From Thermodesulfobacteriota bacterium (GTDB taxonomy: Bacteria; Desulfobacterota; Desulfobacteria; Desulfobacterales; C00003060), in contig JAXHVD010000004.1 of assembly GCA_034189385.1 (NCBI GenBank), forward strand, positions 96,001 through 160,000: 64,000 nucleotides of DNA. The letters run 5' to 3'. Under the pieces are notes generated by a model. The model was given only the letters and a program-made list of their open reading frames with translations, did no database searches and had not been told where the DNA came from. Shown one piece after another: positions 1-64,000 of this stretch. The number at the start of each line of letters is the position of its first letter. Within the stretch, counting starts at the first letter, position 1. The position numbers and the translations under genes are program-made.

Positions 1-248
1 ACCTTGTGGCGGGTCTTCACCTCCACATTGAAACGGTTTTTGAAAAACTCCCCCGTGGTAATCAGCAGGCTGTCTCTTTTTTCAATCACGCCGGAAAGGT
101 AGTAAGGAAGACCACAGGTTGCATACGAAATATCCTCACCCATCTCAAACATGACAATGTCTGCGTCTTCGTTGCACCGCCGGGCCTTAGCCGCCGCTGA
201 CGCCCCTGCGGCCACACCGCCAACAATTACAAGCTTTGTTCGTTTCAT
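1..248 (-). CDS. FAD-dependent pyridine nucleotide-disulfide oxidoreductase (CoA-disulfide reductase/NADH oxidase family), N-terminal part, runs off the window
   Basis: Manual translation from ATG 248: MKRTKLVIVGGVAAGASAAAKARR...ISYATCGLPYY. Has the GGxxxG FAD motif and the SYAxCGLPY redox Cys motif. Not in the ORF track. Confidence 0.9.
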   Translation of the reverse strand, partial: MKRTKLVIVGGVAAGASAAAKARRCNEDADIVMFEMGEDISYATCGLPYYLSGVIEKRDSLLITTGEFFKNRFNVEVKTRHK

Positions 249-673
249 CTGACTCCTGATCCCCCTCATACTGTTCTTTAAGTCGATTTTGTCGTTCTGG
301 ATTGTAGCACCACCCACGTCTTCCCTAAAACCCATTATATCGTAAGGACAATAGTACCCATGTCAAGCCGTTCGCCCCAAATCTTGGTCCTTGTCCTGCA
401 GTCGTGTCCCAGAAGTACCTGTGTCGTTCGTCACTATGTAGGCGAAAGCCTTTTCCGCGCGACATGGAGCATTTTCGGAATCCACTTCTCCTTCACCCAT
501 GGGGCACCAAGGCTTTAAGGGTTTTCATGGATAACAGGGGCTCTAATAGCCCTTTCCTGGCGCCGATCTGACTTGACAAATGGGCACGGTGTTGTGAAAA
601 ATGGCGGACTGACACGCCGCCCTTGGCGTACCAGCCCTTAGCACTACCATATGATGACCGGGGATGATGGAGC

Positions 674-1117
674 ATGCTGGACTACACCTTCAAGCTGGAC
701 TTCCAGGTTCGTGATTACGAATGCGATATGCAGGGTATCGTCAATAACGCCGTCTATCAGAACTATTTGGAACACACGCGTCATGCCTTCCTGCAGACCC
801 TTGGGATCGACTTTGCTGAAGTGACAAGGCGAAAGATCCATCTCGTGGTCATCCGGGCAGAACTCGACTACAGGCACCCCCTTAGTAGTGGCGATCGTTT
901 TTGGGTTGGACTGAACCTGGAACGGGTATCACCCATCCGGTTTGCCTTCCTGCAGGACGTATACAGACACCCCGACCATCGACTTATCTTAAATGCCAGG
1001 ATCATTGGAACGGCCATGAACGAAAAAGGGCGGCCAGAACTGCCACCAGAGATTGAACGGATGCTGGCCGGAGGGGTATGGAAAAGGAGTCAGGGAGACC
1101 ACGATGAAAACGTTTAG
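674..1117 (+). CDS. Acyl-CoA thioesterase (YbgC/4HBT hot-dog family)
   Basis: VRDYECDMQGIVNNAVYQNYLEHTR motif. Confidence 0.9.
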   Translation: MLDYTFKLDFQVRDYECDMQGIVNNAVYQNYLEHTRHAFLQTLGIDFAEVTRRKIHLVVIRAELDYRHPLSSGDRFWVGLNLERVSPIRFAFLQDVYRHPDHRLILNARIIGTAMNEKGRPELPPEIERMLAGGVWKRSQGDHDENV

Positions 1118-2522
1118 AACCAGTGTGCTGGGCACCCTTTTGAGCTTTGTTGCCATGGGCCTCTGTATGGCACCCGTGGGGATGGCCAGTGCTCCTGCAA
1201 AAAAAGAAGAGCCCAAGATTACCACCGAGATTACACACAAACCGATCCCCTATTTCGTGCCCGAAAGCAGAATCGGGCTCAAGGTCAGAATCATGGATAA
1301 GCATAGCATTAACCTTGTGCGATGCTATTTCCGTGCCGCCCAGGAGAGGGACTATGTTTTTGTCACCATGATGCCGATAGTCGATTTCTATGAGGGGATT
1401 CTTCCTTCACCCAGTAAAGAGACAGAAGCTATTCAATACCTCTTCTTGGTGGTGAACGGCCGCAACCAAGTGGTGAAAACACAAACATTCGAAGTGAAGA
1501 AGAAGGATAAAGACAAGATCCCACCGTGGCAGCGAATAAGCTCAAAGGGCGACATCCGAGTGATCACTGAATTGGCCCAGCCCCCCAAGACGCTAGCAGG
1601 TTTCTCACACGCCATTGCCGTGGAAGTGGCTGAATCGTATTCGCGTTTCGGCTTTGTTGTAGATGGCCTTTACACAACCACACAGCAGGCAAGGGCTGGG
1701 GGACCCATCGGCATTGCTGCAGCAGCTGAATACGCAGGCACCGTTTTGGCCAAGACAGGAGATCGATCAACACTGGCCTATGTTGGCATAGGTGCTGCCC
1801 TGTTGGCAGGAGGGGCAGCGGCCGCAGGTGGAGGGGGCGGTGGAGGGGGAAATGGCAACCCAGCGACATCGTCATCAACGACAACGATCCCCTTCACAAC
1901 CACGTCATCGACCACAACATCAACGACAGTGCCTTCTACCACTTCCTCCACCACGACAGTGCCGTCAACCACCACAGTGCTGACGACAACATCTACCACT
2001 TCGGTGCCTGTCATAACAACATCTACCACCTCGGTGCCTGTCATAACAACATCTACCACCTCGGTGCCTGTGACAACAACATCTACCACCTCCTCCACCA
2101 CGACTGTGACGGCTCCCACCACGTCCACTACGTCATTTGCTCCCTGCACAGAAAACCAGCCCCCAAAGATGATCAGTGTCACGCCATATGGCTATCCAAA
2201 CACCACGTCTCTATGTGTGGGGGATCGCATGGCCTTTACGGCGAGCGCCTATGACGCTGATACGAATTGTGACATCCAACGGATTCACGTAAGGATTGTA
2301 AACACCAGCACGGGCGAAGAACGGGCGCAAGACTTCACTCCCCAACCTGGAACAGCCACCACCCATTTTACTGTCTCGGGGATCACCAATTACACCATTG
2401 GATTCGAGCAGGTGCAGTATTGCCTCTATGTGAGCCTGCTCGACAGATGCGGAAATTGGAGCGATGAGTTGTCCCGTTGCGCCTACAGCACCCCTTGCCC
2501 TGGCCACAGGGAATATCCTTAA
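1104..2522 (+). CDS. Secreted/membrane hypothetical protein with Gly run, Thr/Ser-rich linker and Cys-containing C-terminal domain
   Basis: Signal-peptide-like N-terminus from ATG 1104 (GGAG upstream); hydrophobic segment followed by poly-G and TTSTTSVPVI repeats. Confidence 0.7.
   Translation: MKTFRTSVLGTLLSFVAMGLCMAPVGMASAPAKKEEPKITTEITHKPIPYFVPESRIGLKVRIMDKHSINLVRCYFRAAQERDYVFVTMMPIVDFYEGILPSPSKETEAIQYLFLVVNGRNQVVKTQTFEVKKKDKDKIPPWQRISSKGDIRVITELAQPPKTLAGFSHAIAVEVAESYSRFGFVVDGLYTTTQQARAGGPIGIAAAAEYAGTVLAKTGDRSTLAYVGIGAALLAGGAAAAGGGGGGGGNGNPATSSSTTTIPFTTTSSTTTSTTVPSTTSSTTTVPSTTTVLTTTSTTSVPVITTSTTSVPVITTSTTSVPVTTTSTTSSTTTVTAPTTSTTSFAPCTENQPPKMISVTPYGYPNTTSLCVGDRMAFTASAYDADTNCDIQRIHVRIVNTSTGEERAQDFTPQPGTATTHFTVSGITNYTIGFEQVQYCLYVSLLDRCGNWSDELSRCAYSTPCPGHREYP
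1984..2090 (+). repeat. 30-bp in-frame tandem repeat (about 3.5 copies) encoding TTSTTSVPV(I/T)
   Basis: ACAACATCTACCAC(T/C)TCGGTGCCTGT repeated. Confidence 0.85.
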
Positions 2523-2687
2523 CAAAGATGCCAAGGGTTGATATGGTTCCGCTCACCTGGCAGAAATCCATCCCTTTTTGTGACAAAGGCCCTGAATGGT
2601 GAACCAAAGAGGCCGGCAGGTGAAAGGCAGCTTGTGGTTCACGGGCAAGCCTTGTGGACACCTAGAGCGTGAAAGGGGGAAGAGACG

Positions 2688-3257
2688 ATGGCAAAAGTAT
2701 TGATTCTATATGCCACTGACTGGGGAAGCACGAAGAAGATGGCTGAGGCCGTGGCCGCGGGAGTGGCCACCGTGGAAGGGGCAGAGGCTACAGTAAAGAC
2801 GGCAGAAGAGGCCACCGCCGATGACGTCTTAGCTGCCGACGCGCTGGTCCTCGGATCACCGGTTCACATGGGCTCCATGGACTGGCGGGTAAAGCAGTTC
2901 ATAGACAAGGTGTGTGGCGGGCTCTGGATGGGGGACAAGATCGTTGGCAAAGTGGGCGCCGTATTTACATCTGGTGGGGGCTTTGGAAACGCCGGTGGCG
3001 GCTGTGAGTTAACGATGCTATCCATGATGAACAACCTGGCGGAACTGGGGCTCCTGCTGGTGCCTCTACCAAAAAACACCCCGGGCTATCCAAAAGGAGG
3101 CCTCCATTGGGGACCCTACGGTCGCTCCATGACCGAGGACCTCCAACCCTTTGAGGGCGGCGTACCGGATGAGAGAACCGAGGCCGCCCTCCATCACGGG
3201 GCAAATGTGGCCAGGGTAGCTGCCGCAACCAAAGGCAGGACACTCTTTGCGGAATAG
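2688..3257 (+). CDS. WrbA-family flavodoxin-like NAD(P)H:quinone oxidoreductase
   Basis: LILYATDWGSTKKMA, ALVLGSPVHMG and GKVGAVFTSGG motifs. Confidence 0.85.
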   Translation: MAKVLILYATDWGSTKKMAEAVAAGVATVEGAEATVKTAEEATADDVLAADALVLGSPVHMGSMDWRVKQFIDKVCGGLWMGDKIVGKVGAVFTSGGGFGNAGGGCELTMLSMMNNLAELGLLLVPLPKNTPGYPKGGLHWGPYGRSMTEDLQPFEGGVPDERTEAALHHGANVARVAAATKGRTLFAE

Positions 3258-3571
3258 TTGCACAGGGTAATTTAAAAGACTATGGAGACCCGTTCTCGCG
3301 GGCTGTTGCCCTTGGCAGGATGAATCTGACCCCTTCATCTGGCCCCGCCATATGGGGCAGGAGACTGCTGAAGCTATGCACTGACGAGGGATTGAGAAAT
3401 AAGTGGTCATTCGCCCTGTAGGAAATAGACTTGACCTTCGTGCAGACCAGTTGGCCTTTGCCTCGGACGGCAGCGATATTCCGCTCCTGTTCGAAAAAAG
3501 TCTGCAGCTCGTATAACCACCGTGGCTGGACTTGCCCTGCAGACCATGTGCGCCCTGCCACGCCATATAAA

Positions 3572-4057
3572 ATGGATACCAACGCCCTACTCTGGCTGCC
3601 AGCTGTCATCTTGGTCATAACCGGTCTCGCAGGGCTGGCCTTTCCCGCGCTCCCTGGCGTTTTGTTGTTGCTTGCCGGGCTCGTCGTAGCGGCTTGGGCC
3701 GAGCACTTCGTTTATGTAGGCTGGGGCACCATCTCTATTCTCGCCCTTTTTTCCGTTTTCGCCTACGGAGTGGACTTCCTTGCCGGCGCACTGGGTGCCA
3801 AGCGTTTCGGTGCCAGCAAGCGGGCCATCTTGGGGGCCGCCCTAGGCGGTTTCATTGGCATCTTCTTCGGCTTGCCTGGGATTTTTCTTGGGCCCTTTCT
3901 GGGTTCCGTCTTGGGAGAACTGTCTGTCCGACGGGATCTACACGCCGCAGGGCGCGCAGGAGTTGGCGCATGGCTCGGACTTGTGGTGGGAACGGCCGCC
4001 AAGATCGCCATTGCATTCACCATGCTCGGAATCTTTGTACTTGCTCGTTTCCTTTAG
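3572..4057 (+). CDS. DUF456-family membrane protein
   Basis: PALPG...GAKRFGASKRA...GPFLGSVLGE motif; start moved to ATG 3572. Confidence 0.85.
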   Translation: MDTNALLWLPAVILVITGLAGLAFPALPGVLLLLAGLVVAAWAEHFVYVGWGTISILALFSVFAYGVDFLAGALGAKRFGASKRAILGAALGGFIGIFFGLPGIFLGPFLGSVLGELSVRRDLHAAGRAGVGAWLGLVVGTAAKIAIAFTMLGIFVLARFL

Positions 4058-4218
4058 AGGGAAGGTGGAAACACAGGATACATGCATCGTTGGGCTAAAT
4101 GTGTCCACGGGGGTCCCATGAAGGACGGCAAAAAGCCCAAGAAGGGAAGAGATATCCAAAATAAAAGGGCACTCCATCTGAAACAATGAAGTGCCCTGGT
4201 TCGACTTGGGAAAACGCC

Positions 4219-4419
4219 CTACTCGACAGTCACGTTTACTGCAGCTGGACCTTTTGCGCCCTGCTGGATGTCAAAGGTCACGCTGTCGCCTTCGTTGAGA
4301 GACTTGAAGCCAGACCCGTTGATCCCAGAATGGTGAACGAATACATCCGGTCCATCTTCTTGCTCAATGAAGCCGTAGCCCTTTTGGTCATTAAACCATT
4401 TTACCGTTCCATTGGCCAT
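4219..4419 (-). CDS. Cold-shock protein
   Basis: [15 protein letters not shown] and DVFVHHS RNP motifs. Confidence 0.97.
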
Positions 4420-4815
4420 AGTGACACCTCCCTTTCAAAGTAATTCTCATAGTTCCAAACTTCAGGCTGCCACTTTTGACAAATGGGTCTTCCTTCAGAA
4501 CGAAACCGGGTCGCCAATAAGGACGACCCTTTATTGATTACAGAAATTATAACACTTCCTTGAAAAAAATCAAATTATTTGTGTTTTTTTTGATAGACCT
4601 CGGATAAGGAAATCATGGCCAAGTGCAAGAAGGCCCCATGAGAATATTTTTCACATTATAGCTATCCTTTTTTATCCATGTTAAAACAATACCTTCTCGC
4701 TGATCCATCCATTCAGTCTCTTGGCCCTTTCAGTGTCCAGGCCAACCTCATGGGCGACCCCGGATGGGCCGTTTTTGAGAACACCGCGTGGGACAGCCTT
4801 TAGGGAGCTATATCC

Positions 4816-5712
4816 ATGATCTCCAAGACAGCCTTTAGGTCCGGATTTGTGGCCATTGTTGGTGCACCCAATGTGGGTAAATCTACCCTTCTAAACCAAT
4901 GTCTCGGGCAGAAGGTGGCCATCACATCGGAAAAACCCCAGACAACCCGCAACCGCATCCTCGGTGTGGCTCACCGTCCCCAGGCACAGCTCATCTTTCT
5001 GGATACCCCGGGCATCCATCGAGCCAAGGGGCCCCTGAATGCACGCATGGTAGAGGTGGCCCTAAAGGTGGTGGAAAGCGTTGATTTGGTCGTCCTCATG
5101 ACAGATGCCGCCGCTCCACACAAGGCCGCAGATGATATCATCCTGCGCGTCTTAAGAAAGAAGAACCTCCCGGTGGTCCTTGCCGTCAACAAGATCGACC
5201 TGGTGAATAAAGAGAGACTGCTTCCCCTTATCGATCAATGGCAAAAGGCCTACCCCTTTGAAACCATTGTCCCCCTATCGGCCCTTGAAGGCACCCAGGT
5301 GGACGAACTGGTGACAGAGATGCTGAAACTGCTTCCTGAAGGGCCCAAGTACTATCCGGACGACAGCCTCACCGATATGCCGGAACGCTTTATTGCAGGA
5401 GAAATGATTCGGGAAAAGGTCTTTCGCCTCACCGGTGAAGAGATCCCCTATGCCGTGGCCGTGACAGTGGAGTCTTTCAAGGAGCGTTTAGAAAAGGACC
5501 TTATTGACATACAGGCGACCATCCACGTGGAAAAGGAGACGCAGAAACCTATCATTATCGGAAAGGGGGCAAAGATGCTCAAACGGATCGGAACCCATGC
5601 CAGAAAAGACATTGAGCGTATGGTGGGGTGCAAGGTCTTCTTGAAGCTATTTGTCCGGGTACAGAAAAACTGGACCCGGGATAGCAGGGCCATCCGGAGA
5701 TTCGGCTACTGA
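4816..5712 (+). CDS. era: GTPase Era
   Basis: GAPNVGKST, DTPG, NKID and C-terminal KH domain (IIIGKGA). Confidence 0.97.
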   Translation: MISKTAFRSGFVAIVGAPNVGKSTLLNQCLGQKVAITSEKPQTTRNRILGVAHRPQAQLIFLDTPGIHRAKGPLNARMVEVALKVVESVDLVVLMTDAAAPHKAADDIILRVLRKKNLPVVLAVNKIDLVNKERLLPLIDQWQKAYPFETIVPLSALEGTQVDELVTEMLKLLPEGPKYYPDDSLTDMPERFIAGEMIREKVFRLTGEEIPYAVAVTVESFKERLEKDLIDIQATIHVEKETQKPIIIGKGAKMLKRIGTHARKDIERMVGCKVFLKLFVRVQKNWTRDSRAIRRFGY

Positions 5713-5713
5713 C

Positions 5714-6556
5714 ATGATCCTTTCCTTCCATCCAAACATTGTGGCCGAAAAGAACATCCTTTGTGCTGGCCGCCTGCCAAATGACGAAGATCGGGCTGCC
5801 ATTTGTCAGGCCCAGGCGGTGATCCTCTTTCAGGGCTGCACGGAGGCCCTTTACAAAATGTGCCGCCACCATTGCCCCCACGTCTTTCCCAACTATGACG
5901 TCCGCTTTGACTATCCAGGCAAAGTCGGCCAAGCCAGGCTGTTTCAAGAATTGGATGCCCCCTTCCCCCAGACGCACACCTTTGACCAGCTGTCTTCCTA
6001 CCAGGACCTTCGTGGCCATAAAGGGTGCCAGTTTCCTTTGGGCTTTCCTTGCGTCTTCAAGTTCGACTGGGGTGGCGAAGGGGAGGGGGTCTTTTTGCTC
6101 AAGACAGAGGCGGACCTGGCTGAAGCCCTAAAGAAAGCACAGCAGGTCGAACAAGGGGGCCTAAAGGGCTTTTTACTTCAGGAGTATATCCCTTGCAGCG
6201 CACGGAGCCTGCGGGTTGTCATGATTGGAGACAAGCTCATCAGCTATTGGCGCCAACAACAAAACAGTGCTGCCTTTCTCAGCAATCTTAAGTCCGGAGC
6301 GCTCATTGATCGCGGGTCAGACCCAGGACTCCAGGAGGAAGGAAAGGCCCTGGTCAAAGACTTTTCCTCGAAAACCGGCATCAACCTTGCTGCTTTTGAC
6401 CTTCTCTTTTCAGACACTGAACAGAAGCCAAACCCTTTTTTTCTGGAAATCAACTATTTCTTTGGAAGACAAGGACTGGGAGGGTCCTTGAAGTATTATG
6501 AAATGGTGGATGAAGCCGTGGCCCGGTGGCTCAGCAATATAGGGCTAAGTCTTTGA
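5714..6556 (+). CDS. RimK/glutathione synthase-like ATP-grasp protein
   Basis: VFKFDWGGEGEGVFL, LLQEYI and FLEIN motifs; ATG 2 nt after the era stop. Confidence 0.8.
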   Translation: MILSFHPNIVAEKNILCAGRLPNDEDRAAICQAQAVILFQGCTEALYKMCRHHCPHVFPNYDVRFDYPGKVGQARLFQELDAPFPQTHTFDQLSSYQDLRGHKGCQFPLGFPCVFKFDWGGEGEGVFLLKTEADLAEALKKAQQVEQGGLKGFLLQEYIPCSARSLRVVMIGDKLISYWRQQQNSAAFLSNLKSGALIDRGSDPGLQEEGKALVKDFSSKTGINLAAFDLLFSDTEQKPNPFFLEINYFFGRQGLGGSLKYYEMVDEAVARWLSNIGLSL

Positions 6557-7846
6557 ACGTCTTGGCCTTTGGCGCTTTTTTCTCGGCGATCCCTTCTTTC
6601 CCCTTGTGGATGAAGCAAAGGGCCTGGAGCGGCGGGATGTGACCCTTTTTCGTCTCGGCCGAGGCGGCTTGGCAATGTCCTTTTCATACCAATCATCGTC
6701 CGCCCATTGAACTGGTATCTTCTCTTCTACTAGTTCTTCCACGGCCTCAAGAAAATAGACGTATTTCTCACAGGCAAGCGTAATGGCCCGGCCGGTCTTG
6801 CCGGCGCGCCCGGTTCGCCCGATTCTGTGGACGTAGTCTTCAGGGTCTTGGGGAATATCGTAATTGATGACAATATCAATGTCTTCCACGTGAATACCCC
6901 TTGAGGCCACATCCGTAGCCACTAGGATCTTGATCTCTCCTGCCTTGAATCGTTGCATGATCCTCAAGCGCTTCTTCTGAGGGACCGTGCCCGTGATGCC
7001 TACGGCTGCCAAACCGTTCCCTCTCAGCTTCTGGGCAAGCATCTCTACGCCTGTTCGGGTATTGGAGAAGACCAGTACGCTGTCCCATGTCTCTCGTTTC
7101 AGCAACCCGAGCAAAAGGTTCATTTTCACACTATTTCCCACATGGTACACGACCTGGTCAATGCCCTTGACGGTGATTTCACGCTGGGCAAAGACCTCTT
7201 TTGGGTTGTTCATGTAATTATAGGCCAGCTCCATCACCGCATACCCAAGGGTCGCGGAAAAGAGCATGGACTGCCTTCTACTGTAAGGCGGCATCTGCTT
7301 GAGGATATAGCGGAGGTCTTTCACAAAGCCCATATCAAAAAGCCGGTCTGCTTCATCAATGACCAAGATGCGGATATTCTTGGGCCGAAAGACCTTCTGT
7401 TTCATGTAGTCGATCAAACGCCCTGGCGTGGCCACCACGATATCAGGGCCGGCGGCAAGGGCTTTTTGTTGCTTTATGTAGTCAATACCGCCAAAGACCG
7501 GCAGCACCTGAATCCCGGTATGGCCGCCCAAGACCTTGGCCTCTTCGCAGATCTGAACCGTAAGCTCTCGGGTGGGGGCAATAATCAGGGCCCGGGGCCC
7601 CGGACCCTTTGATGCCTTTTCCTTAAGCAGGCGATCGAAGATCGTGATGAGAAAGGCAGCGGTCTTGCCTGTGCCGGTCTGGGCCTGGGCAGCAATGTCT
7701 TTGCCTTTGGTGGTAAGAGGGAGGGCCAGGGATTGAATGTGCGTGCAGCGTTTGAACCCAGCAGTATCGATGCCCTTTAGGACCTGCTCTGGAAGGTCGA
7801 ATTCGGTGAACAGACTGTCTTCAGTTTCTATATCAGATACGGTCAT
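6545..7846 (-). CDS. DEAD-box RNA helicase (RhlB-like)
   Basis: AQTGTGKT, PTREL, DEAD, SAT and HRIGRTGR motifs. Confidence 0.95.
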   Translation of the reverse strand: MTVSDIETEDSLFTEFDLPEQVLKGIDTAGFKRCTHIQSLALPLTTKGKDIAAQAQTGTGKTAAFLITIFDRLLKEKASKGPGPRALIIAPTRELTVQICEEAKVLGGHTGIQVLPVFGGIDYIKQQKALAAGPDIVVATPGRLIDYMKQKVFRPKNIRILVIDEADRLFDMGFVKDLRYILKQMPPYSRRQSMLFSATLGYAVMELAYNYMNNPKEVFAQREITVKGIDQVVYHVGNSVKMNLLLGLLKRETWDSVLVFSNTRTGVEMLAQKLRGNGLAAVGITGTVPQKKRLRIMQRFKAGEIKILVATDVASRGIHVEDIDIVINYDIPQDPEDYVHRIGRTGRAGKTGRAITLACEKYVYFLEAVEELVEEKIPVQWADDDWYEKDIAKPPRPRRKRVTSRRSRPFASSTRGKKGSPRKKRQRPRRSKT

Positions 7847-8055
7847 AACGTAGCGAGAAGCGGTAAGGTTTGTGAGGGTGTAGGTCCATGGACATGGTCA
7901 ACTATAGAGCACCTGGCACCCCTTTGCAAGGACAAGACCACGGCAAATTCCCTTGAAATGAACAGACCGCTTTATTAGAGTCCAGGGTTACGGAGTTTTG
8001 TTCTCACACAAACAGTGATGCTACGAGGGAATAAGCGATCTGTCGGGGGATCTGG

Positions 8056-8361
8056 TTGGAGTCTTTTATTGTCGACATAGACGAAAGCGCCATGCACCGG
8101 GAGCGAGAAAAGGCCCGAAAATTGCGCCAATCCCAGTGGTGGAAGCGCCAGTTGGACCGGGGCCGTTGCCATTACTGCGGCCGGCCTTTCCCCCCCAGCG
8201 CCCTCACCATGGACCATATCGTGCCTGTGGTCCGGGGTGGCAAATCTAAAAAGGGAAATCTCGTTCCTTCCTGCAAGGACTGCAATAACAAGAAAAAGCA
8301 CATGCTTCCTATTGAGTGGGAGGCATACCGTCGCTCCCTTGCCGAAAATGATACCCAATAA
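8056..8361 (+). CDS. Small HNH endonuclease
   Basis: CHYC...TMDHIVP...GNLVPSCKDCN. Confidence 0.85.
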   Translation: MESFIVDIDESAMHREREKARKLRQSQWWKRQLDRGRCHYCGRPFPPSALTMDHIVPVVRGGKSKKGNLVPSCKDCNNKKKHMLPIEWEAYRRSLAENDTQ

Positions 8362-9613
8362 GGCCCATGGGGATTTGGGATGAGTAGGGGAAAAAGGCGA
8401 GGCTGACCCGGCCCTGGGCATTGATCCTCTGGAAAATTTCATCTGCCTCAAAAGAGGGGATCTGTTTCTGCGTATCCCAATCAGACATCTGTATCTTCAT
8501 GAGGATTTTGTGCGAATCGTCAATAAGGTCAAGGAGCGTGGCCGTCATAAAAGAAATCTTGTCATAGACGGCCTCCTCGGTAAGAGAAAGCTCTTTTTGC
8601 ATCTGCCTGTGATAGGCCATGACAGAGTAGTAGTCGATGGGAAGCTTAGTCGCTTCGGTGAGACTCTGGGACAACCAGGCCAGGGCGTTTTTAGGATCTG
8701 ACACGGATTCGTACACGAAATTCACGGCAATCTCTGTCTCAGGGTCCACCCCCTTTGCCGCACCGATCAGTTTATCGGCAAGTGCCAGGAGTTTTTCATT
8801 CTTCCACCTGGCCCATAGCCAAAAGGTGTCTGAATAGTGAGATACAAGCCCGCGTCCCTCTCTGTCCAGGAAGACTTTTCTGTAAAGCCTCTCAGGATCG
8901 AGTACCTTTCCTGTTTCCTTTTCAAACAGTGCCGCTGCCCTCGCGCTAAAATCCTCGTACTGATACATGACAAGATCGTCTTGAAATAAAATGCCATCTA
9001 TTCCTGATCTCACCACGTCCTCAAAAAGGCCTATGAGCTTCTTTTGAACGGCCGCACTAAAGATGCTCCACATCTCCATAGGTTCCAGTGACCCTGTTTC
9101 AAAAGAGTACCTGCGCGCCTTAGAGGCTTTTGGGTCCGGCAGCTCAAGCGGCATGTTGCGCGTCTCCATCCAGGCGTAGACCTTCAGCCCCTGACGGTGG
9201 CCCATGGATACGATTTTTGCCATCACCGGGTCCACCACCGGGGCGTGGGATGTTTGAAAGTAGACCCCTGTCTGGTGTTGAGGTCGGGCAAAACCATAGA
9301 GCCTGTCCCCCTCATTTTGAAAGGCGCGGACGATGATGGTGTTGACCCCTGCCGCCTTGAGGCCCTGGAGGCACTGCTCTGCCTCTTCATAGTCTCTTGA
9401 TTCAAAGACAGCGATCTGAGCCGCCAGCAGGCGCCGGATAGAGGGGAGTTTCTTTTCTTCGACAAAAAGCCTTGCCTCAGCTACCGGTTCGAAAGTGGGG
9501 CGGGGAACCACACCAGGGGTGTCAAGGTAACAGAGGCCAAAGAAGAAACCTGCCACAGATGCCACCATGACAGATAAGATAGCGTACTTCCTTTTTCCCT
9601 TTAAATGGGCCAT
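8309..9613 (-). CDS. PgaB C-terminal-like glycoside hydrolase (GHL13/GH153-like) with N-terminal membrane anchor
   Basis: GVNTIIVRAF, VYF, KVYAWM and DGILFQDD motifs; start uncertain (9613 or 9634). Confidence 0.7.
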   Translation of the reverse strand: MAHLKGKRKYAILSVMVASVAGFFFGLCYLDTPGVVPRPTFEPVAEARLFVEEKKLPSIRRLLAAQIAVFESRDYEEAEQCLQGLKAAGVNTIIVRAFQNEGDRLYGFARPQHQTGVYFQTSHAPVVDPVMAKIVSMGHRQGLKVYAWMETRNMPLELPDPKASKARRYSFETGSLEPMEMWSIFSAAVQKKLIGLFEDVVRSGIDGILFQDDLVMYQYEDFSARAAALFEKETGKVLDPERLYRKVFLDREGRGLVSHYSDTFWLWARWKNEKLLALADKLIGAAKGVDPETEIAVNFVYESVSDPKNALAWLSQSLTEATKLPIDYYSVMAYHRQMQKELSLTEEAVYDKISFMTATLLDLIDDSHKILMKIQMSDWDTQKQIPSFEADEIFQRINAQGRVSLAFFPYSSQIPMGLIGYHFRQGSDGMPPTQ

Positions 9614-10217
9614 CAAGACTCCTGGGGTCTGCATGCTCCACGCAGTCCCATGTTATGAGAAATTGCCTGCCCCCAGGAAACCGCCTGTTTACACCTGTCA
9701 GGGCTGCCCAACGGGTGGCCTGGAGACCAATTACCTTTTTTGGGAAGGGCGTCAAAGAGACGTCATGGGGAGAACGCGTACATCCGGGTGGGATAACTAC
9801 CTACTTTTATTTTATGTTCAAAAAGCCTTTTCTGTCAAGAAGTGTTGGCCGTCATCTCCACGCCGCAATGAGGGATTTCCTGCCCCCATCCTCCGTCTCC
9901 GGTCTTGTCACTCGTCACTGAGTGCCCTGCGCCCTATGCTTTACGCCTTTTGCCTCTTGCCTTCTGTCCTCCGTCGTCTCTCATCTGTTGTCTGTCTTTG
10001 CTCTCATCTCCGCTTCACCGGCTCCCCGCGTCTCCTCTCTCCCCCCTCGTCTCCGAGGCTGAAACTGCAAAACGAAAGAGCGTCCGTCAAATACTCTAGT
10101 GTGATACCGTGGTCGGAAGATGAATAGAACTCTTTACAGGGTGTACATATGAATAAGAGCTGATATCATTTTGACTTTTCGGACAACGAGGCCCCTTTAC
10201 CAAGAAATGGAGAAAAG

Positions 10218-10793
10218 ATGATGGAAAGACAGGATAAGTCGCTTTGTTCCGGCAATGAAACGTGTGGCATGGTTCTTCGGCCTGTAGGAATCATAAAGAG
10301 CAAGATTAAAGAACCTATCTTGGCAGCCGGAAACGATGGCATCAAAATGCAGGGGCAAATCGATGCCATGAGACGGAAAATGCGTGAAATGCGCCGGGAG
10401 ATTGCAGAAATCGTCATCAATGAACCCCTCACTGATGTTCTTGACGGCATAGAGGGGTATTCTCATCTTGTCGTGTTGTATTGGGGCCATAGAGTCCCTG
10501 AACAAAGCCGCTCCTTAACCAAGGTCCATCCCATGGGCAGAGAAGACTTCCCCCTGGTAGGTATTTTCTCTACCCACAGCCCTGCCCGGCCGAACCCAGT
10601 GCTCATGACTATTGTTCGGCTGTGCGAAAGAAAAGGAAACGTCCTGCAAGTCACCGGCCTGGACGCTGTAGATGGAAGCCCGGTTGTCGATATCAAGCCT
10701 TATGTCCAGCGCCTTTACCCCCGGGAAGAGGTGCTGACCCCTGAATGGATGGAGCGGATCGTGAAAGAAGTTGAAGAAGAAAACCTGAGATAA
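10218..10793 (+). CDS. trmO: tRNA m6t6A37 methyltransferase TrmO/TsaA family
   Basis: GIFSTHSPARPNP and GLDAVDGSPVVDIKPY motifs. Confidence 0.88.
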   Translation: MMERQDKSLCSGNETCGMVLRPVGIIKSKIKEPILAAGNDGIKMQGQIDAMRRKMREMRREIAEIVINEPLTDVLDGIEGYSHLVVLYWGHRVPEQSRSLTKVHPMGREDFPLVGIFSTHSPARPNPVLMTIVRLCERKGNVLQVTGLDAVDGSPVVDIKPYVQRLYPREEVLTPEWMERIVKEVEEENLR

Positions 10794-11653
10794 GACCCCT
10801 TTTAGAGGAAGGTTACGGACTCAAGTTTGCGCCTGCGGCTTCAAAGGAGGCGCACCCCTCGTCTCCACTAATAGTACGTGTTTCAAGACTTGTAACCCCT
10901 GTGGATGTGCAACAAAGGGAGGGGGAAATTCGCTGAAAGAAGGCCTACAGCCATTGCCACCCACCATCTCCCCAACAGCTACTAAAGGCATTGGAGGCCG
11001 AAGAGAAGCGGATCCCCCCTCCCGAGGCTCCCATTGCATCAAAAAGGTCCAAACCAGCGCCCCGCCACTTCATAGAAGCCTTGGCACGTGTTTACTGGTC
11101 ATTTCAGGTGGTTGATAACGGTGCGAACCTTGAGTTACGGATAAGATAGCGTACCCTTTTTTCCCCTTTAAATGGGCCATCAAGACTCCTGTGGGCCGCT
11201 TGCTCCATGCAGCCCCAAGCTATGAGTGACTGCCTGTCCCCATGTTCTGTCGTCCTTCCCCTCTCGTCACCGGTACCTGGTGCCTTACGCTTCTACCACT
11301 TGCCCTCCGCCCTCCGTCGTCTGTCGTCTGTTGTCTGTCTTCGCCCTCGTCTCCGCTTCACCGCACCCCCCGCTTCCCTTCCGTCCGCCCTCGTGCTTCT
11401 CCGGTCTTGTCACTCGTCACGCGTTACTGCCCTACCAGCTAGTTTTTGCACCACATCTACGTAGTTCTACGATTTGTTACCAATTAGAATCCTTGACAAA
11501 AATGGGCTTCAGTGATATAGACCGTTCGGTTAGCTTTTGCCCCCGTCAACCCAAACCAAGAGGGTGCCATGAACAAATGAAAAGGCCCTGTTTCTCCTAG
11601 AGAGAGGCGGGGTTTTGTGTTTTTGGGATGGAGAAGTCACCCTCAGGGAAAAG

Positions 11654-11900
11654 ATGAAGAAGAGAACTGCAAAAGACAAAAACGCTTTGGTTCCTGCTGA
11701 GCGGATCGAAACAGCGATTTTGCTCATCGGCGGCCAGAAAGTCATGCTGGACCGGGACCTCGCTGAGCTCTATGGGGTGGAAACAAGAGTCCTTAAGCAA
11801 GCTGTGAGACGCAACATCAAGCGTTTTCCATCTGATTTATATGTTTGAGCTGACGAGACAGGAGAATGAGTCTTTAAGATCACAAAATGTGACCTTAAAA
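11654..11900 (+). pseudogene. ORF6N-domain gene, frameshifted N-terminal fragment
   Basis: [35 protein letters not shown], continuing as [20 protein letters not shown] in another frame. Confidence 0.85.
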
Positions 11901-11928
11901 AGTGTCCTTTTTGCCGAGGGCAAGGTTC

Positions 11929-12501
11929 ATGCCAGGTAAGCATGCAACAGTGCCTGCAGATCAGATTGAACGCAGCATTTACCTAATCCGTGGCGAGAGA
12001 ATCCTACTGGATAGTGACCTTGCCCAGCTTTATGGGGTCGAAACGGGCATATTGAATCGAGCGGTAAGACGAAATAGCGACCGATTTCCAGAAGACTTCA
12101 TGTTCCAGCTTACGGCTGACGAGGTGGAGGATTTGAGATGCCAAATTGGCACCTCAAAGAAGGGTCGTGGAGGCCGTCGTTACTTGCCTTATGCATTTAC
12201 AGAGCAAGGTGTGGCCATGCTTTCCAGTGTACTGAACAGTCCGCGTGCTATTCAGATGAATGTTGCCATAATGCGGACTTTTGTAAGACTTCGGCGGGAG
12301 CTGTCGACTCACAAAGAGTTAGCGGCAAAATTGAACGAACTAGAACGGAAGATCGAAAAGCATGACGAGAGTATTGAAACCATTTTCGAAGCCATCCGCC
12401 AGCTTATGACACCACCCGAGAAGCCCAGAAAGAAGATTGGGTTTGAAATCAAGGAAGGTCGCTCTTCTTATAACAAGAGCTCAAAGAGAAAAGGCAAATG
12501 A
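11929..12501 (+). CDS. ORF6N-domain DNA-binding protein
   Basis: LLDSDLAQLYGVET...RFPEDFMFQLT...YLPYAFTEQGVAMLSSVL. Confidence 0.93.
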   Translation: MPGKHATVPADQIERSIYLIRGERILLDSDLAQLYGVETGILNRAVRRNSDRFPEDFMFQLTADEVEDLRCQIGTSKKGRGGRRYLPYAFTEQGVAMLSSVLNSPRAIQMNVAIMRTFVRLRRELSTHKELAAKLNELERKIEKHDESIETIFEAIRQLMTPPEKPRKKIGFEIKEGRSSYNKSSKRKGK

Positions 12502-12627
12502 CTCCAGAGACTTTGGGAGCTCTGTGAGAGGATGAGACAGCCCGAAGGGCACGACAGTAATCGTGGCGACAAGTCGTCGCCATGATAGTCTGTGGCCGTC
12601 TGTGTGCTTCTGTGGCAGAAAATATGC

Positions 12628-12861
12628 GTTCAAGCTTGTCCTTGAGGCCATTGCCGAGCTCATGGCACCGCCTGAAAAGCCCAAGAGGATTCACCCCGTT
12701 AAACGTCGGTTTGCCGTATGTTCTTCAAGAGCCATATGGCGCACAGCCGGAGCCGCATGTTAGCACTCAATTCTCCTGCCCTGTGTTTAACTGGGGAGAT
12801 AGGTTTTGAGGTGAAGGAAAAGCGTGCGGCCTGCGGTAAGCGTAAGAAAGTGAAAAACTGA
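12628..12861 (+). pseudogene. ORF6N C-terminal remnant interrupted by a 107-bp insertion
   Basis: LEAIAELMAPPEKPKR|IGFEVKEKR matches the C-terminus of the upstream paralogue (FEAIRQLMTPPEKPRKKIGFEIKE). Confidence 0.75.
12691..12797. mobile_element. MITE-like insertion
   Basis: Imperfect terminal inverted repeats (TIRs) TCACCCCGTTAAAC...GTTTAACTGGGGA, flanked by duplicated GAT; removal restores K-R-I-G-F-E. Confidence 0.7.
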
Positions 12862-13075
12862 GGCCCGGTGGACCGGTGAAGTGGTGTGGATATCTGAAAA
12901 ATGAGACAAGTCATGGCTTTGATTCAACCTATGATCAGTGACGGGACAGATCGTGAACATGATCGACAAGCCGAATAATTACTATTTAAGATCTGACCCT
13001 GGGCTCTCCCCTTGGCTCTCCCATGGGGGTGCCGGATGACCGGTATTCCTACCATGAGGGCAGAACAAAAGAAAT

Positions 13076-13825
13076 ATGAACAATTTCGATCGCTACAAAA
13101 TGCTTGAAGATGCCGTGCCGGCGAACATCACCTCTGTTCCGTCCGAGTTTGTCCTTCACAAAGATGGTGCGCTAAGAGTAGTGTGGGCGCCTTGCGATTA
13201 CATAAATACCGGTGCCCGTATTGCTATCGTCGGGATCACTCCAGGTTGGCAACAGGCCCAAATCGCCTATACAGAAGCCCAGCAAGCTCTGAAAGATGGC
13301 CTCAGCTATCCAGAAGCCTGTAACCGCGCGAAAGGGCAAGCAGCATTCGCCGGGACTATGCGAAAGAATCTCATTGCGATGCTTGATGATATCGGTGTCG
13401 GCCAAGCCTTAGGCATTCCCTCGACAGTTGAACTCTTTGGTAGATCGCATTCCGACCTTCATTCGACGTCGGCATTACGTTACCCGGTGTTTCGTGACAA
13501 CAAAAATTACACAGGTCACGTCCCAAATCCTCTGAAGCATCATTACCTTCTTTCGATGATAGAGACTTTACTCACGGAAGAGCTAACGGCTGTATCACCC
13601 GCTTTGGTTGTTCCTCTTGGAAAGGCTGCGAATGCGTGCGTTCAACACGCGATTTCAATTTGTCAGGCAAACGTTTCCATCTTGGACATGTTCCCACATC
13701 CCTCAGGAGCAAACGGACACCGCATGCGTCAGTTCAAAGAGCGGAAGAAGACTCTGTTGGGAATCGTCGAGAATTGGCAAGCTCAGGCTAATGCATCCGA
13801 CACAAAAAGCCGCCGGGCTCATTAG
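13076..13825 (+). CDS. Uracil-DNA glycosylase superfamily-like protein
   Basis: IAIVGITPG, VVPLGKA and FPHPSGAN match UDG-fold motifs A and B. Confidence 0.7.
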   Translation: MNNFDRYKMLEDAVPANITSVPSEFVLHKDGALRVVWAPCDYINTGARIAIVGITPGWQQAQIAYTEAQQALKDGLSYPEACNRAKGQAAFAGTMRKNLIAMLDDIGVGQALGIPSTVELFGRSHSDLHSTSALRYPVFRDNKNYTGHVPNPLKHHYLLSMIETLLTEELTAVSPALVVPLGKAANACVQHAISICQANVSILDMFPHPSGANGHRMRQFKERKKTLLGIVENWQAQANASDTKSRRAH

Positions 13826-13968
13826 CGGTCTTGAATTTCAGGAGCATGAGGTTTCAAGAGGGGAAAAGAAGAGCGTCACATCTTGCTTATTAATTATTGG
13901 GCATGTGCAGCAAGTGCCGGTGGCGTGGGCAGTAGGCGGGCTTCGGAAATATTAGCGCATGTCAGAAA

Positions 13969-14255
13969 ATGGGCAGGCTCACCCTGCGCAGTAAGGTGCA
14001 GGTGAATATCCAAGGGATGCTTTACTGCCTGGTGTACAATATTGAAAAGAACATCGACTCCGGAAAGAGCTATACTATGGTGCGACCATCAGAGGAAATC
14101 CGGACGGAAGTCTACCCCAAAAGCACAATGAGGAGGGCGCGGCATCTGTTTTGGCTCCTCGAACATGGCGAACAGCCATTTTTCCGAAAAGCCATAGCTC
14201 ATCTGACAAGTTGCGGGGATGAAAGCCATCTCGCGAGGCGTTTTTCGACAGTCTC
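13969..14255 (+). pseudogene. 3' remnant and right end of an IS1182-like transposase
   Basis: RLTLRSKVQVNIQGMLYCLVYNIEK resembles the DDE_Tnp_1_6 C-terminus; terminal TTTTTCGACAGTCTC at 14241-14255. Confidence 0.6.
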
Positions 14256-14275
14256 GTTGGCTGGTGGGGAGGAAA

Positions 14276-14665
14276 TTGAGAGTGAAATCGGTTTATCCAG
14301 AGATCTCAGCGGCATGTACCCGTGCAGATACCGGACTCTGGGGAGCATTCGAGCGTAATCAGCAAACTGATGCTAGAGTCTCTGACGGGGGGAAACTCAT
14401 TTTCCCCGAGTATCGCGGCGGCTCCCTACGAGTGAGTGAACAGGAAGCCCGCTTCGCTTTCGTTGAGGCGCTATGCATGGGGCCGCTTCTGTACTCAGTC
14501 GAGGCACCAACAAGTAAACTCTATCAGTTCACCGGCAAGTCATCGCTCTCGGCCCAAACCGATCTTGCAATACATAATGCGGCTGGGGCTCGTATCTGTA
14601 ATGTGGAATTCAAGGCTAAGGGGAGCCCGGGGAAGGGGAGCCCGGGGTCGCATCTTAATTATTAA
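14276..14665 (+). pseudogene. PD-(D/E)XK nuclease-like protein, C-terminally truncated at a repeat
   Basis: GGAGG followed by TTG start; TDLAI...NVEFKAK motif, then runs into the GGGGAGCCCGGGG duplication. Confidence 0.5.
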
Positions 14666-14805
14666 TTATTGACATTTTCTTCCGGCCAGATTATCCTGCC
14701 TTTCAAAGAAGCACTCAGCCATCGGGCCCAAGAACTGAAGTCACATCCCCGAAGCTGACCGGCTCCTTCAATTCATAGCATCTTCCATATCGAGGGGGTG
14801 GTTCC

Positions 14806-14976
14806 ATGGCCCGTCCGTTGCGCATAGAATATGCAGGTGCCTTTTATCATGTCATCCATCGAGGAAATGCCGGAGAAGCGATTTTTCGAACCAAGCGTGA
14901 CCGAAAATTTGCGGGACGCCCTTTTCTTTTGCAGTTTCGGCATTTCACGCGAGCTATTCTGTGGGAATCTTCTTGA
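14806..14976 (+). pseudogene. N-terminal fragment of a REP-associated tyrosine (Y1/HUH, RAYT-like) transposase
   Basis: Manual translation MARPLRIEYAGAFYHVIHRGNAGEAIFRTKRDR, then loses similarity; not in the ORF track. Confidence 0.8.
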
Positions 14977-15136
14977 CTGTTCCTTCCGACCAAACCGATC
15001 CTTTACAATACCGACAGATGTTGATAGCTTTGAATTAGTGGGATCTGTCCAACGATCTTCGTTTCTGTTCAATGATTGGAAGGGCCCGGAAATACAGCAA
15101 TCTTTGAAAGATGAGGGATTACCTTAGGAGGGTTTC

Positions 15137-15367
15137 ATGACCGATTTACTTAAGAAAATAGAAGATGAGGCCCTTTCGCTCCCTCGGCAGGAGCGCGCCT
15201 TTTTGGCTGACCGCCTGCTGAGCTCTCTTGATGAAGATGTGCTCACAGACGTAGATGCCGCCTGGATAGCCGAGGCCGAGCGTCGGTATGAGCAGTACAA
15301 GAAAGGAGAGAGGCCTGGCATTGCCGCACAGGAAGTGTTTGCCGAAGCTGATCGTCCGTTGAAATGA
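15137..15367 (+). CDS. Putative addiction module antitoxin (Unstab_antitox-like), orphan
   Basis: EALSLPRQERAFLADRLLSSL...AWIAEAERR; no cognate RelE/ParE gene follows. Confidence 0.8.
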   Translation: MTDLLKKIEDEALSLPRQERAFLADRLLSSLDEDVLTDVDAAWIAEAERRYEQYKKGERPGIAAQEVFAEADRPLK

Positions 15368-15426
15368 CCCCAATCCCAGGTAGCTGTTAGGTCCAATTTG
15401 TAACCCATTGTAGGAAATTACGGAAA

Positions 15427-15663
15427 ATGACCAACTACACTGCAAAGTATACCAAGATTGACTCCGGTTACATGGGACAGTTGGTGGAATGGCCTGAGGT
15501 TGTCACCGAAGGCCAGGATCTCGAGGAGTGCCGTTCGATGCTACGCGATGCACTGAATGAGATGGTGCTCGCCTATCAACAGATGGGGAAGGAGATTCCT
15601 CCTGGAAACGCGCTTATAGAGCAACTGCCCATAGAGGTCCAACATGTCGGTCAGGCGACGTGA
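15427..15663 (+). CDS. hicB: HicB-family antitoxin
   Basis: GQLVEWPEVVTEGQDLEECRSMLRDAL...GKEIP. Confidence 0.88.
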   Translation: MTNYTAKYTKIDSGYMGQLVEWPEVVTEGQDLEECRSMLRDALNEMVLAYQQMGKEIPPGNALIEQLPIEVQHVGQAT

Positions 15664-15832
15664 TCTCGTCGGGCACTTGGAGAAGAACGGTTTCCATTTG
15701 CTGAGGGAAGGTGGCAACCATTCCATCTATACGAACGGAACCAAGGTCGTTCCCGTCAAACGCCACAGACACCTTGATCGGATCACTGCAAACGAAATCT
15801 GCAAGCAGGCCGGTCTCCACCCTAAGTTCTAA
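15644..15832 (+). CDS. hicA: HicA-family toxin
   Basis: LEKNGF..REGGNHSIY..VPVKRH..ICKQAG; overlaps hicB. Confidence 0.88.
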   Translation: MSVRRRDLVGHLEKNGFHLLREGGNHSIYTNGTKVVPVKRHRHLDRITANEICKQAGLHPKF

Positions 15833-16162
15833 CCAACCCCCCAGCCTAATCTTCAGGACGAGTGAGAGAGAACCATGAGGGTCAGATCTTAAATCTTAAT
15901 TATCGGGACCTCCAAGAAAGCATTCTCGGGAGAGAGATTCGAGGACCAGTAGTACACTTTGGGGATGATCGGTGTTTTCTTTGCGGTCGGACCATGGCAA
16001 GTGGTTGAGATGCCGCGATGTGGTGCGGAAAATGGCCCTTAAAACAGCCTTAGAACGCAGTTTTTGATATTGGAATTGGACTTCTAAGGAAGAGACATTC
16101 GAAACGAACATCATGACCTAAGCCTTCGGCTCCATACCCAGCATGGGTGGTCTCTTCCTGGA

Positions 16163-16387
16163 CGGGGTCTCTTTTGCCTTGGCACAGCTGGCTTTCTTTG
16201 ATCATAATCGTGTCATCTTGGAAGACTTGGAACATAGTGATGATGAAAAACGATATTGCTGTCTTGGCAAAGTCTGCGGTGGGGTAATACCTGTAAGATT
16301 TACATACCGAAAAAAATCAGAATAATAGGCGCCGGATATTGGCGGAAAGGAAAGAAAATATATGAAAGGGAAAATAAAATACACTGA
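16163..16387 (+). pseudogene. BrnT-family toxin, 5'-truncated and frameshifted
   Basis: GVSFALAQLAFFD..DLEHSDDEKRY..VRFTYR, frameshift in the A-run near 16310, then IRIIGAGYWRKGKKIYE. Confidence 0.8.
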
Positions 16388-16589
16388 TGAGCCCATTGGA
16401 AAGGTGAAGGTTATTCCTGACTTTCTTCCTTCACCTGAAGAACTAGCTCTAAAGGACGAAACCGTTAAGGTCACAATTGCTCTCAGCAAAACGAGCGTTG
16501 ATTTCTTTAAGAAAGAAGCAAAAAAATATAACACGCAGTATCAAAAAATGATTCGCAGGCTCTTGGATGAGTATGCGGCCCATCAATAA
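16362..16589 (+). CDS. BrnA-like/CopG-type antitoxin
   Basis: DFLPSPEEL..VKVTIALS..VDFFK..YQKMIRRLLD; adjacent to the BrnT remnant. Confidence 0.8.
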   Translation: MKGKIKYTDEPIGKVKVIPDFLPSPEELALKDETVKVTIALSKTSVDFFKKEAKKYNTQYQKMIRRLLDEYAAHQ

Positions 16590-16649
16590 TACTATCCATT
16601 ACCTGCAAAAAGCCGCGCGGCTGATTAGCCCGTTCGACAGGAAAGCGGA

Positions 16650-17327
16650 ATGAAGAGAAAGGCTCTGCTGAGTTGGAGTAGCGGCAAAGACAGCGCATGG
16701 GCTCTACATGCCTTGCAACAGGACCGCCAGATTGACGTTGTGGGCCTCTTTACAGTCGTGAACGAGGCACATGATCGTGTCGCCATGCATGCAACCAGAT
16801 CGGATCTACTGCGGCGTCAATGTGATGCACTGGGTCTGACGCTTCAAGTCATCCATATACCGGATCCGTGCAGCAACGAAGAGTACGGTGCAGCCATGGG
16901 ATCCTTCGTTGACAATGCCAGGCAAGACGGAATCGAGTGCATGGCCTTTGGAGACCTCTTTCTTCAAGACATCAGGGACTATCGTGAGCAGCAACTCAAG
17001 GGGACGGGGCTCAAGCCCGTCTTTCCCATTTGGAATACTCCGACTGACTCCTTGGCGAAAGAGATGTGGGCATCCGGGGTTGAAGCATACATCAGCTGTC
17101 TTGATCCCCGGAAAATACCCAAAGCCCTGGCGGGCCGCCGATGGTCGGAAACTCTGCTGGGCGAGCTCCCGGAAGACGTTGACCCATGTGGCGAGAACGG
17201 AGAGTTTCACACGGTGGTCGTTGATGGCCCGATGTTCAGGGAATCGATTCCGGTCCGAATTGGCGAAACTGTTGAGCGACAGGGATTCGTTTTCACTGAC
17301 ATCATCCCTGTAGATGGAAGGGTGTAG
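16650..17327 (+). CDS. Dph6/diphthine-ammonia ligase-like adenine nucleotide alpha hydrolase
   Basis: SWSSGKDS PP-loop, FGDLFL and DPCGENGEFHT. Confidence 0.88.
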   Translation: MKRKALLSWSSGKDSAWALHALQQDRQIDVVGLFTVVNEAHDRVAMHATRSDLLRRQCDALGLTLQVIHIPDPCSNEEYGAAMGSFVDNARQDGIECMAFGDLFLQDIRDYREQQLKGTGLKPVFPIWNTPTDSLAKEMWASGVEAYISCLDPRKIPKALAGRRWSETLLGELPEDVDPCGENGEFHTVVVDGPMFRESIPVRIGETVERQGFVFTDIIPVDGRV

Positions 17328-17724
17328 TTTCGGGATGTCCATGAAATTGTGCCTTTCTTATTACGCAACGTATTGAAGCCGTCAGCAAAGCATAGAATCA
17401 TGGATGTCCCACTCCCGTCCCCCTCGTATCTGCCATGCTCTGAGCCTTGCATAAAATCATAAAACGCACTTGGACCTTCGTGGAGTTCCCAGACCCCCAC
17501 AAACCTGATGACATCCAGTTCTAGAAAACTCAAACAGGAGCGGCCTTGCCGCCGCCCCGTCAAAATAAACTGAAAAACAGCCCATCCGTTGAAAATAATC
17601 AGCAAATCTCGGCCCATTCAATCTGAAATTCAACATATGGGACCTTTTCTTTTCCGCCCCTCCAACGCCCAAAATCTGTTTAACCAACTGATATCATGAT
17701 TGTCTTGCCGCCAGCCTCCTCGAA

Positions 17725-17740
17725 CGGCACGGTGCTTGCT
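17725..17740 (+). promoter_or_regulatory. Putative sigma54 -24/-12 promoter for the C25 peptidase
   Basis: CGGCACGGTGCTTGCT, GG-N10-GC spacing. Confidence 0.6.
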
Positions 17741-17873
17741 ACAGACAGCGTAGGTGATGGATATGACTAAGGGGAAAAGACTGCTCAAAAAAGGGCAGGC
17801 CTCGGAATAGGGTGGCCCGGAGAGGTCTCAGTGCGCCTGGAGCAGCCCCTGCGGAGTTTCAAAGGAGGCAAGA

Positions 17874-20300
17874 ATGAAAAGCAAAGCAACCGTTTGTTTC
17901 TCTCTGTTTCTATTGATCATCGTGACTCCTTGTTTTGTTTTTCAAAAACAGCCTGCTTCTGGACTTGCCCTGGCCGCAAGCCGAGATCCGGGGGACGTGG
18001 GATATGAATATCTGGAGGGTGAAGAAGAACAACGTTGCCCAAATTACAGCCATGTAGAGGTTCTGGATTCAACGGCTGAATCTGTCATGCTGCGATTTTC
18101 CCTCGGAGAAATGGACATTGGTTCCATGGAAATGGCAGATGGGAACCAATACCATACCATCATGGACCCGAGCCCCGAAGCTGGAACCTTTGAAGTGGGA
18201 AAACCGGCAGTTCCCGTATTCGGCTACTGGATTCTGATCCCAAATGGAACAGAACCGGAACTGGTCATTGATCCTGGGGGTTGCGCGATCATAGACGCTA
18301 TTCACCTGAAACCGGTACAACCCTCTGCCTACGCCCTGGACGATGAAAACATCATCCCCCCTTTTACCAAAGATGAAGAGGCATACGCTGCAGACAGGAG
18401 ATACCCCGGTGTATTGGCCGAACTGGGGCCCACGGAGATCGTTCGCGGCCAGCAATGCGCCCTTCTTTGGATCTATCCCTATCAATACAATCCGACACAA
18501 GAAAGGACCTATGCCTATCACTCCCTTGCAATAGCCATTCACTTCCATGGCCACATCATGCCAAAGCCCGACAATTTTTTTGATCCCCTTTTTCGCCGGG
18601 TGTCGCTTAATGGAGATGCCGTCATCTCGGCTGAAGACGAAGCAAAAGGACTGTTGGAGCCGCCTCCTCATGAGGTCTATCCCAAAGGCTCCTACGGCTG
18701 GGATTATATTATTGTGACACACCCTGACTTCAAGGCAGCGGCCCAGGACATGGCGGCCTGGAAAAAGCAATGTGGGTTCAAGACAGCCATCTATATGAAG
18801 CATCATCTAAAGGCCCAGGACATCAAGAATGTCCTCAAGGACGGGTTTGACCGCTGGGACATTAAGCCCAAGTATGTTCTTATTATCGGCGACGCAGAGT
18901 ATGTGCCCACCAACTATAAGACGGAACACGGCATGAACAAAGGAAAGATCGGGACGGATCTCTATTATACAACGTTGAATACAGGCCCCAGTCTGGATCA
19001 AACGGACTATCAGCCGGACATTTACATTGGAAGAATCTCTGTTGATACGGACGGCCAGGCCAAAAGGAGGGTAAAGGCCATCATCAACTATGAAGAAACC
19101 CCCACCATGAATAGCCACTTTTACAACAACGTGGCCCTGTGTACCTATTTTCAGGACGGGGGTAATTACTCCATGGACGGCGTTAAGAAGTATTTTCAGC
19201 CCAATGGTGTTGAAGATGGGATGTTCTGCAGGACAACGGAAAAACTGGCTGTATATCTGTCAGATGGAAAGCACAAGATCAAGAAATCCGTCAACAGAAT
19301 TTACTACACGGAAAACAATGTCACGCCAGCCAAGTGGGGTTTTTCTGAAAGCCCCAGCAGTACGCAGGGGACTCCGATCCCCGCCTATCTTCAAAGACCC
19401 CATTTCGGGTGGAGCGGATACCACGTGGACATAACCAATGCCGTCACTTCCGGCGCTTTTCTGGTGACACATTTTGATCATGGGGGCAGACAGGAGTGGG
19501 TCCATCCGGCCTATGAATGGTCAGACGCGTACCTCCTATTTAACTTCTCTTTGCTGCCTGTGGTCTGGAGCGCAAATTGCCAAACGGGCTGGTTTGATAA
19601 TGAGACAGATGACCCCAAGGCAAACACAAAGGCCTCGGAGGAGTGTTTCAGTGAATACTGGGAAAGACCTGCCTACAGTGTCTACGGGGATTGCGGCGCC
19701 GTAGGGATCATTGCAGGAACACGGATAACCTGGAACGAATACAATTCCTATCTGCTCCAGGGATGGACCGATGCCATCTGGCCCGGGCTCTTGCCCACAT
19801 CTTCTCCCGCAGACCTTCGCGTACTGGAAATGGGCCCTGTGCTCTGTGCCGGCAAATTCTATATGGCGACAAAAGTCAAGGAGGAGACCAAATATACGGG
19901 AGCGTCAAAAACAACCACAGAGAAGATAAGAAAGCACTATGAGATGTATCATTGGTTTGGCGATCCCTCCATGGAAATCCGAACGGAAAAGCCCAAATAC
20001 GTCTACGCCCAGATCCCCCAAGTGTTGTCCTTGAGTGACTACCTGAAGCAGTTCACTGTGAATGTGCATTTCATAAATGAGCATCACGAACACCTGGGTC
20101 CTGCGTCGGGCGCCAAGGTCACCATCTCCAAGATCGATGCCCCTCTTGACGATTATTCCAACTATTTCGTGGGCGTCACCGATGAAGAAGGCGCAGTCCA
20201 CTTTAATGAAGCCGCCATGAGCACACCAGGGCAATACACGGTGACCATCACCGCATCAAATGGTGTCCCCTTTCAGGACCTATTGACGATGGAGGAATAG
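17874..20300 (+). CDS. Secreted C25 (gingipain-like) cysteine peptidase with propeptide
   Basis: Signal peptide; YVLIIGD, TDLYY, PDIYIGRI, HFDHG (catalytic His), SANCQTG (catalytic Cys), FGDPSM. Confidence 0.9.
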   Translation: MKSKATVCFSLFLLIIVTPCFVFQKQPASGLALAASRDPGDVGYEYLEGEEEQRCPNYSHVEVLDSTAESVMLRFSLGEMDIGSMEMADGNQYHTIMDPSPEAGTFEVGKPAVPVFGYWILIPNGTEPELVIDPGGCAIIDAIHLKPVQPSAYALDDENIIPPFTKDEEAYAADRRYPGVLAELGPTEIVRGQQCALLWIYPYQYNPTQERTYAYHSLAIAIHFHGHIMPKPDNFFDPLFRRVSLNGDAVISAEDEAKGLLEPPPHEVYPKGSYGWDYIIVTHPDFKAAAQDMAAWKKQCGFKTAIYMKHHLKAQDIKNVLKDGFDRWDIKPKYVLIIGDAEYVPTNYKTEHGMNKGKIGTDLYYTTLNTGPSLDQTDYQPDIYIGRISVDTDGQAKRRVKAIINYEETPTMNSHFYNNVALCTYFQDGGNYSMDGVKKYFQPNGVEDGMFCRTTEKLAVYLSDGKHKIKKSVNRIYYTENNVTPAKWGFSESPSSTQGTPIPAYLQRPHFGWSGYHVDITNAVTSGAFLVTHFDHGGRQEWVHPAYEWSDAYLLFNFSLLPVVWSANCQTGWFDNETDDPKANTKASEECFSEYWERPAYSVYGDCGAVGIIAGTRITWNEYNSYLLQGWTDAIWPGLLPTSSPADLRVLEMGPVLCAGKFYMATKVKEETKYTGASKTTTEKIRKHYEMYHWFGDPSMEIRTEKPKYVYAQIPQVLSLSDYLKQFTVNVHFINEHHEHLGPASGAKVTISKIDAPLDDYSNYFVGVTDEEGAVHFNEAAMSTPGQYTVTITASNGVPFQDLLTMEE

Positions 20301-20327
20301 AGAACAAATAAAACAGGAAATGACTGA

Positions 20328-20537
20328 GAGTCAGAGGCAGGCGATGGCTTTGGTCTTCTTGCGGACGTAGGGACAAAGAACCCAGATCTGCCCATTATCC
20401 TCTACAGCGCTTACGATTCCTACAGAGATGACGCAAGGTCCACCCCGGCGGACGACTACGTGGTGAAATCGCATGATCTAGCGGAGCTCAAGGTGTCCAT
20501 AGCCAAGGCCATGGCGCAGAATACTTCGACGTGCTGA
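20328..20537 (+). pseudogene. C-terminal half of a receiver (REC) domain
   Basis: Manual translation DGFGLLADV..PDLPIILYSAY..ADDYVVKSHDLAELK; no start codon in frame. Confidence 0.65.
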
Positions 20538-20860
20538 CAAATCTGCGAACCATTCCTGGCCCCTTCCTTAAACCCATAGCCTGACTACCTCTCCGTCCAC
20601 TCTCCACAGAGAAGACAGTCATAACGCTTTAAGAGGTGCTCCTCTCGACGATATGAACGTGGCGATCACGCCGTACGGGAAGAGAAGATACCGTTTGTGG
20701 TCAGGCATCCCCCGTTTCTCTTCATTCAGCAAGAGAGCCCAACCAGGAAGACTCCTGATTGCCATACGACATGTGGTATTGCCGACCCTAATCCTCTCCA
20801 ACATGTAGGAAGCAGGCCCTTTGGAGTTGAAATGTCCGACCAGGTGTCTTATCACGACCT

Positions 20861-21853
20861 ATGAAGATAGGAGGCCTTACCCTAGACAACCCTCTCATTC
20901 TTGCCCCCATGGCCGGCATCACCCAGCTTCCCTTGAGACTGCTGGCCAAGGAAGCGGGATGCGCCCTTGTCGTCACCGAGATGGTGAGCGCAAACGGTCT
21001 TATCCATCGTGGGAAAAAGACCTTGGAACTTCTAAGAAGCCATCCTGCGGAACGGCCTCTTTCTGCCCAGATATTCGGGGCCAACCCGGAGGTCATGGCC
21101 GAGGCGGCCCAGATCGTCCAGGCACAAGGGGCAGACCTCCTTGACATCAATATGGGCTGCTCTGTCCGCAAGGTGGTAAAGCAGGGGGCCGGAGCAGCTC
21201 TGATGGCCGAACCAGATCGGCTGGAAGCCATCTTAAAGGCCGTCCGCAGTGCTGTGAGACTCCCTTTAACCATCAAGCTCCGCTCAGGCTGGGATCCCTC
21301 AGGAGACCAAGCCGTTAAGGTTGCCCGCATGGCTGAAGACTGTGGAGTGGAGGCAGTGGCTATTCATCCCAGGACAGCCCTTCAAGGCTTTGGTGGAAGG
21401 GCTGATTGGTCTTTGATCGCCCGCGTCAAGGATGCTGTCTCCATGCCGGTGATCGGCAATGGAGATGTGTGCACACCAAATGATGTGATCAAGATACAAC
21501 AGCAAACCGGATGCGATGGCGTTATGATCGGACGGGCTGCCATTGGTAATCCTTGGATTTTCAGCCAGGCCCTCGACATGCTCCACGGACGCCCTGCCCA
21601 AATGCCAGATCTGTCCGCACGCCTTGGCGTCACCTTGCGTTACATTGAATCATCTGTCAGTCATTTTGGCGAATTCAGGGCCGTGCGCATGATGCGAAGC
21701 AAACTTGCATGGTTCGTCAAAGGGCTTCCAAGGGCCAGTGGTTTCCGCAGCGCTATCGTGCGCCTGCAATCTTTCCAGGAAATGACGGATGCCGTTCGTA
21801 CCTATTTTGAGGGGCTTCAGACCTCAACTGAACCATTCCGTCGCTATCCGTAA
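20861..21853 (+). CDS. dusB: tRNA-dihydrouridine synthase B
   Basis: LAPMAG, DINMGC, GAGAALM, IGNGD and GVMIGRAAIGNPWIF. Confidence 0.93.
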   Translation: MKIGGLTLDNPLILAPMAGITQLPLRLLAKEAGCALVVTEMVSANGLIHRGKKTLELLRSHPAERPLSAQIFGANPEVMAEAAQIVQAQGADLLDINMGCSVRKVVKQGAGAALMAEPDRLEAILKAVRSAVRLPLTIKLRSGWDPSGDQAVKVARMAEDCGVEAVAIHPRTALQGFGGRADWSLIARVKDAVSMPVIGNGDVCTPNDVIKIQQQTGCDGVMIGRAAIGNPWIFSQALDMLHGRPAQMPDLSARLGVTLRYIESSVSHFGEFRAVRMMRSKLAWFVKGLPRASGFRSAIVRLQSFQEMTDAVRTYFEGLQTSTEPFRRYP

Positions 21854-21862
21854 GGGGGAGAA

Positions 21863-22128
21863 ATGACGGGTCTTTTATTCATTGACGATGAGGAAGGGGT
21901 GCGCCGCTCAATCATTCGAGCGCTAAAAAGGGAACCATATACCGTCTATACAGCTGAAGAAGGGGAGACAGGAATCCGACTGGTTGAAAACGAACCCTCC
22001 AAGATCACCATTGTGGTTTCAGATTACAAGATGCCAGGGCTTGACGGCCTAGAGACGCTGGCACGCATTGCCGCTATCAACCCTGAAGTCACCCGCATCT
22101 TGCTCACCGGTTACGCCACCATGGAAAG
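21863..22128 (+). CDS. 5' part (REC domain) of a split response regulator-adenylate/guanylate cyclase gene
   Basis: LFIDDE...VVSDYKMPGLDG...LLTGYATME, then abrupt stop in AT-rich DNA before the REC KP motif. Confidence 0.92.
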
Positions 22129-22279
22129 ATAAATAAAAAAGACATGAATAATATAATAGTGCTCTCGCTGTAGCTGAATCAAATTATAAATAGTTTATAT
22201 TTAAAGCAAAGTCTGCCGTTAATTTTTCGGTGGGCTTTTGTATTTTTTGGGGGAAATTTTTTCGACTCTTCAAAAAGCA

Positions 22280-22288
22280 TGTTATAAT
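22280..22288 (+). promoter_or_regulatory. Extended -10 promoter at the left end of the element
   Basis: TGTTATAAT in an AT-rich context. Confidence 0.55.
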
Positions 22289-22336
22289 ATTATGAGGAGC
22301 TGGAGATAACGTAAGAAGCTAAAAAAAACAATTCTG

Positions 22337-22396
22337 AAGGCCTCGTCGGGGAATCAAACTCCTAAGCGTTATCTCCTCCCGGCGGGGCCTTTTTTA
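22337..22396 (+). terminator. Leader terminator/attenuator-like hairpin
   Basis: AAGGCCTCGTCGGGGA / TCCCGGCGGGGCCTT followed by a T-run. Confidence 0.6.
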
Positions 22397-22423
22397 TTCT
22401 GTGATGAAAGGAGGTGAGAGAGG

Positions 22424-22582
22424 ATGGACGAAACTTTAGAAGAACGAGAACAGCTGGCCCACGAGGAAGCGAAACTCATAGCTCACGAGGAGGCTAAACA
22501 GGGCCAAGATTATGAGGAAGCCTATGAGGAAGCCTATGAGTCAGCATACAACGAGGCGTACCAAGAAGCTATGACGGACTAA
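22424..22582 (+). CDS. 52-aa highly acidic protein with YxxA repeats
   Basis: Strong SD (AAAGGAGGTGA); MDETLEEREQLAHEEAKLIAHEEAKQGQDYEEAYEEAYESAYNEAYQEAMTD; below the ORF-track length cutoff. Confidence 0.75.
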   Translation: MDETLEEREQLAHEEAKLIAHEEAKQGQDYEEAYEEAYESAYNEAYQEAMTD

Positions 22583-22600
22583 AGCAAAGGAGGAAATACA

Positions 22601-22966
22601 ATGAGTAACGAGGAAGAAGTAGAAAGAAGACATTGGTTGGAAGGGTATGTCAATGATGAAGATATGTCCGGTGAACCCACGTCACCGGCGGAGAAGCAGT
22701 ACGAAGATGCGCTTTGGAAAATGGGCTTCCAATATAGTCTTACAGATACAGGTTTAGTCTATAAAACTTGGGATGCTCAAGAGGCCACAGAAATCGTGGC
22801 TAAGGTGGCCGCGGTCGTTAGGGAATTGGAATTGGACGAAGATGCGTTTAGCCTGAGTCACACTATTCAACCCCAGTGCCCAAAGTGCGGAAGCCTTGGC
22901 CGTTTTTCTGATTTTCATTGTAGGGATTGTGGGGCTGAACTTTTGCCGAGTGAGTATTGTGACTGA
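22601..22966 (+). CDS. Acidic hypothetical protein with C-terminal Zn ribbon
   Basis: AAGGAGG SD; CPKCG...CRDCG. Confidence 0.75.
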   Translation: MSNEEEVERRHWLEGYVNDEDMSGEPTSPAEKQYEDALWKMGFQYSLTDTGLVYKTWDAQEATEIVAKVAAVVRELELDEDAFSLSHTIQPQCPKCGSLGRFSDFHCRDCGAELLPSEYCD

Positions 22967-23060
22967 ACTACTACAATAATTTTTGGGTGGGCGCTCCTGG
23001 AGGGTTTTGCCAGTCTCCTTCCCTTCGGGGGCGCTCCACCACACGATGAAAGGAGGTGAA

Positions 23061-24108
23061 ATGAGTTTTGAGTCAGTATTTCCACCAGACTATAAGCCGG
23101 GTTTGACTGTTCGGGGTGGCCCAGGAAAGCACAAAAGGATGGCTGAGAATCGCCAAGAAACGCTCACGAAGATTCGGGAGATCGACAGCCAAATTGACTT
23201 CAAGATGACGCTCCGTGGCTGGTGTTACATGTTAGAGCAAGAATGGGGCTTGGCCAAGTCCGACTTCAGCACTAAGGCAATGCGGTATTTCGGTGAGTAC
23301 CGAGAACGTGGGCAACTTCCCTTGGACTTCTGCCTCGAAGACGACAACCGAGCATTCAGCCAAGGAGAATCGCTTGTCGATGCCGTAGCACCTGATGACT
23401 TCGTGCAAGACGCTTTTGCTTCCTTGCGCGACATTCACACGTACTACAAGCCGCTATCCTTTTGGAACAACCAGAAATACTATATCGAGATGCTAGTTGA
23501 AAAGGCGGACCTCGTTTCACTATTCCGACCTATCTGCTCCAAGTTCAATATCCGAATTGCTAACACTCATGGAAATGCCAGCTATGGTCAGCGCTATGCC
23601 ATGATAAACCGCTTTCGGCAACATGAAGAAGAAGGTCGCAAGCCGGTGCTCTTGTATTGCGGCGACCATGACCCAAGTGGATTGATGATAAGCGATAGGC
23701 TAAAGCATAATTTCAAAAAACTGGAACTGGCAACAGGATGGAGCCCAGACAATCTGCTCATTGACAGGTTTGGGCTAAACTATGACTTCATTGAGAAGCA
23801 CAATCTTTCTTGGATTGACAGCTTGATAACGGCTTCTGGCGAGAATCTCGCTAGCTCGCGACACCATGACTATAAAAAAGCCTACGTGCAGAGCTACATC
23901 AATGAGTATGGTTGCAGAAAAGTTGAGGCAAATGCCATTGTAGTGAGACCGGAGATGGGGCGTAAACTTTGTTATTACAATTCTGCGCTACATCGACCTT
24001 CATGCCGTTGAGAATTTTAAATCTCAGATAAAGGATTCACAGCGAGTAGTTAGAACTTTAACTGAGGATATCCTTGAAGCTGTGGCGGTGGCGTTTATTC
24101 CATCATGA
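23061..24108 (+). pseudogene. Topo VI-A/DUF2399-like Toprim-domain protein with apparent 3' frameshift
   Basis: W.NQ.YYIEMLVEK and LLYCGDHDPSG Toprim motifs; ORF stops at 24011 but a second frame ILRYIDLHAVENF... stays open to 24108. Confidence 0.65.
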
Positions 24109-24223
24109 AGAGGCATTAGGAAAAAGGAGGCAAGAGAGATTTGGTACAAAAAAGTACCAAAGATAACCCCAAGAGAAAACACACAAAACCGGAGACAAAA
24201 AAACAGTTAGAGGAGGCAAGACA

Positions 24224-24790
24224 ATGACAAAAGACGGTAAAAAAGCGGTGGTCGTTTGGCTAGGAACAGATCCATTTCATGCTGAGAAATGCTGGCCTGC
24301 CGCCGCGAAGAGGCTTGGTTATGATGTTATCACTGAGAAAGACGTTAGGCAAGGTATTAGTCTGATGACAGCCGAACACCTTCAAGTACCACGTCGCAAT
24401 TACGAAGATCACGGTATAGACACACCTTACAACCATTGCAGGCAGTGCGGATGCTTTTTATGGGATGCACCGGGGCCATCACTGCTGGAAAGATGGAGCA
24501 AGCTATTTTTAAAAGCACATGAAATCGCTCAAAAGGTGGGCATGTCAATCGGCAAATACTACACTGCCCGAAATGGCTGGATAAGTGGTCGCACCTGGAC
24601 GGATGCTGAAGCGATAGAGGCAGTATGCCAAGACGAATATATAAGTGCACTGTGCGATTGGCTATTTATTATAAACGGTGAAGACATCCCCACTCTCGAA
24701 AAACCAGTCAAGGATGCCCGAATTACGCCTGATATTATTGAATGGCAAGATAGGGCGAATCAATACTTGGCAGATATTGGTCGGTGGTAA
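24224..24790 (+). CDS. Hypothetical protein (CxxC)
   Basis: GAGGAGG SD, 188-aa ORF. Confidence 0.65.
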   Translation: MTKDGKKAVVVWLGTDPFHAEKCWPAAAKRLGYDVITEKDVRQGISLMTAEHLQVPRRNYEDHGIDTPYNHCRQCGCFLWDAPGPSLLERWSKLFLKAHEIAQKVGMSIGKYYTARNGWISGRTWTDAEAIEAVCQDEYISALCDWLFIINGEDIPTLEKPVKDARITPDIIEWQDRANQYLADIGRW

Positions 24791-25045
24791 GGCTATTGGG
24801 TGAGATGATTAACACATCACACTCAACACACATGGGGCGGCGCTCAGAGTTCTGGTGCCGCCTCTGTTGTTTGGTGCTTTGTTGGGAACCGTGAAAAACG
24901 ACAAAAAACATGAAAGCTCTCTTTTTGGGCGCACTTTTTTTATAAGTATTTGTTTTTACTAGCTGTGAAATTAGCCTTGTCAATAATGCAATCTTCGAGA
25001 TCGCTTATTATATTAAAAATAAAAAGATTAAAGAGGTGTAGTCAA

Positions 25046-25243
25046 ATGAAGTCAAGGCTATGGGCAGTGTTACAAAACAGGAAACTGGAACAAAAGAAAG
25101 TCGCCGCCGAGCTGGGTCTGCACCATGTACGGTTGAACCAACTGTGCAACGGTAGGGAGCCGACCAGATTGGAGGCGAAAAAAATATGTGAGCATTTTAG
25201 TATGGATGAAAGCGACCTATTTTCACCAGTCCTATTTTTGTAA
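25046..25243 (+). CDS. XRE/Cro-like HTH regulator
   Basis: QKKVAAELGLHHVRLNQLCNGREP; GAGGTG SD. Confidence 0.8.
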   Translation: MKSRLWAVLQNRKLEQKKVAAELGLHHVRLNQLCNGREPTRLEAKKICEHFSMDESDLFSPVLFL

Positions 25244-25255
25244 GGAGCACAATTT

Positions 25256-25417
25256 ATGAACACAGACTATCTTCAGGAGAAATACCCGCTTCAACGCGTT
25301 GCGGAAAACCCTGTAAGGAACGGCCCGGGGATTGTGTGGCTGCTCGCGAAGCAGATCGAGACCAACAGCCTATTGAAAGCGATTTTGAAAGAACTAAAAA
25401 AAGATACAGATGAGTAA
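25256..25417 (+). CDS. 53-aa hypothetical protein
   Basis: AAGGAG SD; MNTDYLQEKY...LLKAILKELKKDTDE. Confidence 0.55.
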   Translation: MNTDYLQEKYPLQRVAENPVRNGPGIVWLLAKQIETNSLLKAILKELKKDTDE

Positions 25418-25551
25418 AACAGTTTTCACTGGACAAGGCTTTGCAAACCTTGCCCACAATCACCAACCGCCGCAGTCGGTAGGAATGACTTCTGACCTCC
25501 TAGTCTGGGTCCTTCCTCCGGCTGTGGTCACAATCAGACTAGGAGGAAGAT

Positions 25552-26166
25552 ATGCGAAGGAATGGGAAACAACCGAACGAGATCAACAAGGCCAAGATTG
25601 CTCAAGCTAGGAGCCAGCTTCTTAGGTGGCCAAAAGATGTGGTCAGCGCGGTTGTGGGTGACGTTTTCGAGATACTTGCACAAGAGGATGAGTTCTCCGC
25701 TGTCCGGGTTTCTGCTAAACCCTATAAATGGCCACAGTGGATTTACAGTACCAAAAAGCTTCGACACGTGATGAACAGGACTAGATTTCAAGACATGTAT
25801 AATTATCTTTGGCTCAACAAGTTCCCCTTCATCAAGAGGCATTCACACGTGTTCCTGAAGGTGGGGGCTGATGCAGCCGACATCCTGGTGAAGATACGAA
25901 CAAAGGACATGGCCAACAACCTGGACCCTCCTTGTTCGAAACAACTCGTGAATAAGTATTTGGCCTATTTCTCGCGTATCGGGATAATCGAAAAACGGGG
26001 CATCATTGCGTATCAGAACGTGTATTGCATCGCGAAACAGGGAAGCTTTCATGAGGTGATTTCAGACAATGGGACAAAACAGGTGGTGGAAAGGCCAAGA
26101 GTTCTGCCACTGCTTACGGCGAAGGCAAAGAGGGAGATCGAAGGTTTTGACACTATTTTCTCATAG
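25552..26166 (+). CDS. Basic hypothetical protein, possibly a wHTH replication protein
   Basis: AGGAGG SD; TKDMANNL..CSKQLVNKYLAYFSRIGII wHTH-like segment; followed by an AT-rich palindrome cluster. Confidence 0.55.
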   Translation: MRRNGKQPNEINKAKIAQARSQLLRWPKDVVSAVVGDVFEILAQEDEFSAVRVSAKPYKWPQWIYSTKKLRHVMNRTRFQDMYNYLWLNKFPFIKRHSHVFLKVGADAADILVKIRTKDMANNLDPPCSKQLVNKYLAYFSRIGIIEKRGIIAYQNVYCIAKQGSFHEVISDNGTKQVVERPRVLPLLTAKAKREIEGFDTIFS

Positions 26167-26170
26167 CTCT

Positions 26171-26400
26171 CATTATTCAGTACTGAATAATGAAATTATT
26201 CAGTGTGAAGTCACTGAATAATGGGAATCTTTGGGATATATTATAATAACTAGGGCTTAAGCAATGGCGGACCTTAATGTAATATATAATCTAATTCAAG
26301 TACCCTGTATATATATCAGCTTTTCCTTATACACTTTTCTCCTTCCAAGTATTCAGGAAGAAAAGTGTATAGGAAGTGGCGCTAAAGCGCCACCTCCTTT
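26171..26400. repeat. Cluster of palindromes/inverted repeats (origin-like)
   Basis: Perfect 22-bp palindrome CATTATTCAGTACTGAATAATG; ATTATTCAGTG-N6-CACTGAATAAT; TATACACTTTTCT/AGAAAAGTGTATA; GTGGCGCT-AA-AGCGCCAC. Confidence 0.8.
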
Positions 26401-26529
26401 TATTTATTCGTTCTGCTTAAATAGAGGGAGTGGTCCTGAATGAAACACAACCCGGTCCTGAAGAACACTAATCGACAAGGTGTCGCGCGCCGCTGCTGCT
26501 GGTGGTGGCAAAGGAGGAACTAGCAGACA

Positions 26530-26685
26530 TTGAAGACTACAGATCCCACTGAAAAGATATGCTGGCGCTGCCGCAGGGAGCATGAAGGACCATGCCCCTA
26601 TGCCGCCCATGCAACCGTTGACGACAAACACACCGGCGCTGATTGCTACATTGCGCCGGGCACAGAGGAGGACAAGAAGGAGTGA
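26530..26685 (+). CDS. 51-aa Zn-knuckle-like peptide
   Basis: AAGGAGGA SD followed by TTG; CWRCRREHEGPC; GTGA overlap with the next ORF. Confidence 0.5.
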   Translation: MKTTDPTEKICWRCRREHEGPCPYAAHATVDDKHTGADCYIAPGTEEDKKE

Positions 26686-26831
26686 ATAAAAGTACGGGAC
26701 GATGGATCGAGCCCATTGTAAAACCGGACCCCGAAGTGCAAGAGCTTCAGAAACGCTCGGGCAACTTTGACCCCCCGGTCAAGAGAAGACCAGGAAGACC
26801 AAAGGGGTCAAAGACCAAGAAGAAGAAATGA
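26682..26831 (+). CDS. Small basic protein with AT-hook-like motif
   Basis: RRPGRPKGSKTKKKK; ATGA overlap with terL. Confidence 0.6.
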   Translation: MNKSTGRWIEPIVKPDPEVQELQKRSGNFDPPVKRRPGRPKGSKTKKKK

Positions 26832-28558
26832 TTGTACCCAAGATAGACAGACCAACCACACAAAGACTCCTGAAGATCCTGCGGGCTTTTATCACAAATG
26901 AGCAGGAGCAGAGCATGTGGCCCGTTTTGGATTTGACAGTGGACATGCTTCTTGATGACCCAGAGTTTCACTATTACTACACTGACACGTTTGAGTTTTA
27001 TTTGGAAAATGGCATTCACAACCGGATGGCACTCCATGCTTTCATTCGCCTTTTCTGTGGGTTCGACATTACAAGGCGGGGGGGCGTCGGAAAAGAGCCG
27101 TTTTGCAGTCCCTTTGATTTTGTGGCTGTCTTATTCTTTCAGGAGTGCCGGGATGCGCTGGCCATGGGATCACGAGCCAGCGGCAAGACTCTTGCTCTGG
27201 CCGTTTTGATTTACTTGTGGGCACTTTTCTACCCCGAGTGCGAAACGACAACCTGCGCTGCGACTAAGGATCAGTCATCGCGGGCTTTTTTGTATTTGCG
27301 AAAACTATGTACGAGCAGCAATGCAAGCAACAAACTTCTTAGTTCAAAGCCGACCGCTAAAGCTATCAAATGGGGAAACGGCTCTAGCGTGGAAATGACT
27401 ACTTCAAGTTTGGAGGGAGCGAATGCGCTTCATCCCAGCAAACTCCTTGCCGACGAATCGGAACTTTTGGACTGGAGGGTGGTAGAGGAAATGCTCTCGT
27501 GTGCTATATCACAAGGGGACATACAGGCGAGCACGGTCTTTCTGTCAAGTAGGAAGTTTCTGGACGGACCATTTCAAAGGCTGCTTGAGATGGCAAAAGA
27601 AAATCCCAAGACATACAAAATCTTCAATTGGAGTGCGTGGCAGGCCGTTGAAAGGTGTATGCGGAAATGTGACGACAAGGTTCATGGCAGGTGCGAACTG
27701 CAAGAGCTATGCAAGGGGCGGCTCCGAAAGAGTGACGGCCACTTGGACCTAGAAGACTTCAAGGCGAAGGTACGCCTTCTTTCCGATGAAGTTCTAAAAA
27801 GTCAATGGTTGAATCTCAAGCCGGTTATCACTTCGACGGTGTTCAATAACTATTATGAACCGGAAGTCAGTCTGATTTCACAGCCCGAAGATTTTCATTA
27901 TGATTTCACAGTCTGCGGTATTGACTGGGGGTCAACCAAGGCCAGCAATCTTGTTTTTCAACGATGGCTCGTGGATGTGAGCGACCTTCGTGACGATGCC
28001 ACGGGCCATGTGGATGTTGATAGTTATAAGAAGCCGACACTGTATCTTGCCTATGAATACCGGTCCGCCACTTCGGACATGGCTAGGCTGGCCAGGGCTA
28101 TACTTGAAAGCCCCTATAGAGAGGACTATGAATTGATCTTTGTGGACCCTTCTGGCAAGAGCCTGCGAAATGAACTGGCGCGTTTTGGGATAGAAACAGA
28201 GACGCCACTGGTCACGGGAGTGCAAGAAGGAATTGAGGTTCTGAAGGGGTATCTGAAACCCTATTGGTCAGGCAGGAAGCGCAAGTCGTGCCTATACATT
28301 TTAGACGGTTATTATCACGGTGAGCCAGACCTGGAGCCCACGCACAAAGAGCTTCAACTGATGCGTCACGTCACAAAGCCAGACGGCACCTTGTCACAGA
28401 ATATAGTGAAGGCGCATGACCACGGTGTTGACGCGGCACGATACGCCATAACTGCCGTGCGAAGCGTCATTGAGAGCCTTTATGCCCAGGACTTTGACGA
28501 GGATTTGGGACAGCTTGAACAGTTTGCCGAGACTTTTGGGATTGAAATCTTGGCCTAG
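26828..28558 (+). CDS. Phage terminase large subunit
   Basis: Walker A GSRASGKT, Walker B LLADESE, RNase H-like nuclease GIDWG...VDPS...DHGVDAARY. Confidence 0.88.
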   Translation: MIVPKIDRPTTQRLLKILRAFITNEQEQSMWPVLDLTVDMLLDDPEFHYYYTDTFEFYLENGIHNRMALHAFIRLFCGFDITRRGGVGKEPFCSPFDFVAVLFFQECRDALAMGSRASGKTLALAVLIYLWALFYPECETTTCAATKDQSSRAFLYLRKLCTSSNASNKLLSSKPTAKAIKWGNGSSVEMTTSSLEGANALHPSKLLADESELLDWRVVEEMLSCAISQGDIQASTVFLSSRKFLDGPFQRLLEMAKENPKTYKIFNWSAWQAVERCMRKCDDKVHGRCELQELCKGRLRKSDGHLDLEDFKAKVRLLSDEVLKSQWLNLKPVITSTVFNNYYEPEVSLISQPEDFHYDFTVCGIDWGSTKASNLVFQRWLVDVSDLRDDATGHVDVDSYKKPTLYLAYEYRSATSDMARLARAILESPYREDYELIFVDPSGKSLRNELARFGIETETPLVTGVQEGIEVLKGYLKPYWSGRKRKSCLYILDGYYHGEPDLEPTHKELQLMRHVTKPDGTLSQNIVKAHDHGVDAARYAITAVRSVIESLYAQDFDEDLGQLEQFAETFGIEILA

Positions 28559-28570
28559 GAAATAGAATCA

Positions 28571-29341
28571 ATGGCAGATTATGACGAGAGAAAATTTGAA
28601 GAGGTTCTGAGCCTAGTAGGCAAAGGCAACACCCTGGACACGGCATGTTACAGCTCTGGAATCGAACCGAGGCGAGTGAGAAGTTGGATCAAAGCCAACA
28701 GAGGAACCTGCGGGTTGAAATATAAGCAAGCCAAGGCACGATTCATAACGGAGCTAAGAAGTCAGATGTTGGCAGCGCCGCCCGGAGACAAAAGAAACGC
28801 GCTTGCCAGGGAATTGGCTGCACATGATCCCAGCTTTGCGAGGAGCGTGGCACAACAGCACAAGCGGTTGATCGAGCAGGAAGACAAGGAAAGGGACAAG
28901 GCACTTGAGCAAACACTTGGCAGGGTTGATTATGGCTTCGCGGGATGGAAGCTGAAGAAGCGGGACGGTGTAAGGAAGCTAAAGGCGGGCAATCTTGACG
29001 AGAAGGCACTTAAAACAATCTGGTCTTGGAGTCTGGCCGGAGAAGACAAGAAGGACATCAAAGAGAGATACGACTTCGAGCAGAGGATTCTTGGAAATGC
29101 TACCAAGCAGAGCATGAAACAAGTAGCAGAAAAAATAAAGGCGCTGATGGTGGGAAGGAACAAGATGAGCAAGGACGAGGAGCGACTTCTCACTGAAAAG
29201 ATAGTCACAGCAAAAAAGACCAAGAGTCCTTATAAACTGAAGGATTCAAATGGAGGGGTGATAGAGCTTCCAGCGATTGAGCTAGAGTGGAAACAGGAAA
29301 AGAAAAAGACAGTCAGGAGAAAGAAGAAAACAAGAAGATAA
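28571..29341 (+). CDS. Hypothetical protein with terminase-small-subunit-like N-terminal HTH
   Basis: VLSLVGKGNTLDTACYSSGIEPRRVRSWI...YKQAKA. Confidence 0.5.
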   Translation: MADYDERKFEEVLSLVGKGNTLDTACYSSGIEPRRVRSWIKANRGTCGLKYKQAKARFITELRSQMLAAPPGDKRNALARELAAHDPSFARSVAQQHKRLIEQEDKERDKALEQTLGRVDYGFAGWKLKKRDGVRKLKAGNLDEKALKTIWSWSLAGEDKKDIKERYDFEQRILGNATKQSMKQVAEKIKALMVGRNKMSKDEERLLTEKIVTAKKTKSPYKLKDSNGGVIELPAIELEWKQEKKKTVRRKKKTRR

Positions 29342-29951
29342 AGAGAGAATAGCGTGATTCGAAACGCTGGCAGGGATGTGCCTCCTTTTTCGGAAGTGGC
29401 CTCCTTTTTGGGTTGGCTAAACAATTCTCAATAGGATTACAAATCCAATAAGAACGTTTAATGCAATTATGTAATTAAACATAAGCATCACCTCTTTGAA
29501 AAGGATTTCCCTGCCAGCGTGCATAAGATACCAAAGGTAGGAAGTTTTGTCAAGGAGGGGGAAGAATAAGAAAGGATGATATAGTGATTGAAGATGGGGG
29601 GTATATGATAGTGGTCAAGAAGCAGGCACTAGAAAAATGCCTATATACCACACAAATAGAAAGCTTTTCTGAGTGCTCTATTTGCTACATAGGGACTGAG
29701 AGGGAAACCACATAAGAACATGGAAGCAGAGACAGGTTATAAGCACTTAAAATATATTAGAAAACAGGAGGAACAGCTTTCAAGTCTACATATTGGGGTG
29801 TGGCTACTCAGCAAGTCCACGCCCAGCTTGTATTTGAGAGCGACACCATCGGCAAACATAAGCTACAAAAGGCTTTACAAATGACATCGGAACATATTAA
29901 AATATGGCTGTTTCAGAGCCTAAAACACGCAACAGGAAAGGGGCAAATCGG

Positions 29952-30638
29952 ATGAAAACAGCCGTCGGTTATGTCAGGGTTTCAACCATCGAACAGGCCC
30001 AACAGGGTGTTAGCCTAAAGAACCAGCAGGCGAAGATCAAGGCATGGGCGAAGCTCAACGGATATGCTTTGAAAGACGTATATCGTGACGAGGGAATCAG
30101 CGGAAAAGCTATGGACAACCGGGACGGACTACAGAGTGCGCTCAAGAGTGTGGGCAAAGGCGATGCGCTGGTTGTTTACAGCCTGTCGAGGATGGCCCGG
30201 TCAACCAGGGATGCCCTGGCTATCGCGGAGGCGCTACAACACAAGGGCGCAGATCTGGTGAGCGTCACTGAGCACATAGATACGACAACTGCGGCGGGGA
30301 AAATGGTGTTCCGAATGCTGGCCGTGCTCAATGAGTTCGAAAGGGACCAGGTGTCTGAGCGCGTCACACAGGCGCTGGCCTACAAGCGCGGCAAGAATGA
30401 ATGGGTGGGCCGTGTACCGTACGGTTTCAGGGTACATGCTGGAAAGCTGGTGGAGGACACAGAACAGATTGAAAGCATCAAGAAGATGAAACGGCTTCGG
30501 AAAAGGGGCAAGACTCTGCGCGACATTTCAAAGACGTTTGGGGTATCACCCGCGTATGTTTTAAGGGCTGTAAATGTCAACCTGAGGACGCTGAAAGCTA
30601 AGTATCTCAACGGATCACGGCTTCAGCCTGTTTATTAA
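29952..30638 (+). CDS. Small serine resolvase/invertase with C-terminal HTH
   Basis: GYVRVST, DEGISGK, RDGL, SLSRMAR, EFER. Confidence 0.93.
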   Translation: MKTAVGYVRVSTIEQAQQGVSLKNQQAKIKAWAKLNGYALKDVYRDEGISGKAMDNRDGLQSALKSVGKGDALVVYSLSRMARSTRDALAIAEALQHKGADLVSVTEHIDTTTAAGKMVFRMLAVLNEFERDQVSERVTQALAYKRGKNEWVGRVPYGFRVHAGKLVEDTEQIESIKKMKRLRKRGKTLRDISKTFGVSPAYVLRAVNVNLRTLKAKYLNGSRLQPVY

Positions 30639-30902
30639 ACAAATGGTTTTTAAACAAAAAGGGTTTGAAATGGACTTAAACAGATTAAATGTGAAACGGT
30701 CACAGTGATATGACAACCGGTCAAACTGCCCCAGGCAACCAGCTCTTCCCACTCCGCAGGGCGAGGGACGGGGGCGCCGTCTTACATCACCACCGAAAAT
30801 CAAACGGGCGATGGACGGGGCACTCCGCAGAAAATTAAATTATATTAGCTGTCCCCGAAGCACAAGGAAAGGAGAAATACTACAAGAGGAGCGTGAAGCA
30901 CA

Positions 30903-31070
30903 ATAGCCAGTAAAGACACGTATTGCATATTCTGCAACAGACCCGAGCCACAGTACACCCCGCCAAACGCAGACACAGAAATCGTCTGTAGCCGGTGCGT
31001 TCAGCGCCTAGTAAACGCCACCCAGGAACAACTCTTGACCCTGTACAAGGTAGCACTGGCACGGGACTAA
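30903..31070 (+). pseudogene. Zn-finger gene remnant
   Basis: CIFC...CSRC reading frame starting at ATA after GAGGAG; an apparent continuation in another frame suggests a frameshift. Confidence 0.45.
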
Positions 31071-31147
31071 GCAGGTAGCCGACGAGCTGGCCGGAAGCTG
31101 GCTGCTACCGGAAACGCTAGAACAAATAGAAGAGGAGGAAGGAGACT

Positions 31148-31363
31148 GTGAGCAAGAAACCGGAGAGACTAGACCAGATCTGGAGCGAGCGAGACCTTTG
31201 CCGTCGTCTAGACCTGCCCGTCACCAAGAACGGTAAAAGCGCGAGGCTGGGGTATTGGATCAGGGGCGGCCTGAACTACGTCGAGAAGTCAGGCAAGCGG
31301 TATTTCTTTGAATCTGATGTCATTGACTACCTGTGGAGCCGATATGAGAACCGAGACGAATAA
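31148..31363 (+). CDS. Excisionase/MerR-like small wHTH DNA-binding protein
   Basis: WSERDLCRRL...LGYWIRGGLNYV...KRYFFESDVIDYL; strong SD. Confidence 0.65.
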   Translation: MSKKPERLDQIWSERDLCRRLDLPVTKNGKSARLGYWIRGGLNYVEKSGKRYFFESDVIDYLWSRYENRDE

Positions 31364-31521
31364 GGGCTGTAAGTTGCAAACCACACACACGGTTGGGGGT
31401 AGGTTTTGACTAGCTTTTATATAACTTTAAGGGGGTATTTTTCCGGGTTAATAGGGTTACATGCCTTTTCCTGAAAACCCCCGTTAAACAGCGGATAAGA
31501 AGCTTTTACGGCGTATTTACA

Positions 31522-31758
31522 ATGACTCAACAACAGACAGACAGGATCATTCTCAACGGCAGAATCACGGAGAACCAGGCCTTCGGCAAGTGGGCAGTGG
31601 AGCTGAACCACCGCTCCGGCTGCACGACCTTGGCGTCGTGTTACGCATCCGGAAGACTGCGGCTTGCGTCAATCCGCATGCTGCCCGGTGATTGGGTGAA
31701 AGTGGAGCTTTCGCCCTATGACCTGAGTCGAGGCCGGATTCTATATCGTTTCAAATAA
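31522..31758 (+). CDS. infA: Translation initiation factor IF-1 homologue (divergent, element-borne)
   Basis: [36 protein letters not shown] matches the IF-1 C-terminal signature. Confidence 0.85.
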
Positions 31759-31958
31759 CTACTCTACCCAGCGCAGCATTATCGTGGTGGCTTCCTCGCT
31801 GTGTCTGGTCCGGCAGAACCTAAGTCAGCTGTCGGAGGATTCATAAGGAAGCCACTAACACGCACGGTCGCAACCTCCAAAACCGGGGCGGCCCGTGCCA
31901 CCGCAGTTAGAATCGGGCCGCCCCATACTTTTAAACTGACAAAAGGAGTGAAAGAAAA

Positions 31959-32639
31959 ATGACAACAGAATATTGGCAGATACCGGCGGATCAGGATTTC
32001 CCAGCCGCGTCGATAAAAGAGGATTCTGATTTCGCGCATTCAACGGTAAAACAGATTGGCTATGATCTGCTGAGCGCGGCTTTTAGGCAGTATATGGCCG
32101 ACAGCGGCATCGACGTTGATGAGTTTGTCACCCGGCCAGGCCAGGGCCATTGGATAGTGAAAAAGCAGAAGATGAATGAGCACTTTGACCCATCCGACCT
32201 GAAATCAAGCCGCTGGGTGCAAGAGAAGACAAATCTCCTGAAGTGCTTTCTTGACGGCTTGCAGTGGCATTTTGACGGCTTTTATTGCGTTGAGCTTCCC
32301 CACGGGTCGTACCCTAAAATTGAAACATTGCTGCAACTCGAACGGGATCTTGGTGCAGCACCCGGCACCCTGGTTGACAAGCGCCTGTTTACGATCGAGG
32401 CCCAGACCGCTCTAAAACTGCTTGACAAGAAGGGCAATCCGTCAAAGCGTGCGAAGCGGTTGCCGCGACTCAAAGCCGCTGAGATGCGCCAGGAATTGAA
32501 GGCCAAGGTCAACGCCGCCAGAGTGAAAGAGGATGCTCTGAGGCGAAAGAAAGAGGCAACGGCAAAAGAACGGCAATTCAATAAAAAGTTCAAGGCGCTA
32601 CGCGAGAAGTTCCAACCGCTCCTGAACGCCTTGCAGTGA
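31959..32639 (+). CDS. Hypothetical protein with basic coiled-coil C-terminus
   Basis: AAGGAG SD, 226-aa ORF. Confidence 0.7.
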   Translation: MTTEYWQIPADQDFPAASIKEDSDFAHSTVKQIGYDLLSAAFRQYMADSGIDVDEFVTRPGQGHWIVKKQKMNEHFDPSDLKSSRWVQEKTNLLKCFLDGLQWHFDGFYCVELPHGSYPKIETLLQLERDLGAAPGTLVDKRLFTIEAQTALKLLDKKGNPSKRAKRLPRLKAAEMRQELKAKVNAARVKEDALRRKKEATAKERQFNKKFKALREKFQPLLNALQ

Positions 32640-32645
32640 CAATCA

Positions 32646-32745
32646 GAAACTAAAAGGCAGACTATTAGAAAACTAATAGGCAGACTATTAGAAAACTAGT
32701 ATATAGTATTAATATAGATTAATAATACAGATTAATAATACAGAA
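32646..32745. repeat. Iteron-like direct repeats plus AT-rich repeats
   Basis: AGGCAGACTATTAGAAAACTA x2 (23-bp period); AGATTAATAATAC x2. Confidence 0.8.
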
Positions 32746-32813
32746 GAGATTAACTTCTAAAGAAGTTAATAGGGCTGACAAGCCAGCCCAAGAAGCTAAG
32801 AAGGAGTTTTATA

Positions 32814-33050
32814 ATGGCTGTAAAAGAAACACCGTATTTCAAAGGACTGCTCGTGCCCACAAGTTGCGGCAGAAGGTCTACAGCATTTGAGATCCGAGAC
32901 GAACATAATAAAATAGTTGGCCGCATGGTCGTTGAGACACGAGCGTTAGTTGACCTGAGCGACGTTCCCCAGGACAGGGCGAAGTTTGTAGACGTGCAGC
33001 ACCTGCCGTCTCGGCTCAGTTTCCACTTAGATAACATGGCTGCGATATGA
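32814..33050 (+). CDS. Hypothetical protein
   Basis: AAGGAG SD, 78 aa. Confidence 0.6.
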   Translation: MAVKETPYFKGLLVPTSCGRRSTAFEIRDEHNKIVGRMVVETRALVDLSDVPQDRAKFVDVQHLPSRLSFHLDNMAAI

Positions 33051-33070
33051 GGCCAAAGGAAGGTGATTGA

Positions 33071-33298
33071 ATGTATAAGAACGTTACCGAATTTCACAAT
33101 GGACTGTTCGACAATAGCAAGAGTAAAGATGCTGTGGAAGGCTTCACCCGGAAATGCGAAGGCAGAAACCCCATGACTAAGGAATCTGTCATGGACGGCT
33201 TTGTGAAGGCCGCAACCGGCAAGCCGCCTAGCTTGGAACCGAAGCCGAAGCGGCCTGTTGACACCGTTGACAGGTTCGTGGCCGCATTGAAGGAATAA
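33071..33298 (+). CDS. Hypothetical protein with internal repeat (DAVEGFT / VMDGFVKA / VDRFVAA)
   Basis: AAGGTG SD, 75 aa. Confidence 0.6.
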   Translation: MYKNVTEFHNGLFDNSKSKDAVEGFTRKCEGRNPMTKESVMDGFVKAATGKPPSLEPKPKRPVDTVDRFVAALKE

Positions 33299-33460
33299 AA
33301 TAATAGGAGGCGTTCCTTGCTTCCCAAAAGGAACGCGGCGAGCGGCAGGGTTTTTGGCTTACCTCCTTTACCCTGCTGCTCGTCGTCGCTTAATCTCGGT
33401 GTGTGCGGTCCGGGGTCCCTCGGATACCTTGAGCGAGCCGAGGCGACCGCCGCCGCGCAC

Positions 33461-33595
33461 CTACTTTTTGCCGCGCTTGACGGCATGCCAGTCGATGTTG
33501 TGATGCTCTTTGAGGTACAGGATCACGGCATTGCGTAGGAAGCTCGTCAAGCTGCGGTTCTCGCTGTCGGCAGCCTTAACTGTGTTGTTGCTCAA
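33461..33595 (-). pseudogene. Arc/CopG ribbon-helix-helix remnant
   Basis: Manual translation KAADSENRSLTSFLRNAVILYLKEHHNIDW; N-terminal strand apparently missing. Confidence 0.5.
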
Positions 33596-33927
33596 TTCAC
33601 GTCTTGCTTTCTATGTGATCCATGAGTAATGCAATGCTCATAACAAGAGCCCCCACAATCAACCAATGATAGTCCTCCTCTTCCTTGTCATTACTGGCTT
33701 GCATTTTAGTCGCAATACTGCGTATGTAGTCTATTGATACGCCAAGTCTGGCCTTCGGTGTACCTGCTTCCTGTGCACTAGGTGTCAACTCAATGCGCTC
33801 CAAACGTTGTGAGAAATAATCTGCGAACTGTTCAAGAAGCTTTCCTATCGTCTTTACGCCACCCGCAGATCAGGAAAAAGGCGAAGGCACAGGCGAGGGC
33901 GTATAGGATCTTCAGGAGGATCATGGG

Positions 33928-34770
33928 TTATGCAGTACCTCTTCTGCTCCTTCTCCTGAGTCCTGCTAGACCTATGAGACCAGAGCCAAGGAGGAGGACG
34001 GTTGCGGGTGCGGGTACTGCATTAGCCGTAACTGTGATGTTGTCAAACTCACCGGCACCGATGCGATAGTCTTGATCCATGCTCGCTCCATCAATGCCGA
34101 GAAGCTTTTCAGCCAAAATGGCATAGTGACCGGTTTCATAAGTTTCAGTTCCAAAGTCAGCTATCCCCCAGACTTCAAGGTTGTAGGCGTCGAGGATTAT
34201 CGAAAGGGACACTACTTGATCGCAACCCCCATCAAAATATTCCAGGTTGTCGAGTGATCCGGCTTCGGCTCCCGTGATATATCTGGCGTCAAAGATCCAA
34301 CCGCCTCCCGTATACGGTGGCCAATGACCACCTGGATTGTTGCTCATGGCCCATCCCACTTGCCCTTTCCCCTCGGAAGTGGAATAGAACCTCATGGCAG
34401 AATTGTGGGCTTGCGGTGAATCCGTGGTCGCATATGCATCGAAGGTCAGAGTATAGACACTGCTGCAGGTCGTCAATGATTCGGGAAACAGATTGAAGGA
34501 GACGGCTAGACCACTGCATCCGTCTGTCAGCCGACCATTGGCGACCATGGAACCCATGTTAGAGCTATTTCCAACAAGTGTCCTGTCGCCTGTCCATCCA
34601 CCTTGACCTGAGAGGTTGCTTCCCTCAGCGTAACTCTCAAAGTCCTCATGAAAGATAGTTGCCGCCGTACAAAAAGACCCCAGAGGTAACACTAGAATTG
34701 CGGCCAGTGCGACCAGTAGGAGTTCACCCTTCAAAATACGTAAAGCCCGAAAGGGTTGTCTTGTTTTCAT
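33928..34770 (-). CDS. PEP-CTERM sorting-domain exported protein
   Basis: Signal peptide; C-terminal VPAPATVLLLGSGLIGLAGLRRR. Confidence 0.92.
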   Translation of the reverse strand: MKTRQPFRALRILKGELLLVALAAILVLPLGSFCTAATIFHEDFESYAEGSNLSGQGGWTGDRTLVGNSSNMGSMVANGRLTDGCSGLAVSFNLFPESLTTCSSVYTLTFDAYATTDSPQAHNSAMRFYSTSEGKGQVGWAMSNNPGGHWPPYTGGGWIFDARYITGAEAGSLDNLEYFDGGCDQVVSLSIILDAYNLEVWGIADFGTETYETGHYAILAEKLLGIDGASMDQDYRIGAGEFDNITVTANAVPAPATVLLLGSGLIGLAGLRRRSRRGTA

Positions 34771-35103
34771 TTCTCCCCCTTTGCAGAAAACAGAGATGAA
34801 ATCGTGAAGGAATAGTTCTGAACTCCCAACAGAACAGACAGCGCCCTGTCAGGAGCTAGGTAGGCAGATTTTTAGGTGTGTCTCCATGAGGGTGACCCTG
34901 GAATGATGTAAAAATACGGCCAAGAAAGCCGTCTTTTGACTGCCCGACTCCTCCAATATGCCGTATACCACTCTGCATGTGGGAAATCAATGGCACAAAG
35001 TGACCATTTTTTGACGCAAAAACTACCTATGGTTTCACGCAAAAACTACGTAGTGGAGTGGATCAGGAAGAAAGGTTGGGTCAGCTTGGAGAGATTTGAA
35101 AGG

Positions 35104-35259
35104 CTATTTCTTGGGCTTCTTCTTGTACTTTTTCAGAACGTCGCGGATCGCCTCTTCCAAGACCTCGTTCTGGCGTTTTTCCAGCGTAGCGGCCAGGATC
35201 TTGAGTTCTTTTAGAAGGGCCTTGTCGATGGTCGTGTTGTACATCTTGCGGTCAGTCAT
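35104..35259 (-). CDS. Ribbon-helix-helix regulator divergent from the recombinase
   Basis: MTDRKMYNTTIDKALLKELKILAATLEKRQNEVLEEAIRDVLKKY (51 aa); below the ORF-track length cutoff. Confidence 0.8.
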   Translation of the reverse strand: MTDRKMYNTTIDKALLKELKILAATLEKRQNEVLEEAIRDVLKKYKKKPKK

Positions 35260-35510
35260 GATATACGGGTATCAGAAGCCGGTACATTTTTCAATAAATA
35301 TAGAATTATCGGTATCTTTTTCTTGCTTTTTGTGTTATAGTTTTATAGTTGTCTATACAATCACACACTTCCAAACAGTACGATGAAAAAGAGTTTTAAA
35401 AACAATAGGTTCCCGAGATTCCCGGTGTCCGTGAGGTCCGGGGCGCCTGTACTGGCGTGGAAGGTCTCGGGTTCTTTTTTGGGTAGTCTCAATTAAGAGA
35501 GGGTCAGAAA

Positions 35511-37325
35511 ATGAAAGCAGCCATCTATTGTCGAGTATCAACACCGACTCAGAAAGAGGCCGAAACCATAGAAGGCCAGAGGGTCGCATTGACAAAATAC
35601 GCGGAAGACCGGGGCTGGGAGATTGTGGACGTATATGAAGACGAGGGCCTTAGCGGCAGTTTCCTAGAAGGCCGCAGGGATTTTCTACGGCTGCTTGAGG
35701 ACATGGGAAAGGGAGAGTTTGAAATCCTTCTGGTGGCCGAACACAGCCGTATCACCCGCTCTGACGACCCGATGGAAGGCGCTCTAATACTGAAGACTCT
35801 ATTGGACAACGACATTAAGGTGGCCTCTCCTGGGGCTGGCCTGGAGTCTGCTGATACCTTTGAAGGTCGCCTCATGTTCACGTTAAAAAGCATGTTCGCC
35901 GCAAAAGAAAAGACCGACATTCTTGAACGCTTCAAGAGAGGCAAAGCGAAGTTTCTTGAAAAGGGCATCTACCCCAACGCGAGAGTTTGTTATGGCCTAC
36001 AAAAGGTGGTTCAACGGGGTAAAAACGGCAAAGTCATAAAGCACGAGATCGTCATCAACGAGGAAGAAGCGGCGGTCTTGCGGTCGGTCTATGATTGGAT
36101 AGTCAAGGACGGTCAGACCATCAACTGGGCGGCTGCCGAGTTGAACCGCCTAGGCATAAGGACAGCGCAAGGTAAAAGGTGGAGTTCTCCCAGGCTTTCT
36201 GAGATTCTGCGGAACGAGGCTTTATGTGGCACAATGTATTGTAACAGGTACGTGTGGAAGACCACCGGCATCAGCCCCAAAGGGAAACAACAGCAGAAGC
36301 TTTTAAAGGTCAGGCCCAAGACGGACCCAGATGTAATTCATATTTATGTCCCAGCCATATTCAGCAAAGACGAGTTCAAGCTGCTGCGGGATACGGTCAA
36401 GAACAACCGCCGCCGTGCACGGTCAAAGAAGGACAGCCCATTCTTGCTTACTGACAAGTTGAAATGCGGCATCTGCGGTGCTCGTCTAGTCGGTGCTTAT
36501 GGTGGAAGTCCAGGTCAGAAAAAAGTGAACTATTATATATGCCACAACAGAAAGAAGTCGCCCCAGAGGCGAGAGCCAGACGAGAAGCCGTGCTGGCTGC
36601 CCATGGTAAACATGTTATCCCTTGACCAGAAGGTCGAACGTGATGTCTTGATTGACCTGTTTATGCACCCAAAGCGGACCCTGAAGAGCTGGTCGTCGGT
36701 GGATCAGAATAAGCGCCGCCGGGCCAAGCAGTTGAGGGATAAGGTGGCCCAGGCCGAGGAACGTATTGAAAAGTTGAGGAAAAAGAAAAAGGCACTGCTT
36801 CAGAAGGCCATAAGCGGTGTTGCATGGGAGGGGTGGAATGAGGCCGATATCAAAGAGGCCGTTGAAGGTGAGAGGGTAAAGCTGGACCAGCAGATCACCC
36901 TAGAAACCGAACGCAGGGACACGGCCAAAAAAGAGGCTGAAGCCTTAGAGGGAATGATTGAGAGGGCAAAAAAGGTTCGCAATGGGTCCAAGGAATTGGA
37001 AGAGGTGGCGGCTAGGCTTGGTGAGAAGATCTTGAATATGACCGTTGCTGAAAAACGGACCTTGTTGGACTATATCATCCCATCCGGCCATTATATCACC
37101 GTGGAGCCTATTTTAGATGACCGGGAAATCTGGTACGACAAACCCAAAGGGGTGGCCCGGACACTTAAGTGTGAGTGGATGGTGATGCCTGTCACGGTGC
37201 CTGATTTTAACTTAAAGGGGCTGGTTGCTGCCTTGCGGGAATACGATAAAACCGGAGTGATCCCAAAGGCTTCTGTATATTTAATGCAAAATAAGCATTT
37301 AAAGCGCCATTCAGGCAACCAATGA
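35511..37325 (+). CDS. Large serine recombinase (integrase)
   Basis: IYCRVST catalytic Ser, DEGLSG, recombinase domain (YG, LNRLG, W...ILRN..CG), Zn ribbon CGICG...YYIC, coiled coil; last 6 codons lie beyond the right att core. Confidence 0.95.
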   Translation: MKAAIYCRVSTPTQKEAETIEGQRVALTKYAEDRGWEIVDVYEDEGLSGSFLEGRRDFLRLLEDMGKGEFEILLVAEHSRITRSDDPMEGALILKTLLDNDIKVASPGAGLESADTFEGRLMFTLKSMFAAKEKTDILERFKRGKAKFLEKGIYPNARVCYGLQKVVQRGKNGKVIKHEIVINEEEAAVLRSVYDWIVKDGQTINWAAAELNRLGIRTAQGKRWSSPRLSEILRNEALCGTMYCNRYVWKTTGISPKGKQQQKLLKVRPKTDPDVIHIYVPAIFSKDEFKLLRDTVKNNRRRARSKKDSPFLLTDKLKCGICGARLVGAYGGSPGQKKVNYYICHNRKKSPQRREPDEKPCWLPMVNMLSLDQKVERDVLIDLFMHPKRTLKSWSSVDQNKRRRAKQLRDKVAQAEERIEKLRKKKKALLQKAISGVAWEGWNEADIKEAVEGERVKLDQQITLETERRDTAKKEAEALEGMIERAKKVRNGSKELEEVAARLGEKILNMTVAEKRTLLDYIIPSGHYITVEPILDDREIWYDKPKGVARTLKCEWMVMPVTVPDFNLKGLVAALREYDKTGVIPKASVYLMQNKHLKRHSGNQ

Positions 37326-38049
37326 GGGGCTCGACGGTTTTCTTACAAAACCCTTTGACAACAGGGAATTGCGCAACAAGATTCAAGACATTGTCATAAA
37401 AAAGCGACTGAAGCAATTTGTCTCTAATCAAGTCTATGAGGAAATTAGAAACGATCCTGCTGTCATGAACCCCAAAAAACAGAAAGTGACCATACTGTTT
37501 AGTGATATTAGAGGATTCACCGAGATGTCTTGGAAAGTCCCACCTGAAAAGATTGCAGAATTTCTAAATGACCACTACTTTACACCCTTGGGAGAAATCG
37601 CTTATCTGTACAACGGCACTGTAGATAAACACATTGGCGACTGTATCATGGTGATATACGGATCGCCTGTCTCCCATGAGGACGATATTGTCAGGGCTAT
37701 TGAATCGGCAATTCATATGCAGAAGACTTGTAAGGCCATCAGCAAAGGATTGAAAAAAACAAATGGATTCAGGCTCCGTGTTGGAATCGGTATCTGTGCG
37801 GGCGAGGTAGTAAGTGGTGTCTTTGGCTCCTTGAGGAAAAGAGAATACACGGCCTTCGGGCTGCCGGTCAATATTGCCGCTCGTTTAGAAAAAATGGCAA
37901 AGGGCGGGGAGATATTGGTCAGTGGTACGACCTACAAAGAGGTGTCCCACCACTTTGCGGCCGAGAGGATGACGCCGGCCATCCCCGTCAAGGGCTTGGA
38001 TGAGCCTATTCCCATCTATCGGATTCTGGGCCCTAAGGCTTCAACTTGA
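37305..38049 (+). CDS. 3' part (end of REC plus class III adenylate/guanylate cyclase domain) of the split gene
   Basis: AIQATNEGLDGFLTKPF (REC end); TILFSDIRGFT, DKHIGDCIM, YTAFGLPVNIAARLE. Confidence 0.93.
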
Positions 38050-38935
38050 CGCAATGGCCCTTTTCAAGGTTACGGCCAAAAATGGGGACGACTTCCGCTC
38101 GGTCCTCTTTCACATGAGTAACCCTGACTTCGCCAATCTTGAGGCCTGGAACCAGATAGACTTTATCACCTTGGCCCCTTATCGGTTCGGCCCCTCCAAA
38201 GACCTCCAGCACATCTCCAGTGGCAAGCCCGGCATCCTTGCCTGTCGAAAGGGTCAACCTTTTGCCGGAGTCTGCAACAAGATACCCCTTCCAAGGTTCT
38301 TTGGCTAAACGCTTGCATACGAGCTTCACTGTCTTTGAGATGATCTTGGAGAGGAGGGGGCGTGCCATCGCCTCATTGTAACTGCCTGTATTTTTTGCTT
38401 CTTTCCAAACTCCTTCTGGAATCTCCACTTCATCAATGACCATCTCATCAAAGAGAATGGCGGTAGTCTCCGTATCATAGCACCTTACGCGGAAAGAGGC
38501 CCGCACGAGCGTTCGTGTTTGCCTGAATCCCCAGATGCCACGCTTTGCGGTGTTATACTCGATGTCCACAATGCTTTGTTCCAGTACCGCGCCAAGACCA
38601 TAGATCCTGCCAAGGTTCCCAAGGGTCATGGTGTCGATCCGATCTGAAAGACGATGGGGAATCTCTTTCAGGGCCTTTTGGACTTCTCGGGAATCTATGA
38701 TGATAATGCCGTCACAGTGTCTGGAGAGAGATTTCATTAACTGGTTGTGGGCCGCCACCTGGAAATCGTCCCCTCCAAAACCAGAGTCGTTTATGCTGGC
38801 CATGAAAGCTATCTTCTTTTTCAAGGCCCCTCCCTTGCCCATAATGTCCGCACCTATCTTATGGGCGGTGGCGCAACCGGCTACCGACAAAAGGCACACA
38901 AACAAGGCAGCTATTATACGGGTACTCTTCCCCAC
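38033..38935 (-). CDS. Lipoprotein (CsgG/FlgT-like architecture)
   Basis: Lipobox VAGC; C-terminal GKDAGLATGDVLEV. Confidence 0.65.
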   Translation of the reverse strand: MGKSTRIIAALFVCLLSVAGCATAHKIGADIMGKGGALKKKIAFMASINDSGFGGDDFQVAAHNQLMKSLSRHCDGIIIIDSREVQKALKEIPHRLSDRIDTMTLGNLGRIYGLGAVLEQSIVDIEYNTAKRGIWGFRQTRTLVRASFRVRCYDTETTAILFDEMVIDEVEIPEGVWKEAKNTGSYNEAMARPLLSKIISKTVKLVCKRLAKEPWKGYLVADSGKRLTLSTGKDAGLATGDVLEVFGGAEPIRGQGDKVYLVPGLKIGEVRVTHVKEDRAEVVPIFGRNLEKGHCVKLKP

Positions 38936-39086
38936 TATGATGCTTATCCCCTATGTTTTGTCGTCTAGGAAATGGGAACGAACTCGCAAGGAGTCTCCCC
39001 CGCTTTCCCTTCTCCAGTCCAGCGGCCTTTCTTATACCCTGAACGGTTACGAAGCAAGGTGAAACTTCGGTGAGGCTCCTCAATGG

Positions 39087-39509
39087 TCACATCTGGCCGG
39101 CGACCTCGTCCTTGTAAACTACCCTTGCAGTCGTCGTGATACCTCCTCGCGCTGAAAAAGTACCCACGACCTCCATAAATTTGGGTTTGAGTACACCAAC
39201 AAGGTCCTCCAAGATGCGATTGACCACGTGCTCATAAAAGATGCCCACACTGCGATATTGGAGCAGATAATACTTGAGGGACTTCAATTCAACGATCTTG
39301 TCCTTGGGTGTGTACCTTATGGTAATACGCCCAAAATCTGGGAGGCCTGAAATGGGGCAGACAGAGGTGAATTCCGGTTGGTCTATCTTAATCTCAATGT
39401 CCCTTTCTGCGAAATAGGGGTAATCGAGTACTTCAAGGACGTCTGAAACCACTGTGTCAGCCAGTTCAATTTTCGCCAACACTTTTTCCCGCATATCTGA
39501 CACGTCCAT
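39087..39509 (-). CDS. queF: 7-cyano-7-deazaguanine (preQ0) reductase
   Basis: PEFTSVCPISGLPDFG, ELKSLKYYL, FYEH, ARGGI. Confidence 0.93.
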   Translation of the reverse strand: MDVSDMREKVLAKIELADTVVSDVLEVLDYPYFAERDIEIKIDQPEFTSVCPISGLPDFGRITIRYTPKDKIVELKSLKYYLLQYRSVGIFYEHVVNRILEDLVGVLKPKFMEVVGTFSARGGITTTARVVYKDEVAGQM

Positions 39510-40602
39510 GTGGGCTCCTTTCCGCACCTGCCTGCCAATGAAAACGGTCCGGCTCAGCTTTCTCTTGAATGCCATCCCTTTTCGCACGGAGTTGTCCACA
39601 GGCCGCACGAATGTCGGCACCCTTGCTTCGCCGGATGGTGGCGGTGTAGTGACGATCTGTGAGAACCTTCTGGAAGGCCAATATCTGGGCCTCTTCCGGT
39701 CTCTTGAACGGACTTCCTGCAAAGGGATTAAAGGGTATAAGGTTGATTTTGGCCCGCAGGGGCCTCAGGAGCCTTGCCAGTCGTTTTGCATCTTCGAGCC
39801 CGTCATTTACACCGCAAATCAAGACATATTCGATGGTAATCATCCTACCCGAGGGGAGGGGAAACCTGCGGCAGGCCTCGAGGAGTGTCTCAATGGGGTA
39901 GGTTCTGTTGACGGGCATCACTTGGTCTCTCGTCTTGTTGTCCGCAGCGTTGAGAGAAACGGCCAGGTTCACCCTCACGTCCCGGCCAAGCTGATGTAGC
40001 TGGGGAACCAGGCCGGCGGTAGAAATGGTGACGCGACGATTGGAAAACTGAAGGCCATTAGCGCTCGTGATGGTACCAAGGGCCTGGACCACGCTGTGAT
40101 AATTGGCAAGGGGTTCTCCCATCCCCATGAACACAACATTGGTGATAGGGTCGCGGTGTCCGTGGTCATCTTGAACAGTGCAGACCTGGCCAATGATCTC
40201 GGCAGGCTCCAAGTTACGCACGAGGCCCCCGCGACCAGTGAGGCAGAGTTTGCACCCCATGGCACACCCCACTTGGCTAGAGACGCAAAGCGTCCAATGC
40301 CCCCGTTCAGGAATGGCAACGGTTTCGATACAATGGCCATCCTTGAGGCCAAATAGGTATTTCTTTGAACCGTCCATAGAGGCCTGGACTCTTATGGGCT
40401 TGAGGCGACCGATGGTGAGTCTTTCAGAAAACCACTGCCTTAAATCCTTGGAGAGGTCTGTCATCTGAAAGAAGGACCGAACCTTTCTATGGTATATCCA
40501 CCTCATGACCTGACCGGCCCGATAGGCCTCGATGCCGTGCTCTTGAAACCAATCAATGAGCCCTTGGTCGCTGAAGTTTGTTATGTCCAGTCGGGCAGAC
40601 AT
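39466..40602 (-). CDS. rlmN: Dual-specificity RNA methyltransferase RlmN
   Basis: CVSSQVGCAMGCKLC, MGMGEP, AACGQL. Confidence 0.96.
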   Translation of the reverse strand: MSARLDITNFSDQGLIDWFQEHGIEAYRAGQVMRWIYHRKVRSFFQMTDLSKDLRQWFSERLTIGRLKPIRVQASMDGSKKYLFGLKDGHCIETVAIPERGHWTLCVSSQVGCAMGCKLCLTGRGGLVRNLEPAEIIGQVCTVQDDHGHRDPITNVVFMGMGEPLANYHSVVQALGTITSANGLQFSNRRVTISTAGLVPQLHQLGRDVRVNLAVSLNAADNKTRDQVMPVNRTYPIETLLEACRRFPLPSGRMITIEYVLICGVNDGLEDAKRLARLLRPLRAKINLIPFNPFAGSPFKRPEEAQILAFQKVLTDRHYTATIRRSKGADIRAACGQLRAKRDGIQEKAEPDRFHWQAGAERSPHGRVRYAGKSVGEN

Positions 40603-40715
40603 GGGATGATGAGGCCCCCTAGCTGGAATGCACAGAAAAAATATTTTCTTGACATATGAAATGACTGAAAATAATTAGTATAGGTTTATAACGTTCCAAG
40701 AGACATGGAGACGCC

Positions 40716-42044
40716 GTGTTTGAAAATCTTACTGACAAACTGAACGCCACCTTCAAGAAACTCAAAGGGCATGGCAAGCTCACTGAAAGCAACATTGACG
40801 CCGGACTGAAAGAGGTGCGGATCGCCTTGCTTGAAGCCGACGTCCATTACAAGGTCACAAAGCAGTTCCTGGCATCCATCAGGCAGCGGGCCATCGGCCA
40901 GGAAGTGCTAGCTAGCCTTACACCAGGACAGCAGGTTGTCAAGATTGTTAATGAGGAACTGGCCCGTCTTATGGGCAGTACGCACGAAGGGCCCACTTTA
41001 ATTGGCCGACCTGCCTCGATCATGTTGGTGGGCCTGCAAGGTTCAGGAAAGACTACCACAGCAGGCAAATTGGCCAAGTTTCTCATGGAGAAAAACCGCA
41101 GGCCTTATCTGGTGCCGGCCGATATTTACAGGCCGGCGGCCATTGACCAGCTCAAGACGCTGGCCAAGAAACTGGACGTGGGGGTCTTCCCATCTGTCCA
41201 GGACATGGACCCAGAAGATATTTGCAGAAAGGCCGTCCAAAAGGCCCGTGAAGAGGGTTTTGATACCCTTCTGATGGACACGGCCGGGCGCCTTCACATT
41301 GATGAGGCCCTCATGGACGAGCTGGCACGCATCAAGGAGTCCGTTCAACCTTCTGACATCTTGCTCGTAGCCGATGCCATGACAGGGCAGGATGCTGTGA
41401 ATATGGCCAAGGCCTTTAACGATGCGTTGGACATAGGCGGTGTTATCCTCACAAAGATGGACGGCGATGCGCGGGGTGGGGCGGCTATTTCCATCCGGGC
41501 CATGACGTCAAAGCCCATCAAGTTTGTTGGTGTGGGGGAGAATCTGGACGCCCTGGAGCCCTTTCATCCCGACCGGATGGCATCTAGGATTCTGGGGATG
41601 GGAGACATGCTTTCTCTTATTGAGAAGGCCCAGAGTGCCGTGGATGAGAAGAAGGCTCTGGAACTTGAAAAGAAGCTTAGAAAAAGTCAGTTTACCCTGG
41701 AAGACTTCCGAGATCAAATGGCCCAAGTCAGAAAGATGGGGTCCCTAGAAGACATTCTGGCCATGATCCCGGGGATGGGTAAGCTCAAACAGATGAAGCA
41801 GTTCAAAGTAGATGAAAGGGAGTTGGTGCGCATTACAGCCATCATTGACTCTATGACGGCTCAAGAGCGACAGAAGCACCAGATCATTAACGCAAGTCGG
41901 CGAAAACGGATTGCTAAGGGCAGCGGAACGACGGTCCAACAGGTGAACCAGCTGCTGAAAAGCTATATCCAAGTGCTTAAGATGATGAAGAAATTGAATA
42001 AGGGCGGCTTTAAGGCCTTTGGCCGTGGAGGGCTGCCGATTTAA
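40716..42044 (+). CDS. ffh: Signal recognition particle protein
   Basis: GLQGSGKTT, DTAGR, TKMDGDARGG, M domain. Confidence 0.97.
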   Translation: MFENLTDKLNATFKKLKGHGKLTESNIDAGLKEVRIALLEADVHYKVTKQFLASIRQRAIGQEVLASLTPGQQVVKIVNEELARLMGSTHEGPTLIGRPASIMLVGLQGSGKTTTAGKLAKFLMEKNRRPYLVPADIYRPAAIDQLKTLAKKLDVGVFPSVQDMDPEDICRKAVQKAREEGFDTLLMDTAGRLHIDEALMDELARIKESVQPSDILLVADAMTGQDAVNMAKAFNDALDIGGVILTKMDGDARGGAAISIRAMTSKPIKFVGVGENLDALEPFHPDRMASRILGMGDMLSLIEKAQSAVDEKKALELEKKLRKSQFTLEDFRDQMAQVRKMGSLEDILAMIPGMGKLKQMKQFKVDERELVRITAIIDSMTAQERQKHQIINASRRKRIAKGSGTTVQQVNQLLKSYIQVLKMMKKLNKGGFKAFGRGGLPI

Positions 42045-42062
42045 GGAGGAATCAACTCGCAT

Positions 42063-42323
42063 ATGTCTGTAAAAATCAGATTGGCCAGGTATGGCGCAAA
42101 GAAGAGGCCCTTTTATCGTATTGTTGTGGCTTCTACTGATGCCCCTCGAGACGGCAGGTTTCTGGAACTGGTGGGAACATATAATCCACTGAATCAGCCT
42201 GCTGCCGTTCGTATCAAGGAAGATCGGATTAAGGCATGGATTGAAAGGGGGGCCATCCCGAGTGCTACGGTCAGGAGTTTATTGAAAAAGGAAGGTTTTT
42301 TTTCAAAAGCAGAAAACTTGTAA
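42063..42323 (+). CDS. rpsP: 30S ribosomal protein S16
   Basis: [22 protein letters not shown]. Confidence 0.97.
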
Positions 42324-42396
42324 GAGGATCTTTCCAAGCCAACGTAACCTTTGTCGGTGTCGCTATGCTCTTTTGACGGCGTGAGGAGGTCGGGAG

Positions 42397-42627
42397 ATGA
42401 AGGATCTGGTCAAGTACATTGCTAAAGCGCTGGTGGATCATCCTGAGGCGGTGGAGGTTTCCGAAGTCGAAGGTGAACAGACGTCGGTTATTGAGCTGAA
42501 AGTGGCTAAGGATGACCTCGGAAAGATCATTGGCAAGCAGGGTCGCACTGCCCGTGCCATACGCACGATTTTGGGGGCGGCTTCTGCGAAAATCAAGAAA
42601 AGGTCTGTCCTGGAAATCATGGAGTAG
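42397..42627 (+). CDS. khpA: KH-domain RNA-binding protein
   Basis: [17 protein letters not shown]; conserved operon position. Confidence 0.92.
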
Positions 42628-42633
42628 GATACC

Positions 42634-43149
42634 ATGAGTGGAAATGCCCTCATCCCTGTGGGCAAGATCGTGGGTACCCACGGGATCAAGGGCTACCTTA
42701 AGGTCTTTCCCTACGCTGAATCTTTGGATCTGCTTTCCCCAGGTGAGGACCTGGTCCTTACCCGTCAAGGGAAGATCCTTGCCACCTTTCGAATAAGGTC
42801 TGCCCGTCCGCATAAGCGTGTCATCCTTCTTGCCCTAGAGGAGATAGCTTCTATTGACGCAGCAGAGGAGTGGATAGACTGCCAGCTTTGTGTAGACATG
42901 GCCGCCCTGCCTGAACCTGAAGAAGGCAGTTACTACTGGCACCAGATCATGGGCATGGAGGCCTTTACCTTGGACAACCGACGGTTGGGTCGCGTGGAGG
43001 CCATTATACCCACGGGAAGCAATGATGTTTATGTGGTCCGAAACGGCAAAAAGGAGGTGTTGATACCGGCCATCGATTCGGTGGTGGTAGATATTGATCT
43101 GAACGAAAAGGTCTTGCGATTGGATCTTCCTGAGGGACTGGAAGATTGA
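42634..43149 (+). CDS. rimM: Ribosome maturation factor RimM
   Basis: GKIVGTHGIKG, YYWHQI, GSNDVY, LIPAI. Confidence 0.95.
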   Translation: MSGNALIPVGKIVGTHGIKGYLKVFPYAESLDLLSPGEDLVLTRQGKILATFRIRSARPHKRVILLALEEIASIDAAEEWIDCQLCVDMAALPEPEEGSYYWHQIMGMEAFTLDNRRLGRVEAIIPTGSNDVYVVRNGKKEVLIPAIDSVVVDIDLNEKVLRLDLPEGLED

Positions 43150-43153
43150 CAGA

Positions 43154-43918
43154 ATGAACTTCACCGTTCTGACCTTGTTCCCGGAGATGTTCGCCTCCCT
43201 CGTGGTGGGAGGCATTATCAAACGCTCCGTTGAAAACAAGCGGATATCCATTCAGACCATCGACATCAGAGACTTTGCCTCAAATCGCCATCGGACCGTG
43301 GATGATCGCCCCTACGGGGGAGGATGCGGCATGGTGATGAAACCGGAGCCCATGGCCGGGGCCATCCGGCATGCCCAAGAAAGGCATCCTGAGGCCTTTA
43401 CCCTCCTGCTCACTCCTCAGGGCCGTCTCTTTGACCAGGCCCTGGCCCGCGAACTGGCAGGGTGTGGGGGGCTTATTCTTATCTGTGGGCGATATGAGGG
43501 CGTTGACGAACGGATCCGTGAGAATCTAGTTGATGAGGAACTATCGGTGGGAGACTATGTGCTTACCGGTGGTGAATTGGCCGCCATGTTGGTGATCGAT
43601 GCCGTAAGTCGACTCCTTCCTGGCGTGCTGGGAAACGAAGCATCAGCGCAAGAAGAATCCTTTTCAACAGGCTTGCTGGAATATCCACAGTACACCCGAC
43701 CCAGCTCTTTTGAGGGGAGGCAGGTGCCCGATACCCTCGTTTCCGGCAACCACGGGGCCATCAGGAAGTGGAGGCGAGAGGCTTCGCTGATCCGGACATT
43801 CCTCAAGAGGCCTGATTTGCTGTTGGACCTGCCACTGACATCAGAGGACATGAAGGTGCTGGAAAGACTCCAACAGGAGCTCCAGGCCATTATAGAAAAG
43901 CATTCGACCCCATTTTGA
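43154..43918 (+). CDS. trmD: tRNA (guanine37-N1) methyltransferase
   Basis: VDDRPYGGG, CGRYEGVDER, SVGDYVLTGGE. Confidence 0.97.
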   Translation: MNFTVLTLFPEMFASLVVGGIIKRSVENKRISIQTIDIRDFASNRHRTVDDRPYGGGCGMVMKPEPMAGAIRHAQERHPEAFTLLLTPQGRLFDQALARELAGCGGLILICGRYEGVDERIRENLVDEELSVGDYVLTGGELAAMLVIDAVSRLLPGVLGNEASAQEESFSTGLLEYPQYTRPSSFEGRQVPDTLVSGNHGAIRKWRREASLIRTFLKRPDLLLDLPLTSEDMKVLERLQQELQAIIEKHSTPF

Positions 43919-44490
43919 CCGGTTTAGACAGCAACCTCTACCTGGCTCTCGTACACCATCCGGTGTACAACAAGAATGGAGAGGTGATTGCTTCGGCAGT
44001 CAGCAACCTGGATCTGCATGATATATCGAGGGCAGCCAAGACCTACGGCGTGGGGGCCTTCTATGTGGTGACTCCACTGAGAGACCAGCGCGAGTTGGTC
44101 CGAAGAATCGTATCTCACTGGACGGAGGGCCTGGGGGCAGCATACAATCCTGACCGGCGAGATGCTTTGCGCCTCCTTCGGATTGTGGCGTCCCTGGATG
44201 CTGCACTGGATGAGATTTCAGCCTCTGGACTGGGCAGGCCCCTCACCGTCGCTACGGACGCCAGGCCGTACGCCGGAAGGATCAGCTACAAAGGGTTGCT
44301 AGAGAGATTGAAATCCCGGCGTCCCCTCTTGCTCATGTTCGGGACAGCGTGGGGATTGACACAAGAATTCATAGAGAAAGCCGATTGTGTTCTGGCTCCT
44401 ATTAAGGGGCCTACAGTCTATAATCATCTGTCAGTCCGGTCTGCAGCAGCCATTGTCCTTGACAGGCTCTTGGGGACTGAGAGATTGTGA
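43915..44490 (+). CDS. SPOUT-family RNA methyltransferase (TrmD-associated)
   Basis: [28 protein letters not shown]. Confidence 0.88.
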
Positions 44491-44504
44491 GTTTGGAGGA
44501 AAAC

Positions 44505-44852
44505 ATGGAAGCGATTAGGGCATTGGAAAAGGAACAGATGCGTTTTGATCTGCCGGCTTTTAGGGCTGGTGATACGGTGAACGTCCACGTCAAGATTAGA
44601 GAAGGCGACAAGGAACGTATTCAGGTGTTTAAAGGGGTCGTGATCAGGAAGCGCCGGGGGGCAACCAATGCCACCTTTACGGTGCGGAAGATCTCTTATG
44701 GGATTGGCGTAGAACGCATCTTTCCCATCCATTCTCCCAATATCGACAAGATCGAAGTCGTAACGCGTGGGCGTGTCCGTCGCGCTCGCCTCTATTATCT
44801 AAGAAAACTAAGAGGCAAGGCTGCTCGGATCAAGGAACTGCGCCCCCGCTAG
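44505..44852 (+). CDS. rplS: 50S ribosomal protein L19
   Basis: [24 protein letters not shown]. Confidence 0.97.
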
Positions 44853-44991
44853 GCGCTACAGCTTTCTCTGGCCCCAAGAACCATCGGCTCTCGTGCTGTG
44901 TCTGGGAGGGTGTTCATGATCATGACCTGTGCTGTGAGTGAAGATTGCCAGCAGGCCTTTTGAACCGCCTTTTTTGGATCACAAAGTGGAG

Positions 44992-45630
44992 ATGGATACC
45001 AATAGGTTTGAGAAAAGGGCCCGGGAACAGGGGTTCTCGATCATTGCCGGCGTGGATGAGGCAGGGAGAGGCCCGCTGGCGGGCCCGGTGGTCTCGGCTG
45101 CCGTCATCCTCCCTGAAAGGGTCTGTCTGGAGCACCTAGATGATTCTAAACGTTTGAGCCCGGCAAGGCGAGAACAGCTTTTTGAGGCCATTTATGAGCA
45201 GGCCATCTCAGTGGGGATAGGTCTTGTTGACCCTCCAGAAATAGACCGTATCAATATCCTTCAAGCAGCCCTCCTTTCCATGGCCATAGCGATAACCAAT
45301 CTTCGACCAACCCCGGAGTATTTGCTTGTAGACGGGACCTTTCCAGTAAAATCCACCCTGCCCCAAAAGCCCGTGACGCACGGAGACCGACGATCTTCGT
45401 CTATCGCCGCTGCCTCCATCGTCGCCAAGGTGACGCGAGACAGACTCATGAGGCTTTACGACGATGAGTTTCCAGGGTTTGGCTTCGCCAAGCATAAGGG
45501 GTATGGCACGAAGGCCCACCGCGCTGCTATTCGCACCCTTGGGTATTGTCCCATACATCGCAAGACTTTCCGAGGTGTAAAGGAATATGTGGAGGGCCTT
45601 CCTGGACAGGCTTGTTGGGCCAATGTCTAA
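44992..45630 (+). CDS. rnhB: Ribonuclease HII
   Basis: GVDEAGRGPLAGP, DSK, AASIVAKVTRD. Confidence 0.96.
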   Translation: MDTNRFEKRAREQGFSIIAGVDEAGRGPLAGPVVSAAVILPERVCLEHLDDSKRLSPARREQLFEAIYEQAISVGIGLVDPPEIDRINILQAALLSMAIAITNLRPTPEYLLVDGTFPVKSTLPQKPVTHGDRRSSSIAAASIVAKVTRDRLMRLYDDEFPGFGFAKHKGYGTKAHRAAIRTLGYCPIHRKTFRGVKEYVEGLPGQACWANV

Positions 45631-46027
45631 AAATCAACCGTGCCCCAGACGAGACGAGAGCGTCGATAATCGCCAACATACGGGAAAACGAGGAGAGTCT
45701 CTTGCAGTGCAGGTCTTGAAAAAAAGTGGATACAAGATTGTCGAACAGAACTATAGATCCAAGTTGGGCGAAATTGATATCATCGCCAAAGAGGCGGGCG
45801 TTCTGGCCTTTGTGGAGGTGAAGGCGCGGCGGACAAACCAGTTTGGAGGCCCAAAGCAGGCCATCACGCCTCGCAAACAACGGAAGATGTCCATGGTCGC
45901 CCTTGAATATCTAAAACAGACCGGCCAGATGGCAGAAAGGGCCCGTTTTGATGTGGTGGCTATCCACCTGACGCCAGGCCAGCCGGATGTCGAAATCATC
46001 AAGAATGCCTTTGAGCTCGCCTACTGA
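45623..46027 (+). CDS. YraN-family protein
   Basis: GEIDII..LAFVEVKAR..RFDVV. Confidence 0.92.
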   Translation: MSKNQPCPRRDESVDNRQHTGKRGESLAVQVLKKSGYKIVEQNYRSKLGEIDIIAKEAGVLAFVEVKARRTNQFGGPKQAITPRKQRKMSMVALEYLKQTGQMAERARFDVVAIHLTPGQPDVEIIKNAFELAY

Positions 46028-46877
46028 GACTCCTTCTCCCGCCTCTGGGACGCTCTTTGTTGTGGCCACCCCCATTGGGAACATGGAAGACATTACCCTT
46101 CGTGCCATCCGCACCTTGAAAGAGGTAGACCTGATTGCTGCTGAGGATACGAGGCATTCCCGGAAACTCTTGAGCCGCCATGAAGTCTCCACCCCCCTTG
46201 TCTCGTACCATGACCACAACAAGGAAAAACGCGCCCCTGAGCTGTTAAAAAGGCTCAAGGAAGGAACCTCCATTGCCCTTGTCACGGATGCGGGCACCCC
46301 CTCCATCTCAGATCCAGGCTATTACCTTGTTCGGAAGGCTATCGAGCAGTCCCTGCCTGTGGTGCCCATTCCTGGAGCATCGGCCTTGATTGCCGCTTTG
46401 AGCGTGTCGGGCCTTGCCACCGATAGCTTCGTGTTCATCGGCTTTGTCCCAAGGAAATCGGCAAAGCGCAGACAATGGCTAGATCGGCTACGATACGAAC
46501 CTCGCCCCCTCATTCTCTATGAGTCTCCCAAAAGACTCCTTGGTTTGATGCAAGACATACTGAACATTATGGGGGACCGTCACACGACAATAGCCCGGGA
46601 ACTGACCAAGCTTCACGAAGAGATCCTCAGAGGGCCGTTGAGCCAGTTGTTGGAAGAGATGTCACGGCGCGATCCTGTCAAGGGCGAGTGTACATTGCTG
46701 GTGGCAGGATATGAAAAGAAGAGGGAGATCGATCTTGGTGCCTTACGGGACCGCCTCAGGCTTCTGGGTCAGGAAAAAGACCTGTCTTTGTCAGATATGG
46801 TAAAGGAGGTAGCCAAAGAGTGGGACCTCCCCAGAAAGGTAGTCTATGAAGAAGCCCTAAAACTGAAAGGGAAATAG
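46005..46877 (+). CDS. rsmI: 16S rRNA C1402 2'-O-methyltransferase
   Basis: VATPIGN, AEDTR, DAGTPSISDPG, YESP, RELTK. Confidence 0.95.
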   Translation: MPLSSPTETPSPASGTLFVVATPIGNMEDITLRAIRTLKEVDLIAAEDTRHSRKLLSRHEVSTPLVSYHDHNKEKRAPELLKRLKEGTSIALVTDAGTPSISDPGYYLVRKAIEQSLPVVPIPGASALIAALSVSGLATDSFVFIGFVPRKSAKRRQWLDRLRYEPRPLILYESPKRLLGLMQDILNIMGDRHTTIARELTKLHEEILRGPLSQLLEEMSRRDPVKGECTLLVAGYEKKREIDLGALRDRLRLLGQEKDLSLSDMVKEVAKEWDLPRKVVYEEALKLKGK

Positions 46878-47097
46878 TCTTCACGAAGTGGACCCAAGTC
46901 CTTGTATTTTAGAATTATCTGAATATCTTGCCTACCACAACAAGGGGTTTCCGTACAAAGCAAACAGGACCCCATGGCCACCCTATTATTCTATTGACCC
47001 ACCGACAATTTCCCTACTATATAGAGTTAGGGTCCCGCCTATCTCCCTGATAGTTGGCCGATTTAGCGAGAGCGAACATGGGCAAGCAGGAGGTGCC

Positions 47098-47586
47098 ATG
47101 CCTATCTATGAGTTCTATTGCGAAGACTGCAATACCATATTCAGCTTCTTCTCAAGGTCTGTGAATACCACCAAGAGACCCCTTTGCCCTTCCTGCAAAA
47201 AAAGGAAATTGAAGAGGCAAATGTCCCGTTTTTCCAGACTCAAGGGGGCAAAGGAAGAAAGTGATGTGGATGATTTGCCCATAGACGAGGCAAAGATGGA
47301 AAAGGCCATGGGCCTCTTGGCCCAGGAGGCCGAGGGGATCAATGAGGATGATCCACGTCAGGCCGCCGATTTGATGCGTAAGTTTACGGAGGCCACAGGG
47401 GCGAGTCTTGGGCCCGGCATGGAGGAGGCCCTGAGGAGGATGGAAGCTGGAGAAGACCCAGACCAGATCGAAGCGGAACTGGGCGACCTCATGGAAGAAG
47501 AGGAGCCCTTTGTGTTTGGTGAAAAAAGAGGGGGGCGGGCAAAAAGGACCACACCTCGCCGGGATGAGACGCTGTATGACCTTTAG
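47098..47586 (+). CDS. FmdB-family zinc-ribbon protein
   Basis: MPIYEFYCEDC...CPSC after GGAGG. Confidence 0.88.
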   Translation: MPIYEFYCEDCNTIFSFFSRSVNTTKRPLCPSCKKRKLKRQMSRFSRLKGAKEESDVDDLPIDEAKMEKAMGLLAQEAEGINEDDPRQAADLMRKFTEATGASLGPGMEEALRRMEAGEDPDQIEAELGDLMEEEEPFVFGEKRGGRAKRTTPRRDETLYDL

Positions 47587-47767
47587 ATGAACGACAAGCC
47601 AATGGACCTAGTCCGTTCTTTTGGATCATCTCCAAAAGAGTTAAGCTGATCATGAGGGTTTCAGGGTTCAAGGTCGACCCAAGGTCTTTCTACTGTTTTT
47701 AAAGATCTTTCTATTTGGCGAAACCATCGGGATGCATCAACATCCTCGGCCCCTGGACCCCTTGCAT

Positions 47768-47905
47768 CTTTTTAAGGCAACAGCCGCAGTCTTTTCAAGG
47801 CGAACGCCGCTATCTTTTCAAGGCGAACGCCGCTATCTTTTCAAGGCGAACGCCGCTATCTTTTCAAGGCGAACGCCGCTATCTTTTTAAGGCAAAAGCC
47901 GCGGT
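47768..47905. repeat. 23-bp tandem repeat, 6 copies (4 identical)
   Basis: CTTTTCAAGGCGAACGCCGCTAT; no spacers. Confidence 0.92.
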
Positions 47906-48057
47906 CTTTGAACCCTCTTCTCCGACTTGATCGGAGAAGAACTTCTTTAACGGTGGCCAAGGGCTTTGGGGTAACGGAAGTCTGGGCCCCATGGCAAGGC
48001 AGGCGAGCAATCGGCAACGTATAGAGATTCAAAAGTGTTTTCGGGAAGTTCATTGCT

Positions 48058-48594
48058 ATGACCACGGAACAAGTGATCTTGAGAGGCCCTGACATCGACC
48101 GGATCCTGACCCGAATGACCCATGAGATCCTGGAAAAACACAGAGGGACGAAGAATCTCGTGCTCATTGGGATTAGGACAGGGGGGGTGTTTTTGGCAAA
48201 TCGGATAAGAGAAAAAATCCTTTCCATTGAGGGTGCCGATATTGCCAGGGGCGATCTGGACATCAACCTCTACAGAGACGATTGGACACGAATAGCCCAC
48301 CAACCTATCGTGCAGAAAACGGAATTGCCATTCTCTTTGGATGGTAAACAGGTCATCCTCGTTGACGATGTTCTGTTCACCGGTCGCACTGTCCGCGCGG
48401 CCATGGATGCCCTCATCGATTTTGGCCGTCCCGATCGGATTGAACTGGCCGTTTTTGTAGATCGCGGTCACCGAGAGTTGCCGATTGAGGCCAACTATGT
48501 GGGAAAGTGCATTGAGACCATCCATGACACCATGGTGAACGTCTATTTGAGGGAAACCACGGGGCGTGACGAGGTGGCAGTCACTTCACAATAG
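48058..48594 (+). CDS. pyrR: PyrR regulator/uracil phosphoribosyltransferase
   Basis: LDINLYRDD, LVDDVLFTGRT, DRGHRELPI. Confidence 0.95.
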   Translation: MTTEQVILRGPDIDRILTRMTHEILEKHRGTKNLVLIGIRTGGVFLANRIREKILSIEGADIARGDLDINLYRDDWTRIAHQPIVQKTELPFSLDGKQVILVDDVLFTGRTVRAAMDALIDFGRPDRIELAVFVDRGHRELPIEANYVGKCIETIHDTMVNVYLRETTGRDEVAVTSQ

Positions 48595-48767
48595 GATGGC
48601 AGTTTTGATGAATAGCCCTTTTGCGTCTTTTTCGTCCTTTGTGACCCTTTTCCGGTTGACAAAAAGGGTTTTTTTGTATATGCATCCCTTTGAAGTTCCC
48701 CCCGAAAGGCGTGCACCAAATCAGATAGTCTAATGTTACACTAACTTAACGAAAGGAGGGCGTTGGT

Positions 48768-49085
48768 ATGCCAACTGTTGAATTTGGAGGTAAATCCTTT
48801 ACTGTGGACGAGGACGGCTTTATTGATGATTATGCAAATTGGTGTCCAGAGTGGGTCCAGCATGTGAAGACAGTAGAGGGAATCGACGAACTGAATGATG
48901 AACATTGGAAGTGCGTCAAGTTCTTGCAGGAATACTATGAAAAGAACGGTATTGCTCCAATGGTCAGGATTTTTTCCAAAGTCACCGGTTTCAAACTGAA
49001 GCACATCTATGAGTTGTTCCCGTCTGGCCCGGGCAAAGGCGCGTGCAAAATGGCAGGTCTTCCTAAGCCGACTGGGTGCGTCTAA
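48768..49085 (+). CDS. dsrC: Dissimilatory sulfite reduction protein DsrC
   Basis: C-terminal LFPSGPGKGACKMAGLPKPTGCV with both conserved Cys. Confidence 0.93.
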   Translation: MPTVEFGGKSFTVDEDGFIDDYANWCPEWVQHVKTVEGIDELNDEHWKCVKFLQEYYEKNGIAPMVRIFSKVTGFKLKHIYELFPSGPGKGACKMAGLPKPTGCV

Positions 49086-49125
49086 GAAAAGAATTTGATG
49101 TTGCAAGAGAATTGAGATGTTCGAA

Positions 49126-49161
49126 AAGGAGGCTTTGCCCTTGTGTAAAGCCTCCTTTTTT
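49126..49161 (+). terminator. Rho-independent terminator after dsrC
   Basis: AAGGAGGCTTT...AAAGCCTCCTT followed by a T-run. Confidence 0.8.
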
Positions 49162-49174
49162 GTAGGAAGAAGAC

Positions 49175-49567
49175 GTGAACAGCATCCTTCAGGTCAAGAC
49201 TAGCTCTCAAACCGAACTCATAGACATCACGACAGACATAGAAAGAAGACTCCAGTCACAAGGTATTGACGAGGGGCTATGCTTTCTTTTTGTTCCCCAT
49301 ACCACGGCGGCTGTGACAATCAATGAGCATGCTGACCCAAGTGTCAGGTCAGATATTGTCATGGTTCTGAATAAGATTGTCCCTTGGAAGGAAGCCTACC
49401 GTCATCTGGAAGGGAATTCTCCGGCCCACATCAAGGCGAGCATCATAGGAGCTTCAGAGATCGTAGCAGTGGAGAAGGCGCGCTTGCAGTTGGGCACCTG
49501 GCAAGGAGTGTTTTTCTGCGAGTTCGATGGTCCTCGAACTAGGAAGATTCATGTCCGGTTGCTGTGA
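49175..49567 (+). CDS. YjbQ/UPF0047 family protein
   Basis: PHTTAAVTINE, HLEGNSPAHIK, LGTWQG..EFDGPR. Confidence 0.92.
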   Translation: MNSILQVKTSSQTELIDITTDIERRLQSQGIDEGLCFLFVPHTTAAVTINEHADPSVRSDIVMVLNKIVPWKEAYRHLEGNSPAHIKASIIGASEIVAVEKARLQLGTWQGVFFCEFDGPRTRKIHVRLL

Positions 49568-49722
49568 TGAGGAAGCGGGGGATTAATCGGGCCCTTGCGG
49601 GCCACCTATTGCTGGGCCACAACACGAGAAAATAGGGAACTTCAGGGGGATTACACCAAACGGGATGATTTAAGGACGCGATGAGGGGCCCTGGATAAGA
49701 AACGCCAGAAGGATGGATTTTC

Positions 49723-49750
49723 TTGACATAGAATATTTTAATGTGATAAT
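49723..49750 (+). promoter_or_regulatory. Putative sigma70 promoter of the second cold-shock gene (long 5' leader)
   Basis: TTGACA-16-GATAAT. Confidence 0.55.
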
Positions 49751-49928
49751 ATTGTTAAACGAGTTGGTTTTGTCTTCTTTCAGCCTCACACCTTCGGGTG
49801 AGGCGACAAAGGGTTTGGGATAGGAACATTGTGCAGTAGAATAAGATGCCATCAAGGGCCAGACACCTTGTTGGCTTTTTTTCTGTCAGAGCCATATCCC
49901 AGCAAAATAATGTCTTGAAAGGGGGGAT

Positions 49929-50135
49929 ATGGTCGTGGCAGAAGGTGTTGTGAAGTGGTTTAACGAAAAAAAGGGCTATGGCTTCATTAGCATGGACGAG
50001 GGTCAGGACGTCTTTGTTCACTATAGCTCTATTCTCGGCACAGGTTTCAGATCTTTGTATGAGGGCCAGCGCGTCCGATTTGAGGTCGAGCAAAGCGATA
50101 AGGGACCACAGGCGGTACAAGTCGAGACCATTTGA
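49929..50135 (+). CDS. Cold-shock protein
   Basis: VKWFNEKKGYGFI, DVFVHYS. Confidence 0.96.
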   Translation: MVVAEGVVKWFNEKKGYGFISMDEGQDVFVHYSSILGTGFRSLYEGQRVRFEVEQSDKGPQAVQVETI

Positions 50136-50406
50136 GGTAAGGGACACGGCCTTTTGCCTAGAATCCCAAGGGGTTGCCCTTTATGTCTGTCGCCCCTAAA
50201 AAGGAGTGCGCCTTCATTCTGGTCACCAGAAGAGTCGTCTGGTAGGTCGAAGAATTTTGAAAGGGACCCTGTCATCTTTGATGGCGGGGTTTCTTGATTT
50301 GTTGGCCCTGTCTTGTCTTGATGAATTGTAGAAAGGTTCTGCAAGGGACTTCGAGGGTTTTGGGAAAACCAGACGGGCTTCTTGAGAAACCGTCTCTTCT
50401 TCACGA

Positions 50407-50507
50407 TTGAACCCTCCCTGTGGCCTGCGAAGCACTGCCATCAGGCAGAACCTACGGGGGGCTGCGGTAGCTCTCCTGTGGAGAATGCGTTCGCTTATTC
50501 GGTTCAA
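50407..50507. repeat. ~100-bp dispersed repeat with TTGAACC/GGTTCAA termini, copy 1
   Basis: Near-identical to 62353-62452. Confidence 0.9.
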
Positions 50508-50551
50508 GAATCAGTCCCCCAAGGAAACATACCTTCGCCTCAGACAGTGGC

Positions 50552-51262
50552 ATGGCAAAAACCGATCACATGATACTGGGCAGTCCCAGAGAGCCTCGGA
50601 GCCACTGCATTCGGTGCGGCACCTGTTGCCTGAAAGGAGGGCCCGCCCTTCACAAGGAAGATACCGGCCTATTCAGGAAGGGTATTCTGAAAACGGACCA
50701 TCTCTACACCCTGAGAAGGGGTGAAATCGTACGAGACATCAATGACAAGCTAACGCCCCTTAAAGGGGAGATTATCAAGATCAAGGGAAAGGATGAGGGC
50801 TGCTGGACATGTATGTTTTACAACGACCAACAAAAGGCATGCAACATATACGAGGACAGACCTGTTGAATGCCGGGCTTTGAAATGCTGGGACCTAAGGG
50901 AGTTTAAGCAAGCCATGGCCTCGCCCCATCTGCAAAGAAGGCACCTTATCAACCCGCGCAATGGGATACTCAAAATCATAGGGGCCCATGAACAAAGGTG
51001 CTCCTATGAAACCTTGAAATCAGCTGTAAAAGAGCTGAGCGGACCGGATTCCCATAAGGCAGTAGAGATGATTCTTGACCTCTTGCATTACGACCAGTGC
51101 ATGAGGCCCTTATTGACAGAAAAGCTTAACCTGCATCCCCGTGCCATGGATTTTTTCTTTGGAAGACCCCTTAAGACTACCATCAAGATGTTTGGGCTTT
51201 CAGTCAGACAACAAGGCGATAGCTTTGTCCTCATGCCCGCCGAGTCCTGTCCCTCCAACTAA
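50552..51262 (+). CDS. YkgJ-family CxxCxxCC cysteine-cluster protein
   Basis: CIRCGTCC...CMFY...CNIYEDRPVECR. Confidence 0.88.
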   Translation: MAKTDHMILGSPREPRSHCIRCGTCCLKGGPALHKEDTGLFRKGILKTDHLYTLRRGEIVRDINDKLTPLKGEIIKIKGKDEGCWTCMFYNDQQKACNIYEDRPVECRALKCWDLREFKQAMASPHLQRRHLINPRNGILKIIGAHEQRCSYETLKSAVKELSGPDSHKAVEMILDLLHYDQCMRPLLTEKLNLHPRAMDFFFGRPLKTTIKMFGLSVRQQGDSFVLMPAESCPSN

Positions 51263-51310
51263 CGGACACTACAGACATTGCCAGCTTAGACCTTGGGCTG
51301 GAATACTTGC

Positions 51311-51838
51311 CTATAGTTTCCTGGATGAGGTCTCCCGTTTTTTCAAGATTTTTTTGAGCCGTCTCTTATAAAGCTCCCGTTTGAGTTTGCTGATGTGGTT
51401 GATGAATAGAATCCCATTTAGGTGATCGATCTCATGTTGTAGTACGATGGCAGGAAGTCCTTCCTTTCTGAGGAGGATCGGATTACCTTCTCTGTCCAAG
51501 CCACGGACGGTGATGCGTTTAGACCGCTTCACATCAGCGCTATAGTCAATAACGCTGAGGCACCCTTCCTCGCTTACCACACTCCCCTCTGCTTCAACGA
51601 TCTCTGGATTGATCACCACCATCAGGTCATTCTGTTGGTCCTTGCTCGAGGTATCAAACATGATAACCCGGATCGGTTCCCCGACCTGGTTGCTGGCGAG
51701 TCCGATGCCAGAGGCATGATACATCGTGTCAGACATGTCATCAATGAACTCTTGTATCTTGCCGTCAATATTGGTGACAGGCTCGGCCGGTTCAATGAGA
51801 ACCGTGTCAGGATAGGTAAGTATTCTTTTTACAGCCAT
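51311..51838 (-). CDS. def: Peptide deformylase
   Basis: GIGLASNQ, EGCLS, QHEIDHLNG. Confidence 0.97.
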   Translation of the reverse strand: MAVKRILTYPDTVLIEPAEPVTNIDGKIQEFIDDMSDTMYHASGIGLASNQVGEPIRVIMFDTSSKDQQNDLMVVINPEIVEAEGSVVSEEGCLSVIDYSADVKRSKRITVRGLDREGNPILLRKEGLPAIVLQHEIDHLNGILFINHISKLKRELYKRRLKKILKKRETSSRKL

Positions 51839-52024
51839 TTTCAGACGCCTTTCACTGCTATTACTTGGGCATGCAACTGCTTCAAAACATGTTACGCCGA
51901 ATGTGATCCGGCCTTCCGTTCCTTATGCAGACTGGCCGACCCCCTGATCATTGTCGGGGCCGACAACCGCTAAAAAATTACTGCCTATCTTTCAAGAAGT
52001 CAAACTTTCTGACCATGGCCACAT

Positions 52025-53449
52025 CTAAAGTCTATTCAGGAGTCTTTCGTGAATGTCATCAAATCCGCCGTTGGACATGACCACTATAATGTCACCAGGC
52101 GTGGCAACCTGAATGAGATGGTCTACCATGGTGTCGGTATCTGGGAGGTAATAGGCCTCTTTTCCACGGGCCATGAGTTCCTGGGCTAGCTGTTCCGACG
52201 AGAACCTATCCTGAACAGGGATCCTTTCCATTAGCGGTGGTTCTCGAACACAAACGAGATCAGCCACATCAAATGACTCAGCATATTGCTGTTGAAAGAC
52301 CTTTCGTCGGCTCGAGTTGGTCCGAGGCTCGAAAACAGCCACGATCCTTTGATCAGGGTAGAAAGAACGGGCAGCAGCAAGGGTTTCCCTGACCTCCGTG
52401 GGATGATGGGCGAAGTCATCTATGACCGTAATACCGCCTTTAGTGCCGCGGATTTCCTGGCGACGCTTGACGCCCTCAAAGGTCTCCAGTGAATAGCTGA
52501 TGACTTCTGCAGGGATGCGCAGGTCGTCGGCCACGGCGATGACGGCCAGGGCATTCAACAGATTGTGGCAACCCATAAGGGGCGTCTTGAAATCTCCGAA
52601 GGCTTCCCCTCGCCTTGTGGCACGGAAACAGGTCCAGGGCGGGTCAACGCGCACGTTCTTGATGCTCCAGACAGAGGTCTCATCAAAGCCGTACCCTGTG
52701 GCCCAGCAATGGGCTGACGCCATGAGTTCCCTCACCATGGGATCGTCTTGACAACCGACTAGGAGCGCATCCTTTGGCATGGCCTTTACAAAATCAGAGA
52801 AAGCCTGTTTCACCTGGGACAGGTCAGAGTAGATGTCAGCATGGTCAAACTCAATACTCGTAAGGATGGCCCGAGACGGCACGTAATGGTGAAACTTCGG
52901 CCCTTTGTCAAAAAAAGCTGTGTCATACTCGTCCCCTTCCACCACGAAGTACGAGCCGCCGCCCACATTGTAATTCCGGCCAAGGCTCTTCAAGATCCCC
53001 CCCACCATGAACCCGGGATCAAGGCCTGCCATTGCCAATACCCATGCTAGCAGCGCTGAGGTCGTGGTCTTTCCATGGGTTCCTGCAACGACCAGCGCCG
53101 CCTTACCGTGGACAAAGAACCGGTTCAAGGCCTGAGGAAGGGAACAATAGGGCAGGCCATGGTCCAGCATGGCCTCCACTTCCGGGTTGCCCCTTGAAAG
53201 GGCATTACCCACCACCACCAGATCGGGCCGACGAGAGAGGTTCTCCGGCTGAAACCCTTTGGTCACAGGGATATCCTGCTCCAAGAGAAAGGTGCTCATG
53301 GGAGGATAGACGTGATCATCTGAGCCCGTGACTACGATCCCGGCTTCCTTGAACATCCCTGCCAGGGCCCCCATGCCGGTGCCACAAATACCGATGATGT
53401 GGACATCCTTGATATTCCTGGGAATCCGGTTGTTCTCTAAGTATTTCAT
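52025..53449 (-). CDS. mpl: Murein peptide ligase Mpl
   Basis: GICGTGM, AGTHGKTTT, EGDEYDTAFFDK, DDFAHHPT, MSNGGF. Confidence 0.92.
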   Translation of the reverse strand: MKYLENNRIPRNIKDVHIIGICGTGMGALAGMFKEAGIVVTGSDDHVYPPMSTFLLEQDIPVTKGFQPENLSRRPDLVVVGNALSRGNPEVEAMLDHGLPYCSLPQALNRFFVHGKAALVVAGTHGKTTTSALLAWVLAMAGLDPGFMVGGILKSLGRNYNVGGGSYFVVEGDEYDTAFFDKGPKFHHYVPSRAILTSIEFDHADIYSDLSQVKQAFSDFVKAMPKDALLVGCQDDPMVRELMASAHCWATGYGFDETSVWSIKNVRVDPPWTCFRATRRGEAFGDFKTPLMGCHNLLNALAVIAVADDLRIPAEVISYSLETFEGVKRRQEIRGTKGGITVIDDFAHHPTEVRETLAAARSFYPDQRIVAVFEPRTNSSRRKVFQQQYAESFDVADLVCVREPPLMERIPVQDRFSSEQLAQELMARGKEAYYLPDTDTMVDHLIQVATPGDIIVVMSNGGFDDIHERLLNRL

Positions 53450-53906
53450 CTCATCAGCAACATCACAGGGAAGGTCCTATCTGTTGTTTCGCCCCCAGCG
53501 TCTCACGGACTGCTTTTTCTCTGATCCCAACAACAGAGCTCTTTTCCCTTTTCTTTGGCCCAAGAGTCTATGGCCTGGTCCCGCGCCTTTTTGTAACTAT
53601 TGTGACAGGTTGGACTACCTTATGCAGGATCGGCAAAAACGTCAACTCCTGAATTACCCTGGACCTTGCTGGAAGGCACCAAAAGGTGAAAAAGGGCCGA
53701 AAAGGCCTCAAGGGCACTGCCCCCCACCTTAAGACCAGGTCTCCATGTTCCGGACAAATCGCCCCGCCATCGGGGCGTTTTGCTCCGGTGGTCCGTCGCC
53801 CTATTCACGGGCCTTTCCGGCCCTTCCGGCCATGTCAACGTGATTTAAGCGCAAATACAAAGAGATATCCATCAGCAACCCCACTGCGGCCTCGGCTTTT
53901 CGCCTT

Positions 53907-53922
53907 TGGCATGGAGGTTGCT
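53907..53922 (+). promoter_or_regulatory. Putative sigma54 promoter of the acs operon
   Basis: TGGCATGGAGGTTGCT, GG-N10-GC spacing. Confidence 0.7.
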
Positions 53923-53985
53923 CTAACCCTCTGATAACGGGGGCAACTATGTGTCGGACACATAAGGGAAGGAAGGAGGAAATTG

Positions 53986-55938
53986 ATGCAACTTGAGGCA
54001 GCAGAGAAGAACATGGAAGGCCCTGATCCTGGCAAGGAGACTACAGAGGCCCTGTTGCCCGAGAACAGAGTATTTCGTCCCTTGCCCCAGCTGGTGGTTG
54101 ACGCGAACCTCAACCCAACCGATTACGAGGAGGCCGTGCAAAAAGGCCAATCCGATCCCGTTGGATTCTGGGAGGACGCAGCTCAAGAATTGGACTGGTA
54201 CAAGCCATGGGACACGGTGCTGGACCGCTCTGATGCCCCGTTTTTTAAGTGGTTTGTCGGCGCCAAGACGAATATCGCTTACAACGCGCTGGACCGTCAT
54301 ATTGTCAGCCACAGGAAAAACAAGGTAGCCATCATCTCTGAGAGCGAAAGCGGGGCCCGGGAACGCATGACATACTACGACCTTTACCGGGCTACCAACA
54401 GATTCGCCAACGTCCTCAAGTCGCTGGGCATTCAGAAAGGCGATAGGGTGGCCGTATATCTTCCCAACATTCCTGAAATCGCCATTGTCATGCTCGGATG
54501 CGCCAAGATCGGTGCCATCCACAGCGTGGTCTACGCCGGTTTCAGCGCGGCGGCCCTCAGAGAGCGTATAAACCATGCCGAGGCCAGGTTGGTGGTGACA
54601 GTAGACGGCTTCCACCGCAATGGCAAGGCCATCAAGCTGAAAGAGGTCGTGGATGAGGCCATGACCGCATGCCCCACCGTGGAGACGGTGATCGTAGTGC
54701 AGAGAGCGGGCGTGGAGATCGACATGAGTGATGGCCGATACCTTTGGTACCACGACTTGATGGAAGGCGAGCCTACTGAGTTTAAGACCTTGGAGATGGA
54801 TGCCATGGATCCCTTATATATCCTTTACACATCAGGGACAACGGGCAAACCCAAGGGGGTCGTCCATTGCCATGGCGGTTACATGGTGGGCATTAATCGA
54901 ACCCTGAAGTGGGTTTTTGATATTAAGGAGACGGATATCTTCTGGTGTGCGGCCGATCCGGGATGGGTGACGGGGCATAGCTACATCGTGTATGGCCCGC
55001 TCATCGTGGGGGCCACCACTGTCATGTATGAGGGGCATCCCCTCTTTCCAGGGCCTGATCGGATGTGGCAAATTATCCAGAAATACGGGATTAACATATT
55101 GTATACGGCGCCCACGACGATCAGGATGCTTATGCGATTTGGCGCCCAGCATCCCCAGAGGCATGATCTTTCCTCGCTCCGCCTCCTTGGAACGGTGGGC
55201 GAGCCTATCAATCCGGAGGCCTGGGTCTGGTATCACAAGAATGTAGGAAACGAGAATTGCCCCATCATGGACACCTGGTGGCAGACAGAGACCGGGATGT
55301 TCATGGTGGCCCCCACCCCATGTAACGTGTTGAAGCCTGGATCGGCCTTCAAGCCCTTTCCAGGCGTCCATGTAGACGTGGTGGATGCCCATGGAGAGCC
55401 GGTTGAACCTGGAAAGGGTGGATATGTGGTGGTCAAGGAACCCTGGCCTGCCATGCTGAACACCCTCTACAAGGATTCCGACAAATACAAAGAGATTTAC
55501 TGGAGCAAGATTCCAGGGGTCTACTTGGCGGGAGACATTGCCACAAAGGACGAGGAAGGCTATTTCCGCTTCCAAGGCCGGTCTGATGACGTGCTCAACA
55601 CGGCAGGTCACCGGATCGGGACTGCTGAGGTGGAAAGCGCGATTGTTAGCCACAAGTACGTGGCCGAGGCGGCCTGCATCGGTGTCCCCGACAAGGTAAA
55701 GGGAGAAGTGGCCAAACTCTTTGTGATCTTAAAGGAGGGTGTAGAAGAGGATGACGCTACGCTAGTAAAGGACCTCAAGGGCCATGTTCGAAAGGAGTTA
55801 GGCCCCATTGTCATTATCAAGGAAATCGCCTTTCAGGATAAGCTTCCCAAGACAAGGAGCGGCAAGATCATGCGCAGGGTCTTGAAGGCGAGGGAATTGG
55901 GATTGAAGGAAGGCGATCTTTCCACCCTTGAAGATTAG
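53986..55938 (+). CDS. acs: Acetyl-CoA synthetase (AMP-forming), paralogue 1
   Basis: YTSGTTGKPKG, DTWWQTETG, PKTRSGKIMRR. Confidence 0.93.
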   Translation: MQLEAAEKNMEGPDPGKETTEALLPENRVFRPLPQLVVDANLNPTDYEEAVQKGQSDPVGFWEDAAQELDWYKPWDTVLDRSDAPFFKWFVGAKTNIAYNALDRHIVSHRKNKVAIISESESGARERMTYYDLYRATNRFANVLKSLGIQKGDRVAVYLPNIPEIAIVMLGCAKIGAIHSVVYAGFSAAALRERINHAEARLVVTVDGFHRNGKAIKLKEVVDEAMTACPTVETVIVVQRAGVEIDMSDGRYLWYHDLMEGEPTEFKTLEMDAMDPLYILYTSGTTGKPKGVVHCHGGYMVGINRTLKWVFDIKETDIFWCAADPGWVTGHSYIVYGPLIVGATTVMYEGHPLFPGPDRMWQIIQKYGINILYTAPTTIRMLMRFGAQHPQRHDLSSLRLLGTVGEPINPEAWVWYHKNVGNENCPIMDTWWQTETGMFMVAPTPCNVLKPGSAFKPFPGVHVDVVDAHGEPVEPGKGGYVVVKEPWPAMLNTLYKDSDKYKEIYWSKIPGVYLAGDIATKDEEGYFRFQGRSDDVLNTAGHRIGTAEVESAIVSHKYVAEAACIGVPDKVKGEVAKLFVILKEGVEEDDATLVKDLKGHVRKELGPIVIIKEIAFQDKLPKTRSGKIMRRVLKARELGLKEGDLSTLED

Positions 55939-55962
55939 TTGGATAAAGAACAATTACTATTT

Positions 55963-56063
55963 TTGATGGCAAAGGAAGATGGTCCAAATGGAAAGGGCGC
56001 TGCTGTTTTCAAGCCAAAGGACGCAACCGTAGCGCCAACTTGGACTTTTTGCTAAGCCATCAA
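55963..56063. repeat. ~100-bp MITE-like element
   Basis: Inverted ends TTGATGGC...GTCCAA / TTGGAC...GCCATCAA. Confidence 0.55.
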
Positions 56064-56080
56064 GGAAAAGGAGGAGATCT

Positions 56081-58024
56081 ATGGAAGCAAGTGTGTGGTG
56101 GTTATTCATCTTTGTTTTGGCCTACTGGGCCTACTGTATCACCTGGGGGATTAAGGGGTACATAGCGTCAAAGACGGCATCAGACTATTTTATTGCCGGC
56201 CGCGCCATCCCTACGTGGGTGTATGTGCTTGCAGCCACGGCAACGTCCTTTTCGGGATGGACCTTCATGGGGCATCCTGGACTCTTGTATCGTGATGGCT
56301 TTCAATATGCCTACGCATCATTTTATGCTATCACGATCCCCTTTACAGGGGTTATGTTCCTGAAAAGGCAGTGGATGCTGGGAAAACGCTTCGGATATGT
56401 GACGCCGGGTGAAATGTATTCAGATTACTTCAAATCTGATGCGATTAGGATTCTTACAGTCGTTGTGGCCCTCTTCTTTTCCATTCCCTATCTTGGCGTA
56501 CAGCTCCGGGCCTCCGGGTTCTTGTTCAACGTTCTAACAAACGGCATGTTTTCCGTCGAGGTCGGCATGTGGCTACTGTCCATCGTGGTTTTTATTTATG
56601 TGGCTTCCGGTGGACTGAGGGCCGTTGCATATGTGGACACGGTGCAGTGCCTGTTGCTGGCAGGCGGTATTACCGCTATCGGTATCATCGGTATTACCTT
56701 TGCAGGAGGCTGGTCGGCATTGAACCAAGGCATTGCCCACCTGGCGAGCGTTGACACAAAATTGACAGCTGACGGTTACAGTCACTACATCGCCATCCCA
56801 GGTGTCATTCAGTTTGTCAGTTCCGGCCCTAAAGCCATGGGCGGCGCCTGGACAGGCATTATGATCCTTTCTTATGCCTTCGCACTCATGGGCATTCAGT
56901 CCTCGCCGGCTTTCTCCATGTGGTCCTTTGCCAACAAGAATCCCAAACCTTTTGCTCCGCAGCAGGTATGGGCTTCTTCATTTGGTATCGGCGGCATCCT
57001 GATCTTTTTTACGGCCATGCAAGCCTTCTCAGGGCACCTCATCGGTGCGGATACGAAAATGCTGGAAGCAGGATTTGGAAAGGACATCATGAACCTTGGG
57101 AAAGACCTCATGGAAATGCCAGGGAAGCAAGGAATGATTGTACCGGCACTGATCAATCTCATGCAAAGTACTGCGCCATGGTTGGTCGGGCTCCTTGCTG
57201 TTTGTGCTTTGGCAGCCATGCAATCTACGGGCGCTGCGTACATGTCCACAGCAGGCGGTATGCTGACGCGAGATCTTTACAAACGCTTTCTGTTTCCAGG
57301 GGCTACCCACAAGACACAGAAACTCTTTGGAAGAATCGGTGTTTTTATCATCGTTTTTTCCGCTTTGATTGTTGCCACCACGTCTTCCGACGCCCTTGTG
57401 CTTTTGGGTGGACTGGCTGTTGCCTATGGTTTCCAGATGTGGCCCGCATTGATCGCCATCTGTTACTGGCCTATGCTCAATCGAAAGGGCATCACATGGG
57501 GACTGATCGCCGGCATCATTGCTGTCACCTGTACGGAAACCATTGGAACAACATGGTTTGGAATCACCGCTTGGGGCCGCTGGCCATGGACTATTCATTC
57601 CGCTGGCTGGGGGATCATCTTCAATTTCTCTATTGCAGTGATCGTCTCTGCCTTGACGCAGAATGCTGAAGCCCGTGCCCACAGGGAAACATTCCATGCC
57701 TTCCTCAAGGAACATGCTGGACTGTCCAGGGACAAGAAACACCTGGTACCCTTTGCATGGATCTTCGTAGTGGTTTGGTTCTTCTTTGCGCAAGGACCTG
57801 GGGCTGTTGTTGGAAACACCATCTTCGGAAACCCCACTGATTCATCAACCTGGGCGCTGGGCATGCCTTCTATCTGGCTATGGCAGATCATCTGGTGGGC
57901 CCTTGGTGTGCTGATGATGTGGTTTCTCGCATATAAGCTGAACATGTCCACGATTCCTGAAAAAGAAATTGAAGTTCTTATCGAAGACATCGGTGATATC
58001 GCCGTGGCTCCGGCCAAGGCTTGA
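56081..58024 (+). CDS. Sodium:solute symporter family permease (probably a short-chain carboxylate transporter)
   Basis: DYFIAGR, SFSGWTFMG, GGLRAVAYVD, AAMQST; many transmembrane helices; context between acs genes. Confidence 0.9.
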   Translation: MEASVWWLFIFVLAYWAYCITWGIKGYIASKTASDYFIAGRAIPTWVYVLAATATSFSGWTFMGHPGLLYRDGFQYAYASFYAITIPFTGVMFLKRQWMLGKRFGYVTPGEMYSDYFKSDAIRILTVVVALFFSIPYLGVQLRASGFLFNVLTNGMFSVEVGMWLLSIVVFIYVASGGLRAVAYVDTVQCLLLAGGITAIGIIGITFAGGWSALNQGIAHLASVDTKLTADGYSHYIAIPGVIQFVSSGPKAMGGAWTGIMILSYAFALMGIQSSPAFSMWSFANKNPKPFAPQQVWASSFGIGGILIFFTAMQAFSGHLIGADTKMLEAGFGKDIMNLGKDLMEMPGKQGMIVPALINLMQSTAPWLVGLLAVCALAAMQSTGAAYMSTAGGMLTRDLYKRFLFPGATHKTQKLFGRIGVFIIVFSALIVATTSSDALVLLGGLAVAYGFQMWPALIAICYWPMLNRKGITWGLIAGIIAVTCTETIGTTWFGITAWGRWPWTIHSAGWGIIFNFSIAVIVSALTQNAEARAHRETFHAFLKEHAGLSRDKKHLVPFAWIFVVVWFFFAQGPGAVVGNTIFGNPTDSSTWALGMPSIWLWQIIWWALGVLMMWFLAYKLNMSTIPEKEIEVLIEDIGDIAVAPAKA

Positions 58025-58135
58025 TAGGGATAAACCATCATCAAGAAATCGGGCTCGATAAATCGGGGGGGTATATCCCCCCCTTTCCTTGTTTTTTCGC
58101 CCCCTAAGCGGTGTTAAAGGAAGGGATTCTGGGGC

Positions 58136-58375
58136 ATGGATGGAATGAGGATTTGGTACTGGATTTCATCAATTGGGCTTGCCGCTCTTCTCTTTCGACC
58201 TGCCAAAAAGATGATATTTACACAAAGAGTGAGAAAGACCGAACGAAAGCTTGATCGGCAGTTGACTGAAGACGAGAGACGAGACCTGGAAAGAAGAACG
58301 ATCCCTATAACCGTATTCATTGTCGTAACCTTTTCCTTCTTATTCAACAGCGTTATTATGAATAAGTATTTTTGA
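58136..58375 (+). CDS. Small two-TM membrane protein
   Basis: Two hydrophobic segments around a basic loop. Confidence 0.65.
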   Translation: MDGMRIWYWISSIGLAALLFRPAKKMIFTQRVRKTERKLDRQLTEDERRDLERRTIPITVFIVVTFSFLFNSVIMNKYF

Positions 58376-58488
58376 TACAATTGGGAAGTCGTTCTCTCCA
58401 TCCCGGTTGCATTGGAACCTCAGCTGGCACATGCAAAACCGGACAGGCAAAAGAGGGGGCCTTCGCCGAGCCCTGGCATTTAAACACC

Positions 58489-59058
58489 ATGAATAAGAAT
58501 ACACTTGTTGTAATCATCACGCTATCCATACTGGGTGTTGTCGGTTTCTACTATTATAAATACACGGTTATGGAACGCACCCCAGGAGAAAACCGATACA
58601 GGCTCGGAAATAAATATCTTGAAGACGGCGATTATGATAAAGCGCTTCAGACATTCAATGAACTATTACCGGAGAATGTTGAATATAAGGAAGCTCATCT
58701 CGCCAAAGCCATTACCCTTCTGCAAATGGGGCGGCTGGACGAATCCAGGAACTCTTTTGACAGCGCCATCGGATTGGACAGCGATTATGCCCAGGCTTAT
58801 GCCAACCGCGGGATTCTGAATGACAGGGCCGGACAGTATGAGGCCGCACTGGCCGATTACAGAAAAGCCCTCGCACTTGACCCCGAATTGGCCGAGGGCC
58901 CTGGATGGCTTTGGAGGTTTCTCCGAAATATTCCAGACCCTCCCCCAACGATTGCCGACAGAGCAGACTATCTGGAAGAGCAGTTAAAGAAGCCCGAAAG
59001 TGAGCGACTTCTTCGGGTGCCGGAATTAGATTCAAAACAAAGGATGTATAAAAAATAA
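58489..59058 (+). CDS. Membrane-anchored TPR protein
   Basis: N-terminal TM helix; AQAYANRGI...ALADYRKALALDP. Confidence 0.85.
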   Translation: MNKNTLVVIITLSILGVVGFYYYKYTVMERTPGENRYRLGNKYLEDGDYDKALQTFNELLPENVEYKEAHLAKAITLLQMGRLDESRNSFDSAIGLDSDYAQAYANRGILNDRAGQYEAALADYRKALALDPELAEGPGWLWRFLRNIPDPPPTIADRADYLEEQLKKPESERLLRVPELDSKQRMYKK

Positions 59059-59257
59059 AAGGCGAAGGCATGGAGACAAGTTGGGACAGGGTATTTGGAA
59101 ATACAACTATCAGTGCCATATACGGCAGTACAAAGAATATGAAATATTCTTGGAACGTTGCAAACTGCATGCGTCGTAAGAAGATATCCACTTTCTAAGG
59201 ATGCAGATCCTATTTCCAACAGTGGTTTGATTTAGAAGATATTGAAAGGAGGTCTCT

Positions 59258-61291
59258 ATGAGTAAAAAAGAGGTTGTTGAAACATCTGAAGCTCAAATCG
59301 CAGTACACTGGAAAGAAGAGGATTACTACTATCCTTCCTCTAGATTCATTGGCCAAGCCAATCTGACGGATCCTTCGATTTACGAAAGATTCAGTCTTGA
59401 ACATTTTCCAGACTACTACACCGAATTTGCTGAAATGCTGACATGGTACAAATACTGGGATGAAGTCTTAGATACTAGTGATGCCCCCTGCTGGAATTGG
59501 TTTAAAGGGGGAAAACTCAATGCAAGTTACAACTGTATTGACCGCCACCTTGAGAAGAATAAAAACAAGACGGCCATTCATTTTGTGCCTGAACTTGAAG
59601 AGGAAAGAGTTAATCATATCACCTATCAAGAACTCTATGTCAGGGTAAATGAATTTGCCGCCCTTCTTCGTGATTTTGCCGGATTGAAAAAGGGAGACAG
59701 GGTGACGGTGCATATGCCCATGTCAGCCGAGCTTCCCATTACCATGCTGGCTTGCGCACGGTTGGGAGTCATTCATTCCGTCGTATTTGGAGGTTTTTCT
59801 GCCAATGCCTGTGCTGACAGGGTTGTTGATTCCAACAGCAGGGTTCTTGTCACCATGGATGCCTACTATCGAAGTGGGAAACTGCTGAACCACAAGGATA
59901 AAGCTGATGAAGCCGTGGCCATATCAAAAGAGCAAGGCCAGGTTGTTGATAAAGTCCTTGTGTGGCAGCGCTATCCAGGAAGGTCTTCAACTGAAACGCC
60001 CATGGTCGAAGGCAGAGACTATTTTGTTAATGATGTGGTTAAAGATTATTATGGTCACCGTGTTGAACCGGAAAAGATGCTATCAGAAGAGCCGCTCTTT
60101 CTCATGTACACCAGCGGAACGACTGGAAAACCCAAAGGTTGTCAGCACAGCACAGGGGGGTATCTCGCCTATGTCACAGCCATGTCCAAATACATTCAGG
60201 ATATCCACCCTGAGGATGTCTACTGGTGCATGGCTGACATCGGATGGATTACCGGACACTCCTTTATTGTATATGGTCCCCTGTCTCTTTGTGCTTCTAG
60301 TGTTATATATGAAGGGGTACCAACCTATCCTGATGCAGGACGATCATGGAGAATCGCTCAGGAACTGGACGTCAACATATTCCATACAGCCCCTACAGCT
60401 ATCCGTGCCCTAAGAAAGATCGGGCCTGATGAGCCTGCAAAATACAATTATCATTTCAAACATATGACAACAGTGGGTGAACCCATCGAGCCGGAAGTTT
60501 GGAAATGGTATGAATCTGCTGTAGGCAAGGGCGAAGCCATTATTGTTGACACATGGTGGCAGACGGAGACCGGGGGGTTCCTCTGCAGCACCGTACCGGC
60601 CTTAAAACCGATGAAACCTGGAAGCGCAGGACCTGGGGTTCCAGGCATCCATCCCATTATTTATGACGACGAGGGCAATGAGGTAACCCAGCCTGGCATT
60701 GCAGGAAACATCTGTATTCAAAACCCATGGCCCGGTGGATTCCAGACCATATGGGGCGACAGGGATAGATTCGTTGACACCTATTATGCCAGGTACTGCA
60801 AGAATCCAGAGAGCAAAGATTGGAGAGACTGGCCTTATCTTGCCGGAGATGCTGCCACCAGGTCAGAAGATGGTTATTTCAGGATCCTGGGCAGGATCGA
60901 TGATGTTATCAATGTTTCAGGCCACCGTCTGGGAACCAAAGAAATTGAGTCTGCTGCCCTTGTGGTGCCGCAGGTGGCAGAATCAGCCGTTGTACCCGTT
61001 GCCCATGATATTAAGGGCAGGGAGCCTGATCTTTATATTGCTCTGAAACCCGGGGCTGAGGCTTCGGAAGAACTGGCAAAGGAAATATCCGAGGCTGTAT
61101 GTGATCAAATCGGAAAAATCGCAAAACCAAGAAAAGTGTGGCTTGTTCCGGATATGCCCAAAACCCGCTCTGGAAAGATCATGAGAAGGGTTCTTGGAGC
61201 CATCTCGAACAAGGGTGATGTCGGGGATGTCATGACCCTGGCTAATCCTGAGGTTGTGGAGACAATTAAGGAGATGGTTCAAAAGGATTAG
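59258..61291 (+). CDS. acs: Acetyl-CoA synthetase (AMP-forming), paralogue 2
   Basis: YTSGTTGKPKG, DTWWQTETG, PKTRSGKIMRR. Confidence 0.93.
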   Translation: MSKKEVVETSEAQIAVHWKEEDYYYPSSRFIGQANLTDPSIYERFSLEHFPDYYTEFAEMLTWYKYWDEVLDTSDAPCWNWFKGGKLNASYNCIDRHLEKNKNKTAIHFVPELEEERVNHITYQELYVRVNEFAALLRDFAGLKKGDRVTVHMPMSAELPITMLACARLGVIHSVVFGGFSANACADRVVDSNSRVLVTMDAYYRSGKLLNHKDKADEAVAISKEQGQVVDKVLVWQRYPGRSSTETPMVEGRDYFVNDVVKDYYGHRVEPEKMLSEEPLFLMYTSGTTGKPKGCQHSTGGYLAYVTAMSKYIQDIHPEDVYWCMADIGWITGHSFIVYGPLSLCASSVIYEGVPTYPDAGRSWRIAQELDVNIFHTAPTAIRALRKIGPDEPAKYNYHFKHMTTVGEPIEPEVWKWYESAVGKGEAIIVDTWWQTETGGFLCSTVPALKPMKPGSAGPGVPGIHPIIYDDEGNEVTQPGIAGNICIQNPWPGGFQTIWGDRDRFVDTYYARYCKNPESKDWRDWPYLAGDAATRSEDGYFRILGRIDDVINVSGHRLGTKEIESAALVVPQVAESAVVPVAHDIKGREPDLYIALKPGAEASEELAKEISEAVCDQIGKIAKPRKVWLVPDMPKTRSGKIMRRVLGAISNKGDVGDVMTLANPEVVETIKEMVQKD

Positions 61292-61477
61292 CGGGTAGTA
61301 TAGAGTGGACCGGTGAGTGCTGAGAGATTCCATTCATAATGCCCGTTTATGGACACTTAAGTCCTTCACATGTGCTCACAAATTTTTGGGGCCAGGTTAA
61401 CGCCTGGCCCTTAGCCCGTGCCAGAGCAGCGGGACGGTCTGTTGGATAAGTACTTTAAAAAAGGGGGAATGTTTCTA

Positions 61478-61963
61478 ATGGAACTTATGGGGAGAATTGA
61501 AAAATTCGGGATTATTTTAGTCGGTCTTCTATTTCTAACAGGTATCATGAACTGCGGTGGAGCCAGAAAACAAGCCCAAGCGCCGGAAGCCTTAATCAAA
61601 GACTATATTGCCAAGCACCAAACCATGGTGGATTTGTCCCTTGCGAACTTATATATAGACAAGGAACAAGACAGTATCACGGAAAAAATCAACCTTGAAA
61701 TTGAAAAGAGAAAACACGAGGGTACGCTGCAGAAGATGCAACACGCCTCTTTTGATTTTTCCAATTTAAAAATAGACCTCGTGGGCCAAAAAAAGGAATA
61801 TGTTGATGACGAACCAGAAGATTTTCTAAAAATTGCTACAAGCGGCAGTATCATCATGAAGACTGAAGAAGACTCAAAGCACATTCCAATTGATGACGTT
61901 ATTATCCTTGAGAAGGAAGGCAAATCCTGGAAAGTCACAGAAACGATCCATCCTTGGGGTTAA
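61478..61963 (+). CDS. Putative lipoprotein
   Basis: Hydrophobic stretch ending IMNC; start uncertain. Confidence 0.6.
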   Translation: MELMGRIEKFGIILVGLLFLTGIMNCGGARKQAQAPEALIKDYIAKHQTMVDLSLANLYIDKEQDSITEKINLEIEKRKHEGTLQKMQHASFDFSNLKIDLVGQKKEYVDDEPEDFLKIATSGSIIMKTEEDSKHIPIDDVIILEKEGKSWKVTETIHPWG

Positions 61964-62352
61964 GTAAGAACCCAAGCCTAGTCTTTTCTGATTTCAAAAT
62001 AGCCGGAAGCGTTTGCAGCCGGCTATTTTTTTCGAAACACCTTTATTTCTCGTCGAGTGTCCGCCGAATTTACCAAAGAAACCCTATCCCCGCTCCGGCT
62101 CCGGACCAGGCAATGGCATCTAGTTGCAGGGAGGGGCATCTGGCAAGTCCAGCGTTGACATCTAACGGCATCCCGATGTATTCTACGAAATATAGCAGGA
62201 TGCCTCGACCTTTGGTCGAAAAATTTCACTTTATTGATTTAAGAACATGTTTTCCCTTGAGACATCTGCAACTTCAGCTGGAGAGGCCTATGGGGCTGAC
62301 AACGGCTCCATGCATCCCCCTGACAAATGTAACTTGTGACACTGTTCGTTGA

Positions 62353-62452
62353 TTGAACCCTCCCCGCGGCCTGCGAAGCACTGCCGTCAGGCAGAACCTG
62401 CGGGGGCTGCGGTAGCTCTCCTGTGGAGAATGCGCTCGCTTATTCGGTTCAA
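62353..62452. repeat. ~100-bp dispersed repeat, copy 2
   Basis: Near-identical to 50407-50507. Confidence 0.9.
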
Positions 62453-62478
62453 CAAATCGCCAGAAGAGTAATGGAGCG

Positions 62479-64000
62479 ATGGCTACGATGTCTTTAAACG
62501 ACTGGCAGTCAATGGTTGTTACACCGCAAACAGTGATCAAAAAGATCAGGCCGGGTATGAGTATTTTCCTGGGCACGGCCGTGGCCGAACCGCGCACCAT
62601 GGTTGGACACCTTATGACCTCCGATGCCAGAAACATGGAAGATCTCGAATTGATTCAAGTCGTCAGTGTGGGAGACGCCGTTTCACTGCAGACACTTCAA
62701 ACCCGGAATTTCCGCCTGAAAACGTTCTTTCCCGGCTGGGTGGCCGATGAAGCCATCGAAGAAGGCCGTGTGGATTTGATACCCAGTCGATTTGTCAAGA
62801 TTCCCCAGCGGATTGAATGCCTCCTGAGACCGATTGACGTGGCCATTGTTCAAATTACGCCTCCAAACGAAGCCGGATTCTGCAGCCTCGGTATTGCCGT
62901 TGATGTGGCCCGGGAAGCCTTGGAACAGGCCACTATTCGTGTTGGCGAAATCAACACACTGATCCCGCGCACCTTTGGCGACACCTTCGTTCAAGCAACG
63001 GAATTTGACTTTCTGGTTGAAGCCACCGACCCCCCCATTTATTTCGACCGCTGGGAGCTAGACAGTACCTGGGATCAGGTGGCAAGGCATGTGGCCTCAC
63101 AAATTGAAGACGAAAGCTGTCTGGCCTTTTCTATCGGCCCCCTGTACGAGGCCTTAGCGAAAAGACTGGCAGGCAAGCGTGACTTGGGAATACACTCACC
63201 GATCTTCACAGATCCCTTAATGGATCTCATGATAGGAGGAACGGCCACCAATCGGCGCAAAGAAAACTTTCGCGGCAAGGCGTTGACATCCTATGCCATT
63301 GGCACCAAGGAATTGATGGCCTGGCTGGATAACAATCCACTCGTTGAGTTTCAGCGCATCAGCAGGGCATTCAATCCGGTGATTATTGGTAGTAATCCGC
63401 GCTTTGTCAACGTGGTGGCAGCCCGAAAAGTGGATTTGTATGGTCGAATGGGGCTTTACAGTGGAAAGGGCAATGTGGCGGCCGGACCGGCGGAAGTGAT
63501 GGATTTTCTAAACGGCGCAGAATTGTCCGATGGCGGGCACTCTATTTTCGCGCTGACCAGCCGGGACCCCACCGGTGATCCGAACATTTTACTTTCCATC
63601 GCCGATCTACCCAATCAGTTCAATGCTATTGAATCCGTTGGGGCGGTGGTGACGGAACACGGCATCGCCTTTCTTGAAGGACGCACTCTTAGGGAAAGGG
63701 CTCAGGCCCTAATTGACATTGCGCACCCGGAAGACCGGGCCGCCCTAGTGGAAGCCGCCAAAGAGAAAAAGATCCTATACGGCGATCAGATCTTTCTGGC
63801 CGATAGCGCACAGCTGTATCCGTCGGACATCAGGGCAACCCAAACCATTAAAGACGATCTTATTGTAAGATATCGACCAATTCGGCCATCTGATGAAGAA
63901 GGCATGCGTCATCTCTTTTACAGGTTTTCGGATGAGGCCGTTTACGCTAGATATTTTCACTCCGTAAGCAGCATGCCCCATGAAAAAATGCAGGAATATG
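62479..64000 (+). CDS. Acetyl-CoA hydrolase/transferase fused to a GNAT domain, runs off the window
   Basis: Manual translation IRPGMSIFLGTAVAEP...VVTEHGIAFLEGRTLRERAQALIDIAHPEDR...YRPIRPSDE..FYRFSDEAVYARYF. Confidence 0.88.
   Translation, partial: MATMSLNDWQSMVVTPQTVIKKIRPGMSIFLGTAVAEPRTMVGHLMTSDARNMEDLELIQVVSVGDAVSLQTLQTRNFRLKTFFPGWVADEAIEEGRVDLIPSRFVKIPQRIECLLRPIDVAIVQITPPNEAGFCSLGIAVDVAREALEQATIRVGEINTLIPRTFGDTFVQATEFDFLVEATDPPIYFDRWELDSTWDQVARHVASQIEDESCLAFSIGPLYEALAKRLAGKRDLGIHSPIFTDPLMDLMIGGTATNRRKENFRGKALTSYAIGTKELMAWLDNNPLVEFQRISRAFNPVIIGSNPRFVNVVAARKVDLYGRMGLYSGKGNVAAGPAEVMDFLNGAELSDGGHSIFALTSRDPTGDPNILLSIADLPNQFNAIESVGAVVTEHGIAFLEGRTLRERAQALIDIAHPEDRAALVEAAKEKKILYGDQIFLADSAQLYPSDIRATQTIKDDLIVRYRPIRPSDEEGMRHLFYRFSDEAVYARYFHSVSSMPHEKMQEY

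Follow-up and report, generated by a model that had tools for sequence, protein, structure and literature searches.

The gene disruption described here is most probably (about 78%) a by-product of a conserved landing site and not a host-regulated switch: a recently acquired, sporadic element, integrated by a large serine recombinase (LSR), splits a REC-plus-class-III-cyclase gene in an uncultured marine Desulfobacterales bacterium. The host gene is restored exactly when its halves are rejoined, the orthologous gene is interrupted at the same nucleotide in Eth-SRB1, and a near-identical host keeps the empty site. In the proposed mechanism, the element's own LSR would have recombined attP with attB and inserted the 15,176-bp segment into a single conserved codon, Ser89 (AGC). 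The attP would lie within the 3' end of the LSR gene. In REC, the insertion separates the conserved Thr (LLTGY) from the conserved Lys (TKPF), so a phospho-regulated cyclase is not expected from either fragment as long as the element is in place. Recombination of attL x attR by the same LSR would restore the gene to the letter. Events of this kind are familiar, the target appears to be new, and nothing so far points to a regulated switch. All coordinates refer to the window, which is the whole stretch of 64,000 nucleotides that was analysed.

Interruption and exact restorability of the host gene

The host gene and its upstream neighbour have the following parts.

20861..21853, + strand: dusB (tRNA dihydrouridine synthase), host neighbour upstream (Pfam Dus, 3.1e-84)
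21863..22128, + strand: 5' half of the REC-cyclase gene, 88 codons and 2 nt (Response_reg; orthologue alignment)
37305..38049, + strand: 3' half of the REC-cyclase gene, consisting of the REC remainder, a linker and the class III cyclase domain (Guanylate_cyc)

Pfam assigns the left half to Response_reg (5.9e-15), covering profile positions 2-82 of 111, and the right half to Guanylate_cyc (2.5e-29), covering positions 4-172 of 183. The phospho-acceptor Asp (SDYKMP) lies in the 5' half together with the acidic pocket, and the last residues of this half are ...LLTGYATME. The stop of the left ORF is a TAA at 22130-22132, just within the insert. The REC remainder of the 3' half is AIQATNEGLDGFLTKPF, conserved Lys included, and this half shows 65-80% identity to its 19 same-genus best matches. 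AAAG is found at 22125-22128 on the left and again at 37301-37304 on the right. The gene is split at 22128/37305 by an insert of 15,176 bp.

The earlier note had claimed that the two halves can be rejoined exactly, and this was confirmed. The joining of 21863-22128 to 37305-38049, made by coordinates with a script, gives 1011 nt (336 codons and a stop) with 0 internal stops. The rejoined 336-aa protein, whose joint reads ...LLTGYATME-S-AIQATNEGLDGFLTKPF..., aligns without gaps to 11 same-genus orthologues that are open frames of 338-371 aa. The motifs that had been named were also read in the translations. In the orthologue alignment, the REC residues are DD 8-9, D54 (SDYKMP), T82 (LLTGY) and K104 (TKPF), and the cyclase motifs FSDIRGFT, DKHIGD and NIAARLE are all present. 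We take these to be the acidic pocket, the phospho-acceptor Asp and the conserved Thr and Lys of REC, and the two metal Asp, the substrate Lys and the Asn/Arg of the cyclase. By its domains and motifs, the host gene is a REC-regulated class III nucleotidyl cyclase. At columns that are invariant in 25 orthologues, the rejoined protein exhibits 1 private change and the other sequences exhibit 0-4. Both host halves look undecayed by this measure, in agreement with what had been proposed.

The intact locus was also found in relatives. In 18/24 other genomes of the genus, the best match is uninterrupted, with an open frame of 338-408 aa. Across Desulfobacterales, 75/80 orthologue loci of other species continue unbroken across the insertion point and 2/80 are interrupted. 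A dusB homologue lies upstream in 33/63 orthologue loci with enough upstream DNA, and also in Eth-SRB1. Contigs from two public runs join 22124 to 37301, with 15,176 nt skipped and 4 letters shared. Chance is excluded by these contigs together with the uninterrupted orthologue loci. No intact same-orthogroup paralogue was found among the 3 matches listed in the host's own genome, where the only other match listed is a 35%-identical domain match within a 1116-aa frame.

The large serine recombinase and the attachment sites

The recombinase and the shared cores are listed below.

35511..37325, + strand: LSR, 604 aa (Pfam Resolvase, Recombinase and Zn_ribbon_recom; PHROGs phrog_95 integrase, 3.3e-90)
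22125..22128, no strand: AAAG shared core, attL (sequence; contig joints with 4 shared letters)
37301..37304, no strand: AAAG shared core, attR (sequence; contig joints)

The LSR matches Pfam Resolvase (3.8e-27, profile 1-143 of 145), Recombinase (6.7e-17, 1-101 of 102) and Zn_ribbon_recom (4.1e-07, 1-53 of 58). R8 and S10 of YCRVST, together with Cys319, 322, 344 and 361, do not vary across 16 family members. The LSR has its full length and all three domains and is intact as judged from its sequence, which agrees with the serine-recombinase element that had been reported. Its closest relatives show at most 44% identity among 1.84 billion representatives.

The LSR ORF crosses attR, and its final six residues (RHSGNQ) and stop are host DNA. 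Such a reading across attR into host DNA follows if attP lies within the 3' end of the LSR gene. The crossover dinucleotide is likely AG at 22127-22128, and AG is preferred over AA by the register with the GC core of Eth-SRB1. Serine integrases use short att sites whose imperfect dyad symmetry centres on a 2-bp crossover common to attP and attB. The dyad symmetry of the window attP is weak (12/30 positions), and 5% of background 62-mers taken from the window element score as high. LSRs catalyse attP x attB integration, and excision needs a directionality factor that is element-encoded in known LSRs. No directionality factor was recognised in the element. The element may be able to excise.

Genes carried by the element

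The element and its other genes are as follows.

22129..37304, no strand: integrated mobile element, 15,176 bp (contig joints; contiguous orthologues; G+C)
22983..24011, + strand: phrog_6247 family gene, with the PHROGs label 'DNA topoisomerase' (PHROGs 3.6e-48)
24950..25243, + strand: Cro/CI-type HTH regulator (Pfam HTH_26 2.8e-07, HTH_3 1.1e-06; PHROGs repressor families)
26828..28558, + strand: terminase-large-subunit-like protein, weak match (PHROGs phrog_2 3.7e-10 and five weaker TerL families)
29904..30638, + strand: second, small serine recombinase of resolvase/invertase type, 244 aa (Pfam Resolvase 4.9e-41; phrog_125 'DNA invertase' 1.8e-52)
31522..31758, + strand: IF-1 (infA) paralogue on the element (NCBIfam TIGR00008 infA 69.3 bits, cutoff 61.15; Pfam eIF-1a 3e-11)
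33928..34770, - strand: PEP-CTERM-anchored secreted protein, cargo (Pfam PEP-CTERM 21.5 bits, cutoff 20.7; NCBIfam PEP_CTERM domain)
35107..35259, - strand: 51-aa ribbon-helix-helix (RHH) protein, divergent from the LSR gene (Pfam RHH_3 25.4 bits, cutoff 21.6)

The G+C of the left end of the element is 0.44-0.46 and that of the left flank is 0.53-0.55. The gene at 22983..24011 has no match in Pfam or NCBIfam. The TerL-like protein has no match in Pfam or in a tblastn search of 50,697 phage records, and its single match among PDB sequences (E=0.69) is an unrelated flagellar lipoprotein. This weak match is the only one in the head-and-packaging category when 15 element ORFs are compared with PHROGs. 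Pfam, PHROGs and NCBIfam gave no recognisable genes for capsid, portal, tail, conjugation or replication in the element. A temperate prophage was considered and rejected, as the PHROGs scan of the 15 ORFs gave no capsid, portal, tail or lysis genes. The impression in the earlier note that some internal genes look decayed was not upheld. No frameshifted gene remnants were found in the element, the coding share is about 72% (sum of the listed ORFs), and structural genes are absent except for the terminase-like match.

A second instance in Eth-SRB1

An independent insertion at the same codon was looked for and was identified in the MAG Eth-SRB1, where the orthologous gene is interrupted at the same nucleotide on an independently assembled scaffold of 1.25 Mb. 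The Eth-SRB1 LSR has 596 aa and is 42% identical to the window LSR over its full length. It is encoded immediately upstream of the 3' half, and here too the LSR ORF crosses attR. The REC half lies 8.7 kb upstream, and the element is plasmid-like with a length of 8,663 bp. The letters GC are the only ones that the two junctions have in common. The reconstructed attP exhibits 22/30 symmetric positions around GC, a score that 0 background 62-mers reach. This GC occupies the position of the window AG: both are bases 1 and 2 of the Ser/Ala codon that follows the conserved ATGGA.

Both elements have only the LSR and a small RHH gene in common. The RHH protein at 35107..35259 is 40% identical to the 58-aa RHH protein at L182:7916-8089 in the Eth-SRB1 element. 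The Eth-SRB1 cargo consists of a RepA-like protein and a Xer-like tyrosine recombinase, whereas the window cargo consists of the TerL-like protein, the HTH regulator, the resolvase, the infA paralogue and the PEP-CTERM protein. The use of the same nucleotide by an LSR-plus-RHH cassette of the same clade argues that the site is a genuine, evolutionarily kept attB. The window and Eth-SRB1 LSRs are not sisters in the LSR tree, and the third branch of the clade (G768, two copies) is inserted at other sites. The shared targeting could therefore be ancestral or convergent.

Distribution of the element and empty sites

The LSR has matches in 2/37 genomes of the genus, which corresponds to 1/36 other species, and that one match is weak and partial with 41% identity. 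Matches were found in 2/401 genomes sampled from the order, 4/401 genomes of the phylum and 1/26 genomes of the Eth-SRB1 family. Vertical retention across the lineage is contradicted by these sparse matches and by the empty site in a near-identical host.

Of the two junctions that the earlier note proposed to look for, the empty site was found in another lineage and in a near-identical host; the circle junction was not found in the contigs of the four runs. Run X3, which belongs to another study, has a 620-nt contig joining 22124 to 37301 with mismatches at 0/137 and 7/483 positions, and most of the element is covered there at a depth of about 0. X3 thus contains a near-identical host that has the empty site and does not have the element. 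Run X1 is the probable source sample. Its empty-site contig differs from the window at 10/135 and 13/142 positions and so represents another lineage and not a same-strain excision. X1 also has one 15,799-nt contig that covers both junctions with 0 mismatches at a depth of 37.2, compared with 33-45.5 in flanking contigs. Neither an excised circle (attP joint) nor a same-strain empty site was found in the assembled contigs of the four runs, which drop rare variants.

Alternative explanations

The excision-controlled switch suggested by the earlier note would resemble 'active lysogeny': the element would be kept because its regulated, reversible excision turns on phospho-regulated cAMP/cGMP synthesis in some cells or conditions. 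The exact restorability, the intact LSR and the undecayed halves on which it was based all stand, but recent insertion predicts intact halves equally well. Two distant LSRs use the same codon of the same gene in two Desulfobacterales families, a conserved RHH regulator adjoins the LSR in both elements, and the host's own genome shows no intact same-orthogroup paralogue among the matches listed. However, the distribution is sporadic (2/37 genus, 2/401 order and 1/26 Eth-SRB1 family genomes), the cargo of the two elements is unrelated, and the near-identical host lives without the element. The contigs, which cannot show rare forms, gave no circle or same-strain empty site, and LSRs commonly target conserved coding sites without switch function, as far as the survey passages in PMC10083194 describe them. 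A switch that serves the host is unlikely given this evidence. A bolder version is also doubtful. It holds that a portable LSR-plus-RHH cassette, with attP in the 3' end of the LSR gene, is specialised on the boundary of REC strand 4 and helix 4 and acts as a heritable, reversible cyclic-nucleotide switch in sulfate reducers including the syntrophic partner Eth-SRB1, with excision controlled by the RHH protein or by a directionality factor that has escaped recognition. The fallback of the earlier note, a recent disruptive insertion, matches the pattern of a sporadic, recently acquired element.

An immobilised remnant, which integrated once, lost its means of excision or transfer and left the host gene permanently knocked out and heading to decay, would fit the absent structural/transfer module with its weak terminase-like match, the coding density of about 72%, the lack of a recognised directionality factor and the lack of an excised form in the contigs of four runs. 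We consider it improbable, as the LSR keeps its full length and its three domains, the left and right att cores match exactly and the host halves show no excess of private changes. The insertion also seems young, with a host only 0/137 and 7/483 mismatches away keeping the empty site. An assembly or binning artefact, in which an element of another organism is mis-joined to the host halves, might be suspected from a 64-contig assembly of 90% completeness, and X1, the run with the full structure, may be the source sample of the window and hence not independent. This is highly implausible given the X1 contig that spans both junctions without mismatch at the depth of its flanks, the same architecture at the same nucleotide in the independently assembled Eth-SRB1, and junctions that lie exactly at the shared core and restore the frame. 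The recently acquired, LSR-integrated element remains the preferred reading.

Comparison with known systems

SPbeta is a complete, inducible phage of 134 kb. SPbeta in spsM of Bacillus subtilis (SprA LSR, SprB directionality factor) likewise has its own LSR and a split coding gene that precise excision rebuilds. It differs in being a complete phage with a known directionality factor and sporulation-timed excision, whereas no structural genes were found in the 15 kb of the present element. Neither sporulation nor cell differentiation is known from the present host. The passages on spsM in two reports describe that SPbeta excision rebuilds the composite gene (PMC4191935, PMC5499854). The gin element in gerE of Bacillus cereus ATCC 10987, for which the relevant part of the report describes reconstitution by site-specific recombination (PMC5595907), is alike in being a small non-prophage gene-intervening element in a short regulatory gene. 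The sporulation-specific excision of gin has been shown experimentally, whereas the present element has phage-like and miscellaneous cargo.

The skin element in sigK (SpoIVCA), skinCd of Clostridioides difficile and the fdxN element of Anabaena (XisF) are alike in that an LSR-mediated deletion restores an interrupted gene. The NCBIfam XisF model matches the window LSR only partially (2.6e-17, 62.9 bits, cutoff 375), so the window LSR is not an XisF equivalog. Within their lineages, the skin and fdxN elements are retained by vertical inheritance, and their excision takes place in a terminally differentiated cell. The same is described for skinCd in the part of the report that treats it (PMC5025042). 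The present element differs from these vertically kept elements, as its LSR has matches in only 2/37 genus and 2/401 order genomes. The Listeria prophages phi10403S/A118 in comK are serine-integrase prophages whose excision restores function ('active lysogeny'), and reversible excision without lysis has been demonstrated during infection. The present case is alike in having a serine integrase in a regulatory gene, but the reversible excision was demonstrated in Listeria.

The survey of Durrant et al. 2022 states in its passages on target sites that distantly related LSRs are often found at one conserved coding-sequence site, with 33 LSRs in a prolyl isomerase gene (PMC10083194). Response_reg is found in 13/1069 LSR target genes and 3/908 random genes, with an FDR of 0.076, in its supplementary file 3. 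These parts of PMC10083194 thus already record distant LSRs at one target site as well as LSRs that target REC genes. Guanylate_cyc, PF00211 and 'cyclase' gave no match in 8 supplementary files of that survey. The present LSR-target pair is probably not in the survey, given that the window LSR has no relatives above 44% in 1.84 billion representatives. Comparing the record to the findings in this work, the second LSR element at the same nucleotide in Eth-SRB1, the near-identical host with the empty site and the rarity of the element are new.

Significance

The two independent instances provide a clean natural example of a serine-integrase lineage landing on one codon of a conserved signalling gene. 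The hosts belong to the uncultured sulfate reducers of marine habitats, for which hardly any genetic tools exist. Element carriers should lack the phospho-regulated cyclase, which makes them a natural knock-out comparable with empty-site strains of similar sediments. If regulated excision were true, 'prophages as genetic switches' would be extended beyond Firmicutes and cyanobacteria to cyclic-nucleotide signalling; nothing here shows it. The two LSRs, with attB/attP pairs deduced for each and central dinucleotides AG and GC, are possibly orthogonal integrases. The crossover position in 78 orthologue loci is AG in 19 and GC in 52, and this split predicts which hosts are open to each element.

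The interrupted receiver-cyclase gene

An earlier note claimed that the receiver (REC) and class III cyclase gene is split by an element and can be restored exactly, and the rejoined frame bears this out. The sequence AAAG is present twice, at 22125-22128 and at 37301-37304. The open frame that starts at 21863 enters the insert and ends at TAA 22130-22132. When 21863-22128 is fused with 37305-38049 by coordinates, the result is 1011 nt long and consists of 336 codons and a stop codon with no internal stops. The rejoined protein (...LLTGYATME-S-AIQATNEGLDGFLTKPF...) is gap-free over the joint when aligned with 11 same-genus orthologues that have open frames of 338-371 aa. In Pfam, the left half matches Response_reg over profile positions 2-82 of 111 (5.9e-15); the right half matches Guanylate_cyc (2.5e-29). 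Every receiver and cyclase residue that had been listed from the sequence is present in the rejoined protein.

The insertion lies between the conserved Thr (LLTGY) and the conserved Lys (TKPF), and so divides the receiver domain itself; where this point falls in the structure is presumed from the general architecture of CheY-like domains. The region 21000-39000 was scanned for Rfam families and tRNA genes, which gave no tRNA and one chance-level miRNA match, so the empty site (attB) is not an RNA gene.

At columns that are invariant in 25 orthologues, the rejoined protein differs privately at a single position (E to G in SETTY), and the other aligned sequences exhibit 0-4 private changes in the same columns. 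A single private change is compatible with a maintained gene as well as with an insertion of recent date and therefore does not discriminate between these readings. Synonymous sites are probably saturated since the nearest orthologue has 80% protein identity.

Contents of the element

The insert spans 22129-37304 and has a size of 15,176 bp. Its annotated features are listed below.

Features of the element in the window
22601-22966, +, zinc-ribbon protein
22983-24011, +, phrog_6247 protein
24950-25243, +, Cro/CI-type HTH protein
26828-28558, +, terminase-large-subunit-like protein (weak; phrog_2, 3.7e-10)
29904-30638, +, resolvase/invertase, 244 aa
31522-31758, +, infA paralogue (above the NCBIfam cutoff)
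33928-34770, -, PEP-CTERM protein
35107-35259, -, ribbon-helix-helix (RHH) protein, 51 aa
35511-37325, +, large serine recombinase (LSR), 604 aa, with Resolvase, Recombinase, and Zn_ribbon_recom domains

The terminase-like protein has no Pfam match and no tblastn match among phage records, and its sole match among PDB sequences is an unrelated protein (E=0.69). Genes for capsid, portal, tail, conjugation, replication, and defence were not recognised in the element using PHROGs, NCBIfam, and PADLOC. PADLOC gave a single weak match to a JetD fragment (1.8e-4) among 21 element proteins, hence defence cargo was not recognised. The LSR frame runs over the right junction (attR), where its final six residues and stop codon come from host DNA, which places the circle joint (attP) within the 3' end of the LSR gene. 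A complex prediction that combined two RHH chains and residues 160-604 of the LSR scored 0.00 against a mark of 0.32, a result that weighs neither way.

Other observations were made along the element. The infA paralogue (31522-31758) is an IF-1 of the element's own (NCBIfam infA, 69.3 bits against a cutoff of 61.15), and it shares words with contigs of other organisms (loose ends at 31695 and 31725). Two tandem 23-nt repeats that are 96% identical stand at 32647-32692, directly after a 226-aa open frame, and could be an operator or an iteron. A short motif (ACGCAAAAACTAC) is present twice at 34985-35060, where many contigs from all four public metagenome runs (X1-X4) stop or diverge. In X1 the summed contig depth rises to about 206 at 35007-35014, compared with about 37 in the element contig. 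The motif has no Rfam or tRNA match and looks to be a short repeat that is common across these sediments. At 35395-35480, some 30 nt before the start codon of the LSR, a long GC-rich hairpin precedes a T run (CCCGAGA...TCTCGGGTTCTTTTTT). The hairpin was spotted by eye and is absent from the consensus scan output, and it could be a terminator or attenuator that insulates the recombinase gene.

Orthologues of the interrupted gene

The genome of the window has a size of 4.13 Mb in 64 contigs. The nearest orthologue loci in public genomes belong to MAGs titled uncultured Desulfobacterales or 'Deltaproteobacteria'. Within the genus, 24 other genomes were searched; the best match is an unbroken frame of 338-408 aa in 18 of them, is cut at a contig end in one, and is at paralogue level only in five. 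An orthologue at E <= 1e-60 was identified in 102 of the 401 sampled genomes of the order. From 185 relatives (one-genome-per-species contigs), 80 orthologue loci were retained. The REC half is contiguous in 75 of these loci, cut by a contig end in three, and interrupted in two. A comparison of relatives for an intact dusB-REC-cyclase locus had been proposed; the gene is contiguous in 75/80 loci, and dusB lies upstream in 33 of the 63 loci with sufficient sequence.

Among the order-level orthologues, short open frames in G299, G223, G190, and G422 (relatives' genomes) were rejected as LSR insertions. The frame in G299 is cut by the contig end, the frame in G223 starts at contig position 67, the REC part is wholly absent in G190, and the frame in G422 is a 1,716-bp tandem duplication. 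This duplication (locus L267, G422:C76:7000-13000, about 134-3566) holds the 3' part of the REC-cyclase gene and a secreted cysteine-protease-like gene, the family of which was assigned by eye. Its breakpoint (...CCCT|CATGGA...) is a few nucleotides 5' of the attB position of both LSR elements and could be a coincidence or an assembly artefact. The orthologue in locus L165 (3,787-nt contig, 1-340) is cut short at a point about five codons 3' of the attB position, with homology from ...TNQGIDGF onwards and 295 nt of unrelated, AT-rich sequence upstream. Its REC half was not found in the same 1.9-Mb genome.

A second insertion at the same position

One of the two interrupted loci belongs to the MAG titled 'Desulfobacteraceae bacterium Eth-SRB1'; an Eth-SRB1 enrichment culture is known from work on ethane oxidation. 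Comparison of relatives for independent insertions at the same codon had been proposed, and such an insertion was found: the Eth-SRB1 element sits at the same nucleotides of the orthologous gene. The Eth-SRB1 LSR (596 aa) has 42% full-length identity to the window LSR and lies directly upstream of the 3' half of the host gene. Its frame also crosses the junction, by 17 codons into host DNA. The REC half adjoins dusB 8.7 kb upstream, and the element has a size of 8,663 bp. In the other genome of this genus the gene is unbroken and forms a 336-aa open frame.

The sole letters common to both Eth-SRB1 junctions are GC. At attR the left arm of this element ends with ...ATGATTGC, and at the left junction (attL) its right arm starts with GCAATCAT..., from which the reconstructed attP is symmetric at 22/30 positions around GC, more than every background 62-mer taken from the window element. 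The Eth-SRB1 GC and the AG of the window AAAG are the identical two nucleotides of the gene, bases 1-2 of the Ala/Ser codon after the conserved ATGGA. The window attP is only weakly symmetric (12/30, which 5% of background 62-mers reach), thus AG, picked by its register with Eth-SRB1, is a putative crossover. The only genes common to both elements are the LSR and the adjacent small RHH protein (40% identical). The Eth-SRB1 cargo is plasmid-like, with a RepA-like protein and a Xer-like tyrosine recombinase. One of the small open frames of this element encodes an 82-aa phrog_1933 protein.

Distribution of the recombinase

The window LSR is present in one copy in its own genome. LSR matches were identified in two of 37 genomes of the genus (the second being a 41% partial match), 2/401 sampled genomes of the order, 1/26 of the Eth-SRB1 family, and 4/401 sampled genomes of the phylum. 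Among 1.84 billion representatives, 11 full-length relatives were identified at 36-44% identity (E <= 4e-89), after which there is an E-value gap to 3.7e-59. The tree of 20 sequences groups the Eth-SRB1 LSR with the family members P0002 and P0053 (support 100/100) and places the window LSR elsewhere with weak support. The common target of both elements may be due either to descent or to convergence. Genome G768 of the same phylum carries a related LSR element twice, in near-identical form, at two other sites (L273 G768:C1 and L276 G768:C3), so the LSR clade is not uniformly tied to the host gene. By eye only, one copy reads as just upstream of a hisA-like gene and the other as adjoining an RHH protein and nucleotidyltransferase-like gene pair.

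The single-protein LSR query gave no match among viral contigs, and 18 pattern matches with none confirmed among genome contigs. The LSR-family alignment query gave distant LSRs only. Among metagenome contigs, where the search ran on generic N-terminal patterns, their identity does not exceed 45% in an N-terminal piece of 83 residues or 40% in longer partial segments. Among viral contigs the best-ranked match covers residues 1-344 at 31% identity, and an N-terminal piece of 84 residues gave up to 44%. The C-terminal tails of 14 family members were checked for readthrough over attR into the host gene, with a partial fit in P0063 only. The final residues of P0063 (…VSHRGNQSG…) resemble what the conserved receiver-domain stretch SAIxATNQG gives in its +1 frame; likewise, the window LSR tail RHSGNQ is the +1 frame of AIQATNE. 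The P0063 tail hints at a possible third insertion in a REC gene and is taken as a lead only.

Interpretation of the insertion

Our preferred reading, with a probability of about 0.78, is a site-specific integrative element that uses a conserved coding site as attB. The element would integrate site-specifically at this site, the host gene would be off as long as the element stays in place, and its restoration would require the LSR and a directionality factor. Many distantly related LSRs have been reported with a common conserved target site inside coding sequence (Durrant et al. 2022, PMC10083194). In supplementary file 3 of that work, Response_reg occurs in 13/1069 target genes against 3/908 random genes (FDR 0.076), and no cyclase term was found in 8 of its supplementary files. 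Our literature search found no described LSR insertion in a REC-cyclase gene.

The four runs cover the region in part, and in every case with assembled contigs. A 15,799-nt contig of X1 spans 21988-37786 with 0 mismatches (depth 37.2), and X1 may be the source sample of the window; that the split gene is an artefact of assembly is very improbable. A 277-nt contig of X1 (depth 35.2) joins 22124 to 37301 with 10/135 and 13/142 mismatches, and it is a neighbouring lineage with an intact gene, not excision. X3, which is from another study, contains a near-identical host with an empty site: a 620-nt contig joins 22124 to 37301 with 0/137 and 7/483 mismatches, and most of the element has a depth of about 0. 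A second joint in X3 has TCT in place of AGC, a lineage with another Ser codon. X2 and X4 contain low-depth or divergent pieces only, and no conclusion on habitat or excision is drawn from either. No circle joint is listed in X1-X4, which as contigs cannot show rare forms, so this weighs neither for nor against excision. An immobilised remnant is considered unlikely. The excision-controlled switch that the earlier note had suggested is equally doubtful. Classic LSR gene-intervening elements are SPbeta/spsM (PMC4191935, PMC5499854), skin/sigK (PMC5025042), gin/gerE (PMC5595907), and fdxN/XisF. The exact restorability of the gene agrees with such a switch, but retention across the lineage, the one feature of the gene-intervening family open to testing, was not observed, and no result speaks for the switch in particular.

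Putative crossover dinucleotide in orthologues

The dinucleotide at the crossover position was compared among 78 orthologue loci (L096-L175 minus L142 and L165), and it is GC in 52, AG in 19, TC in five, and AC in two. The central dinucleotide must match in known LSRs. If this applies here, each element type would enter just a subset of hosts.

Follow-up and report, generated by a model that had tools for sequence, protein, structure and literature searches.

Why does a small integrated element carry a gene for translation initiation factor IF-1, and what might its product do? IF-1 genes on phages are already known: studies of huge phages (PMC7162821, PMC11748809) and of Lak phages (10.1101/356790) presume that they help to redirect translation. 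The gene considered here lies in a window of 64,000 nt, the whole stretch of DNA that was analysed, and is an unusual form of IF-1 that occurs where none was reported before, on a small, integrated, satellite-like element. It extends the known carriers of IF-1 from large lytic phages to an integrated element of 15 kb. An earlier note on this DNA recognized an IF-1 homologue on a mobile element and suggested, among other roles, that it melts the element's leaders. That reading weighed neither the known phage-borne IF-1s nor the signs that the element is decaying.

The limits of the element are given by an empty site. A contig of a related strain, from run X1 (possibly the source sample), joins position 22124 to position 37301 with four shared letters, which gives the element a length of 15,176 bp (Table 1). 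Without the element, the host gene that it interrupts is a single 336-codon frame. The host is a marine sulfate-reducer-type bacterium, the homologues of its proteins being labelled Desulfobacterales or Thermodesulfobacteriota. No capsid, portal or primase/replicase gene was found among the 22–24 element ORFs scanned, several of which belong to no family, such that a remote primase could be missed. The element has no tRNA or other translation gene, and a weak match to JetD is the one hint of a toxin or defence system that was found on it. At least one of its genes is damaged. The zinc-finger gene is frameshifted, with six of seven intact homologues matching its halves in two frames, and the Toprim gene probably is too, since the alignment with an intact homologue breaks off at 23972. 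The recombinase and terminase-like frames are open; relatives of the terminase, the recombinase and the 226-aa ORF were rare or absent in searches. Sequencing depth is 37 over the element and 37–45 on flanking contigs, and no circular junction is present among the contigs, which drop rare forms.

Table 1. Coordinates in the window of the element, its attachment sites, its genes and the host gene that it splits
Feature	Position	Strand	Basis or remark
Host gene, 5' part (receiver domain)	21863..22132	+	PF00072
Integrated satellite-like element, 15,176 bp	22125..37300		Empty-site contig and gene scans
attL, 4-bp core at left junction	22125..22128	+	Empty-site comparison
Toprim/JetD-like gene	23058..24011	+	phrog_6247, weak JetD; probably frameshifted near 23972
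Cro/CI-type HTH regulator	24950..25243	+	Gene scans
Terminase large subunit-like gene	26828..28558	+	phrog_2, E 3.7e-10
Possible terminase small subunit (weak)	28571..29341	+	phrog_1482, E 0.015
Small serine resolvase/invertase	29953..30638	+	PF00239, phrog_125
Zinc-finger gene of element family	30903..31236	+	Frameshifted, without standard start
Excisionase/AlpA-like HTH gene	31148..31363	+	65–78% identity within element family
Non-coding motif behind HTH gene	31429..31463	+	Partly conserved, 14-sequence alignment; variable slot next
IF-1 (infA) homologue, 78 aa	31522..31758	+	Intact; C-terminal half conserved, N-terminal half rewritten
Two stem-loops between IF-1 and next gene	31785..31926	+	Without Rfam family
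226-aa ORF, no relative found	31959..32639	+	Family and homologue searches
PEP-CTERM surface protein (cargo)	33928..34770	-	Gene scans
Ribbon-helix-helix repressor	35104..35259	-	Gene scans
Large serine recombinase	35511..37325	+	PF00239, PF07508 and PF13408; phrog_95; frame crosses attR
attR, 4-bp core at right junction	37301..37304	+	Empty-site comparison
Host gene, 3' part (class III adenylate/guanylate cyclase)	37301..38049	+	PF00211

What kind of element is this? Phage-inducible chromosomal islands (PICIs) and similar phage satellites are small integrated units that depend on a helper for excision and packaging, with an integrase, AlpA/CI-like regulators, no capsid gene and a primase/replicase module. 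The element resembles them in its size of about 15 kb, its att cores, its integrase at one end, its CI/Cro and AlpA-like regulators, its terminase-like genes, its lack of a capsid gene and its variable cargo. Unlike PICIs, it has a serine rather than a tyrosine integrase, a large terminase subunit and decay in at least one core gene, and the scanned ORFs include no primase/replicase module. A second comparison is with gene-interrupting serine-recombinase elements, such as the fdxN element (XisF) and skin. As in those cases, a coding gene is interrupted by an element with a large serine recombinase and reads as one intact frame where the element is absent. In contrast to them, there is no sign of programmed excision, and the empty site belongs to another strain; the match to the XisF model is below its cut-off. 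Excision would restore the cyclase gene and alter the C-terminus of the recombinase, whose frame spans attR. The split receiver/cyclase gene is a possible genetic switch, with no sign of excision in the assembled contigs.

Is the product an IF-1? The frame has an ATG start, a TAA stop and no internal stops. It scores 69.3 bits against the TIGR00008 infA model (curated cut-off 61.15; cellular IF-1 copies score 101–135) and 43.2 bits against PF01176 (curated cut-off 30.2), and it matches phrog_30201 with an E value of 1.8e-13. An AlphaFold model, for which a 34-row alignment was used and which leans on the IF-1 rows in it, has a mean pLDDT of 86.5 and the five strands and short helix of IF-1. 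In the predicted models the strands form an OB barrel, with the helix between strands 3 and 4. In a Foldseek search, the AlphaFold model has solved bacterial IF-1s as its 12 best matches (rmsd 1.5–2.2, the top six at 1.5–1.7). The Atlas's own model of the protein (pLDDT 0.73) matches an IF-1 cluster with a TM score of 0.89, and the nearest Atlas clusters are IF-1 clusters rich in viruses. The protein is net basic, with 12 K+R and 6 D+E. By sequence and predicted fold, then, it is a member of the IF-1 family, as the earlier note held, and distinct from the housekeeping gene. The note's description of the surroundings also stands: the gene is flanked by HTH, terminase-like and two serine recombinase genes, and gene scans of the element found no adjoining ribosomal genes, which puts it outside the ribosomal-protein context of a housekeeping infA. 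Compared with bacterial IF-1 (InfA; PDB 1HR0, 9FCO, 4QL5, 3I4O), the element protein has the same length, the five-strand OB fold and the C-terminal contacts to 30S and uS12. It differs in lying outside a ribosomal operon, in its N-terminal Lys, strand 1-2 loop and Arg23, all of which are changed, and in an insertion. In the model and the alignment, the four inserted residues lie within the turn that connects strand 2 to strand 3, the length of which also differs in 37/73 viral and 9/32 database rows.

The element copy is not the only infA of its genome; had it been, the earlier note's proposal would by its own terms have been refuted. The host genome (G000) has two IF-1 genes, the other of which follows rplM-rpsI (G000:C15:21331-21555; L001:1483-1707). 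The usual infA slot is empty, since secY abuts rpmJ on contig C64. The element gene is thus carried on mobile DNA beside a separate host infA. The C15 gene is a divergent genus-wide paralogue, present behind rplM-rpsI in 21 of the 25 genus genomes compared (L022-L045, L183-L187). Its strand 1-2 loop is changed, Pro and Cys precede Gly38, and it has Lys46. Canonical secY-linked infA was seen in only three of those 25 genomes; it is internally deleted in G007 (L033:9235-9360) and gone from G000, while G225 has three infA copies. An essential gene has apparently been displaced by a divergent paralogue in the host genus.

Where did the element copy come from? A recent duplication of the host gene is ruled out: synonymous sites are saturated, and the N-terminal halves agree at only 6 of 31 residues. 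In trees, including a quick tree of 145 rows, the element IF-1 sits on the longest branch with no supported placement, and they give no support for a phage origin. The AU test neither rejects a grouping with the host paralogues (p-AU 0.354) nor establishes one; G20 and S44 are shared with them, and G20 also occurs in 45% of viral rows. The best of 62 matches has about 54% identity across most of the length. No close relative was found among 1.84 billion representatives, where the best non-self matches proved to be duplicated or chimeric ordinary IF-1s. The variant's own patterns had no match in IMG/VR, and the 36 other genus genomes hold no close relative of it.

The halves of the protein differ sharply in how well they are conserved. 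A weighted profile was made from 144 other IF-1s: 20 canonical, 19 genus paralogues, 32 database and 73 viral sequences; duplicates, a truncated remnant and a viral row with a wrong start were left out. Against this set, which was gathered partly via C-terminal motifs and compared in a register (+2, then +6) set by hand from the model, the C-terminal half scores 93.7 bits, and 40 of the 144 others score the same or lower; the N-terminal half scores 9.8 bits, the lowest of all 145, the minimum among the others being 22.9. The earlier note's contrast between a C-terminal half that matches IF-1, the motif it quoted being present in the ORF, and a divergent N-terminal half with a short insertion is thus confirmed. 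The N-terminal half is nonetheless homologous to IF-1 on sequence comparison rather than junk: shuffled versions score −74.6 ± 13.7, and none of 20,000 reaches 9.8 bits. This rules out a C-terminal fragment joined to unrelated DNA.

Which ribosome contacts are affected? The preprint 10.1101/2023.10.27.564398 lists where IF1 touches helix 44, the 530 loop and uS12, with a numbering that denotes the same residues in a 72-residue canonical IF-1. At the ten C-terminal contact positions taken from that list (35, 38, 39, 41, 42, 46, 60, 61, 64 and 66), the element protein is identical at eight and conservatively changed at two. It also retains the C-terminal Arg, which is called essential in PMC4611024. 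In contrast, all seven N-terminal contact positions from the same preprint (1–3, 16, 18, 20 and 23) differ, the register being uncertain at positions 1–3. Four residues, Q3, F19, W22 and A23, occur in none of the 144 other IF-1s. K/R is found in 137/144 of these at position 3 and in 114/144 at position 23, and is missing from the element protein at the first, while Arg23 is changed at the second. Changes in this region are not peculiar to the element. The host's own IF-1 likewise differs at positions 16, 18 and 20, and none of the 19 host-type paralogues, the host's own included, has P18 or N19; the loop change alone therefore need not kill the factor. Among the 73 viral IF-1s, 28 have P18 and 37 have a changed loop length. 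That the element protein works like IF-1 is likely from its sequence, though unproven because the N-terminal contacts are not kept. Ordinary IF-1 activity may be lost, because all seven N-terminal contacts differ, several residues are unique and the N-terminal score is the lowest of the set.

The conserved half carries a record of selection. It agrees with the host IF-1 at 25 of 33 residues and at only 6 of 15 fourfold sites; fourfold-site agreement with 43 cellular rows (two of them duplicates) averages 37%. On this sequence comparison, the C-terminal half was under selection for a long period in the past, because its contacts are kept while synonymous sites are saturated, and also because neutral decay would not spare one half.

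Is IF-1 a regular part of this kind of element? The zinc-finger/HTH module occurs in 8 of 300 genomes of the order, at three genome loci and 15 metagenome loci (18 were listed, and three weak matches were left out). In the relatives, the zinc-finger gene overlaps the HTH gene and is followed by the partly conserved non-coding motif and then by a variable gene. IF-1 is present at none of the 18 HTH loci (15 of which have at least 500 nt downstream, and which include three near-duplicate pairs) and at none of 12 further related element loci, one of them shared with the 18. IF-1 is thus ruled out as a conserved gene of the family, and since none of the related loci examined carries it, its sequence context marks it as one-off cargo in a variable slot. 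The integrases vary among members of the family. Loci L148-L179 are small integrative elements of Desulfobacterales-type genomes and sediment metagenomes, with a conserved motif, a hairpin and variable cargo.

What, then, would the protein do? The reading we favour, with about even confidence on the strength of sequence and models, is that it is a phage-type accessory IF-1, a weak 30S A-site binder that modulates initiation and is perhaps barely expressed now. It would have been picked up as one-off cargo behind the zinc-finger/HTH module. It would dock in the 30S A site by its kept face, through contacts to A1492/A1493, the 530 loop and uS12; docking would be weaker than that of normal IF-1, or different, owing to the changes in the strand 1-2 loop, at Arg23 and at the N-terminal Lys. 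It would then top up or tune initiation in periods when the element, or a helper phage, is active. IF1 is described as shallowly anchored, and as a modulator of efficiency and fidelity, in 10.64898/2026.06.26.734871. Several findings support an accessory factor: scores above both family cut-offs, the IF-1 fold in both models, an ordinary C-terminal score with the ten contacts and the terminal Arg kept, residues shared with the host despite diverged fourfold sites, virus-rich nearest clusters, variable loops in viral and host IF-1s alike, and the absence of IF-1 from the related loci. Against it stand the seven changed N-terminal contacts and an N-terminal score below the range of the others, the weakest Shine-Dalgarno pairing on the element, one frameshifted neighbour gene and probably a second, the lack of any relative of the variant in the collections searched, and the lack of tree support for a phage origin.

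The expression signals bear on the strongest of the other explanations, that the gene is a silent relic: a captured IF-1 that was once useful and is now silent, or nearly so, in a defective element, its frame still open because little time has passed. Among 14 element genes, IF-1 is the one whose start pairs least strongly with the anti-Shine-Dalgarno sequence (−1.7 vs −4.2 to −17.5 kcal/mol), there is no usable Shine-Dalgarno site as judged by pairing energy, and no promoter consensus was found on the IF-1 strand. However, 38/85 viral IF-1 genes also pair weakly, so the weak pairing is a hint only. The damage to the zinc-finger gene just upstream, and probably to the Toprim gene, fits a relic, as do the missing replicase and capsid genes and an element depth equal to that of the flanks with no circular junction listed. 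Yet neutral decay would strike both halves, and here only the N-terminal half is rewritten while the C-terminal half is normal. Moreover, the strand pattern is kept, the insertion is a multiple of a codon in a tolerant turn, and the recombinase and terminase-like frames are open. We consider a silent relic unlikely, though a serious contender. Under the accessory-factor reading too, expression would be low and the element decaying, and the present effect on the host may therefore be small.

A bolder proposal is that the protein has been repurposed as an A-site ligand. It would bind 30S by its kept face, lack the helix-44 loop contacts and not act as a normal IF-1. Instead, it would slow or bias host initiation, or shield mRNA from RelE/HigB-type nucleases of abortive defence. 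The sharp asymmetry between the halves fits the loss of one interface and the retention of another. PMC4931118 also offers a structural basis for shielding, as it reports that HigB, RelE, YoeB and YafQ overlap the IF1 site and probably cannot bind with IF1 present. The same paper notes, against this, that the toxins act on 70S ribosomes too, from which IF1 has by then departed. Apart from the weak JetD-like match, no toxin or defence system was found on the element, and related elements do without IF-1. That a satellite-sized element uses a half-rebuilt IF-1, with the decoding-centre docking face kept and the helix-44 loop swapped, as a dominant initiation modulator or to shield the A site from defence nucleases that depend on the ribosome is improbable. 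If true, a phage satellite would have made a weapon of a translation factor, in a host genus where a loop-variant paralogue has apparently taken the place of the original infA.

The last alternative places the protein off the ribosome, as an RNA chaperone or antiterminator for the element's own hairpins. IF1 has antitermination activity in E. coli. Nothing on such activity appears in passages of PMC12562117, PMC8307031 and PMC13030852. The OB fold, the net basic charge and two stem-loops directly 3' of the gene (z −2.6 and −3.0, for hand-picked stretches) would suit a chaperone, but the best-kept residues are ribosome and uS12 contacts such as Y60/D61, which a free chaperone does not need. The leader-melting proposal of the earlier note is of this kind. 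Leader 22285-22425 folds no better than shuffled sequences (z −0.63) and leader 35390-35515 moderately better than they do (z −2.63); neither shows a link to IF-1. Rfam has no match for either leader or for the stem-loops downstream of IF-1, and a C4- or P4-CI-like RNA there was rejected, with no match near the gathering score. Because relatives of the element have hairpins in the same slot and run without IF-1, the need for it to open leaders is weakened. A chaperone role is the least probable of these explanations. The identity of the gene, its mobile context and the existence of another infA survive from the earlier reading. Its suggestions that the protein biases translation or counters ribosome-targeting defence may hold, given the kept C-terminal contact face; leader melting is left without support.

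How does the element gene compare with other IF-1s on mobile DNA? INPHARED has 36 records with IF-1, including 15 Lak phages, 6 Bacteroides phages and some host fragments. IMG/VR yielded 89 IF-1 places, of which 80 were kept, 22 of them on contigs of at least 100 kb. Of the 129 proteins that neighbour IF-1 in the 16 clusters on smaller contigs, 86 were scanned; these included photosystem, ribonucleotide reductase, RNA polymerase, ligase and helicase proteins, and no integrase was found among the 86. Two candidates were set aside. The IF-1 at the end of L048/L049 lies in host flank followed by rpmJ, and the one record examined of infA on C. difficile "plasmids" is a piece of ribosomal operon. 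Like the IF-1s of huge and large lytic phages (phrog_30201), the element protein is an extra IF-1 on mobile DNA with similar loop changes and insertions. Phage IF-1s belong to large lytic genomes that also hold further genes for translation or metabolism, whereas the element is 15 kb, integrated and capsid-less, and its IF-1 has an N-terminal half more divergent than any of the 73 viral sequences. The literature search found no IF-1 reported on a prophage, satellite or PICI, although supplements, such as the tables of PMC7162821 and preprint extended data, may bear on this; and, widespread as phage-borne IF-1 genes are, it found no functional test of one. A large cluster of cyanophage-like contigs also carries IF-1 (L059, L069-L126; 27 loci), in L059 beside psbA and ribonucleotide reductase; a narrow search found no literature on this cluster.

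What are the implications of such a gene? The element IF-1 is a natural half-and-half mutant, with one face normal and the other rewritten. It could show which of the contacts that IF-1 makes are important, and whether the host ribosome is helped, hindered or shielded by IF-1s from mobile DNA. Its weight is limited, as a singleton in a decaying element.

Three other stretches of the element have features of their own. First, the leader at 22300-22400 has a terminator-like hairpin followed by a U run, with an upstream segment complementary to the loop region of the hairpin. It precedes a very acidic 52-aa ORF (22424-22582) and has no Rfam match. Second, a short sequence at 34790-35060, beside the PEP-CTERM gene, recurs on roughly ten further contigs of this genome, as well as on many run contigs. 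Third, direct repeats lie at 32647-32692 (a 23-nt unit twice, 96% alike) and 32712-32743 (a 13-nt unit twice), within an AT-rich spacer; this is possibly a binding site or an origin.

Follow-up and report, generated by a model that had tools for sequence, protein, structure and literature searches.

A clade of large serine recombinases whose genes overlap their own attachment site and whose C-terminal tails differ between the integrated and the predicted circular form

What becomes of an integrase whose gene reads through its own attachment site, and does the C-terminus that it takes from the host matter to the enzyme? The question is raised by a 64,000-nucleotide stretch of DNA from a Thermodesulfobacteriota bacterium (the window), in which the ORF of a large serine recombinase (35511–37325, + strand; 604 aa in its integrated form) crosses the right junction of the element that encodes it at position 37304. 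A sequence-only reading of the locus had proposed this overlap, and our analysis bears it out: the integrated gene ends in RHSGNQ and a TGA stop (37305–37325, + strand) that come from an alternative frame of the host cyclase gene. The same reading had suggested that a state-dependent tail could tune the stability or directionality of the enzyme. Our results uphold the state-dependence of the C-terminus, and give the tuning weak support at best, the integrated tails being random and the circle tails having no ssrA-like end. In our judgement the locus is probably a compact overlap of a gene with attP, in which the tail swap has little regulatory effect.

The element and its attachment site

The integrated element (22129–37304; 15,176 bp) interrupts a response-regulator/cyclase gene. 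The 5΄ part of this gene (21863–22128, + strand) is a receiver ORF of 89 codons, cut at codon 89, that ends abruptly at 22132 with a stop present in the integrated state (22130–22132). The cyclase frame resumes at 37305 in the 3΄ part (37305–38049, + strand), where Pfam and the restored ORF place the rest of the receiver, a linker and a class III adenylate/guanylate cyclase domain. In silico deletion of 22129–37304 restored a 336-aa ORF with receiver (REC) and cyclase domains. The word AAAG, present at the left (attL, 22125–22128, + strand) and at the right (attR, 37301–37304, + strand), is the only one common to both junctions at which the host frame can be closed again to give the residues of relatives, and the host gene runs uninterrupted across the junction in 17 of 19 relative loci (49–60 of 67 bases identical), the remaining two giving no match over it. 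Contigs from runs X1 and X3 lack exactly 15,176 bases, with four letters that fit either side. Both look like other strains rather than excision products; the X1 contig that joins the empty site differs by 23 other letters, and thus represents another strain. A 4-bp repeat by itself is at chance level; what supports the boundaries is the 336-aa ORF regained on deletion, the intact loci of relatives and the joints in the read contigs. The circle junction was not found in the contigs of four runs, searched over the whole element and, with likeness 80, at attR, and this is no proof of its absence since contigs drop rare forms.

Excision at codon 89 would restore a signalling gene, as intervening elements do. 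This codon of the dus-adjacent REC-cyclase gene is a target common to three different elements, in both orientations. Two further loci touch on the same gene. In one genome (G110 C2:3583–47630; L200, L201) the REC-cyclase gene is split near codon 112, elsewhere than codon 89, by a phage-like insertion of 44 kb that bears an IS-like transposase gene at its end, and no recombinase of the clade described below was found in its two end regions. In another (G327 C76; L202:4127–6823) a second, partial copy that begins at about residue 87, near the targeted codon, comes after a full REC-cyclase gene.

By Pfam and PHROGs, the cargo of the element comprises a terminase-like gene, a small serine resolvase, a topoisomerase-like ORF, an HTH protein, an IF-1 homologue, a PEP-CTERM protein and an Arc-like gene. 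Among the 15 proteins scanned against PHROGs, none was recognised as a capsid or tail protein, and no second full-length copy of the recombinase was found elsewhere in the genome. An Rfam scan of 21800–38300 gave no match, and promoter and terminator scans gave results at chance level. A repeat at 34787–35051 adjoins the PEP-CTERM gene and recurs elsewhere in the genome, on several further contigs, as well as on many read contigs. Near the left end, at 22340–22400, a G+C-rich inverted repeat with a T run behind it is seen by eye and is absent from the output of the terminator scan.

The crossover falls at a codon boundary, as codon 598 (Lys) ends exactly at 37304. The crossover dinucleotide would be the AG at 37303–37304, the last two bases of codon 598, a placement taken from the same register in two related elements (G219 and G873, described below). 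On the element side, the P arm (37275–37302, + strand), which also encodes about the last nine element-derived codons of the recombinase, forms a dyad with the arm at the far end. The attP dyad matches at 12 of 28 positions, which is weak, and at 21 of 28 in G219; the core is 4 bp long here and 2 bp in G219 and in one G873 copy (C1). The att layout of large serine integrases, with a very short core and short sites with dyad arms, fits these sites. At the other end of the element, the P΄ arm (22129–22173, + strand) would, read in the frame that starts at 22129, complete the gene in the circle. The nine-residue circle tail claimed from the sequence alone has to be corrected, because 22156–22158 is ATA (Ile) and the frame stays open; the predicted tail is INKKDMNNIIVLSL, 14 residues with a TAG stop at 22171–22173, giving a circle-form enzyme of 612 aa.

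Three more features lie close to these arms or to the recombinase gene. A 27-nt segment at 22196–22222, 70 bp inside the left end, is 78% identical to the P arm (37276–37302), and could be either the remnant of an att arm or an additional site for the integrase to bind. An Arc-like (ribbon-helix-helix) gene (35104–35259, – strand) is divergent from the recombinase; its protein is common to the G219 element (41% identity) and, via G219, to a further relative (L197), despite different cargo, and it is a candidate regulator or directionality factor. A 71-aa ORF (31148–31363, + strand) has by eye the look of an excisionase-type winged helix, gave no match in Pfam or PHROG, and is a further candidate recombination directionality factor (RDF).

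A fixed crossover codon in related recombinases

Resolvase (PF00239), recombinase (PF07508) and zinc-ribbon (PF13408) domains all score above the Pfam cut-off in the recombinase, which also carries a coiled coil and a clade-specific C-terminal appendix; it matches phrog_95 (E 3e-90), and its NCBIfam matches, to CcrB, CcrC and XisF, are all sub-threshold. The catalytic serine S10 and the zinc cysteines C319, C322, C344 and C361 are invariant in 16 of 16 clade sequences. The AlphaFold model of the 604-aa form (mean pLDDT 87, alignment of 32 sequences) has long helices at residues 399–435 and 444–508, and is confident to about residue 590, with pLDDT 84 at 581–590, 54 at 591–600 and below 50 at 597–604. 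Its whole chain matches in fold (Foldseek E 3e-21; VIA Z 21.9, rmsd 14.5, 486 aligned) the solved large serine integrases SPbeta, Bxb1, phiC31 and LI (PDB 9dxh, 9iu2, 9tep, 4kis); Bxb1 and phiC31 are named in the PDB descriptions themselves, and 9dxh and 4kis we take to be the SPbeta and LI integrases. The solved integrases listed align to model residues 563–574 at most, and the clade has about 25–30 extra residues past this range, including a conserved helix and a Y-x-K-T-G motif. This clade-specific stretch (37212–37304, residues 568–598) lies mostly outside the range aligned with solved integrases; the swapped part falls outside both that range and the confident part of the model.

The clade to which the recombinase belongs is small, its members being 29–43% identical to this protein where measured and sharing the C-terminal Y-x-K-T-G motif. 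Counted from the tyrosine of the motif, the crossover lies 21 residues downstream, the dinucleotide being the last two bases of codon 21. Whether homologues also carry att within their last codons had been raised together with the proposed overlap, and they do: in five of the five other copies with a placeable junction, the crossover lies in the same codon. This register is shared at four kinds of target (REC-cyclase, PIN-domain and HU/IHF genes and an intergenic repeat) and is kept across enzymes only 35–42% identical; such strict conservation shows that the overlap is maintained.

The copies differ in their integrated tails. In G219 (L112:9866–19536), which belongs to another family, the codon targeted in the window is occupied, in the corresponding host gene, by an element of 8.66 kb whose cargo differs and whose core is GC; its recombinase has an integrated tail of 17 residues and would have a circle tail of 20. 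In G873 there are two element copies, 96% identical in DNA, whose enzymes are 95% identical and have different integrated tails. The C1 copy lies antisense in a PIN-domain gene (restored ORF 143 aa) and gives a tail of 11 residues; the other copy lies in an intergenic repeat upstream of a gene that is presumably hisA-like, and gives a tail of five; the predicted 15-residue circle tail is identical in both. In L197, whose contig covers just the recombinase end of the element, an HU/IHF gene on the opposite strand is broken at the register, and host DNA supplies the TGA itself, which leaves a tail of zero residues. The last case, P0002, is known from its protein sequence alone: its 35-residue tail is an antisense translation of the REC half of the cyclase gene, starting in register, with 63% identity to a relative locus (L009; E 1e-13, in a small local database) and 17 of 35 residues in common with the host gene of the window. 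Far element ends are missing for G1069, G1126, L197, L198 and L199, so no circle tail is readable there.

The two G873 copies (C1:102847–121060, L207–L209; C3:210623–199954, L210–L212) have neither the same central dinucleotide (AA versus AT) nor the same inner P-arm bases, and over 8 bases those of C3 agree with the host arm. The clade as a whole shows AG, GC, AA, AT or CT as its dinucleotide. These differences suggest that targeting is relaxed, as in transposons, and that the core is overwritten. The 31-residue tail of P0090 appears by eye to be the antisense of a gene start with its ribosome-binding site, which suggests another antisense insertion. Some candidates did not hold. A putative 8-bp repeat at the register in G981 was rejected, the same word occurring a third time inside the element, and no empty-site relative of G981 was found; a pattern match in L196 arose by chance; and length differences within the pairs P0004/P0236 and P0093/P0238, considered as alternative tails, are actually N-terminal or due to truncation.

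Among 20 distinct clade sequences, the distance from the motif to the end of the protein is 19, 19, 19, 20, 21, 23, 25, 25, 26, 26, 27, 27, 32, 34, 37, 38, 45, 51, 52 and 56 residues. Three of these lengths were counted by eye; the G981 and G1069 enzymes, which end like P0096 and P0107, were counted once; P0093 and L199 (truncated), P0110 (a false motif match), P0197 (a fragment of P0239) and 13 aligned proteins that lack the motif were left out. The sequence-only reading had set homologues with stops upstream of att against its proposal. There may be a few: four of the 20 end at 19–20 residues, 1–2 codons before the register, if these ends are real, as they were read from proteins without their DNA, where a true stop and a contig end look the same; for two of the four, a second record has the identical end.

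The clade is rare. Overlapping genome draws showed it in 2 of 401 genomes of the order, 2 of 401 of the phylum, and 3 of 201, 2 of 37, 1 of 36 and 2 of 36 in the others. One clade protein is labelled Desulfatiglandaceae (phylum Thermodesulfobacteriota) by its source, which points to a host of the sulfate-reducer type. Three scans of viral contigs gave no member, one of them yielding distant relatives (about 22–44% identity) and the other two nothing; phage and plasmid records gave none close (22–31% identical among the best matches listed), and there was no close member among the 80 loci kept from genome contigs.

Orientation also differs, the recombinase being sense to the host gene in this element and in G219, and antisense in P0002, L197 and the C1 copy of G873. 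This bears on a role at the level of RNA, in which the transcript of the integrated recombinase would enter the 3΄ half of the host gene and yield a receiver-less cyclase or an antisense RNA, the circle supplying the proper transcript end. Just downstream of the recombinase there is indeed a 226-aa ORF with a TTG start (37369–38049) that holds the whole cyclase domain, and a simple scan found no terminator-like site on the + strand between the two genes. The host frame, however, is closed by a TAA immediately before the core, and the mixture of sense and antisense insertions stands against it as well; since both target and orientation differ across the clade, such a role is not the general reason for the overlap, and we regard it as improbable.

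Tails of the integrated and the circular enzyme

The integrated tails, of 6, 17, 11, 5, 0 and 35 residues, have no sequence in common. They share nothing and are dictated by whatever host DNA follows the crossover, and so carry no selected signal. It could be argued that RHSGNQ itself is functional and was selected through the choice of target, as a single codon of the REC-cyclase gene serves three elements as target. But the tails which these elements acquire there, of 6, 17 and 35 residues, are unrelated, and one is read from the antisense strand; other targets yield 0, 5 and 11. Tail diversity largely refutes a function for the host-derived residues, for which we see hardly any chance.

The circle tails require closer attention. 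Three can be reconstructed, INKKDMNNIIVLSL, NHNKQQYNIMPIYLMSNSLK and KYSSNDNNLLIAVSF, of 14, 20 and 15 residues. All three remain open for at least 14 codons, in DNA of 22–30% GC, with a joint shuffle probability of 0.014, and the other two frames at these sites close within 0–9 codons; beyond the att arm, the open length is at chance level (joint 0.45). Each tail starts polar and has a hydrophobic stretch at positions 9–14. With a free window, the p-values of this patch are 0.033, 0.235 and 0.076 (Fisher 0.021); with the att arm fixed, so that codons 11–14 alone are scored, they are 0.15, 0.25 and 0.076 (Fisher 0.070). Across codons 11–14 the DNA is identical at 1–3 of 12 bases, and pairwise the tails share 1–4 of 14 residues. 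The Asn-Ile/Leu common to positions 8–9, inside the att arm, likely reflects the symmetry of the DNA. The p-values are overstated because the three elements are related, and as the pattern had also been seen before it was tested, the patch is suggestive at most.

Nonpolar C-termini destabilise proteins. The hydrophobic patch could be a degradation signal or a docking segment that is present in the circle form and removed on integration, so that the enzyme made by a free or incoming element would be short-lived or differently tuned, and that of the integrated copy stable. The polar start and hydrophobic stretch found in three of three elements agree with this, as do the register fixed across the clade, the precedents of phage Mx8 (PMC6070905, PMC4701971) and of the BPs repressor (PMC4557955), in the text available from these papers, the hydrophobic residues at the end of two of the three circle tails, and the hydropathy of the last five residues, which is +3.1 (this element) and +2.5 (G873) in circle forms versus –2.3 (this element), –0.4 (G219) and –2.1 (G873 C1) in integrated ones. 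On the other hand, an integrated tail can be hydrophobic by chance, as in P0002 (+1.8), and the circle tail of G219 ends polar, with its last five residues mostly so (–1.04). An ssrA-like end is absent from all three, which end in VLSL, NSLK and AVSF, the host tmRNA tag being ADDYNYALAA. Residues 8–10 can be attributed to the symmetry of the att-arm DNA, the signal past the arm is not significant (p 0.07), the sample is three related elements with a pattern seen prior to the test, and four of 20 clade proteins apparently stop before the crossover. The model of P0088, whose tail resembles a circle form, has pLDDT below 50 at 571–585; it lends docking no support but says little either way, as the alignment carries no signal there. 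We consider a function of the circle-only tail possible but rather unlikely. In its strongest version, the clade would consist of multi-target integrases with a built-in state switch, in which the far arm of attP encodes a hydrophobic degron or docking signal found in the circle only; the crossover being fixed at one codon whatever the target, such a signal would always be deleted on integration. We hold this to be unlikely.

We return to the compact overlap with a near-neutral swap, which we hold to be the most likely reading. As the recombinase gene overlaps its own att site, only the residues after codon 598 are replaced on integration, and as all predicted folded parts lie upstream of the crossover, the swap is likely minor; all known functional parts would thus be intact in the integrated and the circle form. 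We propose that one attP arm also serves as coding sequence for the short helix with which the enzyme's fold ends, predicted at 587–596 here (with low confidence) and at 561–567 in P0088, and that this coding role of the arm would be why the genes of the clade all reach 19–21 residues past the motif. After the crossover, the integrated enzyme reads on through host DNA until the first stop. The 14-residue circle tail would be the native ending of the element and at most mildly constrained, and the enzyme would work with any tail. Directionality in large serine integrases is established as att geometry plus an RDF, at least in the portions of the literature available here, and the direction of the reaction, integration or excision, likely comes from the pair of att sites and a separate directionality factor and not from the tail. 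The length of the circle tails, their hydrophobic patch and the conservation of the register speak against a wholly neutral swap, as does the lower activity reported for the swapped form in Mx8, and the confidence of an AlphaFold model is blind to degrons.

Known overlaps and the meaning of the swap

The overlap layout and the swap of C-termini are already known from other integrases. Among serine integrases, those of the streptococcal rumA-ICEs exchange the 3΄ ends of their genes on integration, with a change in the length and sequence of the C-terminus and a frame shift; the authors propose a functional difference by analogy with Mx8, and the available text holds no test of it (Ambroset et al. 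2016, PMC4701971). As far as that text goes, they share with the present recombinase the resolvase, recombinase and zinc-ribbon architecture, short direct repeats of which one lies inside the integrase gene, and a protein-coding target, a likeness of layout for which we claim no kinship in sequence. The present element, by contrast, is no ICE but a small island with a terminase-like gene; several targets, in both orientations, are used across the clade, and 6 residues are swapped against 14. In the ssrA islands of Dehalococcoides, the 3΄ end of dsiB always overlaps attL, with the stop outside the island and diverging C-termini, and both a trivial reading and a circle-only function are offered in the accessible part of the report (McMurdie et al. 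2011, PMC3146451). DsiB is again a serine recombinase with the 3΄ end of its gene over an att site, alike by layout; by the same source it targets tmRNA, whereas the sites entered by this clade lie in protein genes and an intergenic repeat.

More distant cases differ in the enzyme or in the extent of the change. In Myxococcus phage Mx8, attP lies inside the integrase gene and integration creates a new C-terminus (PMC6070905, PMC4701971, PMC4383910); according to the passages available, 13 residues take the place of 112, and a loss in activity is reported (PMC4701971). Mx8 has a tyrosine recombinase that loses a large part, whereas the serine recombinase of the window exchanges 6 residues against 14 and loses no predicted folded part. 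The sequence-only reading had drawn its analogy from mycobacteriophages. In phage BPs, recombination at an intragenic att site does alter a C-terminus, as here, removing 33 residues, and, as excerpts of the report describe it, the viral form carries an ssrA-like tag (PMC4557955); that gene encodes a repressor and not a recombinase, and the circle tail predicted here is not ssrA-like; closer precedents are found among the serine integrases themselves. The SSV1-type suicidal tyrosine integrases of archaea also have att within the gene, in a compact integration module, and by the available account integration splits that gene in two (PMC8371274), while here 598 of 612 residues (about 98% of the circle form) stay contiguous. 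The available parts of four further papers (PMC10083194, PMC12924846, PMC4430133, PMC9382460) added nothing on gene/att overlap. The tndX gene reportedly overlaps the end of Tn5397; our comparison makes no use of it. We found neither this clade nor a functional test of the swap in a serine integrase in the literature covered, which was not queried by a clade name and left most subscription papers outside its scope.

What does the overlap mean for these recombinases? The clade offers a clean test set, with one fixed crossover codon, six natural integrated tails (0–35 residues), three circle tails and, in G873, two 95%-identical enzymes with different integrated tails in a single genome. Integrases mined for genome engineering from integrated elements are annotated with host-derived junk tails, and the attP form is the one to test. 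Should the circle tail prove to be a docking segment or a degron, the accepted model of attP/attB and RDF would gain a further layer of control over directionality. Were the state switch true, the enzyme of the free element would be unstable or differently directed and that of the integrated element stable, and this would be the first such switch defined in a large serine integrase.
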